A stretch of 64,000 nt of DNA from an uncultured delta proteobacterium (GCA_963796685.1 CAWCMR010000005.1:32001-96000), one strand, 5' to 3'. Shown: positions 1 through 64,000, counted from the stretch's first letter. Numbers and translations: made by a program. The notes: generated by a model not told the origin, from the sequence alone.

Positions 1-587
1 TTTCCAATTCCTTTTACGATGGCACCTCCCAATAGCGAAGCAGCTGATGTTAGAGCCCAGTCAACCAACATGGATACCAAGCCACGGCAAACATCAGCCC
101 AGGTCAAACCGGCATAGACCGTGTTCAGGAGGGTAATTGGATATCCTGTCGGCAGTGAGACCGGATCGCCACAATCAAGGCTCAAATCCATGGCATACAG
201 GATGCCAACCGCCATGTCCGCTGGTCCGGCTTGGGTCTTCACCTTCACAGATCCTGAACCAAACTCATTCTTCGATCCGGCTCCAAGAGCGATAATAGGA
301 AGCAGGGTGTTTGCCCAGATGTGTCCCCCATGGGGACCGGCGTCGTGCTGGCGTCCGCAGGCATAGCCCCAACCGGCCGAAACAGTGTTCGTTGGAACGA
401 GTGCATCGGGGGAGGAAGCCCGGCTAGTCACCGAGCTCAATGGGAATCCCATCTTGGCGGATAGACCAACCCCCCAAACAACTACATGCGGCATGGGGGC
501 CGGGGGCATTGGTGGAAGCGAATTATGAATATCAACCCCGACAATCGGTTGAATCGTATTCAAGCAAGGATACGGAATACCTGGCAT
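1..587 (-). CDS. PAAR-like/Rhs N-terminal-type T6SS tip or effector protein (3' end runs off window)
   Basis: Not in ORF track. Manual translation from ATG 587 (RBS-like AGGAAGG) is open to base 1: MPGIPYPCLNTIQPIVGVDIHNSLPPMPPAPMPH...GSGSVKV...DCGDPVSLP. The GxDxH..PP.P.PH motif resembles PAAR-like Rhs N-termini. Directly downstream of DUF2169. Confidence 0.55.
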   Translation of the reverse strand, partial: MPGIPYPCLNTIQPIVGVDIHNSLPPMPPAPMPHVVVWGVGLSAKMGFPLSSVTSRASSPDALVPTNTVSAGWGYACGRQHDAGPHGGHIWANTLLPIIALGAGSKNEFGSGSVKVKTQAGPADMAVGILYAMDLSLDCGDPVSLPTGYPITLLNTVYAGLTWADVCRGLVSMLVDWALTSAASLLGGAIVKGIG

Positions 588-603
588 TTTGTGCCTTCCT
601 TCT

Positions 604-1845
604 TCACGCCAATTCCCCAACCTCGGACAGCGTGGCTTGACGTGTCTGTTCCGATTGGAACTGATAGCTGAAGTTGGCCCGGTTTGTAATGACGACCTTA
701 CGTACATCCGACCATATGTAGACACCGTCGATTCGGCTCTCGACATCGACCGTCTTCCCCGAAGTATTGACTTCAAGACCAAGACGGACGGATGGAAGGG
801 TGATGGCCAGTGGCTTTTCATCCAGTCCCTGAACGGCGATGGTCTCAGACGGTGCAACTTTGTCTACGACGAGCTTTGGATGGGCGTTGTTGAACAGAAG
901 TGGTGAAACCGACTGGATCGACTTCCTGTCGGCGGCAATCTTGATCGCTTCCTGCGCTCGCAAGCCCCAAATCATCGGGTATGGAGCAAACCCTGCGACA
1001 GGCTGGCGATCCGACCATTGGTAGTTTTCGGAGGAGGCGGCATCTTCTATGTTCGGAAGCTGGTGGTCTACCGCCTGCTCGGCTTCCAGATAGAAGCCGA
1101 TGCCCCATGGATTCTCAGGATGAGGGGCCTGATATCCAGCAAAGTCCGCCGAACCGCCATATGCACGCTTATAGGAAAGCGGCATTTCAGTGAATGGAGT
1201 GGGCGCCGTCGGTGACAATGCCGTCGCCGCGCGTCCCGTCTTCTTCCATGTACGGTCCCCGAGAACCCGCAATTCTCGGACAATCGATCCGATCGTGATT
1301 GAGACACGCGCCCTGGTCACAGGACGCAGTCGACGGATGGTTCCTAAAACCGCGACATCGGCGCCTTTCTTGCGGATGAAATGATCCCCGTGGAAGATTC
1401 CATAGGGAGTCTCCAGAAAATCTGGAGAAAGGGGCAATGGCTCGTCTGCGGGCCTCAGATGGCCGTCCTCGACGATGTCATATGTCCTCTTGACAATAAC
1501 AACAGCAGAGAGAGCCTCAGTTTGAAGGTTCGCGACCTGGAGGATCGCTGGCCATCTTGTCTCTACCTTCTCTCTCGCCTCCACGAGGAATTCGTCACAG
1601 CGAATACCCACACGACGCGCGGCCTCGACCTCGATTGATGATCCCTTCACCGACACGACTGGTCCCGTGGCATCAAGCCGTATTTCAAAGGATAGCTCCG
1701 TGGCGCCCGTGGCGGAAGATATTGTCACAACTGCCTGTTCCGACGTCGCCTGAACCGTCAAAGTACGCCCCTGCCTCATTGCCAGAACGGCCCTTCCGGG
1801 GTCGAGGCGTTGTTCAGGGATACATTCGACTGGTGGAGATGACAT
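604..1845 (-). CDS. DUF2169 family T6SS adaptor with an extra N-terminal ~95-aa segment
   Basis: DUF2169 motifs VIVKRTYDI, KKGADVAVLG, LRVLGDRTW, PFTEMPLSYKRAYGG, NPWGIGF, LPNIED, FNNAHP. Confidence 0.8.
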   Translation of the reverse strand: MSSPPVECIPEQRLDPGRAVLAMRQGRTLTVQATSEQAVVTISSATGATELSFEIRLDATGPVVSVKGSSIEVEAARRVGIRCDEFLVEAREKVETRWPAILQVANLQTEALSAVVIVKRTYDIVEDGHLRPADEPLPLSPDFLETPYGIFHGDHFIRKKGADVAVLGTIRRLRPVTRARVSITIGSIVRELRVLGDRTWKKTGRAATALSPTAPTPFTEMPLSYKRAYGGSADFAGYQAPHPENPWGIGFYLEAEQAVDHQLPNIEDAASSENYQWSDRQPVAGFAPYPMIWGLRAQEAIKIAADRKSIQSVSPLLFNNAHPKLVVDKVAPSETIAVQGLDEKPLAITLPSVRLGLEVNTSGKTVDVESRIDGVYIWSDVRKVVITNRANFSYQFQSEQTRQATLSEVGELA

Positions 1846-1903
1846 CGTTGACTCTTCACGGTACAAACCCATCCTGGGCGTGTCAAGGAGGGATATAGCG
1901 CCA

Positions 1904-2030
1904 TCATCCCTCGACAAGCGCAGCGACGTCGCGGGGCGCCGAGCCGAAGGCCGCGGTGGCGACCCGCTCTACGTACTCGACAAAGTTCCGGGGGTCTGGC
2001 ATGAGGAGTGCCTGAAGAACCCGACGAAAG
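1904..2030 (-). pseudogene. 3' remnant of a gene truncated at the suf-copy junction
   Basis: Frame LFRRVLQALLMPDPRNFVEYVERVATAAFGSAPRDVAALVEG* begins abruptly at the sufS fragment boundary. Confidence 0.4.
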
Positions 2031-2433
2031 AGCCGGCACGCCCGCCATCAACGGCGCCATCGCCCTTGGCGCCGCCATCGACTACGTCGAATCGTTCGGC
2101 ATGGCGGCCATCGAGCGCTACGAGGCCGAGCTTCTCGCCTACGCGGAAGCGGCCTTGAGCAAGCTCCCCGGCCTGCGCCTCATCGGCAAACCCAAGCACC
2201 GGGCCGGCGCCATCTCCTTCATGCTGGGCGACATCCATCCCCACGACCTCGGGACCGTGCTGGATCGCTATGGCGTCGCCATTCGCGCCGGACACCACTG
2301 CGCGCAGCCCACCATGAAACGCATGGGCGTGCCGGGAACCGCGCGCGCCTCGTTCGCCTTCTACAACAAGCCCGAAGAGGTCGACACCTTGGTCGACTGC
2401 CTCACGGAGGCCCAGAAAGTGTTCCACCCATGA
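2031..2433 (+). pseudogene. sufS: 5'-truncated cysteine desulfurase (C-terminal ~130 aa only), copy 1
   Basis: AGTP...HPHDLGTVLD..GVAIRAGHHCAQP..GTARASFAFYN. Lacks the N-terminal PLP-binding region. Confidence 0.9.
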
Positions 2434-2909
2434 ACGAGCTCGACCAGCTCTACCAGGAAGTGATCCTCGATCACCAGCGCAACCCGCGCAACTACGCCAA
2501 GTTGCCCACGGCCAACCACCAGGCCGAGGGCGCCAATCCCCTGTGCGGCGATCACGTCACCGTGTACCTCGACGTCAAGGACGGGGTCATCCGCGACATC
2601 AGCTTCCAAGGCGAGGGCTGCGCCATCGCCAAGGCCTCGGCGTCCATGATGACCTCGGTGGTGAAGGGAAAGTCCCTGGCCGACGCCTCCGAGACCTTCA
2701 AGCGCTTCCACCAGATGATCACCGGCGGCCAAGACCCCTGCTTCGACCTCGAAGACCTGGGCAAGCTCGCCGCCTTCTCCGGCGTGAGCGCGTTCCCCGT
2801 GCGGGTCAAGTGCGCAAGCCTGGCCTGGCACACCTTGAACGCGGCCATGCACGAAACCACGCCTCCCCCGCCCGCCGGAGGCGAGCCCAACAAGGAGCCC
2901 CAGAAGTGA
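2430..2909 (+). CDS. sufU: SUF system NifU-family protein, copy 1
   Basis: LYQEVILDH, NPLCGD, GEGCAIAKASASMM, FPVRVKCASLAWH; overlaps sufS stop. Confidence 0.93.
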   Translation: MNELDQLYQEVILDHQRNPRNYAKLPTANHQAEGANPLCGDHVTVYLDVKDGVIRDISFQGEGCAIAKASASMMTSVVKGKSLADASETFKRFHQMITGGQDPCFDLEDLGKLAAFSGVSAFPVRVKCASLAWHTLNAAMHETTPPPPAGGEPNKEPQK

Positions 2910-3301
2910 CGGCGACGCCCAATCCCCAGCCCGCACCCGCCCCATCACCCGATCCGCCATCGGGCTCCACGGCCAACGATGCGGCCACCGCCCAGTTGGA
3001 GCGCCTGGTGTGGCAGGAGCTGCGCGAGTGCTACGACCCGGAGATCCCCGTCAACATCGTGGAGCTGGGGCTCGTGTATGCCATGCGCTCCGAGCCCCTG
3101 CCCGAGGGCGGCCACCGGGTCGAGGTCCTCATGACCGTGACCTCACCCGCCTGTGGCATGTCCGAGATCCTGCGCTCGGAGGCCGACGCGCGCATCCGCA
3201 AGCTGCCCGGCGTCGCCCAGGTCGAGGTGGCCATCACCTTCGACCCGCCCTGGACCCCCGAGCTCATGAGCGACGACGCGCGGATGATGCTGAATTTGTG
3301 A
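2906..3301 (+). CDS. sufT: Fe-S assembly protein, DUF59/SufT (PaaD-like), copy 1
   Basis: YDPEIPVNIVELGLVY, MTVTSPACGM, FDPPWTPELMS; GTG start overlaps sufU stop. Confidence 0.88.
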   Translation: MTATPNPQPAPAPSPDPPSGSTANDAATAQLERLVWQELRECYDPEIPVNIVELGLVYAMRSEPLPEGGHRVEVLMTVTSPACGMSEILRSEADARIRKLPGVAQVEVAITFDPPWTPELMSDDARMMLNL

Positions 3302-3452
3302 CCAGCCCCTCGGCCTGGAACGCGCGCACGCGCTCTTCGCGCTCGACCTCCGGTATGGAGCCGTTGAGAGTCAGGGTGCGCAGGCCCGCCCAGGCAAGCA
3401 GGGGGCGGCAATCGCGCAACTTTCATGACTCGCTGACCGACATCCCTCCTTT

Positions 3453-4163
3453 GTGGAGGCAGCGGCATGCGCACAGCCCGCGTCTGCGGGACCGGTCTAT
3501 TCACGCCGGCAGCCGGAGAAGACTGCCTTGTACAGGGTCATGCAGGAACATCTGCTGACCTTCGAGCAGCAGTGGACCGACGAGGCCAATGGCCGGACAC
3601 TGCCCGGCTTCGTGACCGACGAGCTGCACGGATTCATGTCGTGCGGAATCTTGGGGCGAGGCTTCGCACACCTTTTCTGTAAGACCTGCCACGAACAGCG
3701 AGGTGGTTCCCTCACCCGTCGAGCCGGCGTCCCCCGCGCAGGACAAGCCCAAGAACACTTCGAGGTATATTTCTTGGTCCGAACTTTTGCGCCGCACCTT
3801 CGGGTTCGAAATCGCCTGCCAGAAATGTAAGGCCCCGCTCCGCCTGATCGCACTCATCAAGAGCGAGGACATCGCCAAGAAGATCCTGACCGCGATGCAC
3901 CTGCCAACGGAGATCCCGGAGCTACGCCCAGCGCGCCCGCCGCCCCTGAAGGCGGGTGGCAGCGCTGACTGGCTGAACTGAACACGACCTCTCCGGGGCT
4001 GTGATGGGGTGGACTACGCCTTGTGATTGAGACAGCCCGTTCGGCACCCGAATCGCGCCATCAAACCCGCTCCGTAGGGCACTCCAGGCGCACGCGAGGG
4101 TGTGGTGGCACAGGGCGGCACGGGTTTTCGGACCGGAAATCCCCCCCTTCGATTCGCTTATGC
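3453..4163 (+). mobile_element. Internally deleted IS91/ISCR-family rolling-circle element with putative ori end
   Basis: N-terminal Zn-binding region YSRRQPEKTALYRV..CGILGRGFAHLFCKTC is joined at ~3700 to the C-terminus SWSELLRRTFGFEIACQKCKAPLRLIALI..ARPPP; the catalytic core is absent. The downstream non-coding end finishes ...CCCTTCGATTCGCTTATGC at 4163. Confidence 0.8.
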
Positions 4164-4524
4164 ACCGCCTGCCGACTTGTCCGCAAGCACCGCCCCCGCA
4201 CCTCCGCCCCCGAGCACCCCCACGCCACCTGCGTTCACCAAGCCATCCAAGCCGCCCCCTTCTGGCACAAGGTGTCGGTACATCAGATGGGCCCAGCTTC
4301 TACGTCTGACGTTCGGGTTGACGGTCGACGAGTGTCCTGCATGTGGGGGCCGGATGAAACTGCGCGCTCTCGTTCGCGACCCCGAAAGCATCGAGCACTT
4401 CTTGCGCCACCAAGGCATCTGGTCGCCACCACAAGACATTGCGCCAGCGCGTGCGCCGCCCTACCACCGCAAGGTGACCCGCCTTTCGCCGACACGCCAG
4501 CAAGATCTCTTCCCCGAGACATGA
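4164..4524 (+). mobile_element. C-terminal remnant of a second, divergent IS91-family transposase
   Basis: RWAQLLRLTFGLTVDECPACGGRMKLRALV...APARAPP. Confidence 0.75.
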
Positions 4525-4843
4525 GCTTGGCCCGGCCTGCACGACAAGCGGCGCCCGGCTACCGGGCGTAGCCTGCCCTGCCGACGCCAAAGGCAATCTG
4601 GCTTACACACACGTTCCACCCCAATCAGCCAAATCCGCCCAGCCGCTCTCCCGTGGCCCCGGCGAACCCAATGCCCACGACCGGCTGACCCGGCCACCAG
4701 ATCTTCATTAATGCGATGTGCAACGGCTCAAATCGATTACGGACAGCACAGTGACAATCGTCAGCATCGCTTGACTTTGATAGTGTTCTTTAGCCACGCT
4801 TGGCCTTCAAGCGACTACCCTTGAACCGACGATAGGAGAAGCT

Positions 4844-5308
4844 ATGCATCGACCTCAATTTACGCAAGCCTGGGCTTCGTTTCAGACCGTTCTCGGAAAT
4901 GGCACGGTGGCAGCTGTCGGGAATCTTATTGGTGGCAAGGTGAAGGCGAATATCGATGCGAAGATCTTCACCAACGCCTGCGCCCTGCGAATGAGCTACG
5001 TCTTAAATCGAACAGGTGTGCGCATTCATCCGCACGCGAACCAGACTGTTTCCGGCGGCGACCACGATCACTACTACTTTCGCGTAAAGGATCTGCTTGA
5101 GTTTCTGCGCCGCACCTTTGGCAAGCCCGACGCCATTCTTCCTGGTTCCAACACGACGGCCCTGACCAGGAAGAAGGGACTACTCGTTTTTGAAGTCGCA
5201 GTTTGGCGGGACGCTACCGGCCATGCAACCTTGTGGGATGGTGTCTCTTGCTCGGACCATTGTTACTTTCTTGAGGCAAAACATCTCCTGTTTTGGGCCT
5301 TGTCATGA
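4844..5308 (+). CDS. Type VI secretion peptidoglycan amidase effector, Tae4 family
   Basis: NACALRMSYVLN (catalytic Cys), KKGLLVF, WRDATGHATLWDG (His), CSDHCYF. Confidence 0.88.
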   Translation: MHRPQFTQAWASFQTVLGNGTVAAVGNLIGGKVKANIDAKIFTNACALRMSYVLNRTGVRIHPHANQTVSGGDHDHYYFRVKDLLEFLRRTFGKPDAILPGSNTTALTRKKGLLVFEVAVWRDATGHATLWDGVSCSDHCYFLEAKHLLFWALS

Positions 5309-5679
5309 TGCGTGTTTTCGTCGGAACGATTGCTCTTCTGCTTGCCCGGCCAGCCGTGCCTGCCGATAGTTCCAAGCCTGAGGTGCCCAAGTATTCACAG
5401 GTGGAGCTGCTCAAGAATTACGCGACAGCGAGATGCCTAAGCCGAGCTTTTCCTGGCTCGGTCCTCGAACCTGATGCGGCCGCAAGTGCCGCCGGATACC
5501 TGGAACGAGGATCGGTAAGCGCCGATGCCTATGTCGAGATCGCAAAGCTTGCCGATACGTTCTTGGCGCGGAAATATCCCAGCCAGTCAGGCCAACCCTT
5601 GCAGACGATGAAATGCATCGATCTGTTTCAGAGCAAGGATCTGAACCTCGTCGTCAAACGGTTCGCGGGGAAGCGATAA
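5305..5679 (+). CDS. Amidase immunity protein, Tai4 family
   Basis: Signal peptide; LLKNYATARCL, DAAASAAGYLE, TMKCIDLF; ATGA overlap with the effector stop. Confidence 0.85.
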   Translation: MMRVFVGTIALLLARPAVPADSSKPEVPKYSQVELLKNYATARCLSRAFPGSVLEPDAAASAAGYLERGSVSADAYVEIAKLADTFLARKYPSQSGQPLQTMKCIDLFQSKDLNLVVKRFAGKR

Positions 5680-6059
5680 CGAGACGATCTTCGGCCTCAG
5701 GACGTGTGATGGAGTCTCTTTCTGGCTGACGGTGGTGATTCCGGCGCATGCGGAGGTCGTCAATCGACGAGCCGGACCATGTGTCCGCCGCAAGAACTCG
5801 GTACAGGTCGAATCGACGCCAGCCTTCATCGGGATTGACCGGGTGGTTGCCCAAGATCGGGTTGCAGCGAGGGTTGGGCAGCGCCACCATGGGGTCAAGG
5901 TGCGCCTGGATCTTGTGTGCGAACGCGCGAGAGCCGGCTGGGGACACACGAATCGCGTGCTACATACCTTGCACGAGCTGTGCTGCTGCGGTCGTCTCAG
6001 GCGACCCGCGCGTAGTACTCGTGATGTAGCCCACCGAGGACTGGTCGAGAAACAACGTC

Positions 6060-7000
6060 CTTGGGTGGAACCCGTCGCACGGGCGGCAACCAACGCGCGC
6101 CCGCTGGGGGTTCGTCGGCGGGCTGGTCTTGCTCCTCGGCGGTGCCGCGTCGCTGGTGGCAGCCGGCACGGTCAAGGTCAAGATGTTGCCCTTCGACAAC
6201 AAGGCCGAGTTTCAGGTTCAACTGGACATGCCCGCGGGAACGCCCCGTGAAGATGCTTTCGTCGTGGGCCAGGCTCTGGCGCGCCGGGTGTTGGAAGAGC
6301 CCGAGGTGCTGGATGTCCAGGTCTACGCCGGCGTGGCCGCGCCCTTCACGTTCGTGGGCATGGTTCGCCACAGCTTCTTCAGGGACGCGCCCGAGCAGGT
6401 CGATCTGCAAGTCAACCTGGTGCCCAAGGGCAAGCGCAAGGCGCAAAGCCGCGCCATCGTCATGCGTCTGCGGCCGGCGCTGGAGGCGATTGCCGGCGCC
6501 AAGGGCGGCCGGCTCAAGCTGGTCGAGATTCCGCCCGGCCCGCCCGTGCTCGATACCCTGGTCGCCGAGATCTACGGACCGAGTGTGGCAGAGCGCGATC
6601 GCCTGGCGCGCGAGACGCTGGCGGCCTTTCGCTCCACCGCGGGTGTGGTCGACATCGATTCGACCTTGAACCCGACAACACCCAAAATTTCCATCGACAT
6701 CGATCACGAGAAGTCGGCCCTGCACGGGGTGGCACCGGCGGCGGTGGTGCAGACCCTGGCCGCGGCCGGGTACGGCGCGCAACACGGGCTCTTCCACGGC
6801 GGGCATGGCGCCAATCAGATCCCCATCATCCTGCAGCTTGCGCCGGCCCAGCGCAGCCGCATCGATCAATTGCTGCAACTGACGGTGCCCGGGGTTCGCG
6901 GTCCGGTCCCACTATCCGAGCTGGTGCACTCCACCACCGGATTCGCCGATCCCGACATCTTTCACAAGAACCTGATGCCCGTGTCGTATGTCTTCGGCGG
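6060..7000 (+). pseudogene. Internal fragment of AcrB/CusA-family RND efflux permease
   Basis: VKMLPFDNKAEFQVQLDMPAGT, EIPPGPPVLDTLVAEIYGP, IFHKNLMPV; ~310 aa of a ~1000-aa family, both ends missing. Confidence 0.85.
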
Positions 7001-7039
7001 CCTGCGCCGCGGAAGCCAGCTCGGCGCCTCGCAGCTCCC

Positions 7040-7119
7040 TCCAGGCACGTGCGAGGGTGCGGTGGCGCCGGGAGGCATCGGTTCTCGGACCGGAATTGCC
7101 CCCTTCGATTTGGCCATGC
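7040..7119 (+). repeat. Second copy of the putative IS91 ori end (homologous to 4083-4163)
   Basis: Manual alignment gives about 80% identity over ~80 bp, both ending ...CCCTTCGATT..ATGC. Confidence 0.75.
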
Positions 7120-7191
7120 TCATGCGCTCAACCGACGAGGACGCCAGCGCGCGAAAGACCAAGCCAGATGGTTGCAGAACGCCGCGGTCAG

Positions 7192-7428
7192 AGCCTTTGA
7201 TGCCCTTGGAGCGCAGTCGTTCAAGCAGGCGATAGACGGTCCTAACTCACCGTCCAAGCGCCGTGGCCCCGGCCTCGACACCCAGTCGACGAGCCTCAAC
7301 CTGTCTGAGAATCCCGATGCGTTGCATTTCCTTCATGGTCAGTACCAACTTCTCGTCTGGTCCCATGGACCACGACAGTAGTGACATTTTTACTCGGCAG
7401 TTGGACTGACAGATTCATTCGGCTGCCA
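7192..7428 (-). mobile_element. Left end and 5' remnant of an IS1202/ISNCY-like transposase
   Basis: ATG 7366: MGPDEKLVLTMKEMQRIGILRQVEARRLGVEAGATALGR*VRTVYRLLERLRSKG (HTH with internal stop); upstream tandem motifs GCCGAATGAATCTGTCA and GCCGAGTAAAAATGTCA. Confidence 0.6.
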
Positions 7429-7464
7429 TGGGGACCACGACGCTCACGCCAAAATATTGGAAAC

Positions 7465-7479
7465 TGTGTATGCTACACA
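7465..7479. promoter_or_regulatory. Palindrome TGTGTA-tgc-TACACA just upstream of the HAD gene
   Basis: Perfect 6-bp inverted repeat 5 bp before ATG 7485; operator role is inferred. Confidence 0.3.
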
Positions 7480-7484
7480 CTGTC

Positions 7485-8201
7485 ATGCCTGTGTGCGGCA
7501 TCCTCTTCGACATCGGCGACACCCTCCTCGCCGCAACTCTCCTCCAAGAGCAAGCCTTGCGCGAGGCCAGCCACGCACTCGAGATGGCGGGGCTTGTCCC
7601 TGATAGCGAAAGCCTTCGCCTGGCGTATTCAAGTGCGGACCAGGAGGCCGGCTTTCAGGATCTCCCTGACCTCAACCACCTCTATGCCGACCCTCGCGTC
7701 TTCGAAAGAGCGTGCGGCTCACTCGGTTGGCAGAACAGTGACGCCCTGACCTGGGAATTCCTTACCATCCATCGAAACCAGGTACGGAAGTGCATCCGCC
7801 CCAATCCCGAGCATATCGAAAGCATTCAGCGACTTGCCTCGAGAGGCTTCCGCCTCGGAGTCGTTTCCAACGGCACAACGGTTGAGCAACAGGAGCAGCT
7901 TCGTCTTCTGGAGCTCGACCAGTTCTTCTCGCCGATAGTTGTTTCCCAACAAGCGGGCATCAGGAAGCCGACTCCGGCCATTTTCCACCTGGCGATACGA
8001 GATTGGGGGATCCCGGCTTCGCAGATCTTGATGGTGGGTGACCGTCCCGACATCGACATACTCGGCGCTAAGCGCGCCGGAATGAAAGCCGCATTAACTT
8101 GGGAATTCGTGTCCCACCCCACAGAGATGATCCCAGTTCTGCCCGACTGCCTGGTCGCCAGTATCGCCGAACTAGCCAGACGCCTGGAGGCTCTACCGTG
8201 A
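7485..8201 (+). CDS. HAD-IA family hydrolase (nucleotidase/phosphatase-like)
   Basis: ILFDIGDTL, VVSNG, RKPTPAIF, MVGDRPDIDILGA. Confidence 0.9.
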   Translation: MPVCGILFDIGDTLLAATLLQEQALREASHALEMAGLVPDSESLRLAYSSADQEAGFQDLPDLNHLYADPRVFERACGSLGWQNSDALTWEFLTIHRNQVRKCIRPNPEHIESIQRLASRGFRLGVVSNGTTVEQQEQLRLLELDQFFSPIVVSQQAGIRKPTPAIFHLAIRDWGIPASQILMVGDRPDIDILGAKRAGMKAALTWEFVSHPTEMIPVLPDCLVASIAELARRLEALP

Positions 8202-9599
8202 GTGCACAGCATCACCTATGCCGAAGAGAATCTCCTCGAGTTTCTCCAGAATCACGACATACCCGCGACGGAAGCAGCAGCATACGCGGTTACCTTGTGC
8301 CGAGGATACGCCACGTCGCGCCAATCCCTGCGCGACATCCTAGATATCTTCCTTCCGGCGCGCGAGGACAATGACGAGTCGGAAATCGCGAAGCATCTTG
8401 ATCACCTGCTTCAAATCGGCTTGTTGCAGGCGAGACGGCTCCCGGATGGCGAAGTCATCTCGGCCGCACATCCATGGCAACAAGCGCTTCATAAGGCCCT
8501 ACACCTTACAGACGGCTTGGATCGCGTGCTGGTCAGGACAGTTGAAGACAGCCGCAGATCATTCCAAGCAAAGTCACCACGAGAACTTCGCCTAATCGAA
8601 CGACTTGGCTCCGCCTCGTCTCCCCCTTCAGAGAAAGCACTTCAGCGTGCCATCATGGATGCCAGAAGCAGGTTACGCCTTGGCGTCTACTCCTCTCAGG
8701 GCTTGTTCCATACTGTCAGTCCCATTGTTCGACGGTCGCTGATTGACAACAAGGCTTTCGACGTTCAAATACTGATGTTTTCACCCGAGCTCGCGGCATC
8801 TATAGAGAAGAACGGGAACCTTGCTCGCCACGTTGAGAATCGCACAGCCGCGTGGCTGCAGCTCTTCGAGGGCGCCCGAAAAGAAGCCGAAGGTCGCGGG
8901 AACAAGCCTAGAATGGAGATTCGTTGGATTGACAATCCGCGGTTGATCGCTTTTCACCGTACTGTTCTCATCGATGAAGACGTATGGTTCTATGCGATCC
9001 ACCGTGTCGGAAAGGAGAGAGGCATCGATGCTGTTCTCTATCGCGGAACAGAGGGTGAGAGCAATATCTATAAGATGCTCGACTTCTATTGGCAGACAGC
9101 ATGGGCCGCTGCTCGACCGACTGTTTCGAGTGGCCGGCCCAGGCTATTCATCGGCTCTTCTTCAGAAGCCCTTCCGACTGCCCGCGCCCTGTGCGAAGCT
9201 TTGGAACGAGATGCAGAGACGACACTTTGGGACGATGGCATCTTTGAGCCTTCACTGACGCCGCTCGAATCGTTGGTGAAGAAGCTCGATGACTTCGACT
9301 TTGCCGTCCTGGTGGCGAGCGGTGATGACTCAACGGTCTCACGGGGTATTGCTGCGCCTTCCCCACGCGACAATGTTCTCCTTGAGCTCGGTATGTTCAT
9401 CGCTAAACTCGGACGTCATCGCACCTTTGTTGTGTCGAAGCGTGAGCCACATGCGAAGTTCCCCTCCGATTTGGCTGGTGTCGAGATTGTCACCTTCGAA
9501 GAGCGACAATACCAGAACCCCAAGGCGCAAGTCGCAGCCGCTAGCAACCGAATCCGAACCGCAATGTCCACCCTGGGGCCCATCAGGTCAGGGCGATAA
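8202..9599 (+). CDS. Multidomain protein: TrmB-like wHTH + PLD-like (DUF5919-type) domain + Cap12/Pycsar-type TIR domain
   Basis: C-terminal [45 protein letters not shown] (TIR, strong). Middle [27 protein letters not shown] (PLD-like, no HKD). N-terminal [19 protein letters not shown] (wHTH, weaker). Confidence 0.78.
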
Positions 9600-9753
9600 T
9601 GCCTTCGCGCGAACGAACCTCGGAACCGAGGCGCATTCTGATTCTCGGTGGTGCGGGGTTTGTCGGGTCGCACCTCTGTGCGGATCTTCTCTCCGAAGGA
9701 CATAAGGTTGCGGTCTTTGACAACCTAAGCAGTGGCCGGCGAGACCGCCTGGC
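9599..9753 (+). pseudogene. NAD-dependent epimerase/dehydratase, 3'-truncated by suf copy 2
   Basis: [36 protein letters not shown]; TAATG coupling to the TIR gene. Confidence 0.85.
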
Positions 9754-10098
9754 GAGTCGTTCGGCATGGCGGCCATCGAGCGCTACGAGGCCGAGCTTCT
9801 CGCCTACGCGGAAGCGGCCTTGACCAAGGTCCCCGGCCTGCGCCTCATCGGCAAACCCAAGCACCGGGCCGGCGCCATCTCCTTCATGCTGGGCGACATC
9901 CATCCCCACGACCTCGGGACCGTGCTGGATCGCTATGGCGTCGCCATTCGCGCCGGACACCACTGCGCCCAGCCCACCATGAAACGCATGGGCGTGCCGG
10001 GAACCGCGCGCGCCTCGTTCGCCTTCTACAACAAGCCCGAAGAGGTCGACACCTTGGTCGACTGCCTCGTCGAGGCCCAGAAAGTGTTCCGCCAATGA
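9754..10098 (+). pseudogene. sufS: 5'-truncated cysteine desulfurase, copy 2
   Basis: Near-identical to 2088-2433 but starts ~57 bp further into the gene than copy 1. Confidence 0.9.
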
Positions 10099-10574
10099 GC
10101 GAGCTCGACGACCTCTATCAGGAAGTGATCCTCGATCACCAGCGCAACCCGCGCAACTACGCCAAGTTGCCCACGGCCAACCACCAGGCCGAGGGCGCCA
10201 ATCCCCTGTGCGGCGATCACGTCACCGTATACCTCGACGTCAAGGACGGGGTCATCCGCGACATCAGCTTCCAAGGCGAGGGCTGCGCCATCGCCAAGGC
10301 CTCGGCGTCCATGATGACGTCGGTGGTGAAGGGAAAGTCCTTGGCCGACGCCTCCGAGACCTTCAAGCGCTTTCACCAAATGATCACCGGCGGCCAGGAT
10401 CCCTGCTTCGATCTCGAAGACCTGGGCAAGCTCGCCGCCTTCTCCGGCGTGAGCGCGTTCCCCGTGCGGGTCAAGTGCGCGAGCCTCGCCTGGCACACCT
10501 TGAACGCCGCCATGCACGAGACCACGACCGCGCCCACCAGCAGCGGCGAGCCCAACAAGGAGCCCCAGAAGTGA
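10095..10574 (+). CDS. sufU: SUF system NifU-family protein, copy 2
   Basis: Same motifs as copy 1 with a diverged C-terminal tail. Confidence 0.93.
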   Translation: MSELDDLYQEVILDHQRNPRNYAKLPTANHQAEGANPLCGDHVTVYLDVKDGVIRDISFQGEGCAIAKASASMMTSVVKGKSLADASETFKRFHQMITGGQDPCFDLEDLGKLAAFSGVSAFPVRVKCASLAWHTLNAAMHETTTAPTSSGEPNKEPQK

Positions 10575-10978
10575 CGGCGACGCCCGATCCCCAGCGCGCA
10601 CCCGACCCGCCATCCGACCCGTCACCCGACCCACCCTCGGGCTCCACCGCCAACGATGCGGCCACCACCCAGTTGGAGCGCCTGGTGTGGCAGGAGCTGC
10701 GCGAGTGTTACGACCCTGAGATCCCCGTCAACATCGTGGAGCTGGGGCTCGTGTACGCCATGCGCTCCGAGCCTCTGCCCGAGGGCGGCCACCGGGTCGA
10801 GGTCCTCATGACCGTGACCTCCCCTGCCTGTGGCATGTCCGAGATCCTGCGCTCCGAGGCCGACGAACGCATCCGCAAGCTGCCCGGCGTCGCCCAGGTC
10901 GAGGTGGCCATCACCTTCGACCCGCCCTGGCCCCCCGAGCTCATGAGCGACGACGCGCGCATGATGCTGAATTTGTGA
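10571..10978 (+). CDS. sufT: DUF59/SufT, copy 2
   Basis: YDPEIPVNIVELGLVY; 4-aa longer N-terminal linker; PPWPP instead of PPWTP. Confidence 0.88.
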   Translation: MTATPDPQRAPDPPSDPSPDPPSGSTANDAATTQLERLVWQELRECYDPEIPVNIVELGLVYAMRSEPLPEGGHRVEVLMTVTSPACGMSEILRSEADERIRKLPGVAQVEVAITFDPPWPPELMSDDARMMLNL

Positions 10979-11029
10979 TTGGGGAGAGCGCAGAGGGCGG
11001 AGGAGGACGCGGAGGGCGGAGAAGCTCGG

Positions 11030-11205
11030 GAGGGTCTGGCCGACTCCTCAAAGGGACATTCGAGACCGACACGATCTGCCCTCGCTGCAAGAGCCCTCTC
11101 CGCCTCATCGCCACGATCGAGACCGAGGACACCATCAAAAAGATTCTCTCTGCCATGGGGCTACCCAGTGAGGGGCCCAAACTTTGGCCCCCACGATCGG
11201 CCGCC
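11030..11205 (+). mobile_element. IS91-family transposase C-terminal remnant
   Basis: RLLKGTFETDTICPRCKSPLRLIATIETEDTIKKILSAMGLP, homologous to 3775-3910. Confidence 0.75.
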
Positions 11206-11338
11206 TTCCGGGGCGCCTCCCGTTGCCATTTGGGCATCGCCTTGGAGTGCGGAGGTCGATCCGCCCATGTTCGAGGTGCCACATCCCGCGTCCCGCTTCA
11301 TCGGTCGAAAGCGGCCCATGCTCGAAACTAGAAGATCA

Positions 11339-11719
11339 TCAGGCGTTCGCCGCTTTTCTGGCCCGTCGGGCGGCGATGAATGACCTTACAGTCAGCGCCA
11401 GAAAAGCCAAGCAAAGGACCGCCATGATGGATCGGGCCATGGCCGCTGGCGGACGCTTGATGGTTTCCCCGGCTGCCATTCTTACCAGTTGACCGATGCC
11501 GGTGACCGAACCCGCGAAGCCAATCAAAGCGGTCAACGCCGCTCCATGCATGGCATGCATGTGAATTTTAGGATTGCGCGCCAGAACACCGAGCACGACC
11601 AGCACGACGCCCACCGCCGCCGGAATCAACGACGTCGGGTGTTGCGCCCCCGTACTGAAGTATCCGGCGATGCCCAGCGCTACCAGTGCGACCCCGAATC
11701 CGATGGTTGTCCTTGTCAT
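11339..11719 (-). CDS. Small membrane protein (TMEM14-like)
   Basis: About four hydrophobic segments; GYFSTG..PTSLIPA. Confidence 0.7.
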   Translation of the reverse strand: MTRTTIGFGVALVALGIAGYFSTGAQHPTSLIPAAVGVVLVVLGVLARNPKIHMHAMHGAALTALIGFAGSVTGIGQLVRMAAGETIKRPPAAMARSIMAVLCLAFLALTVRSFIAARRARKAANA

Positions 11720-12117
11720 GGCCAGAATCTAGCAGGCCAACCCCACCAACGCTGCCCAACTGGCGTGCTGCCAAGGACATCTGACCTGCTATGCCGGCAG
11801 ATGCAAAGTCGAGGCGCCGGCTTGCCCGGCCGATGGTGGCCTGAATTCGGCCGTCGATGCGGAAAGCGGCGACCTGGCGACCCTTTCCCCCACTAGGCGG
11901 AAATATCGTGAGCGTGTCGGGGAGCTTCGACCTGACTGACGAGAGTCGCACTCCGGCCGCCGGTTTGCGCCGACCGATGAGTGCGCAGGAAAGCACGAGC
12001 CGCCGCCGTAGGGCTTTTCCACGCCAAACAAGCCCCCGTGTCTTTCTTCTCCGCGCAGACCCCGGAGAAGGCGCGCGCGGCACTTGAGGGCTGGAGAACG
12101 TCGAGTTCGGACAGCCT

Positions 12118-12145
12118 CGACCTGCCCACTTGGCTGGGCAGGTCG
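12118..12145. other. 11-bp perfect inverted repeat (hairpin)
   Basis: CGACCTGCCCA-cttggc-TGGGCAGGTCG, no U-tract. Confidence 0.5.
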
Positions 12146-12233
12146 GCGGAGCCCCATCCGTCCGTCCGTTTACCATCATAGGTCCGTAGGTTACAGGTGC
12201 AGATCCGTCCGCAGTGTTCAATACTGGCGGCAC

Positions 12234-12881
12234 ATGGCCCGAAAACCCGCCGATGCGTCCTCGAAGGGATCAGCCGATTTTGCGCACACCCCTTTCGCCC
12301 GTCTCGCAAATGAGCCGCAGCTCGCCCCCATGGCTCCTTCCCCACCACCGGCTCGCAACCCGGCGTCACCCCGTCGTGACCGGTCCGCGCCGCCACCCAG
12401 AATTGGCGTGCACCATGAATCCGTCGGGCGAAGCGGCAAGGTCGTCACGCGCATCGCCGGCCTGCCCCATGACCTGCTCGAGACCGTCGCCGACCGTCTG
12501 AGCAAGGCCCTGGGATGCGTTGCCCAGGTGAACGAGGCGGACGTGATCCTGGAGGGCGGCCTGAAGGAACGCGCCAGCGATTGGCTGCAAAAGATCGGAG
12601 ACGTCCGCAAACTTAACGATGAGAAGCCCGCACCCGCCAAGGCGGCCGCACCTGTACCCGCTGCCCCGCGCCTAGCCGCCACCACTGCCTCGGGCACCTA
12701 TCGCCGGAACATTCGTCCAGGAATGAAAGTCGCCATCGTCCTCAAGGACGACCAACCCACTGGCGAGCTGACCACCGGCGTAGTTCGAGATCTGCTGACC
12801 AGCAGCGACGAACATCCCCGCGGCATCAAGGTCCGCCTGCAATCCGGCCAGGTTGGTAGGGTGAAAGTCATCTACGCTTAG
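12234..12881 (+). CDS. SUI1/YciH-like domain fused to YwbE (DUF2196) domain
   Basis: ESVGRSGKVVTRIAGL..LSKALGCVAQV..VILEG, then IRPGMKVAIVLKDDQPTGELTTGVVRDLLTSSDEHPRGIKVRLQSGQVGRV. Confidence 0.8.
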   Translation: MARKPADASSKGSADFAHTPFARLANEPQLAPMAPSPPPARNPASPRRDRSAPPPRIGVHHESVGRSGKVVTRIAGLPHDLLETVADRLSKALGCVAQVNEADVILEGGLKERASDWLQKIGDVRKLNDEKPAPAKAAAPVPAAPRLAATTASGTYRRNIRPGMKVAIVLKDDQPTGELTTGVVRDLLTSSDEHPRGIKVRLQSGQVGRVKVIYA

Positions 12882-12909
12882 AGGCCAATCGTCTAGAAGA
12901 GACCGTCCA

Positions 12910-13224
12910 TCAGGCCGCGACAGCGGGTACGGGCCGACCCGGCCGTGCAGTCTGTCCGTTCACGCGCTCCGACTCGGAGAAGGCATTTCGAGTGTCTTCT
13001 CGATAAACCTGCATGCCGATGTCGGTCACTTGCTCCTGGGTAAACGCGGTCAGAGAACCAATGACATTGGCAACGTAGGCCGACCGAAGTTGCACCACCG
13101 CGGGCATCACGGGCGACTGCCAGACGCCATCGCCCGTGACCGCGTTGGGCAGCCACCCAACCAACGGCTCGGTACCGGCGTAGATCTCCACGACATTCGC
13201 TGTACGACGTCGCTGGTCATCCAT
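12910..13224 (-). CDS. Hypothetical protein
   Basis: 104-aa ORF filling an intergenic gap, with protein-like composition. Confidence 0.45.
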   Translation of the reverse strand: MDDQRRRTANVVEIYAGTEPLVGWLPNAVTGDGVWQSPVMPAVVQLRSAYVANVIGSLTAFTQEQVTDIGMQVYREDTRNAFSESERVNGQTARPGRPVPAVAA

Positions 13225-13307
13225 TCTGGTAAAGCAGCTCTCGCAATCGCAATTAACTTTCGCCGCGAACTGCCGATGTGTGACGATGGTTCAGGTCGAG
13301 AGGCGAG

Positions 13308-14681
13308 TTGCAGGCGAGCAGTATCACATCCGCGACACGTCCTCTTCGACGTTCGCTTCGAGCATGTATGGCCGAGGGGCTGATGGCAGAGATCTTTGCT
13401 GCCTGCAGTGGCGGTGCCGTGCTCACTGGATGGGCGATTTACCTCGGCGCCGATCCCTTGCTGACCGGCGTCGTGATGGCGCTGCCGCAGATGGCGCAGC
13501 TCTTCCAGATCCCGGCGGCGTGGACGACGTCGCGGCTGGGGGCGCGGCGCGCAGCTATTGTGTTGGTCGCCCTCCAGCGGCAGGTCGCACTGCCACTTGC
13601 CGCCCTCCCGTGGTTGCCTCTGCCGGCCAGCGCATCCCGTGCCGTGCTGGTCGTGGTCACGGCCCTGGCCGCGATTCTCAGCGTGCTCGGCAACAACGCT
13701 TGGGTTTCGTGGATGGGCGACTTGGTCCCGCCCGGTATCCGCGGCCGCTACTTCGGACGACGCACGGCTCTATGCACTGCCGGCGGTTCGCTCGCATCGG
13801 CCGCTGCCGGTCTGCTGCTCGACGGGTCGCACCGGCACGGCCTTGGTGGAGAGGGTCTAGCGATCCTTCAAGTACTCGCCTGTATCAGTGGTGCGCTCAG
13901 TGCGATGTTGATGGCGCGGCAACACCAAGGGCAAAGCCCTGGGGGGCGAGAGGGTGGATTCACCCTCCGCCGTGCGCTGCAGCCGCTTCGTGATCGCAGC
14001 GTTCGCGGATTTTTCGGATATCTCATTGCCTGGAATATCGCCATCGGCATTGCAGGCAGCTTCTTCTCACTCTTCATGCTGCGCGATTTGCGCATGGGAT
14101 TCACCCTGGTCGCGGTCCAGAGCATGGGTACCGCCGTCGTGCGCATCGTGGTCGCTCCGACCTGGGGTAGTCTCGTCGACCGTCTGGGGGCTCGCCCGGT
14201 CATGGTGGCTTGTTCGTTTGGCATCAGTCTGGTGCCTATCATCTGGCTGTTTCCGACCCCCACGTGTCTGTGGCCGTTGGCGCTCGACTCGTTCCTCACG
14301 GGCGTACTTTGGTCGGGTCACAACCTGGCCTCGTTCAATTTGCCCCTGGCGGTCACGCCGCGGGCCAGCCGGCCGTTCTACCTGGCCCTTTTCGCTACTG
14401 TGGCGGGCGTGGCGTTCGCGTTGGCCACTGCGGCGGCAGGTTTGCTGATACCCGCACTGCCCGAGCACATCACCGTCGGCGGCCACCCGATGAACGGTCT
14501 CCAGCAACTCTTCGCGCTCTCCGCTCTGCTCCGCCTGCTTGCATCGTTCGTTGCGCTCCGCATGGAACATGCCTCGCCCCGAGACGTGCTCATCGTAATG
14601 CGCGCCGCGCGCTCGGCGCTGCCAGGCTGTTTGATGAGGCGCGTGTTTCGGCATACCAGCGGCGACACCGGTCCCGGCTAG
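13308..14681 (+). CDS. MFS transporter
   Basis: About 12 TM segments; WMGDLVP..RGRYFG, WGSLVDRLGARP. Confidence 0.85.
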   Translation: MQASSITSATRPLRRSLRACMAEGLMAEIFAACSGGAVLTGWAIYLGADPLLTGVVMALPQMAQLFQIPAAWTTSRLGARRAAIVLVALQRQVALPLAALPWLPLPASASRAVLVVVTALAAILSVLGNNAWVSWMGDLVPPGIRGRYFGRRTALCTAGGSLASAAAGLLLDGSHRHGLGGEGLAILQVLACISGALSAMLMARQHQGQSPGGREGGFTLRRALQPLRDRSVRGFFGYLIAWNIAIGIAGSFFSLFMLRDLRMGFTLVAVQSMGTAVVRIVVAPTWGSLVDRLGARPVMVACSFGISLVPIIWLFPTPTCLWPLALDSFLTGVLWSGHNLASFNLPLAVTPRASRPFYLALFATVAGVAFALATAAAGLLIPALPEHITVGGHPMNGLQQLFALSALLRLLASFVALRMEHASPRDVLIVMRAARSALPGCLMRRVFRHTSGDTGPG

Positions 14682-14851
14682 CCTGCCGGGTTTTGCCGAC
14701 GCTACGGCACCACCGAGCCCTACTTGACGATCGGATGGTCGAGCCGCGGGCCGTGCCCCATGGTCGGAGCAAGTAGACGCGACGCTGGCGCCCACGGCGA
14801 TGGCACAACCCTCACTGCCGCTTGCCTCCCACGGACCGCCCTGCTAGCTCA

Positions 14852-14995
14852 CTGTCTACGTCGAGAATGCCGGGGACTTCCTCGTGCCGGTCGATGCCGT
14901 TGTCTCGGTGCAATCGGAAAAAGTGACGTTCGACTGCCGGAAGCTTGAGCCCGGGCTGCGGTCCGCCATCGGGCACGCGCACGACGCGGAACGAC
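14852..14995 (+). pseudogene. 3' fragment of a small conserved hypothetical gene
   Basis: VYVENAGDFLVPVDAVVSVQSEKVTFDCRKLEPGLRSAIGHAHDAE with no start. Confidence 0.4.
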
Positions 14996-15089
14996 TTTGA
15001 GCCGCACCGCCCAGTTGCACGGCCGTTGACGGGGTGGTGGGTCTTAGAAGAACATCCATGCTGCATCGGAGTTCCTGACCCTGGCCTCG

Positions 15090-15743
15090 GCTGGCCAACT
15101 TCCCCAGCTCGTCTATGTGTGGAGCCCGGCCGGATTTGACGAGCACCCGCCTCAAAGGTCCGATCCCGAGTACATTGCCCGCGGACAGGACTTGGTATGG
15201 CAGCGCATCGACGCCGTCGTCAAGGCGGGGCTGTGGCAAGACACGATCTTCATTCTCACCTGGGACGATTGGGGCGGATAGGCCAATCACGTGGTGACCC
15301 CGGCATCCGAGATCGTTCCGGATGCGCTGCATCCCCAGGGGTTTCAGGTCGTCGGTGGCTCGCGCATTCCTCTCATCATGTTTGGTGGCAAGGTTCGTCA
15401 GGGTATCGACAACCGCTGGCATTCCCACGCCAGCATTCCCAAGACGGTAGTGGACATTCTGGGCCTCGGACCCACCGGGATTCCGAGAATCGATGGGGCG
15501 CCCTCGCTCGCCGGGTGGCTATCATCAAACCTCAGTCGCCCCACGCCCCCCGCCTACGGCACACAGATTGAACAACCCACACCGCCTAATCCGTCTCCCC
15601 GACCAGTTCCCCCCTCGAAGTGGGATGGGCCTATGCAGCAGCCGCTAGTGCCACTTGTGGTCAACGCCGGCGAGCCGATTCCAGCGCCCACCGACGGCGA
15701 GGTAAAGGTGAAACCACCCAAAGTGCCGGTCGCTGGTGCCTGA
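15090..15743 (+). pseudogene. Phosphoesterase (phospholipase C/acid phosphatase family) C-terminal fragment
   Basis: DEHPP..TIFILTWDDWGG*..HV..GSRIPLIMFGG..HSHASI; in-frame TAG at 15279. Confidence 0.75.
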
Positions 15744-15849
15744 TTTGCATTGACTACCCGAGATCCCAATCGACACGCGCGTTCATGCTCGAGACCCACC
15801 TGTGCTCCGCCTTCTTCCTGCCTTCCTGCCTTCCTTAGAGGTTTCCGTA

Positions 15850-15900
15850 GGTTGACGATTCTTGGAGCTGGGTTTACGACTACCGGAAGAAGGTTTACGA
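15850..15900 (+). promoter_or_regulatory. Three GGTT(G/T)ACGA direct repeats at 21-bp spacing overlapping a sigma70-like promoter
   Basis: Copies at 15850, 15871 and 15892; TTGACG-N17-TACGAC. Confidence 0.45.
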
Positions 15901-15911
15901 TTTCTCGGCCT

Positions 15912-16300
15912 GTCGACAACACGATCGGCGACACCGCGGTGGGGACATCCCCCGTACGGCACGGAACCGTTGTTCGCGTCGAGGTCGCCCACAAGCCGCG
16001 CCGGACGCTGGTCAGGATTTTCGCCGAGTACACCGAGGACTTCGCATTCACCAAGACGCGCATCGTGGTCAAATTGTTCAGCATCGGCACGCGCTTCATC
16101 TCCCGCTCCGAAGCCCGGCGCGTGCTGTCCAACCTGGAAAAGTTTCGTAGCGGCGTCGCTCAGGCGTCGAAGAGATCGGCCAGGGCTTCGCCGACGAAGT
16201 CTTCCGCGTCTGGAAGGCCTCCCATCCAGGCATCAAGCTGGAGGCCGTGTCCATGTCTGCGCCCGTGGCGTTCCTGGTGCGGCGGGCGAAGGGCGCGTAG
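15912..16300 (+). pseudogene. STAS-like DUF4325 protein C-terminal fragment, frameshifted
   Basis: FISRSEARRVLSNLEKF / GVEEIGQGFADEVFRVW. Confidence 0.75.
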
Positions 16301-16334
16301 AGCGCGGGCCGTTTGCCCATCTTGACCCGTGTAT

Positions 16335-18012
16335 TCACACCCCGACTTGGGAAGAACAGGTCTCCGCCAAAGCGGCGGGCGCGGTGGCCATGCTCTTGGC
16401 CGTACTTCGCAAGAGCGAGGGCCTCTCTTGCCACCACGCCTGCGCCCGCGCGCGCGTCCAATCCGCGCACGAGGAACATTGCTCCAGTCGATCGAGAAGC
16501 TCGCGCGCCGAGCCTGGCCGCCAGGCCGGCTCCTTGGCCAAGCACGAGAGGACCAGCCGTTCCAGTCCCGCATCGAGGCCAGGTACCCGCCCTGCGAGCG
16601 GCGGTGGATCGTCGTGCATGTGCTTCGCGCAGATCTCGATCACGCTCTCGGCTTCGAAGACGTGGCGGCCGAGCAGCAGGTAGTAGGCAACGGCACCAAG
16701 TGCGTACAGATCGCTCCGTGCGTCCACGCGTTCAGGGCTGCGGATCGCCTCGGGGGACATGGTCAGGGGCGTGCCCATGAGTACTCCGGCATTGGTCAGC
16801 TCGGCCTGGGCACGCACGGAACGGACCAAGCCAAAGTCCAGCACTTTGACCACGTCCGGATCGCCGCCGCGCGGCCCAAGCAGGATGTTGGCCGGTTTGA
16901 TATCCCGGTGGACCAGCCCGTGTTCGTGCGCCTCCGCCAGCGCGCCGGCCACCCCGCGCATGACGTGGATCACGCGCCCCGATGGCATGGGCCCGGTGGC
17001 GTGGATGATCTGCTCCAGGCTGGCGCCTTCGATCAGCTCCATGGCGTAGTAAAAGACGCCGTCGGGGGTGCGCCCGTAGTCGTAAATCACCACGGTGTTG
17101 GGGTGGCTGAGTTGGCTGGTGAGCTGCACTTCGCGCTCGAACCGGGCGATGGCGTCCTGACCCGCCTGCGCAGGCGGAAGCAACTTGATCGCCACCGGAC
17201 GCTTCATGAGTGCGTGGCGCGCGCGGTACACCACGCCCATCCCGCCCTCGCCCAATTTCTCCCCGAGCTCGTATTGTCCCAGTCGGCGCGCGACCACGAC
17301 CTCCTCTTCGAGCCGGTGCACGACGCGGGCGATCACCGCACACACCGCACTGGTGAAGAGCCACCAGACGGTGCCAAAGACGATGAGGAAGCTGTGCTCT
17401 CGCGGTACCAGAGCAAACTCGCCCGGCAGCATGGCGGGCCAGCCTAGCCCCGAGGAGATGGTCAGCGGCAGCCCCACCACGGTGACCAGCGCCAGCATGT
17501 GCCGCACGGAACTGGGGACCAACGCGGCTCTCAGTGCCAGGATCTGCGTGGCAGCGAGCAGCGCGGTCAACATGCCAGACAGCTCCAACACGAGCCGCAG
17601 CAAGCCAGGATCGCCGCCCGAGGCCAAGCCGTGCGTACGACAGAATTCCGCGACGCCAGTTGATCAACCCGGGGTTGGCCAACCGGATGGCGAAGCACGC
17701 CGCCAGCATGCTGATGGAAACGGCCACAAGCTCGACCCCACGGACCACCCGCAAAGGCCGGGCCTTCCCGCGGGAAAACCACCACAGCCCGACCATGACG
17801 AGGTTGGACAGGGCGAAAAGTAGGTACGCCTGCAAAAGAAAATGCGCCCTGGGCAAGTCGGACACCGCTTGTACGGCCATGCCAGCTGCGGAGCACCACG
17901 CCGCCACGCGCGCGAAGAGCGCCGTGCGTTGCTGGATGTAGTACGACGTCCCCGTGCTGGAACTGTGAAAGACACATCCAGCCGGAAGAGCGGGCGAGCT
18001 CGGAGGGATCAC
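16335..18012 (-). CDS. Membrane-anchored Ser/Thr protein kinase (frameshift near 17635; start uncertain)
   Basis: LGEGGMGVVY, VAIK, HRDIKPAN, DFGL; the N-terminal TM region lies in a second frame. Confidence 0.85.
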
Positions 18013-18039
18013 ACGCTCAGGATAGCTCAAGAATGTCGC

Positions 18040-18682
18040 CACGTAGCCTTCAGCCGCAAGGCCATGGTCACCCGCACCGGCGAGGCACCCAGGATGGGGA
18101 CGACCCAGATCACGAGTCAAGCGGTGATGGGGCAGTATTCGATGGAGAACGGCTTCTTCGGCCGCGTGTCCACCGCCGGGACCGATGCCACGCTCTCCCG
18201 ATTCGGGGGCACGGTGTTCGACATGGCGACCTCGGTTGCTGCGACCGCCGACGGCGGTTTCCTGCTGGGCGGTTGGACCTCGGCCAGCGCGGGAATCGGC
18301 GGCAAGACGGTTTCCGCCAGCCAAGACGGGTCTGCCCTGGTCGCCCTGGTTAACTCGCAGGGACAGGCCAGCCTGGGCCAAGGTCATTCCAGGCAAGACC
18401 ATGGCCGACGACGTCGTGCTGGGGCCTGACGGCAAGGCTTACGTGGTCGGCCTGTTCGCCAACGACGAGATCCTGTACACCTACAATCCCACCGCCGACA
18501 CGCTCACCGCGCGCAAGACCGTGTCCGGCAACGCCACCGACAACGCCCTTCGCACCCACAGCGTTGCCGTGTCCACGTCGGGGACCATCTGGCTTACCGG
18601 CACGTTCCAAGGGACCATCGACCTGGGCACCGGGGCGATGTCCACCAGCACAGTGTCCGCGTTCTTGCTCAAGCTGAATTGA
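18040..18682 (+). pseudogene. Beta-propeller (SBBP-like) repeat protein C-terminal fragment, frameshifted near 18375
   Basis: ATSVAATADGGFLLGG, GTIWLTGTFQGTIDLGTG..AFLLKL. Confidence 0.55.
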
Positions 18683-18740
18683 CGGCCCCTCGGACTAGCC
18701 CCAAGCCGTAGCGCGTGCTTGGAGCCGTTGATGTTCTTGA

Positions 18741-20355
18741 TCAGGGAGCTGCGACTTGAGCGAGGGTGTAGTGGCTGGTGGCCGCGCGCGTGAGGCAATC
18801 CATGATGTCCTGGTATCGGACACTCGCCGGCGTGGTGGTGCGATTGAACAGCTCCTGGCCGGCATCCCACAAGAACGGAGCGATGCCGCGGTCGTGGGCC
18901 GCTTTGGTTACGTATTCGATCCAATATCGCCGGTAATTCTCGGCGCCGCTCGTGGCCAGTGTGGCCGTCGCGTCGTATTCCCCCATGATCACGGGAAGGC
19001 CGCTGTCGATGTAGGTTGTCTTCATCTTGTCGAATTCGCTCGTCACATACGACTCCTGCCCGTAGTTGTTCGAGCACGAATACGCGGCCCCCCAGCAGAG
19101 CGTCGAGCCGTTGATCGCGAATTCATAGGGCGTGTAGTAGTGATACGTCATGATCAAATGGTTTGCGATGGTGTCGGTCGGTAGCACGAACCCCGGCACG
19201 GTATCGTCGATGTTGGTATTGTAGCCCGGTACCACGAGGAATCGGCTCGCGTTGTTGCCCCCCGTCCCGCGAACCGTGGTCACGAAGTCCTGATCGAGGT
19301 TGTTGACGTCGGTGTACCAGGAGGCTTGCGCCGTTCCATAGCCGTCGTGAATCTCGTTCATCGCTTCGAAGACCAGTCGGTTGTCATAGCTCTTGAAGTG
19401 ATTCGCGATCTGGGTCCACACGGACTCGAATTCGTTGATCATCGTGGTGCCGTACATCTCGATGCCAAGCCACTGAATGTTCGCGACCGCGTCCGCGCCA
19501 TCGTGGTGCACGTTGATGATGACATTCAGTCCGGCAGTGAGCGCGTAGTTGACGACGGTATCGACGCGCGCCATCCAGGTGGCGTCGATGGTGTAGCTCG
19601 GTGCCGCGCCAAGGTGCTCGGACCACGTCACGGGGATGCGCACGGCTTTGAAGCCGTGGGCGGCGACCTGCGTGAGCAGGTCCTGCGTGACGAGCGGGTT
19701 CCCCCAGCAGGTTTCGTCGCTCGCTCCGCACCCGTCGGAATCCAGGCTGTTTCCCAGGTTCCATCCGAGCGTCCAGGTGGCGACGAGAATCCGCAGCCGT
19801 GGCGGGCGCCCCGGTCGACGTGGCTCCACCGGCTCCAGCACCCCCAGCCGCCGTTCCTCCTGTGGCCGTACCACCCGTGGCCGCGCCACCCGTGCCATGG
19901 GTCCCCCCGGTGCCGGCTCCGCCCGAGCCGGTGCTGCCACCGCTCGCCGCTCGGCCGCCGGAGCCACCGCTCGCCGTGCCTCCGGAACCTCCCCCGACCC
20001 CCGTCATCCCTCCACCTCCCGACGGTGTAGTGCCGCCGCCAGTCCCGCCGCTTGCGCCACCCGTACCGGGTGCCCCTCCCGACGCCCCCGTCCTGCCGCC
20101 GCTCCCGAGCGCGCCGCCCGAACCGGTCGCGCCGCCCGCGCTTCCCCCGGAGCCTTGTGCGCCGCCCGAGGATTGGCTGCCGCCGTTGCCTAGTGCTCCA
20201 CCGGACGACGGGCTGCCACCGCTTCCGCGTGTTCCGCCCGAGGATTGGCTCCCGCCAGCCGCCCCGCCCGCGCCTCCGCTGTGACCGGTGTTTCCGCACC
20301 CTCCGAGCAAGAGGGCGACGGAGGCAGTGACGATGGCAAACGGTAGCTTCTTCAT
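18741..20355 (-). CDS. GH5 endoglucanase lipoprotein with Gly/Ser/Thr linker (1-nt frameshift near 19789)
   Basis: Lipobox LLGGC; GWNLGNSLD, VRIPVTW, INVHH, FEAMNE, HYY, IMGEY, WD. Confidence 0.9.
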
Positions 20356-20490
20356 GATGATTCCCTTCGGCAATGCAGTGGCTCGGCATGAACGAGACGG
20401 CTCGCCTCTTGGGCAACGGACACTCGGCTTGTGACTGCTTGCACTATCGCAGTGGCCGATCTTGGGCCTCGTGCGCCACCCGATCGCGAG

Positions 20491-21045
20491 TCAGAGGTTC
20501 GGTACCGCGTCGAGCGCCAGCGTCTTCTCGTCGACCTGGACGGTCGCGTCCGAGAACGGCGGGGACTGCCCGGCCGGGCCGTTGATGCTCACCGAGTAAG
20601 CCCAACAGCCCTTGAGGAAGTCGATCTCCGAACCGAGGGCCCCGATGCTGGTCGTCAGGTAGCAGGCGTCGTCGCCCACGCCGGAGACGGGGGCGACGGT
20701 ATAGGGATCACCGACGGGGTTTGCCGGGTGGCAGAAGTCCTCGAAGGTCGCGTAGTTCGAGTTGATGAGAAAGCTGACCTCGAACAACGGGTAGCCCTGA
20801 GCGTCGTCGTACTCCCACAGGCACGCGTCGCCGTCCCATTGCCCGACCGCGCTCGTTCCGATCACCGCGGCCACCTGCGCGTCGCTGAGCCGACTGCAGG
20901 GGTTGCACCCGTCCGTGCAAGCGTTGGGCGAAAACGTCGTGCACGCGCCGCCAGAGGTCCCGGGGCCGCTGCCGCTGCCGCCCCCGCATCCGCTCGCTGA
21001 TGCAGCCAGGAGCGTGGCTCCCGCGATCAACCTCATGAGCTTCAT
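20491..21045 (-). CDS. Cys-containing hypothetical lipoprotein
   Basis: Lipobox ASGC; NPCSRLS..PVSGVGDDA. Confidence 0.7.
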   Translation of the reverse strand: MKLMRLIAGATLLAASASGCGGGSGSGPGTSGGACTTFSPNACTDGCNPCSRLSDAQVAAVIGTSAVGQWDGDACLWEYDDAQGYPLFEVSFLINSNYATFEDFCHPANPVGDPYTVAPVSGVGDDACYLTTSIGALGSEIDFLKGCWAYSVSINGPAGQSPPFSDATVQVDEKTLALDAVPNL

Positions 21046-21208
21046 TTCGGCAAGCATGCTTAGCGCGCGCCGTCGGTTCAAGGCGCGGCGCATCCTGAGG
21101 GTCGGCAAGCGCTGGGGTTACCTGGACGAGCTCGGCAAAGCCCGTCCGCGCCGGCACGAAAAGTCGACCTCGCGGCCGCTGACTTGAGCGCAGGTGGCGC
21201 AATGGGGA

Positions 21209-21238
21209 CTTTCCCGATTGACGCTTTCCCGATTGACG
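21209..21238 (+). repeat. 15-bp tandem duplication upstream of the FIST gene
   Basis: (CTTTCCCGATTGACG)x2 followed by TTGACA at 21240. Confidence 0.7.
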
Positions 21239-21342
21239 CTTGACAGATGGCGCTTCGGGGCGAAGCATGACGGGCGCGAGGTAGGACACTCAAGCTCTCC
21301 CCCAGGTCCACCGATCTCTCCTCTAAGGATTCGTCTAGCACC

Positions 21343-22515
21343 ATGGATTCTACGACGATTTGTGCAGGCACGGGTCTTAGCCAAGAAGCCGATTCCTATC
21401 AGGCAGGGCAGGCGGCCGCGACCATGGCGGTAGCTCGGCTTGCCGGCGAAAAGCCTGCGCTGGTACTCGTGTTCACGAGCCCGCGCTATGATCCGGAAGT
21501 TCTGCTGGCCGGTATCCGCTCTGTGACCGGCGAGGCGCCGCTCGTGGGCGCGACAGGCTCGGGCGAGATCGTGCACGGCGAGTACCTCGGATTCGGCCAG
21601 GGGGTAGGCGTGATGGCCCTGACTGCCGGGGCGTACCGTTTCGGCATCGCCTCGGGCAGCCATATTCGCGCAGATTTGGACCAGGCTGCTCAGACGATCA
21701 CGCGGGCAAGCCGAGAAGCGGCCGGCGAAAGCCCGCATGCCGCCGTCCTCTTGCTCACCGATTCGATGCTCGGCGATTTACAGCAGTTCGTACAGGGGGT
21801 GTATCGAATCGCCGGGCCGAAAGTGGCCCTTGTCGGCGCGGGCGCTGGCGACGAGCAGAAGTTCGTCCGTACCCTCGTCTTTCATGACGGTAGGGTCGTC
21901 GAGGAAGGCGCCGTCGTCGTCTGGATTGCGAGCGAGCACCCCATGCAGGTCGTGACCCAGCATGGCTGGCGACCGATAGGCGTTCCCCTGATCGTCACGC
22001 GCGTCGCCGGAACCGAGATCGTCGAGCTGAACGGTCGGCCGGCGGCGGAGGCCTACGAAGAGCAGCTTGGTCTTTCCCCGGGACAGCTCAGCCCCGAGGA
22101 GTTCTGGGGCACTTCCATCCGCCACCCGTTTGGTCTGATCCAGCCGGACAATTCGACCGTGATCCGGGTTGCTCGTGCGAAGACGCCGCAGGGCACGTTG
22201 CGCATTCAAGGCTGCGTGCCCCCCACGGGAAGTGCGGTGCAGGTCATGGACGGATCGGCAGACAGCTTGATGGCCATCTCCGACCGCGTGATTGCGGAGT
22301 CATTGCGTGTAAATCCGAAGGCCGCCGTTGTGCTCACCTTCAGCTGCGCGGCCCGCGCCATGATTTTCGGCTCGCGCGTCGCAGAAGAGGCCCGGCTCAT
22401 GCAGAACGCGGCTGGAAGAGCGCAAACCTTCGGATTTTACTGTTGCGCGGAATTTGCCCGCACAGCAGGGGTGCTCGGGACACACAACGCCACGCTGACC
22501 ACGCTGGCGCTCTAG
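21343..22515 (+). CDS. FIST N/C domain signal-sensing protein
   Basis: LVGATGSGEI, QHGWRPIG, ELNGRPA, FSCAAR, GFY..EF, HNAT. Confidence 0.9.
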   Translation: MDSTTICAGTGLSQEADSYQAGQAAATMAVARLAGEKPALVLVFTSPRYDPEVLLAGIRSVTGEAPLVGATGSGEIVHGEYLGFGQGVGVMALTAGAYRFGIASGSHIRADLDQAAQTITRASREAAGESPHAAVLLLTDSMLGDLQQFVQGVYRIAGPKVALVGAGAGDEQKFVRTLVFHDGRVVEEGAVVVWIASEHPMQVVTQHGWRPIGVPLIVTRVAGTEIVELNGRPAAEAYEEQLGLSPGQLSPEEFWGTSIRHPFGLIQPDNSTVIRVARAKTPQGTLRIQGCVPPTGSAVQVMDGSADSLMAISDRVIAESLRVNPKAAVVLTFSCAARAMIFGSRVAEEARLMQNAAGRAQTFGFYCCAEFARTAGVLGTHNATLTTLAL

Positions 22516-22538
22516 TTGTACGAGGCAAACAGGAGCCC

Positions 22539-24329
22539 ATGTCCGATTCTCCCGAGGAGCATGGCCGGCCAGTTTCGTGCGCCAACGACGAGCTTGGACG
22601 ACTTCGCGCCCAGCACGCGGCCACGGTTCAAGCCTTGCAGGCCGCCATTCGGGACGTCACCAGGCTCACCCGGCTGTTTGCGATTCTGAACGAGCCCGCG
22701 CCGCTCGAAAGACTGCTCGACCGCGTGCTTGCAACGCTTTCGGAGCTTTTCCTTTGCGACGTGGTCGTGCTGCTCAAGGGAGGCGCCGAAGGGGGCCTGG
22801 TCCTTCTGGCCGCGATCGGGCTACCGGCCAACATGCAGAAGCGGGCGCTTTTCAGCTCGGACTCGAGTTACACGACGACGGCCTTGAAGGGCGGCCAGCC
22901 GACGACGGTGGCGCAGGCGCGCGTCGATCCGAAGGTCGACGCCTACCTCCGAGATCTGGATGTGGAGACGGCGGTTTGGCTTCCGGTAAGCGGAGACGAA
23001 GGCAGTAGCCGTGGTGTCCTCGTCTTGGCCCGCTGTCAGCCGGTCCCTTTCGTTCAGGCCGACGTCGATCTGCTCGCAGTCATGGCCTATCGGATCGGGC
23101 TCATGATCGAGCGCTCATTGGCCGAGGAGGAGCGGCGACGGCTCGAGCACCGGCTCAGGCAAGCACAAAAGACGGAGAGCCTCGGGCGTATGGCTGCGGC
23201 GATTGCACACCATTTCAACAATATGCTCGGCGCGGCCATTGGCAGCCTGGACCTCGCTCTCGAGGACTTGCCGTCCGACGATCGCGTTCGCGAGGATGTG
23301 CTGAACGCGCGCGAATCCGCCGGACGTGCGGCAAAGACGAGCGAGCTCATGCTGGCCTACCTCGGGCAAACGGTCGGGAATCGAGAAACGGTGGATTTGA
23401 CCCAGGTCCTGCGGGACGCGCTTCCCGCTCTCGAGGCCTCGATCCCTCGTAACGCCAGACTGATCCTGGACTTGCGCGAGTCGGGACTGATCGTGCTGGT
23501 AGGCCCTGCCCAGATCACGCAGATGTTCGGCAATCTCATCACCAACGCTTGGGAGTCGATGGGCGGCGCAAAGGGGGAGATCCGAGTCTCCGTCCGGGCC
23601 GTGTCGAGCGCGCGCATTCCCAAGACTCACCTTGCTTCGGCCGATTTCAAAGCGCGGGCCGCCAGTTACGTCTGCCTGGAAGTCCGCGACACGGGCTGCG
23701 GAATGGCTGCCGAGACCATCGAGAAGATCTTCGATCCATTCTTCACCACGAAATTCCTAGGCAGAGGGCTGGGATTGCCGGTCGTGCTCGGCACCGTCCG
23801 TGCCTACGATGGCGTGATCAGTGTCGAGAGCGTGATCGGGCAGGGATCGACCTTTCGCGTCTACCTGCCGCACGCACCTCTCGCGCTCCTGGAAGGGCGG
23901 TCCACGGCCTCCATGGCCCACCTGTCGGAAGGCGATGGCGCGAAGGCGGGCATCGTGCTCGTGGCAGAGGACGAGGAGAGCCTTCTCCGGGCGACGCAAC
24001 GTATGTTCGAGCGCATGGGCTACCTGGTCGTTTCTGCCACCGACGGGGCAACCGCCGTCGAAAGGTTTCGTGACCGGGCCAAGGATGTACGTCTCGTCCT
24101 TCTCGACCTCGCCATGCCGCAGATGGACGGCTGGGCGACGCTCGAGGCAGTTCGCTCGCTACGCCCCGACATCCCCGTCATTCTGACCAGTGGCTACGAT
24201 GAGGCCGATGCCTTCCGCGGCCAACCGTCGCATCACTCTCTGCACTTCCTGCACAAACCCTACAGCTTCGCCGAGCTCCGCTCCGCCGTTGCGAAGACGC
24301 TCGCGGCGGCCGAGGACCATGCGCGATAG
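22539..24329 (+). CDS. Hybrid sensor histidine kinase (GAF-HisKA-HATPase-REC)
   Basis: [47 protein letters not shown]. Confidence 0.92.
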
Positions 24330-24774
24330 CTGCCGAGTGCACGGCCGGGGTAGCCCCTCGGGCAACGAAGCATCCCGTAGGCGACGCCCATAGACCGCAA
24401 GAAGTCGTAGCCACCTTGTCGATGGCGAAAGCCGCCGGCACCGCCGACGGCGTTTCCGTCATCGATATGTCGGCGCTCTCGGCTGCCGTGTACACCAGCG
24501 CCGGCCTTTGTCCGAACAGCGGCGATTACACCTCGACCACCAGCAAGGATACATCGGGCTCCAAAGCCCGGGCGCGGCGATGTCGCGGGCCGCTCCACGG
24601 TGACCGTCGGCAGCCGTGCCCGCTCTACCTGCAGGAGGCGAAGGGGCTCGTCCTGCTGCTATGCTTGCACGTCCAGGAGGCCTCATGACACCCGATACGA
24701 TCAAGCTGCTGGCCCGGTACAACGCTCTGGCTTGGGGCGAGCTGTTTCCCGGCTATTGACTGGGGAGACCGCCT

Positions 24775-26922
24775 TTGAACGGCCCACCAAACCCGTCCGC
24801 CGGTCCGCTCCTGCTTCCGGGATACTCCTGCTGGAGGAGGGTGGTGGCTCGCCGTCTCTCCATGATCCAAGACGCCGGGCCGACTTTCGCGGCCATCGCG
24901 GAGGCGATGGAGGCCGCGACGCGCACCATCTTCGTGGTGGGCTGGGACCTCGACAGCCGGACCCGCCTTCGCCCGGACGCGGGTCACTTGGCGGACGAGC
25001 GGCTGCTGTCCTTGCTTCGTCGGTGCCTCGACCGTCGCTCCGAGCTGGAGGTCTTCCTTCTCATATGGGACTTTTCCATCATCTACGCCTGGGAACGGGA
25101 GCCTCTGCCGCGTAGCCAATTCGGCAGCGCGCATGCGCGACTGCATTTCGCCCTCGACGCTCCCGCGACCCCCGGCTCGTCCCATCATCAGAAGATCGTC
25201 GTGATCGACGACGAGGTCGCTTTCACCGGTGGTGTCGACCTCACGATCCGCCGCTGGGACACTCCCGAGCATGCGCCGACCGACCTCCGACGGGTCGATT
25301 GGGAGGACCGTCCCTATGGACCGTTCCACGACGTGCACGTCGCGGTTTCCGGTCCCGCGGCGTCCGCGTTTGGCGAGCTGGCGCGCGCGCGTTGGGCGGC
25401 CGGGCGCCATCGTCCCTCCCCGCCGCCGCTCGCTCCCCCGCGCGACAACCCACCCGCCCCCTGGCCGGCCGGGCTGGCGGTGGACGCCACCGATATCTCC
25501 GTCGGCCTCGCGCGAACCTTCGCCAGCCGCATGGGGCCCGCCATCAACGAGATCGAGATTCTCACGTCGAACGCCATCGCCGCCGCCCGGCGCTGGATCT
25601 ATGCCGAGAATCAGTACCTCACGTCATGGGTCGTGGCGCGGGCGCTCGGGGCGCAGTTGCTGCGCGCGACCGGCCCGGAGATCGTCGTGGTCTTGCCCAA
25701 GGAAGCGTCAGGCTGGAAGGAGCAGAGCTCCATGGACGTCCTACGCAACCAAGTTTTCAAGTCCTTGTCACGGCAAGATCGTTATGGACGACTGCGCTTG
25801 CTCACGCCACTCGTCGGGACGGGGGCCGACACCCGTGACGTGCAAGTCCACGCGAAGGTCCTGGTCGTGGACGATGTCCTCGCGAAGATCGGCTCCGCGA
25901 ACTTCACGGGTCGATCGATGAGGCTCGACAGCGAGTGCGATCTGGCGGTCGAGGCATACGACGATGCCAGCGCCTCCTTCGTGGCGTCCGTGCGCAACCG
26001 TCTGCTGGCCGAGCACCTCGGTTCGTCGGCATCGGAGATCGCGGTCCGCCTGGCGGCGCACGGTTCGTTGCTCCAACTGGTCGACGCTCAACCCCCGAAC
26101 GTGCACCGCCGCCTCGTACCCGCGCCGTCCGCGGTGGAGCCGCCCTTCGATTTCGTCGTGCTCGACGGCGCCGTGATCGATCCGGTCGAGCCATGGAACG
26201 CGACGGCGCTGCTGGAGCGGGCGGTCCCGGTTCCCCTGCGCAGGCGTCTCGCGCGCCGCTGGCTGCGTCCGCTGCTCCTCGCGTCCATCGCCATCGCCGG
26301 CTGGGCCCTGATTCGCTCCTGGCATCCCCTCGCCACGGGCGTGCGCGATCTGATCGCCGGCGCCGTGGTCGCCGCCGCCCAACGCCCCGGCGGCACGCTG
26401 TTCGCGGTGCTGTTCTACGCCGTCGCCGCCGTCCTCTGCGTGCCCGTCACGTTGCTGGCAACGGTCACCTTGGCGGTGTTCGGCGTCTGGCCCGGCGTGG
26501 CCATCGCCTGGGCCGGCGGCGTGCTGTCCGCCACGCTCTCGCACCTGATCGGAAGCATGCTCGGACCGCGGCTTCTCGGTTGGCTGCCCGACCGAATCGA
26601 ACGCGGCGTGCGGCGTTTCCTGCGCCGCCGAGGATTTTGGTCGGTCATCTTCATACGGCTCGTGCCGCTCGGGGACTTCGGCATCCTCAACCTGGTAGCC
26701 GGTGCCCTTCAGGTGCCAAGGACCTCGTTCATCCTCGGCAACATGGTCGGCCTCCTCCCCGGCCTGCTCGGTCTCGGAATGATCGTCGCCCGCTTGCGGG
26801 CCTTGCTGAGCCAACCCAGCCCGGCCAATGCGATTCTCGCGATCATCGTGGTGACCGCGGTCGTCGTCCTCGCCGTGTTGGCCAAGCGCCACTTCCGCCC
26901 GGAAACCGAGCCGGACGCATGA
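24775..26922 (+). CDS. Phospholipase D family protein with C-terminal VTT/DedA membrane domain
   Basis: Two HKD motifs (HHQKIVVID, HAKVLVVD); RLVP..F..LNLVAG. Confidence 0.9.
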   Translation: MNGPPNPSAGPLLLPGYSCWRRVVARRLSMIQDAGPTFAAIAEAMEAATRTIFVVGWDLDSRTRLRPDAGHLADERLLSLLRRCLDRRSELEVFLLIWDFSIIYAWEREPLPRSQFGSAHARLHFALDAPATPGSSHHQKIVVIDDEVAFTGGVDLTIRRWDTPEHAPTDLRRVDWEDRPYGPFHDVHVAVSGPAASAFGELARARWAAGRHRPSPPPLAPPRDNPPAPWPAGLAVDATDISVGLARTFASRMGPAINEIEILTSNAIAAARRWIYAENQYLTSWVVARALGAQLLRATGPEIVVVLPKEASGWKEQSSMDVLRNQVFKSLSRQDRYGRLRLLTPLVGTGADTRDVQVHAKVLVVDDVLAKIGSANFTGRSMRLDSECDLAVEAYDDASASFVASVRNRLLAEHLGSSASEIAVRLAAHGSLLQLVDAQPPNVHRRLVPAPSAVEPPFDFVVLDGAVIDPVEPWNATALLERAVPVPLRRRLARRWLRPLLLASIAIAGWALIRSWHPLATGVRDLIAGAVVAAAQRPGGTLFAVLFYAVAAVLCVPVTLLATVTLAVFGVWPGVAIAWAGGVLSATLSHLIGSMLGPRLLGWLPDRIERGVRRFLRRRGFWSVIFIRLVPLGDFGILNLVAGALQVPRTSFILGNMVGLLPGLLGLGMIVARLRALLSQPSPANAILAIIVVTAVVVLAVLAKRHFRPETEPDA

Positions 26923-27665
26923 CGTCGTTGCTCGAATCCGAGACCTCCTTGCGCGTGGCGACCTGGAACATCCACGACGCCCGCGGAGCCGACGGCCAGC
27001 GCGATCTCGACCGCGTGGCCCGCGTGCTCGGGCAGCTCCGCGCGCCTCTCATCGGGTTGCAAGAGGTGCGCTGCGGGGCCAGCGAAGACGATGCCGCCGA
27101 CCTCGCCCGGCGACATGGATACGGCTGGTTCGCCATCGAGACGCGGCGACACGCCGACGCGCAACACGGAAACGCGCTGCTCACCTCGCTGCCCATCGAG
27201 GGCACGCGCGTGCATGATCTCTCGATCGCCCATCGCGAGCCACGAGCCGCGCTCGAGGCCAACATCCGATGGCAAGGACGGCACTTGCGGGTCGTGGTCA
27301 CGCACCTCGGACTGCGGGCTGGCGAGCGACGCAAGCAAGTCGAACGCCTGTTGGCGCAACTGCCGCCGGATGACGGCGCCATCACCATCTTGCTCGGAGA
27401 CATCAACGAGTGGTGGCTGTGGGGGCGGCCGTTGCGCTGGCTCCATCGCCGCTTCGGAACGAGCCCGTCTCTGCGCAGCTATCCCGCCCGGGCGCCGTTC
27501 TTCGCGCTCGATCGCGTCTGGGTCTCGCCGCCTTGGACGGTGTCCACGATCGACGTCCCCCATGGCCCGGGGGCGCGCACCGCCTCGGACCACCTGCCGG
27601 TCATCGCGACCCTCCGCTTGCCAGCCACGATCCCGGGACAGGCTCGAAACCTCGATCCACCGTAG
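26919..27665 (+). CDS. Endonuclease/exonuclease/phosphatase family protein
   Basis: VATWNIH, LQEV, GNALL, THLGL, GDINE, LDRVW, ASDHLP. Confidence 0.9.
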   Translation: MTSLLESETSLRVATWNIHDARGADGQRDLDRVARVLGQLRAPLIGLQEVRCGASEDDAADLARRHGYGWFAIETRRHADAQHGNALLTSLPIEGTRVHDLSIAHREPRAALEANIRWQGRHLRVVVTHLGLRAGERRKQVERLLAQLPPDDGAITILLGDINEWWLWGRPLRWLHRRFGTSPSLRSYPARAPFFALDRVWVSPPWTVSTIDVPHGPGARTASDHLPVIATLRLPATIPGQARNLDPP

Positions 27666-27694
27666 TCGCCAAGGAGTCCCATTTGCCTGGCGAA

Positions 27695-29527
27695 TCAAGC
27701 CGCTTCCCGGACGGCTTTCACGATGGCATCGCGCGAGATCGATTCGAACCGTAGCAGCTCCTCGGGCTTCCCACTCCGGGGTAGCTCTCGCACCGCGAGC
27801 GAGACGATCTTCGCGCCGGTCGATGCCAGGGCGCTCCTGACCGCTTCGCCGAGACCGCCTTCGGGGTAGTGGTCTTCGACCGTGATGATGGCCTGGGTCT
27901 CCTGCGCTGCTCGGCTCAGCGTCTCTTCGTCTATCGGCTTGATGCTGTAGAGATCAATCACACGGATCGGGATCCGCTCCCTCTCCAGTTGCTCGGAAGC
28001 GGCCAAGGCCTCGTGCACGGTGATGCCCGCCGCGACCACGGTCACCCGATCGCGATCGCTTTTGCGCACGACCTTGCAGCCGCCAAGAACGAATGCCTCC
28101 TCGGGACCGTAAATCACCGGCGTCTTCCCCCGCGTGGTCCGCAGGTAACAGATACCCTTATGCTCGGCACAAGCCTCGACCAGCTTCTCTGTCGACACCG
28201 CATCGCATGGGTACACGACCACGGCATCGCGAATGGTGCGGAAGATGGCAATGTCCTCGAGGCCCATCTGCGACGGACCGTCCTGCCCGATGGAAACGCC
28301 CGCGTGCGAGCCGACCACCTTTATGTTGGCAGACGAATACTGCGCCATTCGGATCTGGTCGGTCGCACGCGTCAGGAACGCCGCAAAGGACGACATGAAG
28401 GGAATCTTGCCCCGCGACGACAAGCCCAGGGCCACCCCGGCCATGTTCTGCTCGGCGATGTACATCTCGAAGAAGCGGCCGGGGTGTGCGTCCTCGAGCT
28501 TGTCCGCGCGGGTTGAGTTGCTCACCTCTCCGTCGAGCGCCACCAACCCCGGGAACCGCTTCGCGACACGCACCAACGCCGTGCCGTACGCGTCGCGCGT
28601 CGCCACCTCCTGAGCGCGCGCATAGCGGATCGGCCCGGCCGGCTCTACCTCCACGACCTTCGGTCTCGCGTTCTCTGGCATCGCGATCCTGGTACCGCGA
28701 ACCGTCTTGTCGACGGGACCCAACTTGCGAAGTGCTTGCTCGAGCTGCTCCTTGTCGAGCGTCTTGCCATGCCAACCGTCCTTGTCTTCGACGGCCTCGA
28801 CCCCCTTGCCCTTGATGGTTCGCGCGATGATCATCGCGGGCCGAGACACGTTCTGGCTCTTGCGGTAGGCTTGCAAGACCTGCTCGAACGAGTGGCCGTC
28901 TGCGACCATGATGGTCTCCCACCCGAACCCGGCGATACGCTGGCGGTAAGCTTCGAGGTCGTGGCCGTACATGGTCTCGCCCCGCTGCCCGAGGCGATTG
29001 ACGTCCAGGATGCCAATCAGGTTGTCGAGCTTGTAATGAGCCGCGATCTGGATCGCCTCGTACTGGCTCCCCTCCGCCATCTCGCTGTCCCCGAGCAGCA
29101 CGTAGGTCCGGTACGGCAGCTTGTCCAGGTACTTCGCGTTGAGCGCAATGCCAACTCCGATCGACAGCCCCTGCCCCAGCGAGCCGGTGGCCGCCTCCAC
29201 ATAGGGGAGCTTGGGCGTCGGGTGTCCTTCGAGGCGGCTTCCGAACGAACGATACGTCATGAGCTCGTCCTCGGCGATCTTCCCGGCCGCCGCCCACAGG
29301 GCATAGAAGAGCGGCGAGGCATGACCCTTGGAAAACACCAGCCGATCGTTGTTGGGATGACCGGGATCGTCGGCGTCGTAGCGGAAGAATCCCCCGAAGA
29401 GCAGCGCCGTCATGAGCTCCGTGGCGGACAGCGAGGAGGTGGGGTGTCCTGATCCGGCGCGGGTTGTGGAAACGAGAATGTAGTAACGGACCAGCCTCGC
29501 CAGTCTGTCCAGCGTGTCATCGTTCAT
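27695..29527 (-). CDS. tkt: Transketolase
   Basis: SGHPTSS, SKGHA, ATGSLGQG, GDSE..EGS, IAEQNM, GQDGPSQM. Confidence 0.93.
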   Translation of the reverse strand: MNDDTLDRLARLVRYYILVSTTRAGSGHPTSSLSATELMTALLFGGFFRYDADDPGHPNNDRLVFSKGHASPLFYALWAAAGKIAEDELMTYRSFGSRLEGHPTPKLPYVEAATGSLGQGLSIGVGIALNAKYLDKLPYRTYVLLGDSEMAEGSQYEAIQIAAHYKLDNLIGILDVNRLGQRGETMYGHDLEAYRQRIAGFGWETIMVADGHSFEQVLQAYRKSQNVSRPAMIIARTIKGKGVEAVEDKDGWHGKTLDKEQLEQALRKLGPVDKTVRGTRIAMPENARPKVVEVEPAGPIRYARAQEVATRDAYGTALVRVAKRFPGLVALDGEVSNSTRADKLEDAHPGRFFEMYIAEQNMAGVALGLSSRGKIPFMSSFAAFLTRATDQIRMAQYSSANIKVVGSHAGVSIGQDGPSQMGLEDIAIFRTIRDAVVVYPCDAVSTEKLVEACAEHKGICYLRTTRGKTPVIYGPEEAFVLGGCKVVRKSDRDRVTVVAAGITVHEALAASEQLERERIPIRVIDLYSIKPIDEETLSRAAQETQAIITVEDHYPEGGLGEAVRSALASTGAKIVSLAVRELPRSGKPEELLRFESISRDAIVKAVREAA

Positions 29528-29815
29528 GATCTCCTCCTCCTTGGTTTGCATCATGGGTTGCGAGCCCCCTTCTGCGCATCGCCTTGGCCTCTCTCCTCTG
29601 ATGAGCCTCAGGTGCCTTGTGTTCCGGATCTTTTGCCGGGTTTTGCTTGCCGCAGCTCGCTGCAGGGACTCAAGAGGTGTCCGGAAATCGGAACAGTGGT
29701 ACACGACGATCCAGATCCTGCTGACGATGGAGGCGTTCAGGAAGGCGACGCTGCCGATAGCAGCCGCGGCGTGGCCGTTCGGGCTCGTGGCGAGGCCGGC
29801 TCTCGACCGAGCCGC

Positions 29816-30619
29816 TCAGCCGCCGGCGATTCCGGTGGTGAAGAGCACGGGCACCGGCATGCGGATACCGTCCGGCTTTTGCAGCGCGGCCACCTCGGCC
29901 AGATGCTGCGCCCTGAACGCCGCCTGGTCGGCGGAGGCCACGCGGCCGATCAAACGACGAAAGCCGGCGTTCCAGATCACGCGCCACCATTCGTCAGGGC
30001 CGGCCAGATAGTAGCCCAGGTCTTTGCTCTCGACCTCGACCTGCGCGAGACCGGCCTGCTCGAAGAGCCTCCGACACCCCTCCGGGCTGCCGATGCGCAG
30101 CCAGGTCGGAGGCGGAGCCTGCACGCCGAACCGGCCAAGGCGCGCCATCATGAGCGAGCGCAACGGCTCCATGTAGTCGTGGCTGAAGTTGCTGAGCATC
30201 ACGCGTCCGCCCGGCTTGACCGTCTTGGCGATGAGCTGGAGCTGCGCCTCCATGTCCTCGACGAAGAAGATGCCGAAGGCACACACCGCGACGTCGAAGA
30301 CAGCCTGCGACGCCAGCGCCTGCATGTCGCGTTCGACGAAATCGACGTTGTGGAGCCCGGCCGCGTGGGTCTTGGCGCGCGCCTGGGCCAGCATGGCGGG
30401 CGAGAAGTCGACCGCGGTCAGCCGTCCGCGTGGCAAGCGGCGGGCGATGGCCAGCGACACGTGCCCGGTTCCGCAGGCCAGGTCGAGCACGTGCTCGTCA
30501 CCGCGCAGACCGAGGTGCTCCGCCATATGGGTGGCACTGGCGTGGAAGAAGCGCAGGGCCGGGTCGTCGTAGCCGTCGGCGACGGCGTCAAAGGTGTCCT
30601 TGATGAGGCGCTTTTGCAT
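29816..30619 (-). CDS. Class I SAM-dependent methyltransferase
   Basis: VLDLACGTG, VDFSPAML, VKPGGR. Confidence 0.9.
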   Translation of the reverse strand: MQKRLIKDTFDAVADGYDDPALRFFHASATHMAEHLGLRGDEHVLDLACGTGHVSLAIARRLPRGRLTAVDFSPAMLAQARAKTHAAGLHNVDFVERDMQALASQAVFDVAVCAFGIFFVEDMEAQLQLIAKTVKPGGRVMLSNFSHDYMEPLRSLMMARLGRFGVQAPPPTWLRIGSPEGCRRLFEQAGLAQVEVESKDLGYYLAGPDEWWRVIWNAGFRRLIGRVASADQAAFRAQHLAEVAALQKPDGIRMPVPVLFTTGIAGG

Positions 30620-30708
30620 GGGATGCGGACGGAAGTATCGCACGAATGTCGATTCATGAGCGCGACCTGAGCCGCCGGACGGTCCTGTCCGCACTGCCCT
30701 GGCGAAAC

Positions 30709-32208
30709 ATGAAAAAACTGGTCCTGACAATCGGCCTCATGGGAAGTCTCGTCGCTTGCGGTGGTCACGGCTCATCGAACCGGGTGGCTCCACGGGATGC
30801 ATCGCCGCCACCTGCGGATGCCGCTTCCGGCACCGGTGGCGTGATCGCGACCGGAGGCACTTTCGGGAGCGGCGGAGCTGGCGCTGGCGGGGCGACTGCC
30901 GTCGGCGGGGTCGGCGGGACCGGCGGCGCAACCATCGGGACTGGCGGCACGACGGCGACCGGTGGCACCACAGCGGCCGGCGGAGACTCCGGCAGCAGCG
31001 CGAGCGCGGCCGGTGGTGGCACCGGTGGTGTGAAGGCAACCGGTGGCACGACCGCCGTGGGAGGAAGCCCTGCGACGGGCGGGACCACGAGCACAGGTGG
31101 CACCACGGGCGCTGGCGGCACCACAGGGGCGGGGGCCACCACGGGCACAGGCGGGACCAGCCCGAAGTGGTCGACCGGTGCGCCCGAGACCAAGCCCTCG
31201 GGTTACGGTCAGGCGGCCACGGGATGCGGCTCGGGTACCGCGGTCACCGCCAGCACCCTCGCCGCTGCCCAGGCGGCCATCGACGGCTATTCCGGTAGCG
31301 GTGGCTTGTGCATTCGCTACACCGGGACCTTCGACTTCGCGACCATTCCCGATCCCTGCACGCAGCACACTCTCGCCGCGCAGATCCTCGAGATCAAGAA
31401 CACCGGCGACATCACGCTGCTGGGCGCGGACGGCTCGGCGGCCAACTTCGGCGTGCACATCGCATCGGCGGCCAGCAACATCATCGTCCGCAACATGCGC
31501 TTCGGTCTGTTGCCCGGCGGAAGCGACTCGGACGCCGTCAGCATCGAAGGCATGAGCGGCGGGGTGCCGACCAACATCTGGATCGATCACAACGAGCTGT
31601 GGAGCTCGATGGTCGAGTGCGCCGGCGCGGGCGACACATCGTTCGACGGCCTCATCGACATGAAGAAGGGCGCCGACAACGTCACCGTCTCGTACAACTA
31701 CATGCATGACCACCACAAGGTCAGCCTCAACGGCTACAGCGACAGCGACGCCGTGGTTCGCCACGCGACCTTCCACCACAACGTCTTCGAGAACGTCGGC
31801 TCGCGCACGCCGCTCCAGCGCGGCGGCTATACCCACATGCTCAACAACTACTTCCATCAAATCACCACTTCGGGCGCCAACATCCGCATGGGCGGCTATT
31901 CGCTCATCGAGGGCAATTACTTCGAAGACGTGGAGAACCCGGTCACTTCGCGCGACAGCTCGGCCATCGGCTACTGGGACCTGCGCAACAACAACGTCAC
32001 CGGCCCGGCCGATTTCGCCAAGTTCGCCATCACCTTCGTCGCCAGCACCTCGAGCCCGACCGTCGACGCGACCGACTGGAAGACGACCGCCGCCTTTCCG
32101 GTCGCGCTCGGCTACAGCTACACCGCCGACCCGCCTGATTGTTTGAAGGCGGGATTGCCGAGTGTGGCGGGGGCGGGCAAGGGGCTGGCCACGCTGAAGT
32201 GCAACTGA
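30709..32208 (+). CDS. Pectate lyase (PL1) lipoprotein with Gly/Thr linker
   Basis: Lipobox LVAC; NIIVRN, NIWIDHN, DGLID, VTVSYN, TFHHN, RTP. Confidence 0.92.
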   Translation: MKKLVLTIGLMGSLVACGGHGSSNRVAPRDASPPPADAASGTGGVIATGGTFGSGGAGAGGATAVGGVGGTGGATIGTGGTTATGGTTAAGGDSGSSASAAGGGTGGVKATGGTTAVGGSPATGGTTSTGGTTGAGGTTGAGATTGTGGTSPKWSTGAPETKPSGYGQAATGCGSGTAVTASTLAAAQAAIDGYSGSGGLCIRYTGTFDFATIPDPCTQHTLAAQILEIKNTGDITLLGADGSAANFGVHIASAASNIIVRNMRFGLLPGGSDSDAVSIEGMSGGVPTNIWIDHNELWSSMVECAGAGDTSFDGLIDMKKGADNVTVSYNYMHDHHKVSLNGYSDSDAVVRHATFHHNVFENVGSRTPLQRGGYTHMLNNYFHQITTSGANIRMGGYSLIEGNYFEDVENPVTSRDSSAIGYWDLRNNNVTGPADFAKFAITFVASTSSPTVDATDWKTTAAFPVALGYSYTADPPDCLKAGLPSVAGAGKGLATLKCN

Positions 32209-32348
32209 GGCGGAGCCAGCGGAACGCGCCCCGCGGTAGCCGCAGAAGACCGTGGCCTTGGCCGATTGCGATTGCCGTCGGCCACCCGTTGCTTCCCTCA
32301 CCTCGCGTCGCGTGGGACCTCGCGCTGGCCATGTGCTAGGCCTTGAGC

Positions 32349-32385
32349 ATGTCCGAGCACAAGGCAACTATCGTCTGGGATAGGT
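32349..32385 (+). pseudogene. Possible N-terminal stub of an OsmC-family gene
   Basis: MSEHKATIVWDR followed by unrelated sequence. Confidence 0.3.
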
Positions 32386-32530
32386 TGCGACCATGGCTTG
32401 TTTGCCGGACACGCGACCACACCCTCGATTCTCGGTGGCGAAAGTGGGTTCGTCCAACAGCCGGGTCCATGTCGGTATCGAAGAGGAAGTGTATGCGCAT
32501 CGTCGATCCGGATGAAGATGGAGGGTCGGG

Positions 32531-34186
32531 ATGACGAGCGAGCTCGTCGGGAGGGTGGCCTTGTTCGTCGTCGTCCTGAGCAGCCCCGGCCTGTCCCGCG
32601 CAGCCCATGCGGACACGCCAACCGCCAACCCTAACGCGGGCGCGGCCCGCACGGATGGGGCCAGCGACGCAACCGCTCCGCCCGAAACCGGGGCGCCGCG
32701 TGCCGAAGAGCAACCGGCGAGCATTCGTATCACGGGCACCTCGATTCTGCCGGAGAGCGTCGCCCTGGCTGCCGTTGGCGCTCCGCCCAAACCCGGCGAA
32801 GACGTTCGCGTCTGGGGGTACGATGCGGCCCAGCGTATCGCGCGCGCCTATCGGGTGCGTGGTTACCTGTACGCCCGAGCGTGGTTCAGCGACAGCAAGC
32901 AACCCGGCGTCCTGTGGTTCGACGTCGACGAGGGCCGCATGCGCGTGTCGTTCGTCGGGATGGGCAGTATAAGCGCCACATTGTTCCGCCTGCGCCTGAA
33001 TCTGCCCGGCGGGGTCTTCCAGAAAGACAAAGTCGAGAATTCCCTCGCCGAGCAGCGGAAGGCGTTCAATCTGGCCAACGTCTACTACCGGGTCCACGAG
33101 ATCGAAAGCTCCGAAGTGACCGTGTTCGGCGAGGTCGTGGCGGCGCGTACGTTGGAGATCCATGTGGTACACGGTGAATCCTTCGGGTGGGCTCTCGATA
33201 TTTCGGTCAGCGCCGCCTGGGGCGTGGTGCCCAGCTTGAAATACAGCGCGTCCGATCTTCTTTGGCACGACGACCGATTGCGGCTCGATTGGGACATGGC
33301 ATTTCCTTACCGTCGCTACGTGTTCGACGCCGCGCCGCGAGTGACCTGGGTGCACGGTGGGCTCGATGCCTCCTACCGGCTGCCTCACTTCTTCAAGGTG
33401 CGCTCGGTCGACTTCCTCGGCTTCGCCCCACGCCTCGACTCGGCGATCTATTTTTCGCAATACGCCCGTTCCGATTTGCGGCTATCCAGCTTCTATCTCC
33501 TTCGCGATGCCACCTTGGCAAACCTGGTGTCGTCGTGGCGCGAGGTCGAGGTCTCGCTGGGCGTGGGCGCCGATTTCGCCCGCGTGTTCTTCTTGCGTAC
33601 CGCCGCCACCCAACCCGATGAGCTGCCGGTTACACCCCCCGCTGACGTCTACTCCGTGCGCAGCCTGATGCGTGCGTCCGCCAAGTGGACCTCGGCGCTG
33701 CCCTGGTTTCGACGCGATCGGCGCACCTTCACCAATCTGCTGGTCGACGTGGCTCTGCCCGCAGAAGTGCGCGCCAACCTTTGGGGGCAGTACCTGACCG
33801 TCCGGGGACGCCACCGCCTGTTCCTGCGTGGGCGCGCCATCGCCTTGGCGGGGAACGTGCCCTTCTGGGACGACGTCGAGCTCGCGGGCACTTACCAGCG
33901 GGTCTTCTTCAATGATCTCTACTGGGCCCACGACGCGGCCCAGGTCGAGGTCGCCTATCACATCCAGCTGTGGCGCGACTGGTTCGAGGTGGGCGTCTTC
34001 CACGATTTGTCCGTGTTCGAAGATCGCATCTCTTCGCCGCCCAGGCTGCGGGCGATGGACGCGTTCGGCCCCAGCGTGCACTTCCTCATCCTCGATCAAT
34101 ACGCGCTCAGCATCCACCAGGGCATCGGCTTCGCACCCGGGAAGCTCAGCCAAACCCTCTCGTTCAGTATGGAGAGTGTCTTCTAG
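32531..34186 (+). CDS. Exported protein, probable outer-membrane beta-barrel with POTRA-like N-terminus
   Basis: Signal peptide; YRVRGYLYAR..VDEGR; aromatic-rich strands; C-terminal Phe. Confidence 0.6.
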   Translation: MTSELVGRVALFVVVLSSPGLSRAAHADTPTANPNAGAARTDGASDATAPPETGAPRAEEQPASIRITGTSILPESVALAAVGAPPKPGEDVRVWGYDAAQRIARAYRVRGYLYARAWFSDSKQPGVLWFDVDEGRMRVSFVGMGSISATLFRLRLNLPGGVFQKDKVENSLAEQRKAFNLANVYYRVHEIESSEVTVFGEVVAARTLEIHVVHGESFGWALDISVSAAWGVVPSLKYSASDLLWHDDRLRLDWDMAFPYRRYVFDAAPRVTWVHGGLDASYRLPHFFKVRSVDFLGFAPRLDSAIYFSQYARSDLRLSSFYLLRDATLANLVSSWREVEVSLGVGADFARVFFLRTAATQPDELPVTPPADVYSVRSLMRASAKWTSALPWFRRDRRTFTNLLVDVALPAEVRANLWGQYLTVRGRHRLFLRGRAIALAGNVPFWDDVELAGTYQRVFFNDLYWAHDAAQVEVAYHIQLWRDWFEVGVFHDLSVFEDRISSPPRLRAMDAFGPSVHFLILDQYALSIHQGIGFAPGKLSQTLSFSMESVF

Positions 34187-34299
34187 ATAACCGATCGTGA
34201 TATGGAAATCGCGGTTTCTGTCCGTAATCGATTTGGGCCGTCACGCCTTCGTAGCGTTCACGGAACGCATGTCCATCGGATGAAACATGCGCACCGACG

Positions 34300-34776
34300 T
34301 TAACCGCTCTTTTGCCCCGACCTTCCGCCGCTTGGGTGTGAAAGTAGTCTCTTTCTCGTTTTGGCTGCCCGGTGCGCAGCGGACGAAGGAGAATTCGCGC
34401 CTCCCTCGCGTCGGCGTCTGTCAGCCGCCTGTCTGGCTTGTTTTGAAAGTGCAGTGAAGGAAGCCGCATCGCGCGGCTCCTTCCGGCGAGCTTGCAGGCT
34501 TGACCACGCCCTCTTCGGATCGGGTCGCTTGCCCGCCTCCGAGCGGGCCTGCGATGCCTTCTTCTTGCTCCCTTTCGCTCGGGGTCTAGTCATGATCCCG
34601 GCACGCCGTGCCTGGGACAGGCCAATGGCGATAGCCTGCTTTGTGTTCTTGGCCCCGTGCTTTCCCTTTCGGATATGGCGTATCTCCTCGCGTACGAACT
34701 CACCCGCCGCAGTGGACGGTGCTTTCCCTTGGGCCGTGTCACGTTTCGCTTTCTTGATTACGCTTGCATTCGGCAT
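34300..34776 (-). CDS. Basic DUF6496-type putative DNA-binding protein
   Basis: GKAPSTAAGEFVREEI..GKHGA..KQAIAIGLSQARRAG. Confidence 0.75.
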   Translation of the reverse strand: MPNASVIKKAKRDTAQGKAPSTAAGEFVREEIRHIRKGKHGAKNTKQAIAIGLSQARRAGIMTRPRAKGSKKKASQARSEAGKRPDPKRAWSSLQARRKEPRDAASFTALSKQARQAADRRRREGGANSPSSAAHRAAKTRKRLLSHPSGGRSGQKSG

Positions 34777-34828
34777 TGATTGCGTTCCTTTCAAATATTC
34801 GTGGCACTGCGCAGCCGCTTTCGCCTGC

Positions 34829-34844
34829 TGCAAAGCTGAGACCA
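34829..34844 (-). promoter_or_regulatory. sigma54-like promoter
   Basis: TGGTCTCAGCTTTGCA (GG-N10-GC). Confidence 0.5.
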
Positions 34845-34891
34845 AGATCCAGCTCACCCCGGCCTTCACGGATGCAGCCCAGAGGCAGGCC

Positions 34892-34907
34892 TGGCACGGT
34901 ATTCGCT
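34892..34907 (+). promoter_or_regulatory. sigma54-like promoter
   Basis: TGGCACGGTATTCGCT. Confidence 0.6.
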
Positions 34908-34955
34908 ACCTTTGGGTAGCGTCCCAAGCCTCGTGGCAGGAGAAACCGAATCTGA

Positions 34956-35957
34956 ATGCGAAGAACGCAAGACTGGTGGCGCTTCATGAAGCGCCTCTAT
35001 CAAGACTATGTCGATCACGGAGTGGCGGATAGCGCCTCAACTCTCAGCTACTACTTCGTCTTTTCGCTGTTTCCATTCCTCTTCTTTCTGACAACTCTCG
35101 CTGCCTACGTACCCCACGTACGAGAGTCCCTGAACCCGTTTCTGGCCAGAGCCCGCGTCATCCTGCCTCCTCAGGCAATGGCGATTATCGAGACGCACCT
35201 GCAAAATCTCGTCACTCGACCCCGTCCGCGACTACTCACGCTTGGGTTTCTCGTCGCAGTCTATTCTGCTTCGCGCGGCGTGGACGGTGTGCGCAAGGCA
35301 CTCAACCGCGCCTACGATGTGAAAGAGTCGCGGCCGCTTTGGAAGACCGAGTTGCTGGCCTTTGGTATGACTGTCGGGGGCGGCCTTCTCGTATTGGTCG
35401 GAATCAGCGTCCTGATTGCCGGCGGGGATGTCGGCCTCTGGTTGGCCCGCCACCTTCACATCGCCGACGCCTATGTGCTGGTGCTACGCTGGATTCGCTG
35501 GCCGCTGACCGCTCTCGTGATTACGTTGAGCGCCGCGCTCAGCTATTACGTCTTGCCTGACGTCGAGCAGGAATTCAAATTCATCACACCAGGCTCCGTG
35601 ATCGGGACGCTGGTCTGGTTCTTGGCAAGCTGGGGCTTCAGTGCCTACGTGACTCATTTTGGCAGCTACAATGTCACGTACGGCTCCATTGGTGGCGTGA
35701 TCGTGCTGATGACCTGGTTCTACATCACTGGCTTCATCCTTCTCATGGGCGGTGAAGTGAACGCGCTCCTCGAGGCATCGGTCTCGGGCGGCAAGCAGCG
35801 TGGCGCACGTGCACCCGACGAATCGCCGCCGCCGCCCGAAGAGCGTCCGAGTGCGATGCCCGTTGGCGCGTCCGATACGGCAAGCGCTGCCAGCCGCTCG
35901 CGTGGCGGCAATCGTCGAACGGAACGCCAAACGATGAAGAGAACGAATCACCGATGA
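34956..35957 (+). CDS. YihY/BrkB family membrane protein
   Basis: LSYYFVFSLFP, ALNRAY, YNVTYGSIGGVIVLMTWFY..LMGGEVN. Confidence 0.92.
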   Translation: MRRTQDWWRFMKRLYQDYVDHGVADSASTLSYYFVFSLFPFLFFLTTLAAYVPHVRESLNPFLARARVILPPQAMAIIETHLQNLVTRPRPRLLTLGFLVAVYSASRGVDGVRKALNRAYDVKESRPLWKTELLAFGMTVGGGLLVLVGISVLIAGGDVGLWLARHLHIADAYVLVLRWIRWPLTALVITLSAALSYYVLPDVEQEFKFITPGSVIGTLVWFLASWGFSAYVTHFGSYNVTYGSIGGVIVLMTWFYITGFILLMGGEVNALLEASVSGGKQRGARAPDESPPPPEERPSAMPVGASDTASAASRSRGGNRRTERQTMKRTNHR

Positions 35958-37124
35958 GTGCCCATCACGCACGTACCGGGCGGCCCCGCCGCGTCCTCAT
36001 CGCCGCCAGCGTCATCGTGGCCTTGGCAGTCGTTGTCCGCCTTGTCTTGGACCCGATTGCCGCGCACTACACGCGCAAGGCGCTCGCTGCATCGGACACC
36101 GTGAACGGCGCCTTCGAGAAGGTACACGTCAGCGCGTTCCCCCCGCGATACGCAATTTCGCGGCTCAAGATCATCGCAGCACGCGGTGGCAACTGGGACG
36201 AACCCCTGTTCTACGCTCCTCGAGCTATGGCGGTGGTGGATTGGAGGCGCCTTTTCCACGCCGAGTTGGCCTTCAGCGTGCGCCTGGACGAGCCCAAGGT
36301 CATCGTCGTTACAAAGGCGCCATCAGGTGCCAAGCCGGAGCGTCCTACAACACCGCCGCTGGAAGCTCCGCGCCTCTCTGCAAAAGCTGCTGCCAGCACG
36401 TGCAAAGAGGGTCGAGATCCGCCAGGGGGAGGTCCTCTTTCGCGACAGAGCCGCTCCACGTCATCCCGAGATTTGGGTTCATCACATCGAGCTCGTTCTC
36501 GAAAACTTGACGACTCGAAAGGAGCTGGCGCAGGGGCAACCCGCCACGCTCAGCGCCCGTGCGACCCTTGGCCACAGCGGTGCAGCTACCCTCTTCATCT
36601 CCGCCGACCTGTTTGCCATCAAGCCCGACTTTGCCGGGACTCTGACTCTGCGCGGTTGGAAGGTGGCAGAGCTCTTCGATCTCGTGGAGCCGGCGACGCA
36701 CTTGCAGACGTCGCAGGGTACCCTTAGCATCTTCGCCAAGTTCCGGGCCCACGGAGGCATCATCTCGGGCGGCATCAAACCGGTGCTCGAGAACATCGAG
36801 GTTCGACCAATCGAGAGTACCATGCTCAACGAGTTGAAAGCGTGGGTCGCGGACAAGGGTATCCAACTGTTCTCAGACCGCGTCCCCGGTCGCGATGCCG
36901 TCGCGACAGTTGTTCCTATCGAGGGGCACCTCGCGCAACCGGACCTCGAGCTGTTCCCCGCAATTCTGGGCGTTGTGCGCAACGCGTTCATCGAGGGCGT
37001 CTCTGCCGGCTTCGCGCATCTTCCGCCGCCTGCAGCACCCCGAAAACAGGGGTTGCTCACGCAAATCGAGCACTCCTTCGAGAAGGACAAGGGGCCGCCC
37101 AAGGCGCAACCACCGAAGAAATGA
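35954..37124 (+). CDS. DUF748-like protein (frameshift near 36355)
   Basis: N-terminal anchor in one frame; GGIKPVL..ATVVPIEG..VVRNAFIEG in the next. Confidence 0.7.
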
Positions 37125-37130
37125 GCAGCC

Positions 37131-37562
37131 ATGAGACTGTTGACCCTGCGACGTTGGATTCTCGGAGTGACCGCAATGCCCATCCTTGCCTGCGCCCATG
37201 CCAAGAGGACCGACGCCACGACGCCGGCCGCGAACGAGCCGACAACCGAGCACGCTGCCGCCAAAGCAGCACCCCATTCTGACGGAGCCGAGGCGGTGTC
37301 GGCGGATGGTCATCGCAGCACGACGCCGATCGCCGCGCGCCCCGAAGGTCTGCTCAAGAAGGGTGCCGAGCAGAAGATTCGCGACAAGTTGTCCGAGGAC
37401 GGATTGCTCGAGGATGGAAAGACCTCTACCGAAACGGCACTGCGCCGATTCCAGGGCTCGCATGACCTACCCACGACCGGCATCCCCGATCACGAGACGA
37501 TAAAGAAGCTGGGGCTCGCTCCCGACGATGTCTTTCGCAAAGCGCCCACTCCGTCAAGGTAG
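37131..37562 (+). CDS. Lipoprotein with peptidoglycan-binding domain
   Basis: Lipobox ILAC; TALRRFQ..LPTTGIPDHETIKKLGL. Confidence 0.8.
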   Translation: MRLLTLRRWILGVTAMPILACAHAKRTDATTPAANEPTTEHAAAKAAPHSDGAEAVSADGHRSTTPIAARPEGLLKKGAEQKIRDKLSEDGLLEDGKTSTETALRRFQGSHDLPTTGIPDHETIKKLGLAPDDVFRKAPTPSR

Positions 37563-37646
37563 AGACTGCCGCCCTGTCTGTCGACGAGCTTGCACGCCCG
37601 CCAACCGCCTTCCTCGTGGTCACGGTCGGCTCTTCTCCGGACGTGT

Positions 37647-37955
37647 TTAGGTTCGATTATAAAGCCGTCGCAACTCGGCCTTCGCGCGCTCGAGCACCTG
37701 ACGTTGGGTTCTTGGCAGTTTTGGACCCGCGCGATTGATGTAGAAGACGAGCATTGACATCGCGGATCGGAAAGGTTCCGCCTTCCGCCGTCGACTCAGG
37801 TCAGCGGAACGCTTCAGCGACTGGGCCACCAATCGAGCGCTGCGCTGGCGGAATACGCCAGGCTCGAGATCGAGGGCATCGCTGCTGCGGGTAACGCGGG
37901 CAGACCACTTGCGCGTGACTCCTGGTCGACTAGAACGCTGTGTTGCCTGGGCCAT
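37647..37955 (-). CDS. DUF3175 family protein
   Basis: KWSARVT..SDALDLEPGVF..SLKRSA..PFRSAMSML.FYINRAG. Confidence 0.85.
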   Translation of the reverse strand: MAQATQRSSRPGVTRKWSARVTRSSDALDLEPGVFRQRSARLVAQSLKRSADLSRRRKAEPFRSAMSMLVFYINRAGPKLPRTQRQVLERAKAELRRLYNRT

Positions 37956-37995
37956 GCGAAGTCCTTGCCCGTTCCTCTTCTTCGGCGATGGACCA

Positions 37996-38580
37996 TCACA
38001 CGTGCAAGAGCTTGAACCCGATGTCGGTTCCCATTCCCATTGCATAGCCGAGTTGGATGTTGAGACAAGCGAGCGGCTCGAGGAAACGCGCAATGCGCAG
38101 GAGCCCCGCGTCCACCACGTCGAATCCAATCGAGCGACCAAGATCGATGACGATAGCCTTTGCCTTGGCATCGTCACCGGCGACGAAGGTGGTCAGTCGC
38201 TGCTCACCCAGATGGCCTTTGTCCATATGCTGAGCAAAGACAGCATTGAAAGCCTTTACGACTCGCGCCTTGGGTACCTTGTTTTGCAGTTCTTCTGCAC
38301 CGCTTGTATCGAAACCCACCGCCCAGCTCTTGTCCGGTGCGAGAGCATTGGTCACGTCGATAACGATCTTCCCATCCAGAGCTGTGCCCGTTTCTCTTAC
38401 TACGGAATCAAGGGAAGTGAACGGCACCGCGACCACGACGATACTGGCCCACTCGGCAATCTCCCGCACGGTCTTTCCATCATGGCCCGCCGTTCTCACT
38501 TCGTTTCCAGTCCTCTTGAAACCGCGCTCCAGCGCGCTTCCGACTTTGCCTCTACCGACAATTCCGAGCTGCTGTGTCAT
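37996..38580 (-). CDS. NADPH-dependent F420 reductase-like oxidoreductase
   Basis: GRGKVG, IDVTN, SGAEELQ, VVKAFN, AGDD. Confidence 0.88.
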   Translation of the reverse strand: MTQQLGIVGRGKVGSALERGFKRTGNEVRTAGHDGKTVREIAEWASIVVVAVPFTSLDSVVRETGTALDGKIVIDVTNALAPDKSWAVGFDTSGAEELQNKVPKARVVKAFNAVFAQHMDKGHLGEQRLTTFVAGDDAKAKAIVIDLGRSIGFDVVDAGLLRIARFLEPLACLNIQLGYAMGMGTDIGFKLLHV

Positions 38581-38633
38581 CTCGTCCTCCTATCTTGGGC
38601 ATGTTGGGTATATGGGAATCCGAGTCCGATCCC

Positions 38634-38649
38634 AGCAAGGCACATACCA
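38634..38649 (-). promoter_or_regulatory. sigma54-like promoter
   Basis: TGGTATGTGCCTTGCT. Confidence 0.6.
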
Positions 38650-38779
38650 GACACAGCAGTTAGCTAAGCTACTGCATGGATTCTCAGAATCGGTGTCCCA
38701 TTGGTCACTTCACGGCCACGTCGGTTACGAACGCGTGACGACCCGACAGCTCGTCGCAGCGGCCACGCCAACGGTCCGT

Positions 38780-38795
38780 CGGCTCGTGTTTTGCA
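38780..38795 (+). promoter_or_regulatory. sigma54-like promoter
   Basis: CGGCTCGTGTTTTGCA. Confidence 0.5.
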
Positions 38796-38807
38796 GTGAG
38801 CTCGAGC

Positions 38808-39179
38808 ATGCTTACGATTGGCAAGAAGGTCTGGGCGATTGCAGAAGGGTACATTCCCTCTGAAGGGAACGGACCTAGTCCCGAGATGCTAAGCCACGAA
38901 ACCGCCTGCTTGCTCAATGTTGCGGACCTGGACGCCCATGTCCGCATCACGCTTTACTTCTCTGACCACGAGCCGGTGGGTCCGTACCTCGTGACGCTTC
39001 CCGCACGACGCACCTTACATCTGCGCTTCAACGATCTGCACGAGCCGGCGCCCGTGCCTCGGGGCACTGACTACGCAAGTGTGATCGAATCCGATGTACC
39101 CATTGTCGTCCAACATACTCGGCTCGATACACGGCAGGCCGAGGCCGCTCTGCTGTCAACCGTCGCGTACTTCCAATGA
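38808..39179 (+). CDS. Sensory rhodopsin transducer (ASRT) family protein
   Basis: GKKVWAIAEGYIP, SHETACLLN, YASVIESDVPIVVQHTRLD. Confidence 0.9.
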   Translation: MLTIGKKVWAIAEGYIPSEGNGPSPEMLSHETACLLNVADLDAHVRITLYFSDHEPVGPYLVTLPARRTLHLRFNDLHEPAPVPRGTDYASVIESDVPIVVQHTRLDTRQAEAALLSTVAYFQ

Positions 39180-39216
39180 GCGTCGCCAGGAAAACAACCA
39201 TGACGGAGCCCGGATC

Positions 39217-42200
39217 GTGAGAGCCCCATTGGATCTCGCCCGTCTACGCACCCGAGCAGAGCCTGGGCGTTTGAAGCGTTTGCACACCGACGACGCACGG
39301 TCGGCCATCGGTCGGGAAGCGGTGCGCGCGCTCTCGTCCGATCTGGTGCGCGTCATCGAGGGCGAGGTTCGTTTCGACGAAGGCAGCCGCGCCTTGTACG
39401 CCACCGATGGCTCCAACTATCGTCAAGCGCCGATTGGCGTGGTCATTCCGCGACACGCGCAAGACGTGGAGAACACGGTGCGCTTGGCGCGCAAGTACAA
39501 CGCGCCTTTGCTTTCGCGCGGAGGCGGCACCAGCCTGGCAGGACAGTGCTGCAATGTCGCGGTGGTGATGGATTTCTCGAAGTACATGCACCACGTACTC
39601 GAGATCGATTCTGGACAGAAGCTGGCCAGGGTCGAGCCGGGGTGTGTGCTCGATCGCTTGCGCGAGGCGGCTACCCGCGAGGCGGATCTGACCGTCGGCC
39701 CGGATCCTGCAACGCACAGTCGCTGTACTCTGGGCGGCATGTTGGGGAACAACTCGTGCGGCAGCCACTCTTTGCTTAGCAAGAAGCACGGACTCGGGCT
39801 GCGCACCAGTGACAACACGCAGTCGCTCGACGTGCTGCTATACGACGGCACCCGGCTCCACGTCGGTGCGACGCCACCCGACAAGCTGGAGATGTTCAGC
39901 CGACAGGGCGGGCGTGTGGGCGAAATCTACGACGGCCTACGCGGGCTGGTCGACCGTTACGGCCAGGTGATCCGCGAGCATTATCCCAAGCTCGGTCGGC
40001 GCGTGTCCGGCTACAACCTCGACGACCTTTTGCCCGAGAATGGCTTCCACGTCGCGCGCGCCCTCGTGGGTTCGGAGTCCACGCTGGTGACCATCTTGGA
40101 GGCCACGTTGCATCTGGTGCCCGCGCCGAAGCAGCGTACTGTCGTGATGCTCGGTTTTACCGACGTGGTCGAGGCGGCCCACTGTTCGGTCGAGGTGCTC
40201 GCCTTCGAGCCCATCGCCTGCGAAGCCATCGACGACCTGTTGTTCCGTGACGTGCGGAAGAAGGGCGACGAGAACGCGAGCCTGGCCATCTTGCCGCGCG
40301 GACCGGCGTTTCTGCTGGTTGAATTCGGCGGCGAATCCAAGGCCGAAACCGACGGGCAAGCCGGGCGCATGATTGAGCACCTCGGCAAGCTCAAGAAACA
40401 CCGGCCGGTCGATCATAGGGCGTACGACGATCGCGAGCACGAAGACATGGTGTGGTCCGTGCGCGAGGGCGCGCTCGGCAGCACGGCCTGGGTGCCCGGC
40501 CTGCCCGACGCGTGGCCCGGCTGGGAAGATTCAGCGGTACCAGTCGAGAGGGTGGCCGACTATGTGCACGAGCTACGCGATCTCTTCCATACCTTCGGCT
40601 ACAACCCGGCGCTCTACGGTCACATGGGCCAGGGTTGCATTCACTGCCGCGTCGGCTTCGATTTGTACACGCAAGCCGGCATCGACCATTGGCGCGGGTT
40701 TCTCGATCAGGCGGTAGCGCTCGTCACCAAGTTTGGCGGCGTGGCTTCGGGCGAACACGGCGACGGTCAGGCTCGCGCGGAACTACTACCCAAGATCTAT
40801 GGGCCAGAGCTGATGCAGGCTTTTGCCGATTTCAAGCGCATCTGGGATCCCGACAACCGTATGAATCGCGGCAAAGTCATCGACCTGGACGGCGCCGCAT
40901 ATTTGGTCACCCAGAACCTGCGCGTAGGACCTGATTACAACCCACCCCAGCCGGCGACCCATTTCACCTACGTCGAGGATCATCACGACTTCGGCCGCGC
41001 CGTTCTTCGTTGTGTGGGCGTTGGTGCTTGCCGACGCGAGGGAGGGGGAACCATGTGCCCCTCGTACATGGTGACCCGCGAAGAGCAGAGCTCGACCCGC
41101 GGCCGGGCGCGCATGCTGTTCGAGATGATGAATGGCGAGATCATCACCGACGGCTGGAAGAGCGAGGCCGTCAAAGACGCCCTGGATCTGTGCCTGTCGT
41201 GCAAGGGCTGCAAGGGGGAGTGCCCGGTCAACGTCGACATGGCGACCTACAAGGCGGAATTCCTGAGCCACTACTACCAAGGCCGCCTGCGGCCGCGCCA
41301 TGCCTACGCCTTTGGCCTGATCCATCACTGGGCGCGGCTGGCGTCGCACATGCCCGGATTGGCCAACCTCATGACCCAGACATCAGGATTGTCGGCAGTG
41401 GCCAAGTGGCTGGCCGGAGCCCATCCGGCGCGCGTGCTGCCGCCCTTCGCTGCGCGCTCGTTCCAGACCTGGTTCCGCACGCACGCGCGGCTCAACCAAG
41501 CGGCCCAGCAGGTCTTGCTGTTTCCCGACACGTTCAACAACTACTTTCACCCCGACGTCGCCATCGCCGCGACCCATGTGCTCGAACGGGCGGGCTTCGA
41601 CGTGCGGGTGCCCTCGCAAGATCTCTGCTGCGGCCGGCCCCTTTACGACTACGGCTTTCTCGACCGGGCCACACGTCAGTGGTGCGGGTTGCTCGACAAG
41701 CTGCGCCCGTACCTGCAGGCCAGTATTCCCATGGTGGTGCTCGAACCGAGTTGCTATTCGGCCTTCAAGGACGAGCTCTGCAACCTGATGCCGAACGATC
41801 AGGACGCGCGGCGCCTCAGCGAGCTGAGCATGACCCTGAGCGAGTTTCTGCGTCGTCACGCCCCCGGCTTCTCCCCTCCCAAAGTGGCCCGCAAGGCCTT
41901 GCTGCACGGCCACTGCCATCAGAAGGCCCTTGACACGCGCAACGACAAGGAGCTGGGCAAGCTGTTCGCCGAAAAGGCCGTGCTGGCCAAGCTGGGCATC
42001 GAGGTGAGGCAGCCTGAAGTCGGGTGTTGCGGAATGGCAGGCGCCTTCGGCTACGAGAAGAGCAACGACCACTACGAGGTCAGCATCGCCTGCGGCGAGC
42101 GGATGCTCTTGCCCGAGGTTCGTCAGACGCCGGCAGGGGAAATCATCATCGCCGACGGCTTCAGCTGCCAGGAGCAAATTTTGCAAAGCACGGACCGCCA

Positions 42201-42396
42201 CGCGCTACACGTCGCGCAAGTGCTGGACCTGGCTTCGGGCGGCGGCATCCCGCCGACGCTGCCCGAGCGTCCGATGGTCGAGCAGCGCAATCGCACGACG
42301 CGCGCATTGGCCGTGCGCACCGGACTGGTGCTGGGTGGCGCTGCGATCGCGTTGTTGCTGGGTTGGCGGTCGTGGAGAGGGACGCGCGGAAGGTAG
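39217..42396 (+). CDS. FAD-binding and Fe-S-binding oxidoreductase (GlcD/GlpC-type); start uncertain
   Basis: RGGGTSLAGQ, GEHGDG, CVGVGAC, CLSCKGCKGECP, CCG, HGHCHQ. Confidence 0.92.
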   Translation: MRAPLDLARLRTRAEPGRLKRLHTDDARSAIGREAVRALSSDLVRVIEGEVRFDEGSRALYATDGSNYRQAPIGVVIPRHAQDVENTVRLARKYNAPLLSRGGGTSLAGQCCNVAVVMDFSKYMHHVLEIDSGQKLARVEPGCVLDRLREAATREADLTVGPDPATHSRCTLGGMLGNNSCGSHSLLSKKHGLGLRTSDNTQSLDVLLYDGTRLHVGATPPDKLEMFSRQGGRVGEIYDGLRGLVDRYGQVIREHYPKLGRRVSGYNLDDLLPENGFHVARALVGSESTLVTILEATLHLVPAPKQRTVVMLGFTDVVEAAHCSVEVLAFEPIACEAIDDLLFRDVRKKGDENASLAILPRGPAFLLVEFGGESKAETDGQAGRMIEHLGKLKKHRPVDHRAYDDREHEDMVWSVREGALGSTAWVPGLPDAWPGWEDSAVPVERVADYVHELRDLFHTFGYNPALYGHMGQGCIHCRVGFDLYTQAGIDHWRGFLDQAVALVTKFGGVASGEHGDGQARAELLPKIYGPELMQAFADFKRIWDPDNRMNRGKVIDLDGAAYLVTQNLRVGPDYNPPQPATHFTYVEDHHDFGRAVLRCVGVGACRREGGGTMCPSYMVTREEQSSTRGRARMLFEMMNGEIITDGWKSEAVKDALDLCLSCKGCKGECPVNVDMATYKAEFLSHYYQGRLRPRHAYAFGLIHHWARLASHMPGLANLMTQTSGLSAVAKWLAGAHPARVLPPFAARSFQTWFRTHARLNQAAQQVLLFPDTFNNYFHPDVAIAATHVLERAGFDVRVPSQDLCCGRPLYDYGFLDRATRQWCGLLDKLRPYLQASIPMVVLEPSCYSAFKDELCNLMPNDQDARRLSELSMTLSEFLRRHAPGFSPPKVARKALLHGHCHQKALDTRNDKELGKLFAEKAVLAKLGIEVRQPEVGCCGMAGAFGYEKSNDHYEVSIACGERMLLPEVRQTPAGEIIIADGFSCQEQILQSTDRHALHVAQVLDLASGGGIPPTLPERPMVEQRNRTTRALAVRTGLVLGGAAIALLLGWRSWRGTRGR

Positions 42397-42406
42397 GGAG
42401 GAGCCA

Positions 42407-43402
42407 ATGCATGTGGGCAAAGACACGGTTGTGGTGATAACGGGCGCCTCGGGCGGTGTGGGCCGGGCCACCGCCCGCCTGTTCGGCGAGCGCAGGGCCA
42501 AGCTGGCCCTGCTGGCCCGGGGTCGCGATGGCGTCGAGGCCGCAAAACGCGACGTGGAAGAGCGCGGCGGTCGCGCCCTGGCCATCCCCACCGACGTCAG
42601 TCAGTTCGCCGAAGTGGAAGCCGCCGCCGCGCAGGTCGAACGTGAGCTGGGGCCCATCGACGTGTGGATCAACAACGCCATGGTCTCGATGTACAGCCCG
42701 TTCTTGCAGATGCGAGCTGACGAGTTTCGCCACATCACCGAGGTGACTTTCCTGGGCACCGTGCACGGGACCAAGGCGGCCCTGACCCGCATGATCGAGC
42801 GCGACCGCGGCGTCATCGTGCAAGTCGGCTCGGCGCTGGCGTTCCGGTCGATTCCCCTGCAAAGCGCCTACTGTGCCAGCAAACACGCCATCCAGGGCTT
42901 CACGGAATCGCTGATGTCCGAGCTGATTCACGAGGGCAGCCACCTCCACGTCGCGGTGGTGAACATGCCTGCGCTGAATACCACGCAGTTCACCTGGACC
43001 AAGAACCGCATGCCCAACAAGGTCCGGCCAGTCGGCACGATCTACCAGCCCGAGGTCGCAGCCGACGCCATCCTATTCGCGATCGAGCACCGGCGTCGGG
43101 TAATCAAGGTCGGCTACACCACGGTCAAGGCGACCTTGGGCGAGAAGATCATCCCCGGCTTGCTCGACCATCACCTCGCCACAGCGGCCTGGGACGGGGC
43201 CATGTTGCCCGATTTGGAAACCTCGGGTCGGCCGGACAACTTCTGGCAGCCTCTCCCCGGCGACCACGGTGCGCACGGCGACTTCGATGTGAACGCGAAA
43301 CGGTTCAGCCTCGAGCTGTGGCTGGACAAGCGCCGTTGGGGCGTCGCGGCTGCGGTGTTGCTGGCAGCAGCGGGGCTGTGGCTGTGGAAAGAGCGCCGGT
43401 GA
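42407..43402 (+). CDS. SDR family oxidoreductase
   Basis: TGASGGVG, NNA, YCASK. Confidence 0.92.
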   Translation: MHVGKDTVVVITGASGGVGRATARLFGERRAKLALLARGRDGVEAAKRDVEERGGRALAIPTDVSQFAEVEAAAAQVERELGPIDVWINNAMVSMYSPFLQMRADEFRHITEVTFLGTVHGTKAALTRMIERDRGVIVQVGSALAFRSIPLQSAYCASKHAIQGFTESLMSELIHEGSHLHVAVVNMPALNTTQFTWTKNRMPNKVRPVGTIYQPEVAADAILFAIEHRRRVIKVGYTTVKATLGEKIIPGLLDHHLATAAWDGAMLPDLETSGRPDNFWQPLPGDHGAHGDFDVNAKRFSLELWLDKRRWGVAAAVLLAAAGLWLWKERR

Positions 43403-43422
43403 GGTGCTCCGAGGTGCCCGAA

Positions 43423-44523
43423 TCAGATTCGGTATCGCTCCGCATCGGCGTGTTTCAACACCAGACCGTGGCCGGGTCGGCCGGGATCCGGCTTGAGCGC
43501 GCCTTGCCTCACCCCCAAAGCACCGTCGAAGAGAATGGCGTCGATGCGCACGTGGTCGTGAAAGTACTCGACATGCCGGATGGACGAGACGCTACAGGCT
43601 ACGTGCGAGTGCAGCTGGGGGGCGCAGTGGGCAGACAGCGGAATGGCGAAAGCCTCGCACAAGGCGCCGACTTTGCGGAAACCGGTATAGCCACCGCAGC
43701 GGGTGACGTCGGCCTGCATGCAATCGACTGCTCGGCTTTCCAGCATGCGGCGGAAGTAGTCGAGGGTATCGCCGTACTCCCCGGCGGCGATGTCCATGCC
43801 GGCGGGGCTTCGCTCGCGCAGGAAGCGCAGGCCTGCCAGGTCGCGAGAGGGGCGGGGCTCTTCCAACCATACGACCCGCGACTCGTCGTGGAATCGCTCG
43901 GCCAGAGCCAGTGCCTGCTTGCGGCTGTAGGCGCCGTTGGCGTCGACAAACAGATCGACCCCGGGACCGATCGCCCTCCGGGCGGCGGCCACCCGCGCGG
44001 GATCGGCCTCGGGGACACGCCCCACTTTCATCTTGACGCTGGTGATGCCCATTCCTGCCCAGCTGGCAAGTTGCTCGCACAGCCTGCTTTCGCTGTAACT
44101 GGTAAAGCCGCCGCTGCCGTAGACAGGGGCCGCCTCACGCACCTGACCCAAAAGCTGCATGACGGGAACGCCGAGTAGCTTTGCATGCAGATCCCACAGC
44201 GCAATGTCCACCGCGGCGATGGCCATCGAGCCAGCGCCGGGTAGGCCGACATTGCGCAACCGCTGGCACATGGTGTGCCACACTGCCTCGGTGTTGTGTG
44301 CCGGCTGGCCCAGCACACACTCGCGCAGGATCCCGTCGATCAGCGCGGCAGTGGCAGAGCTGGCATAGGTCCACCCTAGCCCGGTTTCGCCACCAGCGGA
44401 CAGCTGCACCACGACGACGTCGGTGTACGTCCACTCAAGCGTGCCATCCGACTCAAGCGCGTCGGTTGGCACACGGTAAGTCGCAAGGTCCAGGCGATCG
44501 ATGTTCATGCTTGCGACTCTCAC
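43423..44523 (-). CDS. Mandelate racemase/enolase superfamily protein
   Basis: AAVDIALWDL, YGSGGFTSY, KMKVG, VDAN, EEP, GE. Confidence 0.9.
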   Translation of the reverse strand: MRVASMNIDRLDLATYRVPTDALESDGTLEWTYTDVVVVQLSAGGETGLGWTYASSATAALIDGILRECVLGQPAHNTEAVWHTMCQRLRNVGLPGAGSMAIAAVDIALWDLHAKLLGVPVMQLLGQVREAAPVYGSGGFTSYSESRLCEQLASWAGMGITSVKMKVGRVPEADPARVAAARRAIGPGVDLFVDANGAYSRKQALALAERFHDESRVVWLEEPRPSRDLAGLRFLRERSPAGMDIAAGEYGDTLDYFRRMLESRAVDCMQADVTRCGGYTGFRKVGALCEAFAIPLSAHCAPQLHSHVACSVSSIRHVEYFHDHVRIDAILFDGALGVRQGALKPDPGRPGHGLVLKHADAERYRI

Positions 44524-46319
44524 TTGACCTTCTGCGGAATCAGGCTCTCCACCACTCCCTTGAAGGCCTGCTTGACGATGCCCGCTTCATGAGAATCGCC
44601 ACGAAGGATGGTTTCGGTAAAGTTCTTGGCTTGCTGGAAGGTAATGTGCGGCGGCAGCGTCGGCGTATCAGGATCGGTAACCGCCTCGACGATGACGGGG
44701 CGATCGCTGACGAGCGCTCGGTCCCACGCTTCCCCCAGTTGCTCGGCCTTCTCGACCCTTATTCCGCGCAGTCCAATCGACTCGGCGAAGCCAGCGTAGG
44801 GGAAGTCCGGCAACCTCTGGCTCGCATCGAACCGCACGTCGCCCATCGCGATTCGCTGCTCCCACGTGACTTGGTTGAGATCCCTGTTGTTGAGCACCAA
44901 CGTGATCCAGTGCGGGTCGCCCCATTCCTTCCAGTATTTGGCCACCGTGATGGTTGCGTTCAGCCCGTTCATCTGCATGGCTCCGTCTCCCGTGACGGCT
45001 ATGCAGACCCGTTCCGGGTAGCAAAATTTCGCGGCTACGGCGTAAGGCACGGCAGCTCCCATCGAGGCCAAATTGCCCGACCCGCTTGCCAGCATGCCGG
45101 ACCGCACCTTGAGATCCCGAGCGTACCAATTGGCCGAAGTTCCGCTGTCCGCCGCAAGAATGCAACGTTCGGGCAACCTCGAGCTCAACTCCCAAAAAAC
45201 CCGCTCGGGGTTCAGTGTTCCTTGGTTGCCCGCGCTCATGGCGCGTCCCTCGACCACCTGCCACCAATCCTTCACATTGGCGCTCACCCTCTCCTGCCAT
45301 GCTCGGTCGTGCTTGCGCTCGAGCAACTTGGCGAGGGCGCTGAGGGTTTGTCGGGCGTCGCCTTTCAAATTGACGTCCATCGGAAAACGCAGGCTCAGCA
45401 GGCGCCCGTCGATGTCGATCTGAACCGCACGGACCTTGCCCGGCTTGGGATAGAATTCGGCATAGGGGAAGCTACTCCCGACCACGAGAAGGGTATCGCA
45501 CTCTTGCATGAGGTCCCAGCTCGGCTTGCTGCCGAGTAGGCCGATGTGTCCCGTGCAGTAGGGCACGCCGTCCGCAATCACCGCCTTGCCAAGCCAACTC
45601 TTCGCCACGCCGGCACCCAACAGATCGGCAACATGCAGGACCTCTTTCTCGGCGCCAAGCGCGCCTGCCCCGACCAGCATCGCGACCTTGCTGCCTTGGT
45701 TCAAAAGGTTTGCCGCCGCCTGCAGGTCTTCTGCATGCGGAACGATATACGCCACTGGGCAACCGATTCCCGACAGCGCATGATCGTGTCGCTGCGGAGG
45801 GCTCGGAACTGCGGCCTCCTCCTGGATGTCCTTGGGGAAAATGAGACAGGTTACGGTCTGTTGATCCAGGGCGATTCGAAAAGCCCTATCTATGCAGTGA
45901 CGAACCGCCGTCGGGCTTGCAACCGTCACGCAGAATTCGCTGGCGACGTCTTTGAAGAGGGTTTGCAAGTCGACCTCCTGTTGATACTGGCTGCCGATTG
46001 CGGTGGTTGCCGATTGCCCCACGATGGCCACCACCGGCTGGTGATCCATTTTCGCATCGTAAAGGCCGTTCAAGAGGTGGATGGCGCCGGGGCCGCTGGT
46101 TGCCATACAGACGCCAACTTGACGGGTATATTTCGCATGTCCCGAGGCCATGAATGCGGCAAGCTCTTCGTGACGGGCTTGGATGAAACGTGGCTTATCG
46201 CCATTTCTTCGTATTCCCGCTGTGAGTCCGTTGATTCCATCGCCCGGGTACCCGTAGACCCGCTTGACACCCCATTGCTGCATGCGCTCCGCTACATACT
46301 GTCCCACAATCATGGCCAT
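44520..46319 (-). CDS. Thiamine pyrophosphate-requiring enzyme (pyruvate oxidase-like)
   Basis: GYPGDG, RHEE, TSGPG, GDGAMQM..NN. Confidence 0.92.
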   Translation of the reverse strand: MAMIVGQYVAERMQQWGVKRVYGYPGDGINGLTAGIRRNGDKPRFIQARHEELAAFMASGHAKYTRQVGVCMATSGPGAIHLLNGLYDAKMDHQPVVAIVGQSATTAIGSQYQQEVDLQTLFKDVASEFCVTVASPTAVRHCIDRAFRIALDQQTVTCLIFPKDIQEEAAVPSPPQRHDHALSGIGCPVAYIVPHAEDLQAAANLLNQGSKVAMLVGAGALGAEKEVLHVADLLGAGVAKSWLGKAVIADGVPYCTGHIGLLGSKPSWDLMQECDTLLVVGSSFPYAEFYPKPGKVRAVQIDIDGRLLSLRFPMDVNLKGDARQTLSALAKLLERKHDRAWQERVSANVKDWWQVVEGRAMSAGNQGTLNPERVFWELSSRLPERCILAADSGTSANWYARDLKVRSGMLASGSGNLASMGAAVPYAVAAKFCYPERVCIAVTGDGAMQMNGLNATITVAKYWKEWGDPHWITLVLNNRDLNQVTWEQRIAMGDVRFDASQRLPDFPYAGFAESIGLRGIRVEKAEQLGEAWDRALVSDRPVIVEAVTDPDTPTLPPHITFQQAKNFTETILRGDSHEAGIVKQAFKGVVESLIPQKVK

Positions 46320-46353
46320 ATGTTCCTTTGTGTCCCGCTTGCAACAGCACGGC

Positions 46354-46369
46354 TGCAAATTGCACACCA
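46354..46369 (-). promoter_or_regulatory. sigma54-like promoter
   Basis: TGGTGTGCAATTTGCA. Confidence 0.5.
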
Positions 46370-46746
46370 ACGTGAGTGACGCGCATCGCGGGACACCTCA
46401 CTACCAGCGGTGCCTCTCCGCTACCCGTTCCGCCCTTGGAGTTCCGATGGCGGTCTTTGCATTCCGTCGTTCCTCGGGCTGGCGCAGGTCACGTCACCGA
46501 GGGCTACGGTAAGGAAACACAGGTTTCCATTTGGTATCGGGCGTTCGAGCTTGGATTCAGCCAGAGCTCCAGCCAGCCTTCCGCGCGTTCTCGGAGAAGA
46601 GTGGGGTCGAGCTCCTGGCACGTCGAGTAGGGGCAATCGTCGTGGTGCCAATGGTATTCCCGCGCCCTGACGCAATTCTTCGTGGCGTCGCGTGGAAACA
46701 CGGCGTGGATCCGGGTCGCGGACTCCGGGGCGTCAAACGTTCGCCT

Positions 46747-46762
46747 GGGCCCGGCAATTGCA
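46747..46762 (+). promoter_or_regulatory. sigma54-like promoter
   Basis: GGGCCCGGCAATTGCA. Confidence 0.55.
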
Positions 46763-46787
46763 GAGTTTGCCAGGTAGGAGGTTCAAC

Positions 46788-47021
46788 ATGAACTCAGACA
46801 TCTTGAAGGGGAAGTGGACCGAGATGAAGGGGCAGTTGCAACGGAAGTGGGGAAAGCTCAGTGACTCGGACTACGACGAAATCGCTGGCAACGTGGATGT
46901 GCTGGTAGGCCGCCTGCAACAACGCTATGGCTATCAAAGGGAGCGCGCAGAGCGCGAGGTGCACGATGTTATCAAACAACTAGCAGCCGAGAGTGCGGGC
47001 GGAGGTCCCGGCCGGGTCTGA
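46788..47021 (+). CDS. CsbD family stress protein
   Basis: MNSDILKGKWTEMKGQLQRKWGKL..GRLQQRYG; RBS AGGAGG. Confidence 0.92.
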   Translation: MNSDILKGKWTEMKGQLQRKWGKLSDSDYDEIAGNVDVLVGRLQQRYGYQRERAEREVHDVIKQLAAESAGGGPGRV

Positions 47022-47089
47022 ATCTTTTTGGTCCCTAGCTCCGACCTTCGGCCAGATCCAGCCGGTGGTGGCTTTGCCAGGCCGAGTTG

Positions 47090-47105
47090 TGGCATGGCCA
47101 GTGCA
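47090..47105 (+). promoter_or_regulatory. sigma54-like promoter
   Basis: TGGCATGGCCAGTGCA. Confidence 0.5.
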
Positions 47106-47129
47106 TTCAGCTCGAGATGAGGTGAATCC

Positions 47130-47630
47130 ATGAGATCAGCAATCATTGCAGCACTTACGTTGACGTTCGCCCCCTCCCTCGCACTGGCGAAGTCCGCGAC
47201 AGAGAAGTCGTTCCCGCCCGTCCGCTCGCTACCAGCAATCGTCGCGGACAGTGTCGTAGTCAATCCCTCGGGAACGACTGCCGCTCCCGCGCCCGTGGTC
47301 GCTGCCCCCCAAGTGGTCGAGGGTAGTCCGCGGCGCACCACGGTTCTCCACGAAGAGGAGCACAACTACATGAGCACGATTGCCGTCAACACCTTCATGG
47401 GAGGCCTGGCAGGTGTTCTTATAGGCGGAGCCATCTACTACCTGGGCAGCCGCAACCACGCCTATCGGATCGGATACTGGGCTGCCGGTGGCGTGTTGGT
47501 TGGTGCAGCCGTTGGAGTCACGCAGGTATTGGTTCAAGAGAGTCGTGCGGAAGCGGCCGTGGCGGCAACGCGGTCCTTGCAAGATCCCGCCATGACCTTC
47601 CGGGTTGCTTTGTTTCATCGGTCGTTCTAG
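47130..47630 (+). CDS. Exported/membrane hypothetical protein (glycine-zipper-like helices)
   Basis: Signal peptide; GGLAGVLIGG and GGVLVGAAVG. Confidence 0.7.
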   Translation: MRSAIIAALTLTFAPSLALAKSATEKSFPPVRSLPAIVADSVVVNPSGTTAAPAPVVAAPQVVEGSPRRTTVLHEEEHNYMSTIAVNTFMGGLAGVLIGGAIYYLGSRNHAYRIGYWAAGGVLVGAAVGVTQVLVQESRAEAAVAATRSLQDPAMTFRVALFHRSF

Positions 47631-47652
47631 CAACGCTACGGGGACGTGACGC

Positions 47653-48759
47653 CTACTCCGAGCGTCCATGACCCGACATGGCCAACCGCTTGTCCCACGG
47701 CTCGGAGATCGTGGGAATGGTTCTGGTTACTTCCTCTTCCATCGGGTGCACAATCCTGGGCACTGCCCAAGGCGGGGAGGCGAACGGCCTCGTGCTCACG
47801 GGTGGGACCGCGTGAAGGACGAACGGCGTCGAGGTCCTCCGGCCCGCAGGCCCAAACGCGGAGGTTGCTTCTGACAATTGGCCATCGGTGTGAAGGGCCC
47901 GATGGAGTGCCTCCCCAAAGGCCAGGACAGACACGAAACGGTCGTGCGGCGACTTGGCCATTCCTCGTCGCAGGACCTGCTCCACGGCGGGCAGCGAGCA
48001 GTCGTTCAACGGCAAGGGATCGCGGTTGACGACGTTGTATAGGATGGAGATGGCGGTAGCACCACGCCACGGCAGTCTGCCCGTCAGCAGCAGGTAGCTC
48101 GTTACGGCAAGCGCAAATTGGTCGCAATGAGCTCCCACGTCCCCGCTCTCTACCTGTTCGGGCGCAATGAAAGGAGGGGTTCCCTCCAGTGCGACCTTGC
48201 AGTCGAGATTGTTGCGCCGAACATCCCTGGAGATGCCAAAGTCGATAATCTTGACGATATCGCTCTCCTGCTCGCACGGCACAATCATGATGTTGCTCGG
48301 CTTGAGATCCTGGTGAACGACTCCGACCCGATGTGCAGCATGAAGCCCGTGAGCGACTTGACGAACAATGGAAGCAACCTGTGCAATGGGCAGTAAGGGT
48401 TGTTTCATCAAGATCTCGGCCAGATTCTTGCCCGGGAGGAATTCCATGACCAGGTAGGGAAGCCCCGTGTCGGTCCGGTTGAAATCCATGAGCTGCACGA
48501 CGTTCGGGTGATGGATGGTTCCCATCGCGATGGCTTCATGGCGAAATCGCTCGATTGCCTCCTCGCTCTGACATCCGGGCGGCAACACCTTGACCACGAA
48601 CTTGCCCGGCATACGTTCGTGAGAGGCGAGATACAGCACACCCATGCCACCACGACCAAGCTGCTTGAGAAGACGGTAGGTCCCCCCTAACACAGCCCCT
48701 GGCGCGAAGGCACGCGCCTTGTCGTCCAACCTGCGCTTGTTTAGAGTCGATTTCCTCAC
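47653..48759 (-). CDS. Ser/Thr protein kinase
   Basis: LGRGGMG, HQDLKPSN, DFG, APE. Confidence 0.9.
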   Translation of the reverse strand: MRKSTLNKRRLDDKARAFAPGAVLGGTYRLLKQLGRGGMGVLYLASHERMPGKFVVKVLPPGCQSEEAIERFRHEAIAMGTIHHPNVVQLMDFNRTDTGLPYLVMEFLPGKNLAEILMKQPLLPIAQVASIVRQVAHGLHAAHRVGVVHQDLKPSNIMIVPCEQESDIVKIIDFGISRDVRRNNLDCKVALEGTPPFIAPEQVESGDVGAHCDQFALAVTSYLLLTGRLPWRGATAISILYNVVNRDPLPLNDCSLPAVEQVLRRGMAKSPHDRFVSVLAFGEALHRALHTDGQLSEATSAFGPAGRRTSTPFVLHAVPPVSTRPFASPPWAVPRIVHPMEEEVTRTIPTISEPWDKRLAMSGHGRSE

Positions 48760-48787
48760 TGGCCCCTCTCTCTAGCGATAACTGCCT

Positions 48788-48803
48788 AGCGATAATTGTG
48801 CCG
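48788..48803 (-). promoter_or_regulatory. sigma54-like promoter
   Basis: CGGCACAATTATCGCT. Confidence 0.5.
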
Positions 48804-48876
48804 AAAAGGCTCGGAATCCGGTGACGTAAGCCGAGTGGGTATGTCACCGCTGCGAAACCTCCGAGGCGCCCGCTGG

Positions 48877-49455
48877 TCACGTTCGAGGAAGAATGACCAG
48901 CGCGAGTTGGTGGGCCGCATGCCACTCGGCCATGAGCAGACTCGGATCCATGCGACGCCAAGATCCCCTTGGATCCGCCACAAGCACCGCCTTCGTGACA
49001 GGATTGACACCCGCAACCACAACATAGTGCCCAATGCGACGCGAGCCGTTCTGCTCGACCAGACCGATAATTACCGGACGGCCCCTGGAGATCTCGTAGG
49101 TCAGATCGTCAAACACTCCTTCCACCAGAAAGGCCCGGACACCATGTTGCCAGGCCGCCGCTTTCAACCGACTCGCTTCCAACCCCTGGGGCGAAGAGCC
49201 CAAAGCCCTTCTCACCTCGGACAGGTCGATCTGGGGTCGCCAGAACGCCAACACTGTGGTCAGCGCCGCAACCCCACAGTCGGCCTCTTGATGGACAGGA
49301 AACAAGCGGACCCCAGGAATTTCAACCCAATGCGGATCCGATGAGATTGGGCCGGTCTGACTCGTGGCGCAGCCCGCGAACACACACAGCAGTAGGCATG
49401 ATTTGACGCGACCAACGCGAGCGCGAACAAGCCCTCTGGCCACGCTCGGATTCAT
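48877..49455 (-). CDS. Stand-alone C39-like cysteine peptidase lipoprotein
   Basis: Lipobox FAGC; Q..DCGVAAL, GHYVVV, ADP. Confidence 0.85.
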   Translation of the reverse strand: MNPSVARGLVRARVGRVKSCLLLCVFAGCATSQTGPISSDPHWVEIPGVRLFPVHQEADCGVAALTTVLAFWRPQIDLSEVRRALGSSPQGLEASRLKAAAWQHGVRAFLVEGVFDDLTYEISRGRPVIIGLVEQNGSRRIGHYVVVAGVNPVTKAVLVADPRGSWRRMDPSLLMAEWHAAHQLALVILPRT

Positions 49456-49745
49456 AGGATGAGCAAGGCGATAACCACCACCAACGCCAGCGCTACCACC
49501 CCGCCACCAAGGTAAATGCTCACACCTTCTCCGCCGCGAAATTTTCCCAGCTCCTTCGGGGTTCGCTTCTCACGCGCCGCATAGCGAGCAAGCTCATTCG
49601 CGTCGACCGGAGCTGCACGAGCAGGTTTTTCGACAGCGCGCGTGACCGTGGTCGCCGCGGTCGACGCCCCCACGGCCTCGGCCGATGCCATGGGAACCGC
49701 CGCTATCCAGAACCCCACAATGAAGATCAACCCTCGCAGTGTCAT
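49452..49745 (-). CDS. Small exported protein with FRGG motif and hydrophobic C-terminal tail
   Basis: RBS GAGGAGG; signal peptide; ..ELGKFRGG-EGVSIYLGGGVVALALVVVIALLIL; overlaps the C39 start. Confidence 0.7.
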   Translation of the reverse strand: MTLRGLIFIVGFWIAAVPMASAEAVGASTAATTVTRAVEKPARAAPVDANELARYAAREKRTPKELGKFRGGEGVSIYLGGGVVALALVVVIALLIL

Positions 49746-49959
49746 CAGGAACCTCCTCTGGCTCATCTCGTGCCGCTAGGTACAAAGTCTGTGCCAACGA
49801 CACATTCGCTGAGTCCTGCGAGAAGCGTCCCCAACGCCAATTGGCTTGGCGCATGGATCCGATGCGACCCCGGTTACGCTTCTGTTACATCGGGTACGTC
49901 GCGGTTACCTCGGGTATGGATCGTCCAAGTCGTGGGACGCTCGTGTCTGCCCTGTGCAT

Positions 49960-49975
49960 TGGCCCAGACTGTGCA
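49960..49975 (+). promoter_or_regulatory. sigma54-like promoter
   Basis: TGGCCCAGACTGTGCA. Confidence 0.5.
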
Positions 49976-50025
49976 GTAGTACGGGTCCGCAGTCAGGTGA
50001 AGCAACAAACTACGGGAGGTGTTCA

Positions 50026-50244
50026 ATGGCGACTCAGAGAACAACACACTCGCTGGATGAAGGACGCATCACTTTTGAAGACCCCAGCCATACCAAGCCC
50101 AAGGATCCAGTCTGCGAGATGGATGTGGATCCGAATGGTGAGGGCACGCAAACGCTGGTTCACGGTGGCAAGACCTACTTCTTCTGCTCGGAAGAATGTA
50201 GGGACAATTTCGCATCTGATCCGGACAAGTTCGTCCCCAACTAG
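50026..50244 (+). CDS. YHS domain protein
   Basis: KDPVCEM..GKTYFFCSEEC..F..DPDKF. Confidence 0.88.
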   Translation: MATQRTTHSLDEGRITFEDPSHTKPKDPVCEMDVDPNGEGTQTLVHGGKTYFFCSEECRDNFASDPDKFVPN

Positions 50245-50266
50245 CCCCTGGCTGGACAGGAAGACC

Positions 50267-50419
50267 ATGCGAGCCATACTCATCATCATTATCGTGCTCC
50301 TACTGGTAGGGGCTCTCCCAACATGGCCTTATAGTTCTGGGTGGGGCTACTATCCCAGTGGTGGGCTCGGACTCTTATTGGTAATTCTCTTCGTTCTCAT
50401 GCTGCTTGGCCATATTTGA
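50267..50419 (+). CDS. DUF3309 family small membrane protein
   Basis: GALPTWPYSSGWGYYPSGGLG. Confidence 0.9.
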   Translation: MRAILIIIIVLLLVGALPTWPYSSGWGYYPSGGLGLLLVILFVLMLLGHI

Positions 50420-50464
50420 ATCATTGGCCGCTTGCCTCGGCCGGCGTGGTGCTTGGGGTCGCGG

Positions 50465-50480
50465 CGGCACGTCGATTGCA
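50465..50480 (+). promoter_or_regulatory. sigma54-like promoter
   Basis: CGGCACGTCGATTGCA. Confidence 0.6.
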
Positions 50481-50500
50481 CCCGGAAAGTAGGGCTTCCG

Positions 50501-50647
50501 ATGAAGAGACTCTTGCTGCTGATGCTCTTGGTCGCCGTCGAGCTTGGCGGATGTTACGTAGGGGTGCGCGGATGTGGATGCGGACGCGAGCACCGTGGAT
50601 TCCATGAGGGCAGACCGGCCGGCTGCGGGTTTTCATGCGGGGCCTGA
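50501..50647 (+). CDS. Small putative lipoprotein (3' end possibly truncated)
   Basis: MKRLLLLMLLVAVELGGCYV. Confidence 0.5.
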   Translation: MKRLLLLMLLVAVELGGCYVGVRGCGCGREHRGFHEGRPAGCGFSCGA

Positions 50648-50717
50648 GCCCGCAGGACGACGACGAAGGTCTCGCCCCCGACCATCGCGGTCCGCTACGA
50701 CGCGGCTCGTTGCCGCC

Positions 50718-50766
50718 TGGCTCACGGGAGCTGGGAGTAGGTCACGGGGTTCGGGTAGTTGCCGGT
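50718..50766 (+). repeat. 49-bp direct repeat, identical to 51571-51619 (3' end of the GH8 gene)
   Basis: TGGCTCACGGGAGCTGGGAGTAGGTCACGGGGTTCGGGTAGTTGCCGGT at both sites. Confidence 0.95.
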
Positions 50767-50792
50767 TGCGCGCTGGCTGACGGCGGGACCAT

Positions 50793-51170
50793 TCAGCAAG
50801 GCAACGATTTTATGGGATACGCCATGATATCGCGGTCGCGGGTGACGAGAGTCAGTCCATCTGCCCCCGCCTGGGCCACCAGCATGCGATCGAACGGATC
50901 GCGGTGTAGCCCGGGCAGCCTGCGCAGTCGCTGTACATGGCGAAGATGAACCGGCAGCTCGATGAAGCGTAGACGCTTCATTTGCGCCTCCAGGTCGTCC
51001 GGCACATCGAGCTTGCCGAGAGCTCGCTTGATTTCCATCTCCCAAGCAGAAACCACGCTGACCAGGACCGTAGTCTCGGGCCGTTCAAGGAGTTGGCGAA
51101 CCCGCGCAGAAAGCTCGCCCGGCGAGGCAAGTGCCCAGAGTAGCGCGTGGGTGTCGAGGAGCAGCCTCAC
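50793..51170 (-). CDS. vapC: PIN-domain (VapC-type) toxin
   Basis: LLLDTHALLW, SVVSAWE, HRDPFDRMLVAQA, LVTRD. Confidence 0.92.
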   Translation of the reverse strand: MRLLLDTHALLWALASPGELSARVRQLLERPETTVLVSVVSAWEMEIKRALGKLDVPDDLEAQMKRLRFIELPVHLRHVQRLRRLPGLHRDPFDRMLVAQAGADGLTLVTRDRDIMAYPIKSLPC

Positions 51171-51436
51171 CTCGACCGTTTCTTGGATTGCCGGGCGGGG
51201 ACCACCGTGCCCTCGAAGAGACGAATGATCTCATCAGGCGTTTCGTCGAAATCGTCGGCCGCGCGCACCTTGCCCTCCCAACCACCCAGGCTGCGTGGTG
51301 TTTCCTCGGGAAGGCAGGAGACCAGGCGGACGTATGGACGCCCCGACTTGGCGATGACGATGTCCTCCCCCGCCACCGCTTCTTCGAGGAGACGGGAAAG
51401 GTGCGTCTTAGCCTCCTGGACGTTCACCGCTTTCAT
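51167..51436 (-). CDS. Phd/YefM-family antitoxin
   Basis: VNVQEAKTHLSRLLEE..GEDIVIAKSGRP. Confidence 0.92.
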   Translation of the reverse strand: MKAVNVQEAKTHLSRLLEEAVAGEDIVIAKSGRPYVRLVSCLPEETPRSLGGWEGKVRAADDFDETPDEIIRLFEGTVVPARQSKKRSR

Positions 51437-51442
51437 ACACAG

Positions 51443-51471
51443 AGTCTGGTCTGGTCTGGTCTACTTGTCAA
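51443..51471 (-). promoter_or_regulatory. TA promoter with (AGACC)n repeats
   Basis: TTGACA-agtagaccagaccagac(17)-CAGACT, 6 bp before the ATG. Confidence 0.6.
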
Positions 51472-51473
51472 GC

Positions 51474-51562
51474 TCGCGCAGGTCGAGGTCGCCATCACCT
51501 TCGACCCGCCCTGGACGCCCGAGCCCATGAGCGACGACGCCCGCATGATTCTGAATTCGTAA
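51474..51562 (+). pseudogene. sufT: Third, diverged copy of the sufT 3' tip
   Basis: AQVEVAITFDPPWTPEPMSDDARMILNS* vs AQVEVAITFDPPWTPELMSDDARMMLNL*. Confidence 0.9.
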
Positions 51563-51574
51563 GCCCGGCGTGGC

Positions 51575-54500
51575 TCACGGGAGCTGGGAGTAGGTCACGG
51601 GGTTCGGGTAGTTGCCGGTCAGGAAGAGGTCGGAGTAGACGCCCAGGGATTCCTGGAAGTACCGGTCGTTCTCGAGCGTGGTCGAGATCGCTTCCTCGAC
51701 GGCCTCGCGCCGGATATCCGGGGTCGTGGTGCCGCCGTCGTCGAACAGGCTGACGTAGCTGCACATGCCCATGTTGACCGTGTAGCCGTTGTGCCCGATG
51801 GCCGGATCGCAGTTGGTCACCGTGCCGCTGCCGTTCAAGCTGTCGCAGATCGACGAGAAGCGATTGGCGTTCGTGGCCACGGGATTCTTCTTGTAGAAGT
51901 TGGTGAAGAAGTCCTGGGTGGCGTCGATCTTGGCCCGCATCTGGGACTTCTGTGAATAGTGCGTCGACGAGTTCGCCGCGTTCTCGGGTAGCGAGGTGTT
52001 GTCGCCGAACCACGCGGCGTCGATACCCTCGCGCCACAGGCCACGCAGCTCTTCGTAGGTACCCTCGGACGCCGTGGCGCAGGGGGAAGCGATGGAGCCA
52101 ACAGCACCGATGAGGCCCGGATTGACCCCGGCCGCGTCGTAGCATTGCTCCAGCATCTTGTAGACCGTCTGCGCGGCCCGGTACCAGAAGTCCTTGTGGC
52201 TTTGGCCGTTAGAGGCCTGGCTGCCGGAGGCATGCTGGGCGAGGAAGTCGCCGAACACCCTGAAATAGCCCGGCGGGTAGTAGTCGAGTCGGATCTTGAT
52301 GTCCTGGCCCTTGTCATACACACAAGGTTTGCCCGGCTGCCCGGAACAATCCTTGCTGTCGGTGTCTCCGATGGACGGGTAGTTGTATTGGCCGTCGTAG
52401 GCCGCGTCCACCTCGCACTCCATCTTGGTCAGCCAGTCGACGGCGGCATCCGTCCAGGTACCGGAAGACTGCGGCGGCTTGTCGTTCGGCCACTGCAACG
52501 CCGCATAGACGAGACCGATGGCGATGTCCACGTCACCGTCGAAGGCGCTGTCGCCGATGCCACCGCAGCTATCGCCGGCCGAGGTGTCGCACGGCTTGTC
52601 CAGTGGACGACAGACTGCCCGCTCCCTGCCACTCCCAGCCCATGAGCCCGCCACAGTACTTCTTCGCAGTCTGCGAAAGGTAGTGCCGGACGAAGAGCCA
52701 GAGCTTGCCCACCAAGTCCTTGTCGCCGACAGCGGCAGCGATGGCCATGCCGTAGCCCTGGCCCTCGCTCACGGTTTCTGGCGGATCGGTGTGCACCCGC
52801 GCGGCGTCGGGGTCGCAGTCGCCATTGATGATGTAGTTCTGCTTCCAGATCCCGTAGCGCTCCCACACGAAGGCGTTGAACAGATCCTGGACCGTGGCCT
52901 GGTCGGGATAGACATAGGCCAGGGACGCGCCGTAGGGATACATGAACTTGGACTTGCTGTACGGGAACCAGGCCCCGTTGCCGAACCCCACGGTCACCGG
53001 CGTGGCAGGCGGCTTGGGCGCGCACGCGCTGTCGTTCCACACGCCGGTGGCGGACCAATCGCCGTTGGTGCCATCGGGGTAGTAGTCGAAGAACTTGAAT
53101 TGCGGTTGGTTGATCCCGGTCGGAACTTGCGTATCGGGCTTGCCGTAGTACCAGCGCAGCCAGTAGTCACCCGGGGTGGTCGGGAAGCCGGTTCTGGGCG
53201 TGACCGTGTTCCATTCCGTGGGGCTGCGAGTCTTGTCCACAGCACGCCAGGTGGTCGTGGCGGTGAACGACGAATCCGGCACCGGACACTCGAACCACGG
53301 CCGGTCCTGCTCGCGCCAGCAGATCACCTTGAGCGCGCTCGCTCCCGTGACCTCCATCTCGATCCACTTGGGCATGAACTCGGGCTTGGGGAAGAAGGTG
53401 AAGGTCTTCTGCCCGGCCCAGATGTAGCGGAAGTGGATGGTGTGGTAGCTCGGTGGCTGGGGCGGGTTGCACGGATCCACAGCCACGGTGCTGCCCGCGC
53501 AGCCCGGCCCGGGGTTCGAGGTGTAGACGAAGTAGCTGTTGGGCTGCAGCGACCAGTCCATGCACACGGTGGCAGAGGGTGGGCTCTTGTTGTCGGGCGC
53601 GCCGGCGTAGCCGATCCAGAGCTCGGTGGTGGTTCCGCGCGCCGGAAGCTGGATGCCGTTGGTGTAGAGGTTCTTGGATTCGTCGGGGTAGCGAAAGACG
53701 ATTGACGGCGCGGTGCCCGTCGCTGGCCAATCGGCGTTGGGAATCAGGACGTAGTACCAGGGACAGGTGCCATCCTGGAACTCGAGCATGGCGGTGAGCT
53801 CGCAACTGCCCACGCCCGTCACCTTGAGGCTCGACGGATAGGGAGGCGGCGTGAAGCCGAGCTTGGTCGCCAAGTCGACCGGGCAGGCCGAACCGGCGTA
53901 AGGTGTCGCCGGATTCGTCGGATCGTTCCACGGCCAACGGAAGTGGACCTTGGTGTAGCCCGTGGGCGGAGTTTCGTCCGGCGGGGTTCCGACCTTGCAA
54001 GCCGGGGCGGTCAAGGTCGTCGGGTCGGAAGTAAGGTGGAACTTTCCGCTGCTGTAGTCGGTGGCCAGCGCACTGCTCGATCCGGTGTCCTCGATCCAGA
54101 ACTCCTTGCTGCTGTTCACCGAGGTGATGCTGATGGGACCCGAGGGATTGCCCGCCGGGCACATGTCGGCGCCGACGGCTTGAATCTCGATGGTGGTCGT
54201 GGTCTTGGGAAGGCAGACGGAATAGTAGGTGCAGGGGGGATTGCCGTTGATGTCGGTGGCTACCATCCAGTCGAGCGCCGTACTTCTGGTAGCCGCTCGT
54301 ATCGATCACGACAACTTCGAGCGGCGGTGTCGAAAGCGTGCCAAGCGTGGGCGTAACCCCCTTGGACCACACGTCGCGCACGTGCACCCGCACCTGCCCT
54401 GCCGGGCATACCAGCGTTTCCTGAGGCGGCGGCAGATCCACCGGCCTGGCCACGTCTGGAGCGGCGTCCGGAGTGGTAACCACCGCCGCATCCGGCGGCG

Positions 54501-54753
54501 GCTCGGCGCCAGGTGGAAGAGGATCGTCAGGCACCGCGCTGTCGGGAAGCCCCCCGAGAGTCACCGTGCCGCCAAAAACCCCCGTAAGCCCCGCATCGGG
54601 TGGCGGGGGAGGCGGCGGCACGACGGGCGGATCGATGACCACGACCGTGGGCTTGCCCGACTCCAGCAGAAGGTGTGAGTTGCAACCAACCAGCGCTCCG
54701 ACCAAGGTCATGGCGATCAACCCGACCAAATGCTTCTGCGTGTTGTGCTTCAT
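51575..54753 (-). CDS. Large multimodular GH8 glycoside hydrolase lipoprotein (frameshifts near 54270 and 52615)
   Basis: Lipobox LVGC; TVSEGQGYGM, GLMGW, DSAFDGDVDIA; three ORFs chain by single-base shifts. Confidence 0.82.
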
Positions 54754-55260
54754 GGGATCAGTCCGGTGCCAAAATCGCTGGGTAGCCGCGGAGAAACCGC
54801 GAAAAACCGAAGAATGTTATCACATGCTTGCAGGTAAACGATGGCCGAGCAGGGAAGCGAGCGAGGGCGTCTGCCACAGGCCCGCGTCACGCTCTGACGT
54901 CATCTACGATGGTCTCGGCGCCGTCCGAGATCAACCAACAATGAAGCCCGAACACGTGAGACAAATCACAATTCTCGTCACGCTTCAGACCAAGGCAGAG
55001 TCAATTCCGCCGGGTTCCACCATAATCCCGCGATAGCCGCAGGAGGTCGTGATCAGGGTTCCAGCCGGTCCGCGAACCTTAACGCACCGCTTTTCCCTAA
55101 ATCCTTCGCTTCCCGTTTTTTTTGACGACGCACGGATAGCGCAAGCACTCACAAGGCAAAGCGAGAGGCAAGGCGGCCGGCCATCGAAGGGTCGGTTGGT
55201 TTGCCTTCGAGCTTGAGGATTCGGACGAAGATCCAACACAAAGCGGGGAGACTCCAAAAA

Positions 55261-56208
55261 ATGAAGACGAGGTATCTGTTGTCGATTTGCGCTGCGGGTG
55301 CGCTGTTCGCATCCCTTGGGATGACTGGTTGCTCATCGAGTAACGGAGGGCTTCCCTCCGGTACCGGGGGCAAGACCGGCTCTGGCGGGAGCACCACAGC
55401 CACCGGCGGAGCCAAAGGCACCGGTGGCGCGCTAGGCACAGGTGGTGTCATGGGCACTGGCGGCGTGCAAGGCACAGGCGGTGCCAAGCAAGACGCGGCT
55501 CCGACTCAAAACGATACCGCGTCTGCCTGCGGCGGCCTGGGTGAGGCGTGTTGCACGGGCGGCCAAGCTTGTACGACCGCAAACTTGACCTGCCAGGCCT
55601 CAGCCGGTGGCGGCGGCAGAACCTGCCAGGCCGCCCCCGACGCCGCTCCAAGGCCCGACACTGCGTGCGGCGGGATCGGTGAGGCCTGCTGCGGTACGGG
55701 CGCGAATGCCACCTGCACGGCTGCCGGGGCCACGTGCCGGAACGGAACGTGCCGAGCCGCTGGCGTCGATGGCGGCGGAGGGACCGACGTTGCCTGCGGT
55801 GGCATCGGCGAAGCCTGCTGCGCGAATCGTACATGCACGGCTGCCGGCGCGACCTGCGGCGGCGGTGGTGCCGGAACCTGCCGCACGGCAGGCGTCGACG
55901 GAGGCGGAACGACCGCCGACGCGGCTCCCTGCGGAGCCCAAGGTGAGGCATGCTGCGGGACGGGCCCAAATCGCACCTGCACCGGCGCCGGGTTGACCTG
56001 CCAGGCTGCGGCTGGCGGTGGCACCCGAACCTGCGAGGTAGCCCCCGATGCCGCGCCAACACCCGATGCGCCTCCCTGCGGAAACCAAGGTGAGGCATGC
56101 TGCGGGACGGGCCCAAATCGCACCTGCACGGGCGCCGGGTTGACCTGCCAGGCTCCGGCTGGTGGCGGCGCCCGAACCTGCGAGGTCCCGGCCGTCGACG
56201 CCGGCTAG
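55261..56208 (+). CDS. Cys-rich repeat lipoprotein
   Basis: Lipobox MTGC; Gly/Thr linker; five CGxxGEACC modules. Confidence 0.85.
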   Translation: MKTRYLLSICAAGALFASLGMTGCSSSNGGLPSGTGGKTGSGGSTTATGGAKGTGGALGTGGVMGTGGVQGTGGAKQDAAPTQNDTASACGGLGEACCTGGQACTTANLTCQASAGGGGRTCQAAPDAAPRPDTACGGIGEACCGTGANATCTAAGATCRNGTCRAAGVDGGGGTDVACGGIGEACCANRTCTAAGATCGGGGAGTCRTAGVDGGGTTADAAPCGAQGEACCGTGPNRTCTGAGLTCQAAAGGGTRTCEVAPDAAPTPDAPPCGNQGEACCGTGPNRTCTGAGLTCQAPAGGGARTCEVPAVDAG

Positions 56209-56227
56209 GCGAACCTTCGTAGAATCC

Positions 56228-56266
56228 AAAAGAGACCGGGTGGCCTGTGGCTACCCGGTCTTTTTT
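56228..56266 (+). terminator. Rho-independent terminator
   Basis: AGACCGGGTGGCC-tgt-GGCTACCCGGTCT-TTTTT. Confidence 0.85.
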
Positions 56267-56371
56267 ATTGGTATCCGTTAATTGGTACCCAACCAACCCA
56301 TAGCCGCCAGACATCGCGGTCTCGGAGCGGTGTGGCTTGCACCCAAGGGGCTTCCAGACGAAGCTGCCTCC

Positions 56372-56983
56372 ATGTCACCTTCCCTGCGTGTCAGCTTGCG
56401 GCGACTGGCCCTGGCCGGGCTCGCCGTTTGGGCCATCGCAGCCTGCGCTGGCGGCTGTCGTTGGCTCTTCGGCAGCAGCGAACAGACATCCATGGACGAC
56501 ATCGAAGCCAATCTCGATCGGCTCATCGTGGTGGCCAAGACCGGGCTCAATCTGCAGGTGAGTCCCCGCTTCACGACCTTCGGCCCTTTACCCGGCGCCG
56601 CGCCCTGGGACGCGCCCGTGCCGGGCGATCGCACCTTCGAGGTGCAAGGTCAGCGCGTGCGCTTCAAGACCGGCAAGGACGGCCTTATCCATGAACGCTA
56701 CGAGGCACGCGCCTGCCCGCTACGCGAGATCTGGAGTTGCGTCGAGCTGTGGGCCACCGGCAAGCTCGGCGAAAACGGCCAGCTCGCCTGCGTCGGGCTG
56801 CGCCTGGAAGTGGGCGCCACCATCGAGAAGGAGAAGCTCGACCTGCGCAAGGCCGACCATTGCCCGTTTCTGACCACCGATCCGGGACCGGCCGAGCAGG
56901 TCGTCCGCGGAATCGAGAAGGCGCAGCTCGAGCACGCCCAGCGCCAGGAGGTCGACAAGTACCTGGATCCCAAGGCGCGGTAG
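56372..56983 (+). CDS. Hypothetical exported/lipoprotein
   Basis: Signal-like N-terminus with AGGC; strong GC3 bias. Confidence 0.7.
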   Translation: MSPSLRVSLRRLALAGLAVWAIAACAGGCRWLFGSSEQTSMDDIEANLDRLIVVAKTGLNLQVSPRFTTFGPLPGAAPWDAPVPGDRTFEVQGQRVRFKTGKDGLIHERYEARACPLREIWSCVELWATGKLGENGQLACVGLRLEVGATIEKEKLDLRKADHCPFLTTDPGPAEQVVRGIEKAQLEHAQRQEVDKYLDPKAR

Positions 56984-57055
56984 CGCGCTGGTTCCACGTC
57001 GACGAATTGGGCTGGTTTCCCGGCCCTCGAATGGTGTACTGCTCAGACTACGACC

Positions 57056-58834
57056 GTGGCAGAACTTGGCACATCCATCGCGGGTACGGGCGACGCAGCC
57101 GCCACCCTGGCGTCCGTCGACGGTGCCGTCGCGGAGCTGCGCAAGCTCGTCGCCCAAGGTCCGGCGCACAGAGGCACGTGCGAGGAGAGGCTGGCCGACC
57201 TGCGCCGGCTGTGGCTCGCGCGGGCCGAGACGTTTTCGCCGAACGCCCTCTCGGCTCTGCGCGAGATCGCAGCCCTGCTGCGCCAACGGACGACGCGCGA
57301 CGAGCACCTGGCCAAGGCCAAGTCCGTTCTCAAGGACGTGTTCGGCTATCGCTCGTTCCGGCCCGGCCAGGAAGACATCATCGCCACCGTGCTCTCGGGC
57401 CGCGACTGCGTCGGAGTCATGCCCACCGGCGCGGGCAAGTCGCTGACCTTCCAGATCCCGGCGCGCATCCTGGGCGGGACCACGCTGGTCATCTCGCCGC
57501 TCATCGCCCTGATGAAGGATCAGGTCGACGCGGTCAACGAGGTTGGCCTGCGCGCCACGTTCATCAACTCCAGCCTGTCCCCGGAGGACAGGCGCGAACG
57601 CGTGGCGCGTGCAGTACGCGGCGAGTACGAGCTCATCTACGCCGCGCCCGAGGGCATCGAGGCCTCCCTCGGCGCGCTCTTCGGCCGCATCAAACCCCGG
57701 CTGGTGGCCGTCGACGAAGCCCATTGCATCAGCCAGTGGGGCCACGATTTCAGGCCCGCCTACCGCAACCTGCTCGGGCTCAAGTCGCGCTTCAACGACC
57801 CGCCCATCCTGGCCCTGACCGCCACCGCCACCGCCGAGGTCACCCGCGACATCATCGAACAGCTCGCCATGCGCGGGCCGGCCTCGTTCCGGGGCAGCTT
57901 CTTTCGCCCCAATCTGCACCTGCACGCCTACCGCAAGGGCGACGACGGCCCCAGCGTGCGCGAGCGCATCCTGCGCCTGGCCCGCGCGCGACCGGGCCAG
58001 AGCGGCATCGTCTATTGTCTGTCCCGCAAATCGACCGAGCAGACCGCGGACTACCTGCGCGAGCACGGCGTCTCCGCCCGCGCCTACCACGCCGGCATGG
58101 AAAGCGACGCGCGGACCCGCGTGCAGGATGCCTTCCGCTGCGACGAGGCCGACGTGGTGGTGGCCACGGTCGCCTTCGGCATGGGCATCGACAAGTCCAA
58201 CGTCCGCTACGTCATCCACCGCGACATGCCCCGCTCGATCGAGGGGTACTACCAGGAGATAGGCCGCGCCGGCCGCGACGGCGTGGCCAGCGACTGCGTG
58301 CTGTTCTACTCGTGGGCCGATGTGATGGGCTACGACCGTTTGTTCGAGTCGAGCGGCGATCTCGCCCCCGAGCTCGTGGCCCGCCACCGCGATCGCGTGC
58401 GCGAGATGTTCCGCCTGGCCGAATGGACGCAATGCCGGCACCAAGCACTGGCCGCCTACTTCGGCGAATCCATCAAGGCCTGCGAGCAGTCTTGTTCGGT
58501 GTGCGCGGGCTGGGACGTGGTCGCGCAAAGCAAGCCGGTCCCGCGCAAGCCGGCGAAGAGCCGAACCGGGGCCCGGCCGCTGCCGCCGGTGCCGCCTCCG
58601 GCCGGCCCGGCCGGCGACGAGGAAAACCTGTTCCTCGCGCTCAAGGCCCTGCGCCGTCGCATCGCCGACGCGCGCAAGATGCCGGCCTACATCGTGTTCA
58701 GCGACGCCACGCTGATCGCCATGGCGGAGAGCAGGCCGATGACGCCAGGCGAGCTGCTGGCCGTTCCCGGCGTGGGTCCGCGCAAGCTCGCGGCCTACGG
58801 CGAGGCGTTTTTGGCCTTGCTGCGCGAGAAGTAG
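57056..58834 (+). CDS. recQ: RecQ-family ATP-dependent DNA helicase with HRDC domain
   Basis: [52 protein letters not shown]. Confidence 0.92.
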
Positions 58835-58850
58835 GACGCCCGCAAGGCGG

Positions 58851-59897
58851 TCAGAACTTCGTGCAGTCGATGACGAAGCGGTATTTCACGTCGCCCTTCA
58901 CCGTCCGATCGAAGGCCTCGTTGATCTTGTCAGGGGTCGTCATCTCGATGTCGCTGGTAATGCCGTGGGTTCCACAATGATCGAGCATTTCCTGGGTCTC
59001 GGGAAGGCCACCCACCAGCGAGCCCATCACCTTGCGCCGGCCGAAGATCAGCGCGAACGGGCTTAGATCCAAGGTCTGAGGCGACGCGCCGACGAGGATG
59101 AGGGTTCCGTCGCGCTTCAGGCAGCCGAGCGCTCCGTTGATATCGTGCTTGGCCGAGATGGTGTCGACGATGGCATCGTAGCGGTTCGCCAGCGGCGCCA
59201 AGGCGTTCTCCCCGCCGGTGAGCACGAAGTCGTGTGCGCCCAGCCTTTGTGCGTCGGCCTTCTTCGCCGGAGAGCGACTCAGCATCGTGACCTCGGCGCC
59301 GAACGAGGCGGCGAGCTTGACCGCCATGTGGCCAAGCCCTCCGAGCCCCATCACGGCGACGCGCGAGCCTTTGCGGACGCCGACGTGGCGAAGCGGCGAG
59401 TACGTCGTGATGCCGGCGCAGAGCAGCGGGGCGACACCCGCGGGATCGAGGTTCGCCGGAACACGCAGGACGAAGTGCTCATCGACGACGATCTGGTTGG
59501 AATAGCCCCCCAGGGTCTGCGTCTTTCCGCCCGTGTCCGCGTCCGGGCCTCCGTAGGTCATGGTGAAGCCGTTCTCGCAGTAGTTCTCGTGACCCTCTTT
59601 GCAGCTTGGGCAGGTCCGGCACGAGTTGACGAAGCAGCCCACGGCCACGCGCTGACCGACCTTCAAGCTCTTGACATCATCGCCGACCTTCACCACGCGA
59701 CCGACGATCTCGTGCCCCGGAACGCACGGGAAGGTCGTCATCCCCCATTCGTTGCGGGCGAAGTGAATGTCGGAATGGCAGATGCCGCAGAAGTCGATGG
59801 CGATTTGAACATCCCGTCGCCCGGGCGTGCGGCGTTCGAATTGAAACGGAGCAAGGGGCGCATCGGCCGACTGGGCTGCATAACCTTTGGTGAGCAT
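58851..59897 (-). CDS. NAD(P)-dependent Zn alcohol dehydrogenase (CAD/YahK-like)
   Basis: CGICHSD, GHEIVG, PLLCAGITTY, GLGGLG, YRFVID. Confidence 0.93.
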   Translation of the reverse strand: MLTKGYAAQSADAPLAPFQFERRTPGRRDVQIAIDFCGICHSDIHFARNEWGMTTFPCVPGHEIVGRVVKVGDDVKSLKVGQRVAVGCFVNSCRTCPSCKEGHENYCENGFTMTYGGPDADTGGKTQTLGGYSNQIVVDEHFVLRVPANLDPAGVAPLLCAGITTYSPLRHVGVRKGSRVAVMGLGGLGHMAVKLAASFGAEVTMLSRSPAKKADAQRLGAHDFVLTGGENALAPLANRYDAIVDTISAKHDINGALGCLKRDGTLILVGASPQTLDLSPFALIFGRRKVMGSLVGGLPETQEMLDHCGTHGITSDIEMTTPDKINEAFDRTVKGDVKYRFVIDCTKF

Positions 59898-60032
59898 GGG
59901 TCCTCCAATCCTCGATGCCGCGTAGTCTGTCGGACGCCGCTATCCGGCGCCAGCTCGATCGCGAAACGATGGGCATCTAGTCTCGGATTCCAGGGGACAC
60001 CTTGAAACGGTGTACTCTTGCGCGGTCGCAAG

Positions 60033-60728
60033 ATGAAGGTTCACGCAAGAAGGGTGCTGGCCTCGGGACTGGCCGGGATGAGGCACAACGCCCTGCCCGG
60101 AGTCGCGCTGTGGCTTCTCGCTCTCCTGCTCGTCCTCGCGGACCGGACGCTTCCCGCTGCCCACGCCTTCTTCCAGAACGTCGGCGTGATGAAGAGCCGC
60201 TACGGTCTTGTCTTCTCGGCGACGAGCACGGCGTTCTTCGGCGGTCTTGTGCCATTCGCCTTTCTCATGGCCAAGGGAAGGATTTCGCGCGACCGGCTCG
60301 CGGTCGAGCTCGCTTTCTACGTGCTCTTCTGGGCCTACAAGGGCGTCGAGGTCGACCTGTTCTATCGCCTGCAGGCCCACCTGTTCGGCACCGATGCGAC
60401 CCCAGGCACCATCGTGCGAAAAGTCTTCGTGGATCAGTTCGTCTACAACCCTGTCTGGGCCGCCCCGACCTCGGCGCTGGCCTTTCTGTGGAAGGAGAGC
60501 GCCTTCTCATGGCGCGCGATGAAACCGAAGCTGGGCTTCGACTTCATGACCTTCTCCGTGCCGGTCACGCTGATGTCCACCTGGGCGGTTTGGATCCCCG
60601 CGGTGGCCATCATCTATTGTCTGCCAGCCCCGCTGCAAATTCCACTCTTCAACCTGGTGCTCTGTTTCTGGGTGCTGGTGCTGAGCTTCATCAGCAAGGC
60701 ACCGGCCAGCGCGCCGACGTCAGCCTGA
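60033..60728 (+). CDS. Mpv17/PMP22-like membrane protein
   Basis: KVFVDQFVYNP, WAVWIPA. Confidence 0.75.
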   Translation: MKVHARRVLASGLAGMRHNALPGVALWLLALLLVLADRTLPAAHAFFQNVGVMKSRYGLVFSATSTAFFGGLVPFAFLMAKGRISRDRLAVELAFYVLFWAYKGVEVDLFYRLQAHLFGTDATPGTIVRKVFVDQFVYNPVWAAPTSALAFLWKESAFSWRAMKPKLGFDFMTFSVPVTLMSTWAVWIPAVAIIYCLPAPLQIPLFNLVLCFWVLVLSFISKAPASAPTSA

Positions 60729-60830
60729 CGCCGCTCCAGGCCTGACCCGAGCTGCACCTGCTCCACTGGAGGGGAAGGCCCCTAAGGAAGCCTGGAAGCC
60801 AGGAACGTGTGGCATGGCCGTTGGGAGGCA

Positions 60831-61037
60831 ATGACTCGCTTTGATTTCGACCACCACGAAGTGGACCGATTCCAGGAATCCAGGCCAAGTGCCTTGTGGA
60901 CCTATCGGAACACGGATGACACTGCCGGTTGGCTCCTCGTGCTCGAGTCCCTTCTGCTTGTCCTGTTGGGAGTGCTGTCTATCCTCTTTCTTCCTGCTTT
61001 CCTGGCTCCCTTAGACGTTATCGGTCCCGTGCCCTGA
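60831..61037 (+). CDS. Small membrane hypothetical protein
   Basis: RBS GGAGG; one C-terminal TM segment. Confidence 0.4.
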   Translation: MTRFDFDHHEVDRFQESRPSALWTYRNTDDTAGWLLVLESLLLVLLGVLSILFLPAFLAPLDVIGPVP

Positions 61038-61112
61038 CCAACGAATTCAGGCCATCCTCCAGAAGTTGTTCGGCGGCAAGTACGTCCGCGGCTCCGGTCT
61101 ATTGACGATGCG

Positions 61113-61991
61113 GTGACAAGCCAGGCGTGTTCCCCGACACACCACGGCCACCAGAAGTCTTGTGTAGGGCCGGCAGATGCTTCTAAGCTGCGTCCTTCCC
61201 GCTTCATGTGGTTCAAGCTCCTGCGTAAGGCTCTGCGTTCCCCGACGTCGATGGTCACAGGTGGCCTTCGGTTCTGGCTCGCCCATCGCACGCCTCTCCG
61301 ACGGGCACGTATCCTGTGCCAGTGCGCGGACGGGCTGCGTCTGCACCGTGTATCCGGGTGGGAGGTGCGCTCCGGCCGGGTCTACCGTCGAGTTGCCCGC
61401 GAGCTGCGTGACCTCTCCCCTGTCGAAGGCGATGCCGCGGTGGACTGGGCCGAATTCGCCCATCGAACCATGACACGTGCCCGGCAGCCCCTGCGCGAGC
61501 TCGCCGCGGGGCTTGCGGTTTTGGCGGGCGCTCTCATCGCCGTCGCGGCCATCGTCCTTGCCGTCGGCTGCGCCGCCTCGCCTGACCTGCGCGGTCGCCT
61601 GTTTCCCCGCGATCTGGCCGCGGGCAAGCCGTGGGTCGCCAGCAGCTCCGCCTTCGGCGTACCTGCCAGCGGCTTCGGACCTTCGAGTCGCGAGCAGCTC
61701 TTCTTTCACACCGGTGCCGTCACCAACCCCTACGTCGATATCGATCTCGGCGCCGAGCACACCATTCGCAGCATCGAGGTCGAAAACCGATCCGACTGCT
61801 GCAAGGCGCGCGCGCTTCCCCTCGACGTGAAGATTCTCGACGGAGGCACTTGGCACCTGGTGGCCGAGCGACGGGCGTATTTCTCGACCTGGAGCTACGA
61901 CATCACGCCGGTGCGCGCGCAAACAATCCGCTTCGAACGCCCGGGCACGGACTTCTTTCACCTCAAGCGAATTTCCGTCTACGGCCAATGA
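61113..61991 (+). CDS. Membrane-anchored F5/8 type C (discoidin/F-lectin-like) domain protein; start uncertain
   Basis: DLAAGKPWVASS, FHT, PYVDIDLG, VENRSDCC. Confidence 0.75.
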   Translation: MTSQACSPTHHGHQKSCVGPADASKLRPSRFMWFKLLRKALRSPTSMVTGGLRFWLAHRTPLRRARILCQCADGLRLHRVSGWEVRSGRVYRRVARELRDLSPVEGDAAVDWAEFAHRTMTRARQPLRELAAGLAVLAGALIAVAAIVLAVGCAASPDLRGRLFPRDLAAGKPWVASSSAFGVPASGFGPSSREQLFFHTGAVTNPYVDIDLGAEHTIRSIEVENRSDCCKARALPLDVKILDGGTWHLVAERRAYFSTWSYDITPVRAQTIRFERPGTDFFHLKRISVYGQ

Positions 61992-63535
61992 CGCTGCCGC
62001 GCCCGCTCAGATTTCTGACCAAGGATCGAGAATCCGGGTGGACGTTCACGCTCGTCGTCTGCGTTCCCTACCTGGCTTTCCTCATCTGGATGCACGTGCA
62101 CCACGAAATGTGGCGCGACGAGATCCACGCCTGGACGCTTTCCCGCCTGGTGCACGGGTTCTGGGAGCTGGTGACCGGTGACCGCATCTACGCCGGACAT
62201 CCTCCGCTTTGGTACTGGTACCTGCGCGTGTGGACGTGGTTCATGGAATCGGCCTGGGGCATCCAGGCCGCCACCGCGGCGGCGGCCGTGGCCGCTGCGG
62301 CGCTGCTGCTTCGCTTCGCGCCGTTCCCGCGCTACCTCAAGGTGATGCTGCTCTTCTCGTACTATTTCGGCTTCGAGTATTCGGTCATGGCACGCAATTA
62401 CGTGCTCGGCTGGCTTCTCTTGTGCCTCTTCTGCGCCCTCTACCACCCTGTCCGCATCCGCTACTTCGCCCTGGCGATCGCGCTGGCCCTGCTGTCCCTC
62501 ACCAGCATCTACGGCCTCATCATGTGTATCTTTCTGCTCGGGTTCTTCGTCCTGGACCAATTCAGGGTGTCGAATGCACGTCCGGGCCTGCGACCGGCCG
62601 AGCACACCTTCGTCACCTCGCCGCGCATCTTCGCGACCATCGCCATCGTATCGGTGGCGATGCTCTTTTGCGTGCTCACCATCGAGCCGCCCGATCCCAA
62701 TCCGTTCTCACCCGCCTTCAACTTCGCCGCGCTGACGCCATCGGCATTGCCCAACATGCTGTACCGGGTGACCGCGGGCATTCTGCCTTGGCGGAAAGCC
62801 ACCATCGCCGATTTCTGGGGTATGTCGTGCACCCTGTGGGATGCCACGTCGACCTGGCCCAAGTACGTGGGGGCGGCTCTCTTGCTTCTGGCGACGCTCG
62901 CGCTTTATCCCTCGTGGCGTCTGATGTTGGCCTACCTGGGCGCGGTCGCGACCATGATGGCCTTCCAAGAGGCGCGGTTCGAGGGTGCACCCCGCCACTG
63001 GGGACACTTCTTCATGTTCCTGGTGTCCGTGTGCTGGCTCGTACGATTGCAATTCCCGAAGCGATCGCACTGGTTCTCGACGCTCTTGCTCACCGGCATC
63101 TTGGCCGTGCAGGTGCAAGGCCTGGTCGCCGCCACCGTCGTGGACACGCGCGAGGTCTTTTCGGGCGGTCGCGATGCCGCCGCCTTCATCCGCAAAGCGG
63201 GCCTGCAGGATCTGCCCTTCGTCGCCGGCCCGGACTACACCGCTGCCACGGTCGCGGGCTATCTGCGCCGGCCGTTCTACGCCGCCGAGACCGCCGAATA
63301 CGACGAGAACGTGGTCTTCCACAATCGCCGCCGTCCGTTCTCTCCGCAAGAGCTGATGAACCGTGCGGTGGGTGTCCTGCGCGAACGGAACAGCCCCGTG
63401 TTGCTGGTTTGCAACCAGTGGCTTCCCGATCCACCGCCGGGCATCCGGCGCACGCTGCTCTTCACCAGTCGCCCCGGCATCGTCGCAGACGAGGACTTCT
63501 CGGTGTATCGGTTGGAAGCCCAGGCGGAGCCGTAG
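61988..63535 (+). CDS. Polytopic membrane protein, GT-C-like
   Basis: HHEMWRDEIHAW, GHPPLWY, EYSVMARNY; about 11 TM segments. Confidence 0.7.
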   Translation: MTLPRPLRFLTKDRESGWTFTLVVCVPYLAFLIWMHVHHEMWRDEIHAWTLSRLVHGFWELVTGDRIYAGHPPLWYWYLRVWTWFMESAWGIQAATAAAAVAAAALLLRFAPFPRYLKVMLLFSYYFGFEYSVMARNYVLGWLLLCLFCALYHPVRIRYFALAIALALLSLTSIYGLIMCIFLLGFFVLDQFRVSNARPGLRPAEHTFVTSPRIFATIAIVSVAMLFCVLTIEPPDPNPFSPAFNFAALTPSALPNMLYRVTAGILPWRKATIADFWGMSCTLWDATSTWPKYVGAALLLLATLALYPSWRLMLAYLGAVATMMAFQEARFEGAPRHWGHFFMFLVSVCWLVRLQFPKRSHWFSTLLLTGILAVQVQGLVAATVVDTREVFSGGRDAAAFIRKAGLQDLPFVAGPDYTAATVAGYLRRPFYAAETAEYDENVVFHNRRRPFSPQELMNRAVGVLRERNSPVLLVCNQWLPDPPPGIRRTLLFTSRPGIVADEDFSVYRLEAQAEP

Positions 63536-64000
63536 CTACCAGCGCGCCATCAAGGCCGCGTTGCCGTCGGTCGAGTATCCGCGCTTGGCCAAGGCAAAGG
63601 GCGGTTCGACCGCGACCACGCCGAATTCGCCGTTGCGCAACAGGCGGGTCAAGGTCTCGCGCTCGTTGCCGATGAAGTCGTTGGCCTCGCTGGGAAAGAG
63701 GAGATACTCGGCGTCGGCTTCGTTGCTGATGGTCAGGTTGTAGGCGTCGGGCCGGTTCGAGACGAACGGGGTGGTGAAGCCCGATCCGGAAACCTTCGCC
63801 CGCGGCGGCAGGTGGCGCAGCAGCCGCACGGCCGCGTCGTGGCGGCGCTTGCCTTCGGCGTCGATGCCGAAGGTGTACTTGATGGGACCGCCGTACGAAT
63901 TGGCGTGCTGGAAAATCGCGCCGAATTGGTAGCTCAAGGGCAACGTCATGCAAATCAGGGTCGCGAGCGCCGCGCGCCGCTGGATCGCCCCCAAGCCCGA
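63536..64000 (-). CDS. C-terminal part of a membrane protein (5' end outside window)
   Basis: Open frame with GC3 bias running off the window edge. Confidence 0.6.
   Translation of the reverse strand, partial: SGLGAIQRRAALATLICMTLPLSYQFGAIFQHANSYGGPIKYTFGIDAEGKRRHDAAVRLLRHLPPRAKVSGSGFTTPFVSNRPDAYNLTISNEADAEYLLFPSEANDFIGNERETLTRLLRNGEFGVVAVEPPFALAKRGYSTDGNAALMARW

Follow-up and report, generated by a model that had tools for sequence, protein, structure and literature searches.

Stacked ISCR-like units with suf operon tails at the sufT/GH8 junction of an uncultured soil myxobacterial chromosome

An island lying between sufT and a GH8-like gene in an uncultured soil myxobacterial chromosome was probably built by ISCR-like units that read through into upstream DNA and stacked at the ori ends of elements already present, with the suf operon tails they carry being mainly passengers. 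The window analysed here is a 64,000-nucleotide stretch (contig C5, positions 32001-96000) of genome G000, a metagenome assembly with 88.6% completeness and 6.5% contamination. The original prediction, an ISCR-like gene-capture array, is supported by the identity of the element, the nested left ends of its copies, cargo moved along with it, base-exact junctions between ori ends and units, empty sites in congeners, and mosaic suf tails.

An intact suf operon had been predicted to the left of the window and was identified at C5:1-6985, 25 kb away and co-oriented with the suf tails of the window; contig C4 holds a second copy of C5:1-7378 at 98.56% identity. A full ISCR/IS91-type element encoding a 500-aa transposase (C5:6986-8821) directly follows the operon, and this, together with the open frames on contig C9 described below, supplies the intact IS91-type transposase that the prediction had called for. 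Contig C5 carries five long suf tails and an 87-bp stub; tails on C5 start at operon positions 5160, 5703, 5703, 5756, and 6896, and all end at the sufT stop. At least 15 further truncated suf copies, also anticipated, were found beyond the window, as were intact transposases. In the congeners, sufT abuts GH8 in G003 by coordinates and lies within about 0.55 kb of it in G004, while G002 has a different island at this junction. Alignment placed sufT directly against GH8 in G010, G001, and G005, the empty junction that had been expected of relatives. Given this arrangement in at least three congeners, ∼76 kb is inserted in G000, as head-to-tail units of accessory genes. The features of the window are listed below (window positions unless a contig is named; strand in parentheses).

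312-2031 (-): unit A, captured block holding a DUF2169 gene and codons 1-92 of a 275-aa gene
C5:31763-32587 (window positions up to 587): the 275-aa gene, whole
604-1917: DUF2169 gene (Pfam, E value 4e-50)
2032-3301 (+): suf tail copy 1; sufS 3′ part (2032-2433), complete sufU (2430-2909), complete sufT to 3301
3302-4165 (+): spacer and internally deleted, non-autonomous C5-type element
4243-4461 (+): older, decayed transposase C-terminus remnant (tblastn, 33% identity to residues 419-489; E value 4e-6)
4784-5676 (+): Tae4 amidase effector and Tai4 immunity pair of type VI secretion (Pfam, E values 6.5e-21 and 1.1e-10)
6030-7029 (+): AcrB-family transporter gene fragment (profile positions 533-827 of 1021; Pfam, E value 1.6e-20)
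7030-7112 (+): element ori-end remnant, matching the final ∼85 nt of the C5-type element at ∼83% identity
7410-8198 (+): HAD hydrolase (Pfam)
8202-9599 (+): TIR-domain protein (Pfam)
9750-10978 (+): suf tail copy 2 (start 9750/9753), a mosaic of alleles
10979-11208 (+): C9-type spacer (66 bp) and decayed 3′ piece of a C9-type element, ori end missing
11209-50714: 39.5-kb accessory block with kinases, GH5, pectate lyase, PLD, transketolase, FAD oxidase, and others (Pfam)
50715-50766: right edge of the array; 52-nt duplicate of the end of the ancestral spacer and the GH8 3′ end
50796-51436 (-): PIN toxin and Phd/YefM antitoxin pair (Pfam), 95% identical in congener G002
51474-51562 (+): suf tail copy 3; 87-bp sufT stub including the stop, joined to the ancestral spacer and GH8
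51575-54305 (-): GH8-like gene, the ancestral right neighbor of sufT, in two frames here

The element remnants at 4243-4461 and 7030-7112 had been overlooked in the original prediction. The deleted element at 3302-4165 retains 394 bp of the 5′ end and 470 bp of the 3′ end around a breakpoint at 3697, is 99.4 to 99.5% identical to both ends of the full element at C5:6986-8821, and finishes at 4165 with the ori end ...TTATGCAC. Soil-metagenome contigs diverge from the window at 3697 and at 4165/4166. The remnant at 7030-7112 closes another decayed unit, and the region 10979-11208 showed 92% and 83.6% identity to C9 units.

Pfam searches matched the transposase to Zn_Tnp_IS91 (PF14319; 56.8 bits, cut-off 26.3) and Y2_Tnp (PF04986; 78 bits, cut-off 20.9), and the HFH motif was visible in its translation. 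The best NCBIfam match was ISCR clade Ia (NF052416; 291 to 292 bits over positions 13-506 of 509), which, being under the cut-off of 925 bits, is the closest named family yet a distant relation. The IS91 equivalog model NF033538 aligned with the N-terminal part only, at 88.6 and 98.6 bits against a cut-off of 125. Based on these profile matches, the element can be assigned to the IS91 superfamily, nearest though distantly to the ISCR clade, as the original prediction had it. It lies about 100 bp downstream of sufT and forms two subfamilies with transposases 71% identical. For each element, the 25 longest inverted pairs included no terminal inverted repeat joining both termini. The two shortest C9 copies had no repeat in common between their flanks that could represent a target-site duplication, and outside the ori end of the C9 units the bases varied, with no conserved tetranucleotide. 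The last four bases are subfamily-specific (GGCC, GCAC, GGTC, GCGC) and could belong to the element or to the target. The sole target signal was a left flank ending in GC for 6 of the 12 C9 units (P = 7e-4, post hoc). Two stems were present, one of 12 bp lying 65 to 100 nt from the ori end and the other, a conserved CCTCC-N5-GGAGG, near the left end, with predicted folds no better than those of shuffled sequences (z from +1.7 to -1.9).

Half of the Y2_Tnp hits in the genome (12/24) fall within C9:8-131 kb, where open frames of 489 to 509 aa were found. The 12 elements there are near-identical (99.3 to 100%), and every one is on the + strand. Their right ends, together with that of an ori-end fragment (126207-126339), all finish ...CCTATGGCC (n = 13), whereas the left ends are scattered from 0 to at least 3.7 kb upstream. 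Units measure 1,759 to 2,986 bp, except for one of 8,877 bp broken by an insertion. All 12 copies extend at least 41 bp past the clade-wide left end, and suf DNA is present in 10 of them. Nested left ends opposite a fixed right end are the pattern that read-through (one-ended) rolling-circle transposition leaves, and the C9 copies thus appear to record it. The mobilization of variable upstream lengths, part of the original prediction, is matched by these nested ends and by the carriage of non-suf genes as well. The C9 array is larger than that on C5 and is not at a suf locus; within it, no unit demonstrably begins exactly at the preceding ori end.

In the proposed mechanism, replication would begin downstream of the transposase gene, at the fixed ori end, and proceed back through the element, presumably by rolling-circle chemistry. 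The stop at the ter end would often fail, so that each new copy takes a different upstream length, in most cases the tail of the suf operon and on occasion additional genes. Deletion derivatives among the units, which have no transposase, would have to be moved in trans. Units would favor landing sites directly at the ori end of an element already in place, through the transposase or through host recombination, giving head-to-tail arrays of a single orientation. Between sufT and GH8, the outcome would be an island of captured fragments and accessory genes, among them type VI effector/immunity, TIR, toxin-antitoxin, and glycan genes. As long direct repeats, the suf tails would also recombine with one another and with the operon.

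Evidence that cargo travels with the element comes from duplicated and truncated segments. C5:8821-12995 is a copy of window 312-4165 (98.5 to 99.8% identity), in which the captured block of unit A is repeated at C5:8821-10849 with 99.8% identity and a left edge exact to the base. This edge cuts the 275-aa gene at residue 92, and because homologues of the gene span the cut in four other genomes, the window copy is the source. The duplicated unit has an ori end as its right boundary and abuts the ori end of another element on its left. On C9, 3765-8937 and 61184-66356 are 99.87% identical, with a Metallophos gene included, and 115904-117011 is a 1,108-bp fragment of a gene found at 99.8% identity in G002; the fragment stops at its junction with the unit, and the remainder of the gene was not found past that unit. 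Two or three captures are visible in which non-suf genes have been co-mobilized with the element. Base-exact junctions of an ori end with a unit were identified three times: at C5:8820/8821, at 4869/4870 of L036 from another genome, where different element subfamilies meet, and in one metagenome contig, where a C9-type ori end is joined to window 3819. Such junctions were also found away from suf, and in other genomes copies of the same element clade share 190 to 1,500 bp of non-suf upstream DNA.

The DNA between units could instead be target rather than cargo, if an older, unrelated island had been hit many times by units of element plus tail. Only a few units have flanks that bear on this, and a search of the 39.5-kb block (11209-50714) detected no element remnants. 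HUH transposases may insert with strand bias, which could yield one orientation. However, in three cases flanking DNA has moved with a unit or is a truncated foreign fragment, the window retains decayed short units with ori remnants (4243-4461 and 7030-7112), and cargo is patchy across five congeners, in which the 39.5-kb block found short scattered matches only. An older island is thus improbable.

The three same-strand copies of the suf 3′ end originally described in the window were recovered at 2032-3301, 9750/9753-10978, and 51474-51562, sharing an end at the sufT stop and differing in their starts. The SufS C-terminus, SufU (NifU_N), and SufT (FeS_assembly_P) were matched by Pfam in copies 1 and 2. 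By tblastn, transposase residues 1-91 begin at 3453, 152 bp past the copy 1 stop, and residues 436-486 begin at 11044, 66 bp past that of copy 2, in keeping with the predicted spacing of within ∼150 bp. The claim that both copies cut a cargo gene at their left junction did not hold, as the DUF2169 frame stops at 1969-1971, ahead of the junction at 2031, and the stop of the TIR-domain ORF (9597-9599) precedes that at 9750. Gene-cutting junctions occur elsewhere, at C5:8821 and C9:117012.

The copies were also said to be different alleles, which was borne out. Between copy 1 and the operon, 54 of 77 substitutions are at codon position 3 and thus mostly synonymous, and translations placed the indels among suf copies in the Pro/Ala-rich N-terminal linker of SufT. 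The 5′ part of copy 2 resembles the C5:10850 allele, its 3′ half equals the C4 operon allele at variable sites, and a 168-nt metagenome contig spans its left junction with 0 mismatches. Across the suf tails, all four gametes are present in 234 of 1,176 informative site pairs. The tails are thus recombinant mosaics of functional alleles, indicating that recombination happens among them.

These mosaics bear on the proposal that the suf tail of read-through circles recombines with the resident operon via RecA, so that the operon tail is a docking site and suf is kept intact. Copy 2, part unit type and part operon (C4) allele, is the chimera predicted from a single crossover, and the island sits between a complete sufT and an 87-bp stub still joined to the ancestral neighbor, at a junction that is empty in congeners and holds another island in G002. 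Suf tails linked to the element, as expected in relatives, were present in two other genomes, and the foreign tail in G004 is 95% identical to that of G000, compared with 77% for the G004 operon. According to PMC8386438, ISCR1 units enter the integron 3′-CS via homologous recombination. Conversely, a suf crossover would end the duplication within the tail, whereas unit C5:8821-12995 is bounded by ori ends; exact junctions are also present at sites without suf and join subfamilies whose 3′ parts are only ∼69% alike; neither the C9 array nor the G004 element unit sits at a suf locus; and the same clade has other passenger DNA in other genomes. Docking through suf is rather unlikely to be the main route. 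Of the original view of the suf tail as recombination anchor of an integrase-free island, the integrase-free part stood, with no tyrosine integrase in C5:1-100000; suf homology as the anchor is possible but unproven, since most junctions can be accounted for by stacking at element ends, which occurs away from suf too.

Stacking does not explain the whole island, since its right edge (50714/50715) is not an ori end and the 39.5-kb block yielded no remnant. The first bases of the 52-nt duplicate there, GCCTGG, are also the last of the spacer that follows the operon sufT (C5:7001-7006); this hexamer is all that the edge and the spacer share, a further point against docking through suf. As originally noted, the copy 3 sufT stop lies 12 bp from the convergent stop of the GH8-like gene, and the congeners with sufT against GH8 identify the latter as the ancestral neighbor. 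The 87-bp stub is within a duplicated 145-bp sufT/GH8 junction flanking the PIN/Phd toxin-antitoxin pair; the stub and the duplicated GH8 end need some homology-dependent event, one that does not call for the long tails. Integrase-driven islands typically have a direct repeat of a gene 3′ end on either side, and the 87-bp repeats of the sufT 3′ end could be attL and attR of an island targeting that site. These repeats are only 91% identical, though, and no Phage_integrase (PF00589) was found in C5:1-100000, the nearest being at C5:107668; nor was any recombinase family identified among ORFs scanned in the window and C5:12991-32000, with C5:8821-12990 covered via its window duplicate only. An integrase origin is accordingly very improbable.

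Co-assembly of strains with different suf alleles could also produce such a pattern, and the 6.5% contamination and the duplication of C5:1-7378 by C4 at 98.56% would fit. Against this, every copy has junctions of its own inside contigs of 425 kb, other assemblies contain analogous arrays, element ends are consistent over 13 copies, and the junction at 9753, the only one in the window spanned by independent data, is bridged by a metagenome contig. An assembly artifact is therefore barely credible.

Stacking and suf homology may also have acted in turn, with captured-gene units first stacking at ori ends and the carried suf tail, part of a universal housekeeping operon, then serving as a portable homology arm, a joint reading offered tentatively. 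If true, any unit could dock at the suf locus of any congener through host recombination with no need of an integrase, sufT/GH8 would be a genus-wide exchange site for competition and defense genes, and ISCR-like elements would build chromosomal accessory-gene islands in non-clinical bacteria. To our knowledge, IS91/ISCR read-through capture has been recorded almost exclusively on resistance plasmids and in a few plant pathogens, mostly as single events. Here, one genome keeps a whole nested series, 12 fresh copies with older decayed ones and base-exact unit junctions, in which the read-through mechanism would shape an environmental chromosome and gather type VI effector, TIR, toxin-antitoxin, and glycan genes. 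The series offers testable predictions on where units land and a natural setting in which to ask whether integration is guided by the housekeeping DNA that units carry. For annotation, multiple intact sufU and sufT copies can be transposon passengers.

Among known systems, IS26 translocatable units land beside an existing element copy and form co-oriented arrays, as the units do here; IS26 differs in its DDE transposase and chemistry and in having whole IS copies at the borders of its units. In the general model for ISCR elements, upstream DNA is mobilized in variable lengths. Similarities to ISCR1 and complex class 1 integrons include a transposase of ∼500 aa with ISCR clade Ia as best match over its full length, upstream DNA moved in variable lengths, tandem units, and variably 5′-truncated direct duplicates of one upstream segment that divide the cargo, with an element after each. 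In contrast to ISCR1, the element is a distant relative (291 bits, far under the 925-bit cut-off), it resides on the chromosome of an uncultured soil myxobacterium instead of a plasmid or integron, a housekeeping Fe-S operon tail takes the place of the integron 3′-CS as duplicated segment, and the cargo is not antibiotic resistance. ISCR1, as far as we know, is without terIS, whereas the G000 element retains its ter-proximal region. For ISCR1, host recombination through the duplicated segment has been invoked (PMC8386438). IS91, IS801, and IS1294, as described in PMC13181058, have functionally distinct ends, an ori downstream of tnpA, and no target duplication, and carry adjacent DNA when termination fails; the G000 element likewise appears one-ended with distinct ends and no target duplication, here in a natural nested series of 12. 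Read-through of IS91 is given there as 1 to 10%, compared with suf DNA on 10 of 12 C9 copies and at least 41 bp extra on all 12. Also apparently unlike IS91, no CTTG/GTTC-type tetranucleotide (the IS91-superfamily set being CTTG, GTTC, and GTCC) was seen outside the ori end of the C9 units, and scores of 88 to 99 bits against the equivalog cut-off of 125 set the element apart from IS91 proper. Eukaryotic Helitrons, as described in PMC4778049, similarly combine an HUH rolling-circle transposase with the capture of gene fragments when a weak terminator is read through; they differ from the G000 element in their domain make-up, which includes a helicase fusion, in 3′-end capture, and in kingdom.

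Repeat searches of the window bore out the original prediction of three suf 3′ ends on the same strand. Copies 1 and 2 pair over 2088-2387 and 9753-10052 (99% identity) and over 2924-3223 and 10601-10900 (93%), and an 87-nt repeat family joins 3213-3299 to 10890-10976 (98%) and to copy 3 at 51474-51560 (91%). In Pfam searches, copies 1 and 2 both matched SufT (FeS_assembly_P), SufU (NifU_N) and the SufS C-terminus, and each retains complete open frames for sufU and sufT. Their left edges are base-exact, at 2032 (copy 1) and 9750/9753 (copy 2); the cargo genes thought to be cut there are not, as the DUF2169 frame and the TIR-domain ORF both close before the junctions. Transposase sequence was correctly placed close behind both copies, with residues 1-91 starting 152 bp past copy 1 and residues 436-486 starting 66 bp past copy 2. 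The allele differences are largely synonymous, as proposed: copy 1 and the operon differ by 77 substitutions, of which 54 fall at the third codon position.

The window (G+C content, 63.7%) lies on contig C5 of the source genome, G000 (7.3 Mb in 26 contigs; completeness, 88.6%; contamination, 6.5%), where whole-genome BLAST identified the following suf tails.

C5:5703-6985, the suf operon's own tail
C5:10850-12131, suf tail
C5:24871/25414-26680, suf tail
C5:34032-35301, suf tail, window copy 1
C5:41750-42978, suf tail, window copy 2
C5:83474-83560, suf tail, window copy 3

One further tail was found on contig C4 and nine on contig C9. SUFBD_core matches placed sufB and sufD at C5:1914-4740, which locates the operon sought left of the window, intact and co-oriented, 25 kb away. 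Directly behind it lies a full element (C5:6986-8821), whose ORF encodes 500 aa. Contig C4 (11.2 kb) consists of native upstream DNA, syntenic with congeners, and a copy of C5:1-7378 at 98.56% identity, such that the whole suf operon is present twice in G000. It ends at a repeat branch point that is also the element's deletion breakpoint, and either may derive from a second strain or may form the genuine left end of the C5 array.

In congeners G010, G001 and G005, the whole suf operon leads directly into GH8, as expected of an empty junction; sufT and GH8 are also adjacent in G003, by coordinates, and lie within ∼0.55 kb in G004. Copy 3, whose end and the stop of the convergent GH8-like gene are the predicted 12 bp apart, aligns with this ancestral sufT-GH8 junction; ∼76.5 kb (C5:6986-83473) is therefore inserted relative to these congeners. 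The GH8-like gene itself (window 51575-54305, minus strand) is broken into two frames, of 397 and 578 aa, that overlap; since its congener counterparts form a single open frame of 800 to 1144 aa, it is probably frameshifted in G000. The closest congener, G002, carries a different ∼33-kb island at the same junction, in which pieces of sufT (132 bp) and sufU (134 bp) accompany an element remnant and the PIN/Phd pair of the G000 island again lies beside GH8. A dispersed repeat of ∼250 bp interrupts the G002 element remnant, and a 156-bp part of it forms a tandem array on contig C11. In G000 this repeat occurs at the following places.

C9:137326-137577
C8:175709-175960
C25, several copies
C11:98637-101795

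Inside the window, the transposase is absent from all elements, which comprise the following.

Behind copy 1, a deletion derivative of the 5′ 394 bp and 3′ 470 bp, breakpoint 3697, ori end 4165
Behind copy 2, a decayed C9-type piece
4243-4461 and 7030-7112, further element remnants

Soil-metagenome contigs part from the window exactly at 3697 and 4165/4166, leading into the full element and other flanks, which fits these points being ends of a mobile element. The comparison comprised short contigs only (best share, 0.22), which left window 1-1200, 7200-8000 and 8800-9600 uncovered and did not bridge junctions 312 and 2031. A contig from soil run X2 joins window 6526 to 8609 with 22 other letters between; therefore, the segment holding an AcrB fragment, an ori remnant and a HAD gene is missing from some populations.

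The 501-aa transposase ORF of contig C9 matched Zn_Tnp_IS91 and Y2_Tnp, both above cut-off. Among NCBIfam models, ISCR clade Ia was the best match for both transposase subfamilies (71% protein identity to each other), at full length with 291 to 292 bits, far below its cut-off of 925; the IS91 equivalog scored 88 to 99 bits, also below its cut-off (125). On these scores the element belongs to the IS91 superfamily as an ISCR-like but distant member. Its transposase relatives sit in uncultured Myxococcales and deltaproteobacterial metagenome-assembled genomes, and the host is probably a soil myxobacterium. No terminal inverted repeats were found among the longest inverted pairs of the elements, no target duplication at their flanks, and no canonical tetranucleotide target beyond the ori end. 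Hairpins considered at the element ends folded no better than shuffled sequence.

Contig C9 carries 12 element copies, 99.3 to 100% identical, all on the plus strand and all with the same right end (...CCTATGGCC). Their units measure 1759, 1760, 1819, 2162, 2371, 2527, 2641, 2837, 2985, 2986 and 2986 bp, and a twelfth goes on for at least another 3.7 kb. The right end, which is fixed, sits downstream of the transposase gene. According to passages in PMC13181058, this is where the oriIS of IS91 is found, and failure of termination at terIS mobilizes adjacent DNA. Comparison with copies in other genomes showed that even the shortest C9 copies extend ∼41 bp beyond the clade-wide left end. Clade copies in other genomes have 190 to 1500 bp of non-suf upstream DNA in common; leaky termination is therefore a property of the clade, with suf as the passenger in G000. 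Flank synteny with the five congeners was only patchy up to C9:160000, and no empty site for the C9 array was identified. Within the array region, ∼11 kb (C9:89500-100540) is self-similar at many offsets, in ∼72-bp steps, at 74 to 76%.

Units captured by read-through were stacked head to tail at ori ends. Window 312-4165 is duplicated at C5:8821-12995 (98.5 to 99.8% identity); on the right, both copies finish at the ori end, whereas on the left the C5:8821 copy starts with the base that immediately follows the full element's ori end. The window copy enters a 275-aa ORF leftward, and the C5:8821 copy breaks off at residue 92 of this ORF. Because homologues of the 275-aa protein in four other genomes (G051, G032, G012 and G031) align through residue 92, the window copy is the source. 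A 3.85-kb unit, made up of a gene fragment, the DUF2169 gene, a suf tail and a transposase-less element, was copied exactly to the ori end of another element. The gene cut at C5:8821 has no Pfam family, and its PAAR-like look was dropped for lack of support. The derived unit carries, at its ori end (C5:12988-13003), the element's last 8 bases (TTATGCAC) twice in tandem, perhaps as a trace of initiation or termination.

On contig C9, 3765-8937 and 61184-66356 are 99.87% identical and include a Metallophos gene. Left of the unit at C9:117012, a 1108-bp stretch matches part of a G002 gene at 99.8% identity, which suggested an empty site in G002. The gene continues past the match in G002, but its remainder was not found beyond the unit; the stretch is therefore a captured fragment and marks no empty site. 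In L036, from another genome, a C9-like ori end (...CTATGGTC) is followed immediately by a 697-bp suf tail and a C5-type deletion derivative, and an exact junction of ori end and unit was also found in a metagenome contig, at window 3819.

Read-through capture, stacking and recombination among suf tails are shown; the original prediction that suf homology anchors the entry of units is live but unproven. The tails have clearly recombined, with four gametes in 234 of 1176 site pairs (100 variable columns), and copy 2 begins as a unit-type allele and then matches the C4 operon allele over its 3′ half. G004 carries a G000-like tail although its own operon is only 77% identical. These observations favor anchoring, as do the 87-bp stub (copy 3) and the empty sites in congeners, whereas the duplicated unit C5:8821-12995 is bounded by ori ends, other junctions of ori end and unit lie away from suf, and both the C9 array and the non-suf passengers elsewhere speak against it. 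The motif GCCTGG ends the spacer behind the operon's sufT and also opens, at window 50715, a 52-nt stretch that duplicates the end of GH8. Together with the PIN/Phd pair, the stub and the genuine GH8 end, this stretch makes up a duplicated 145-bp ancestral junction, a sign of one or more homology-dependent insertions between sufT and GH8, for which long tails are not needed. Stacking alone after a single insertion into the sufT-GH8 spacer does not account for the whole array, as its right edge is not an ori end. No tyrosine recombinase was found in C5:1-100000; an integrase-borne island was rejected on this ground, and the absence also favors anchoring by suf. Elsewhere in G000, one set of three adjacent tyrosine-recombinase genes recurs at five places with unchanged bit scores, indicating that the trio belongs to a multi-copy element.

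C10:145683-148065
C11:4722-7104
C12:30594-32976
C25:681470-683852
C10:129275-131657

Left of the window, the cargo comprises a DDE transposase and a set of sugar-nucleotide/glycan genes. A 39.5-kb block (window 11209-50714) had only short scattered matches in five congeners. Tandem-like short repeats occur in G+C-rich ORFs at window 55585-56213 (147-nt period) and 20137-20256 (36-nt period). Cargo genes in and beside the window include the following.

Window 604-1917, DUF2169 gene, adjoining the 275-aa gene (C5:31763-32587)
Window 4784-5676, Tae4/Tai4 effector-immunity pair
Window 8202-9599, plus strand, 465-aa protein with a C-terminal CAP12/Pycsar-type TIR domain (Pfam)

The DUF2169 gene, the 275-aa gene and the Tae4/Tai4 pair suggest type VI secretion cargo in the array, and the TIR-domain protein is a possible defense effector.

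A full-text search found no published account of such an array linking sufT with IS91, and the IS91-Myxococc literature, by title and abstract, held none. The mechanism is that of IS91/ISCR elements. In its architecture, the array resembles ISCR1 complex integrons. Its novelty lies in the host, in the housekeeping nature of the passenger, in how large and fresh the nested series is, in stacking junctions that are exact to the base and in cargo other than resistance genes.
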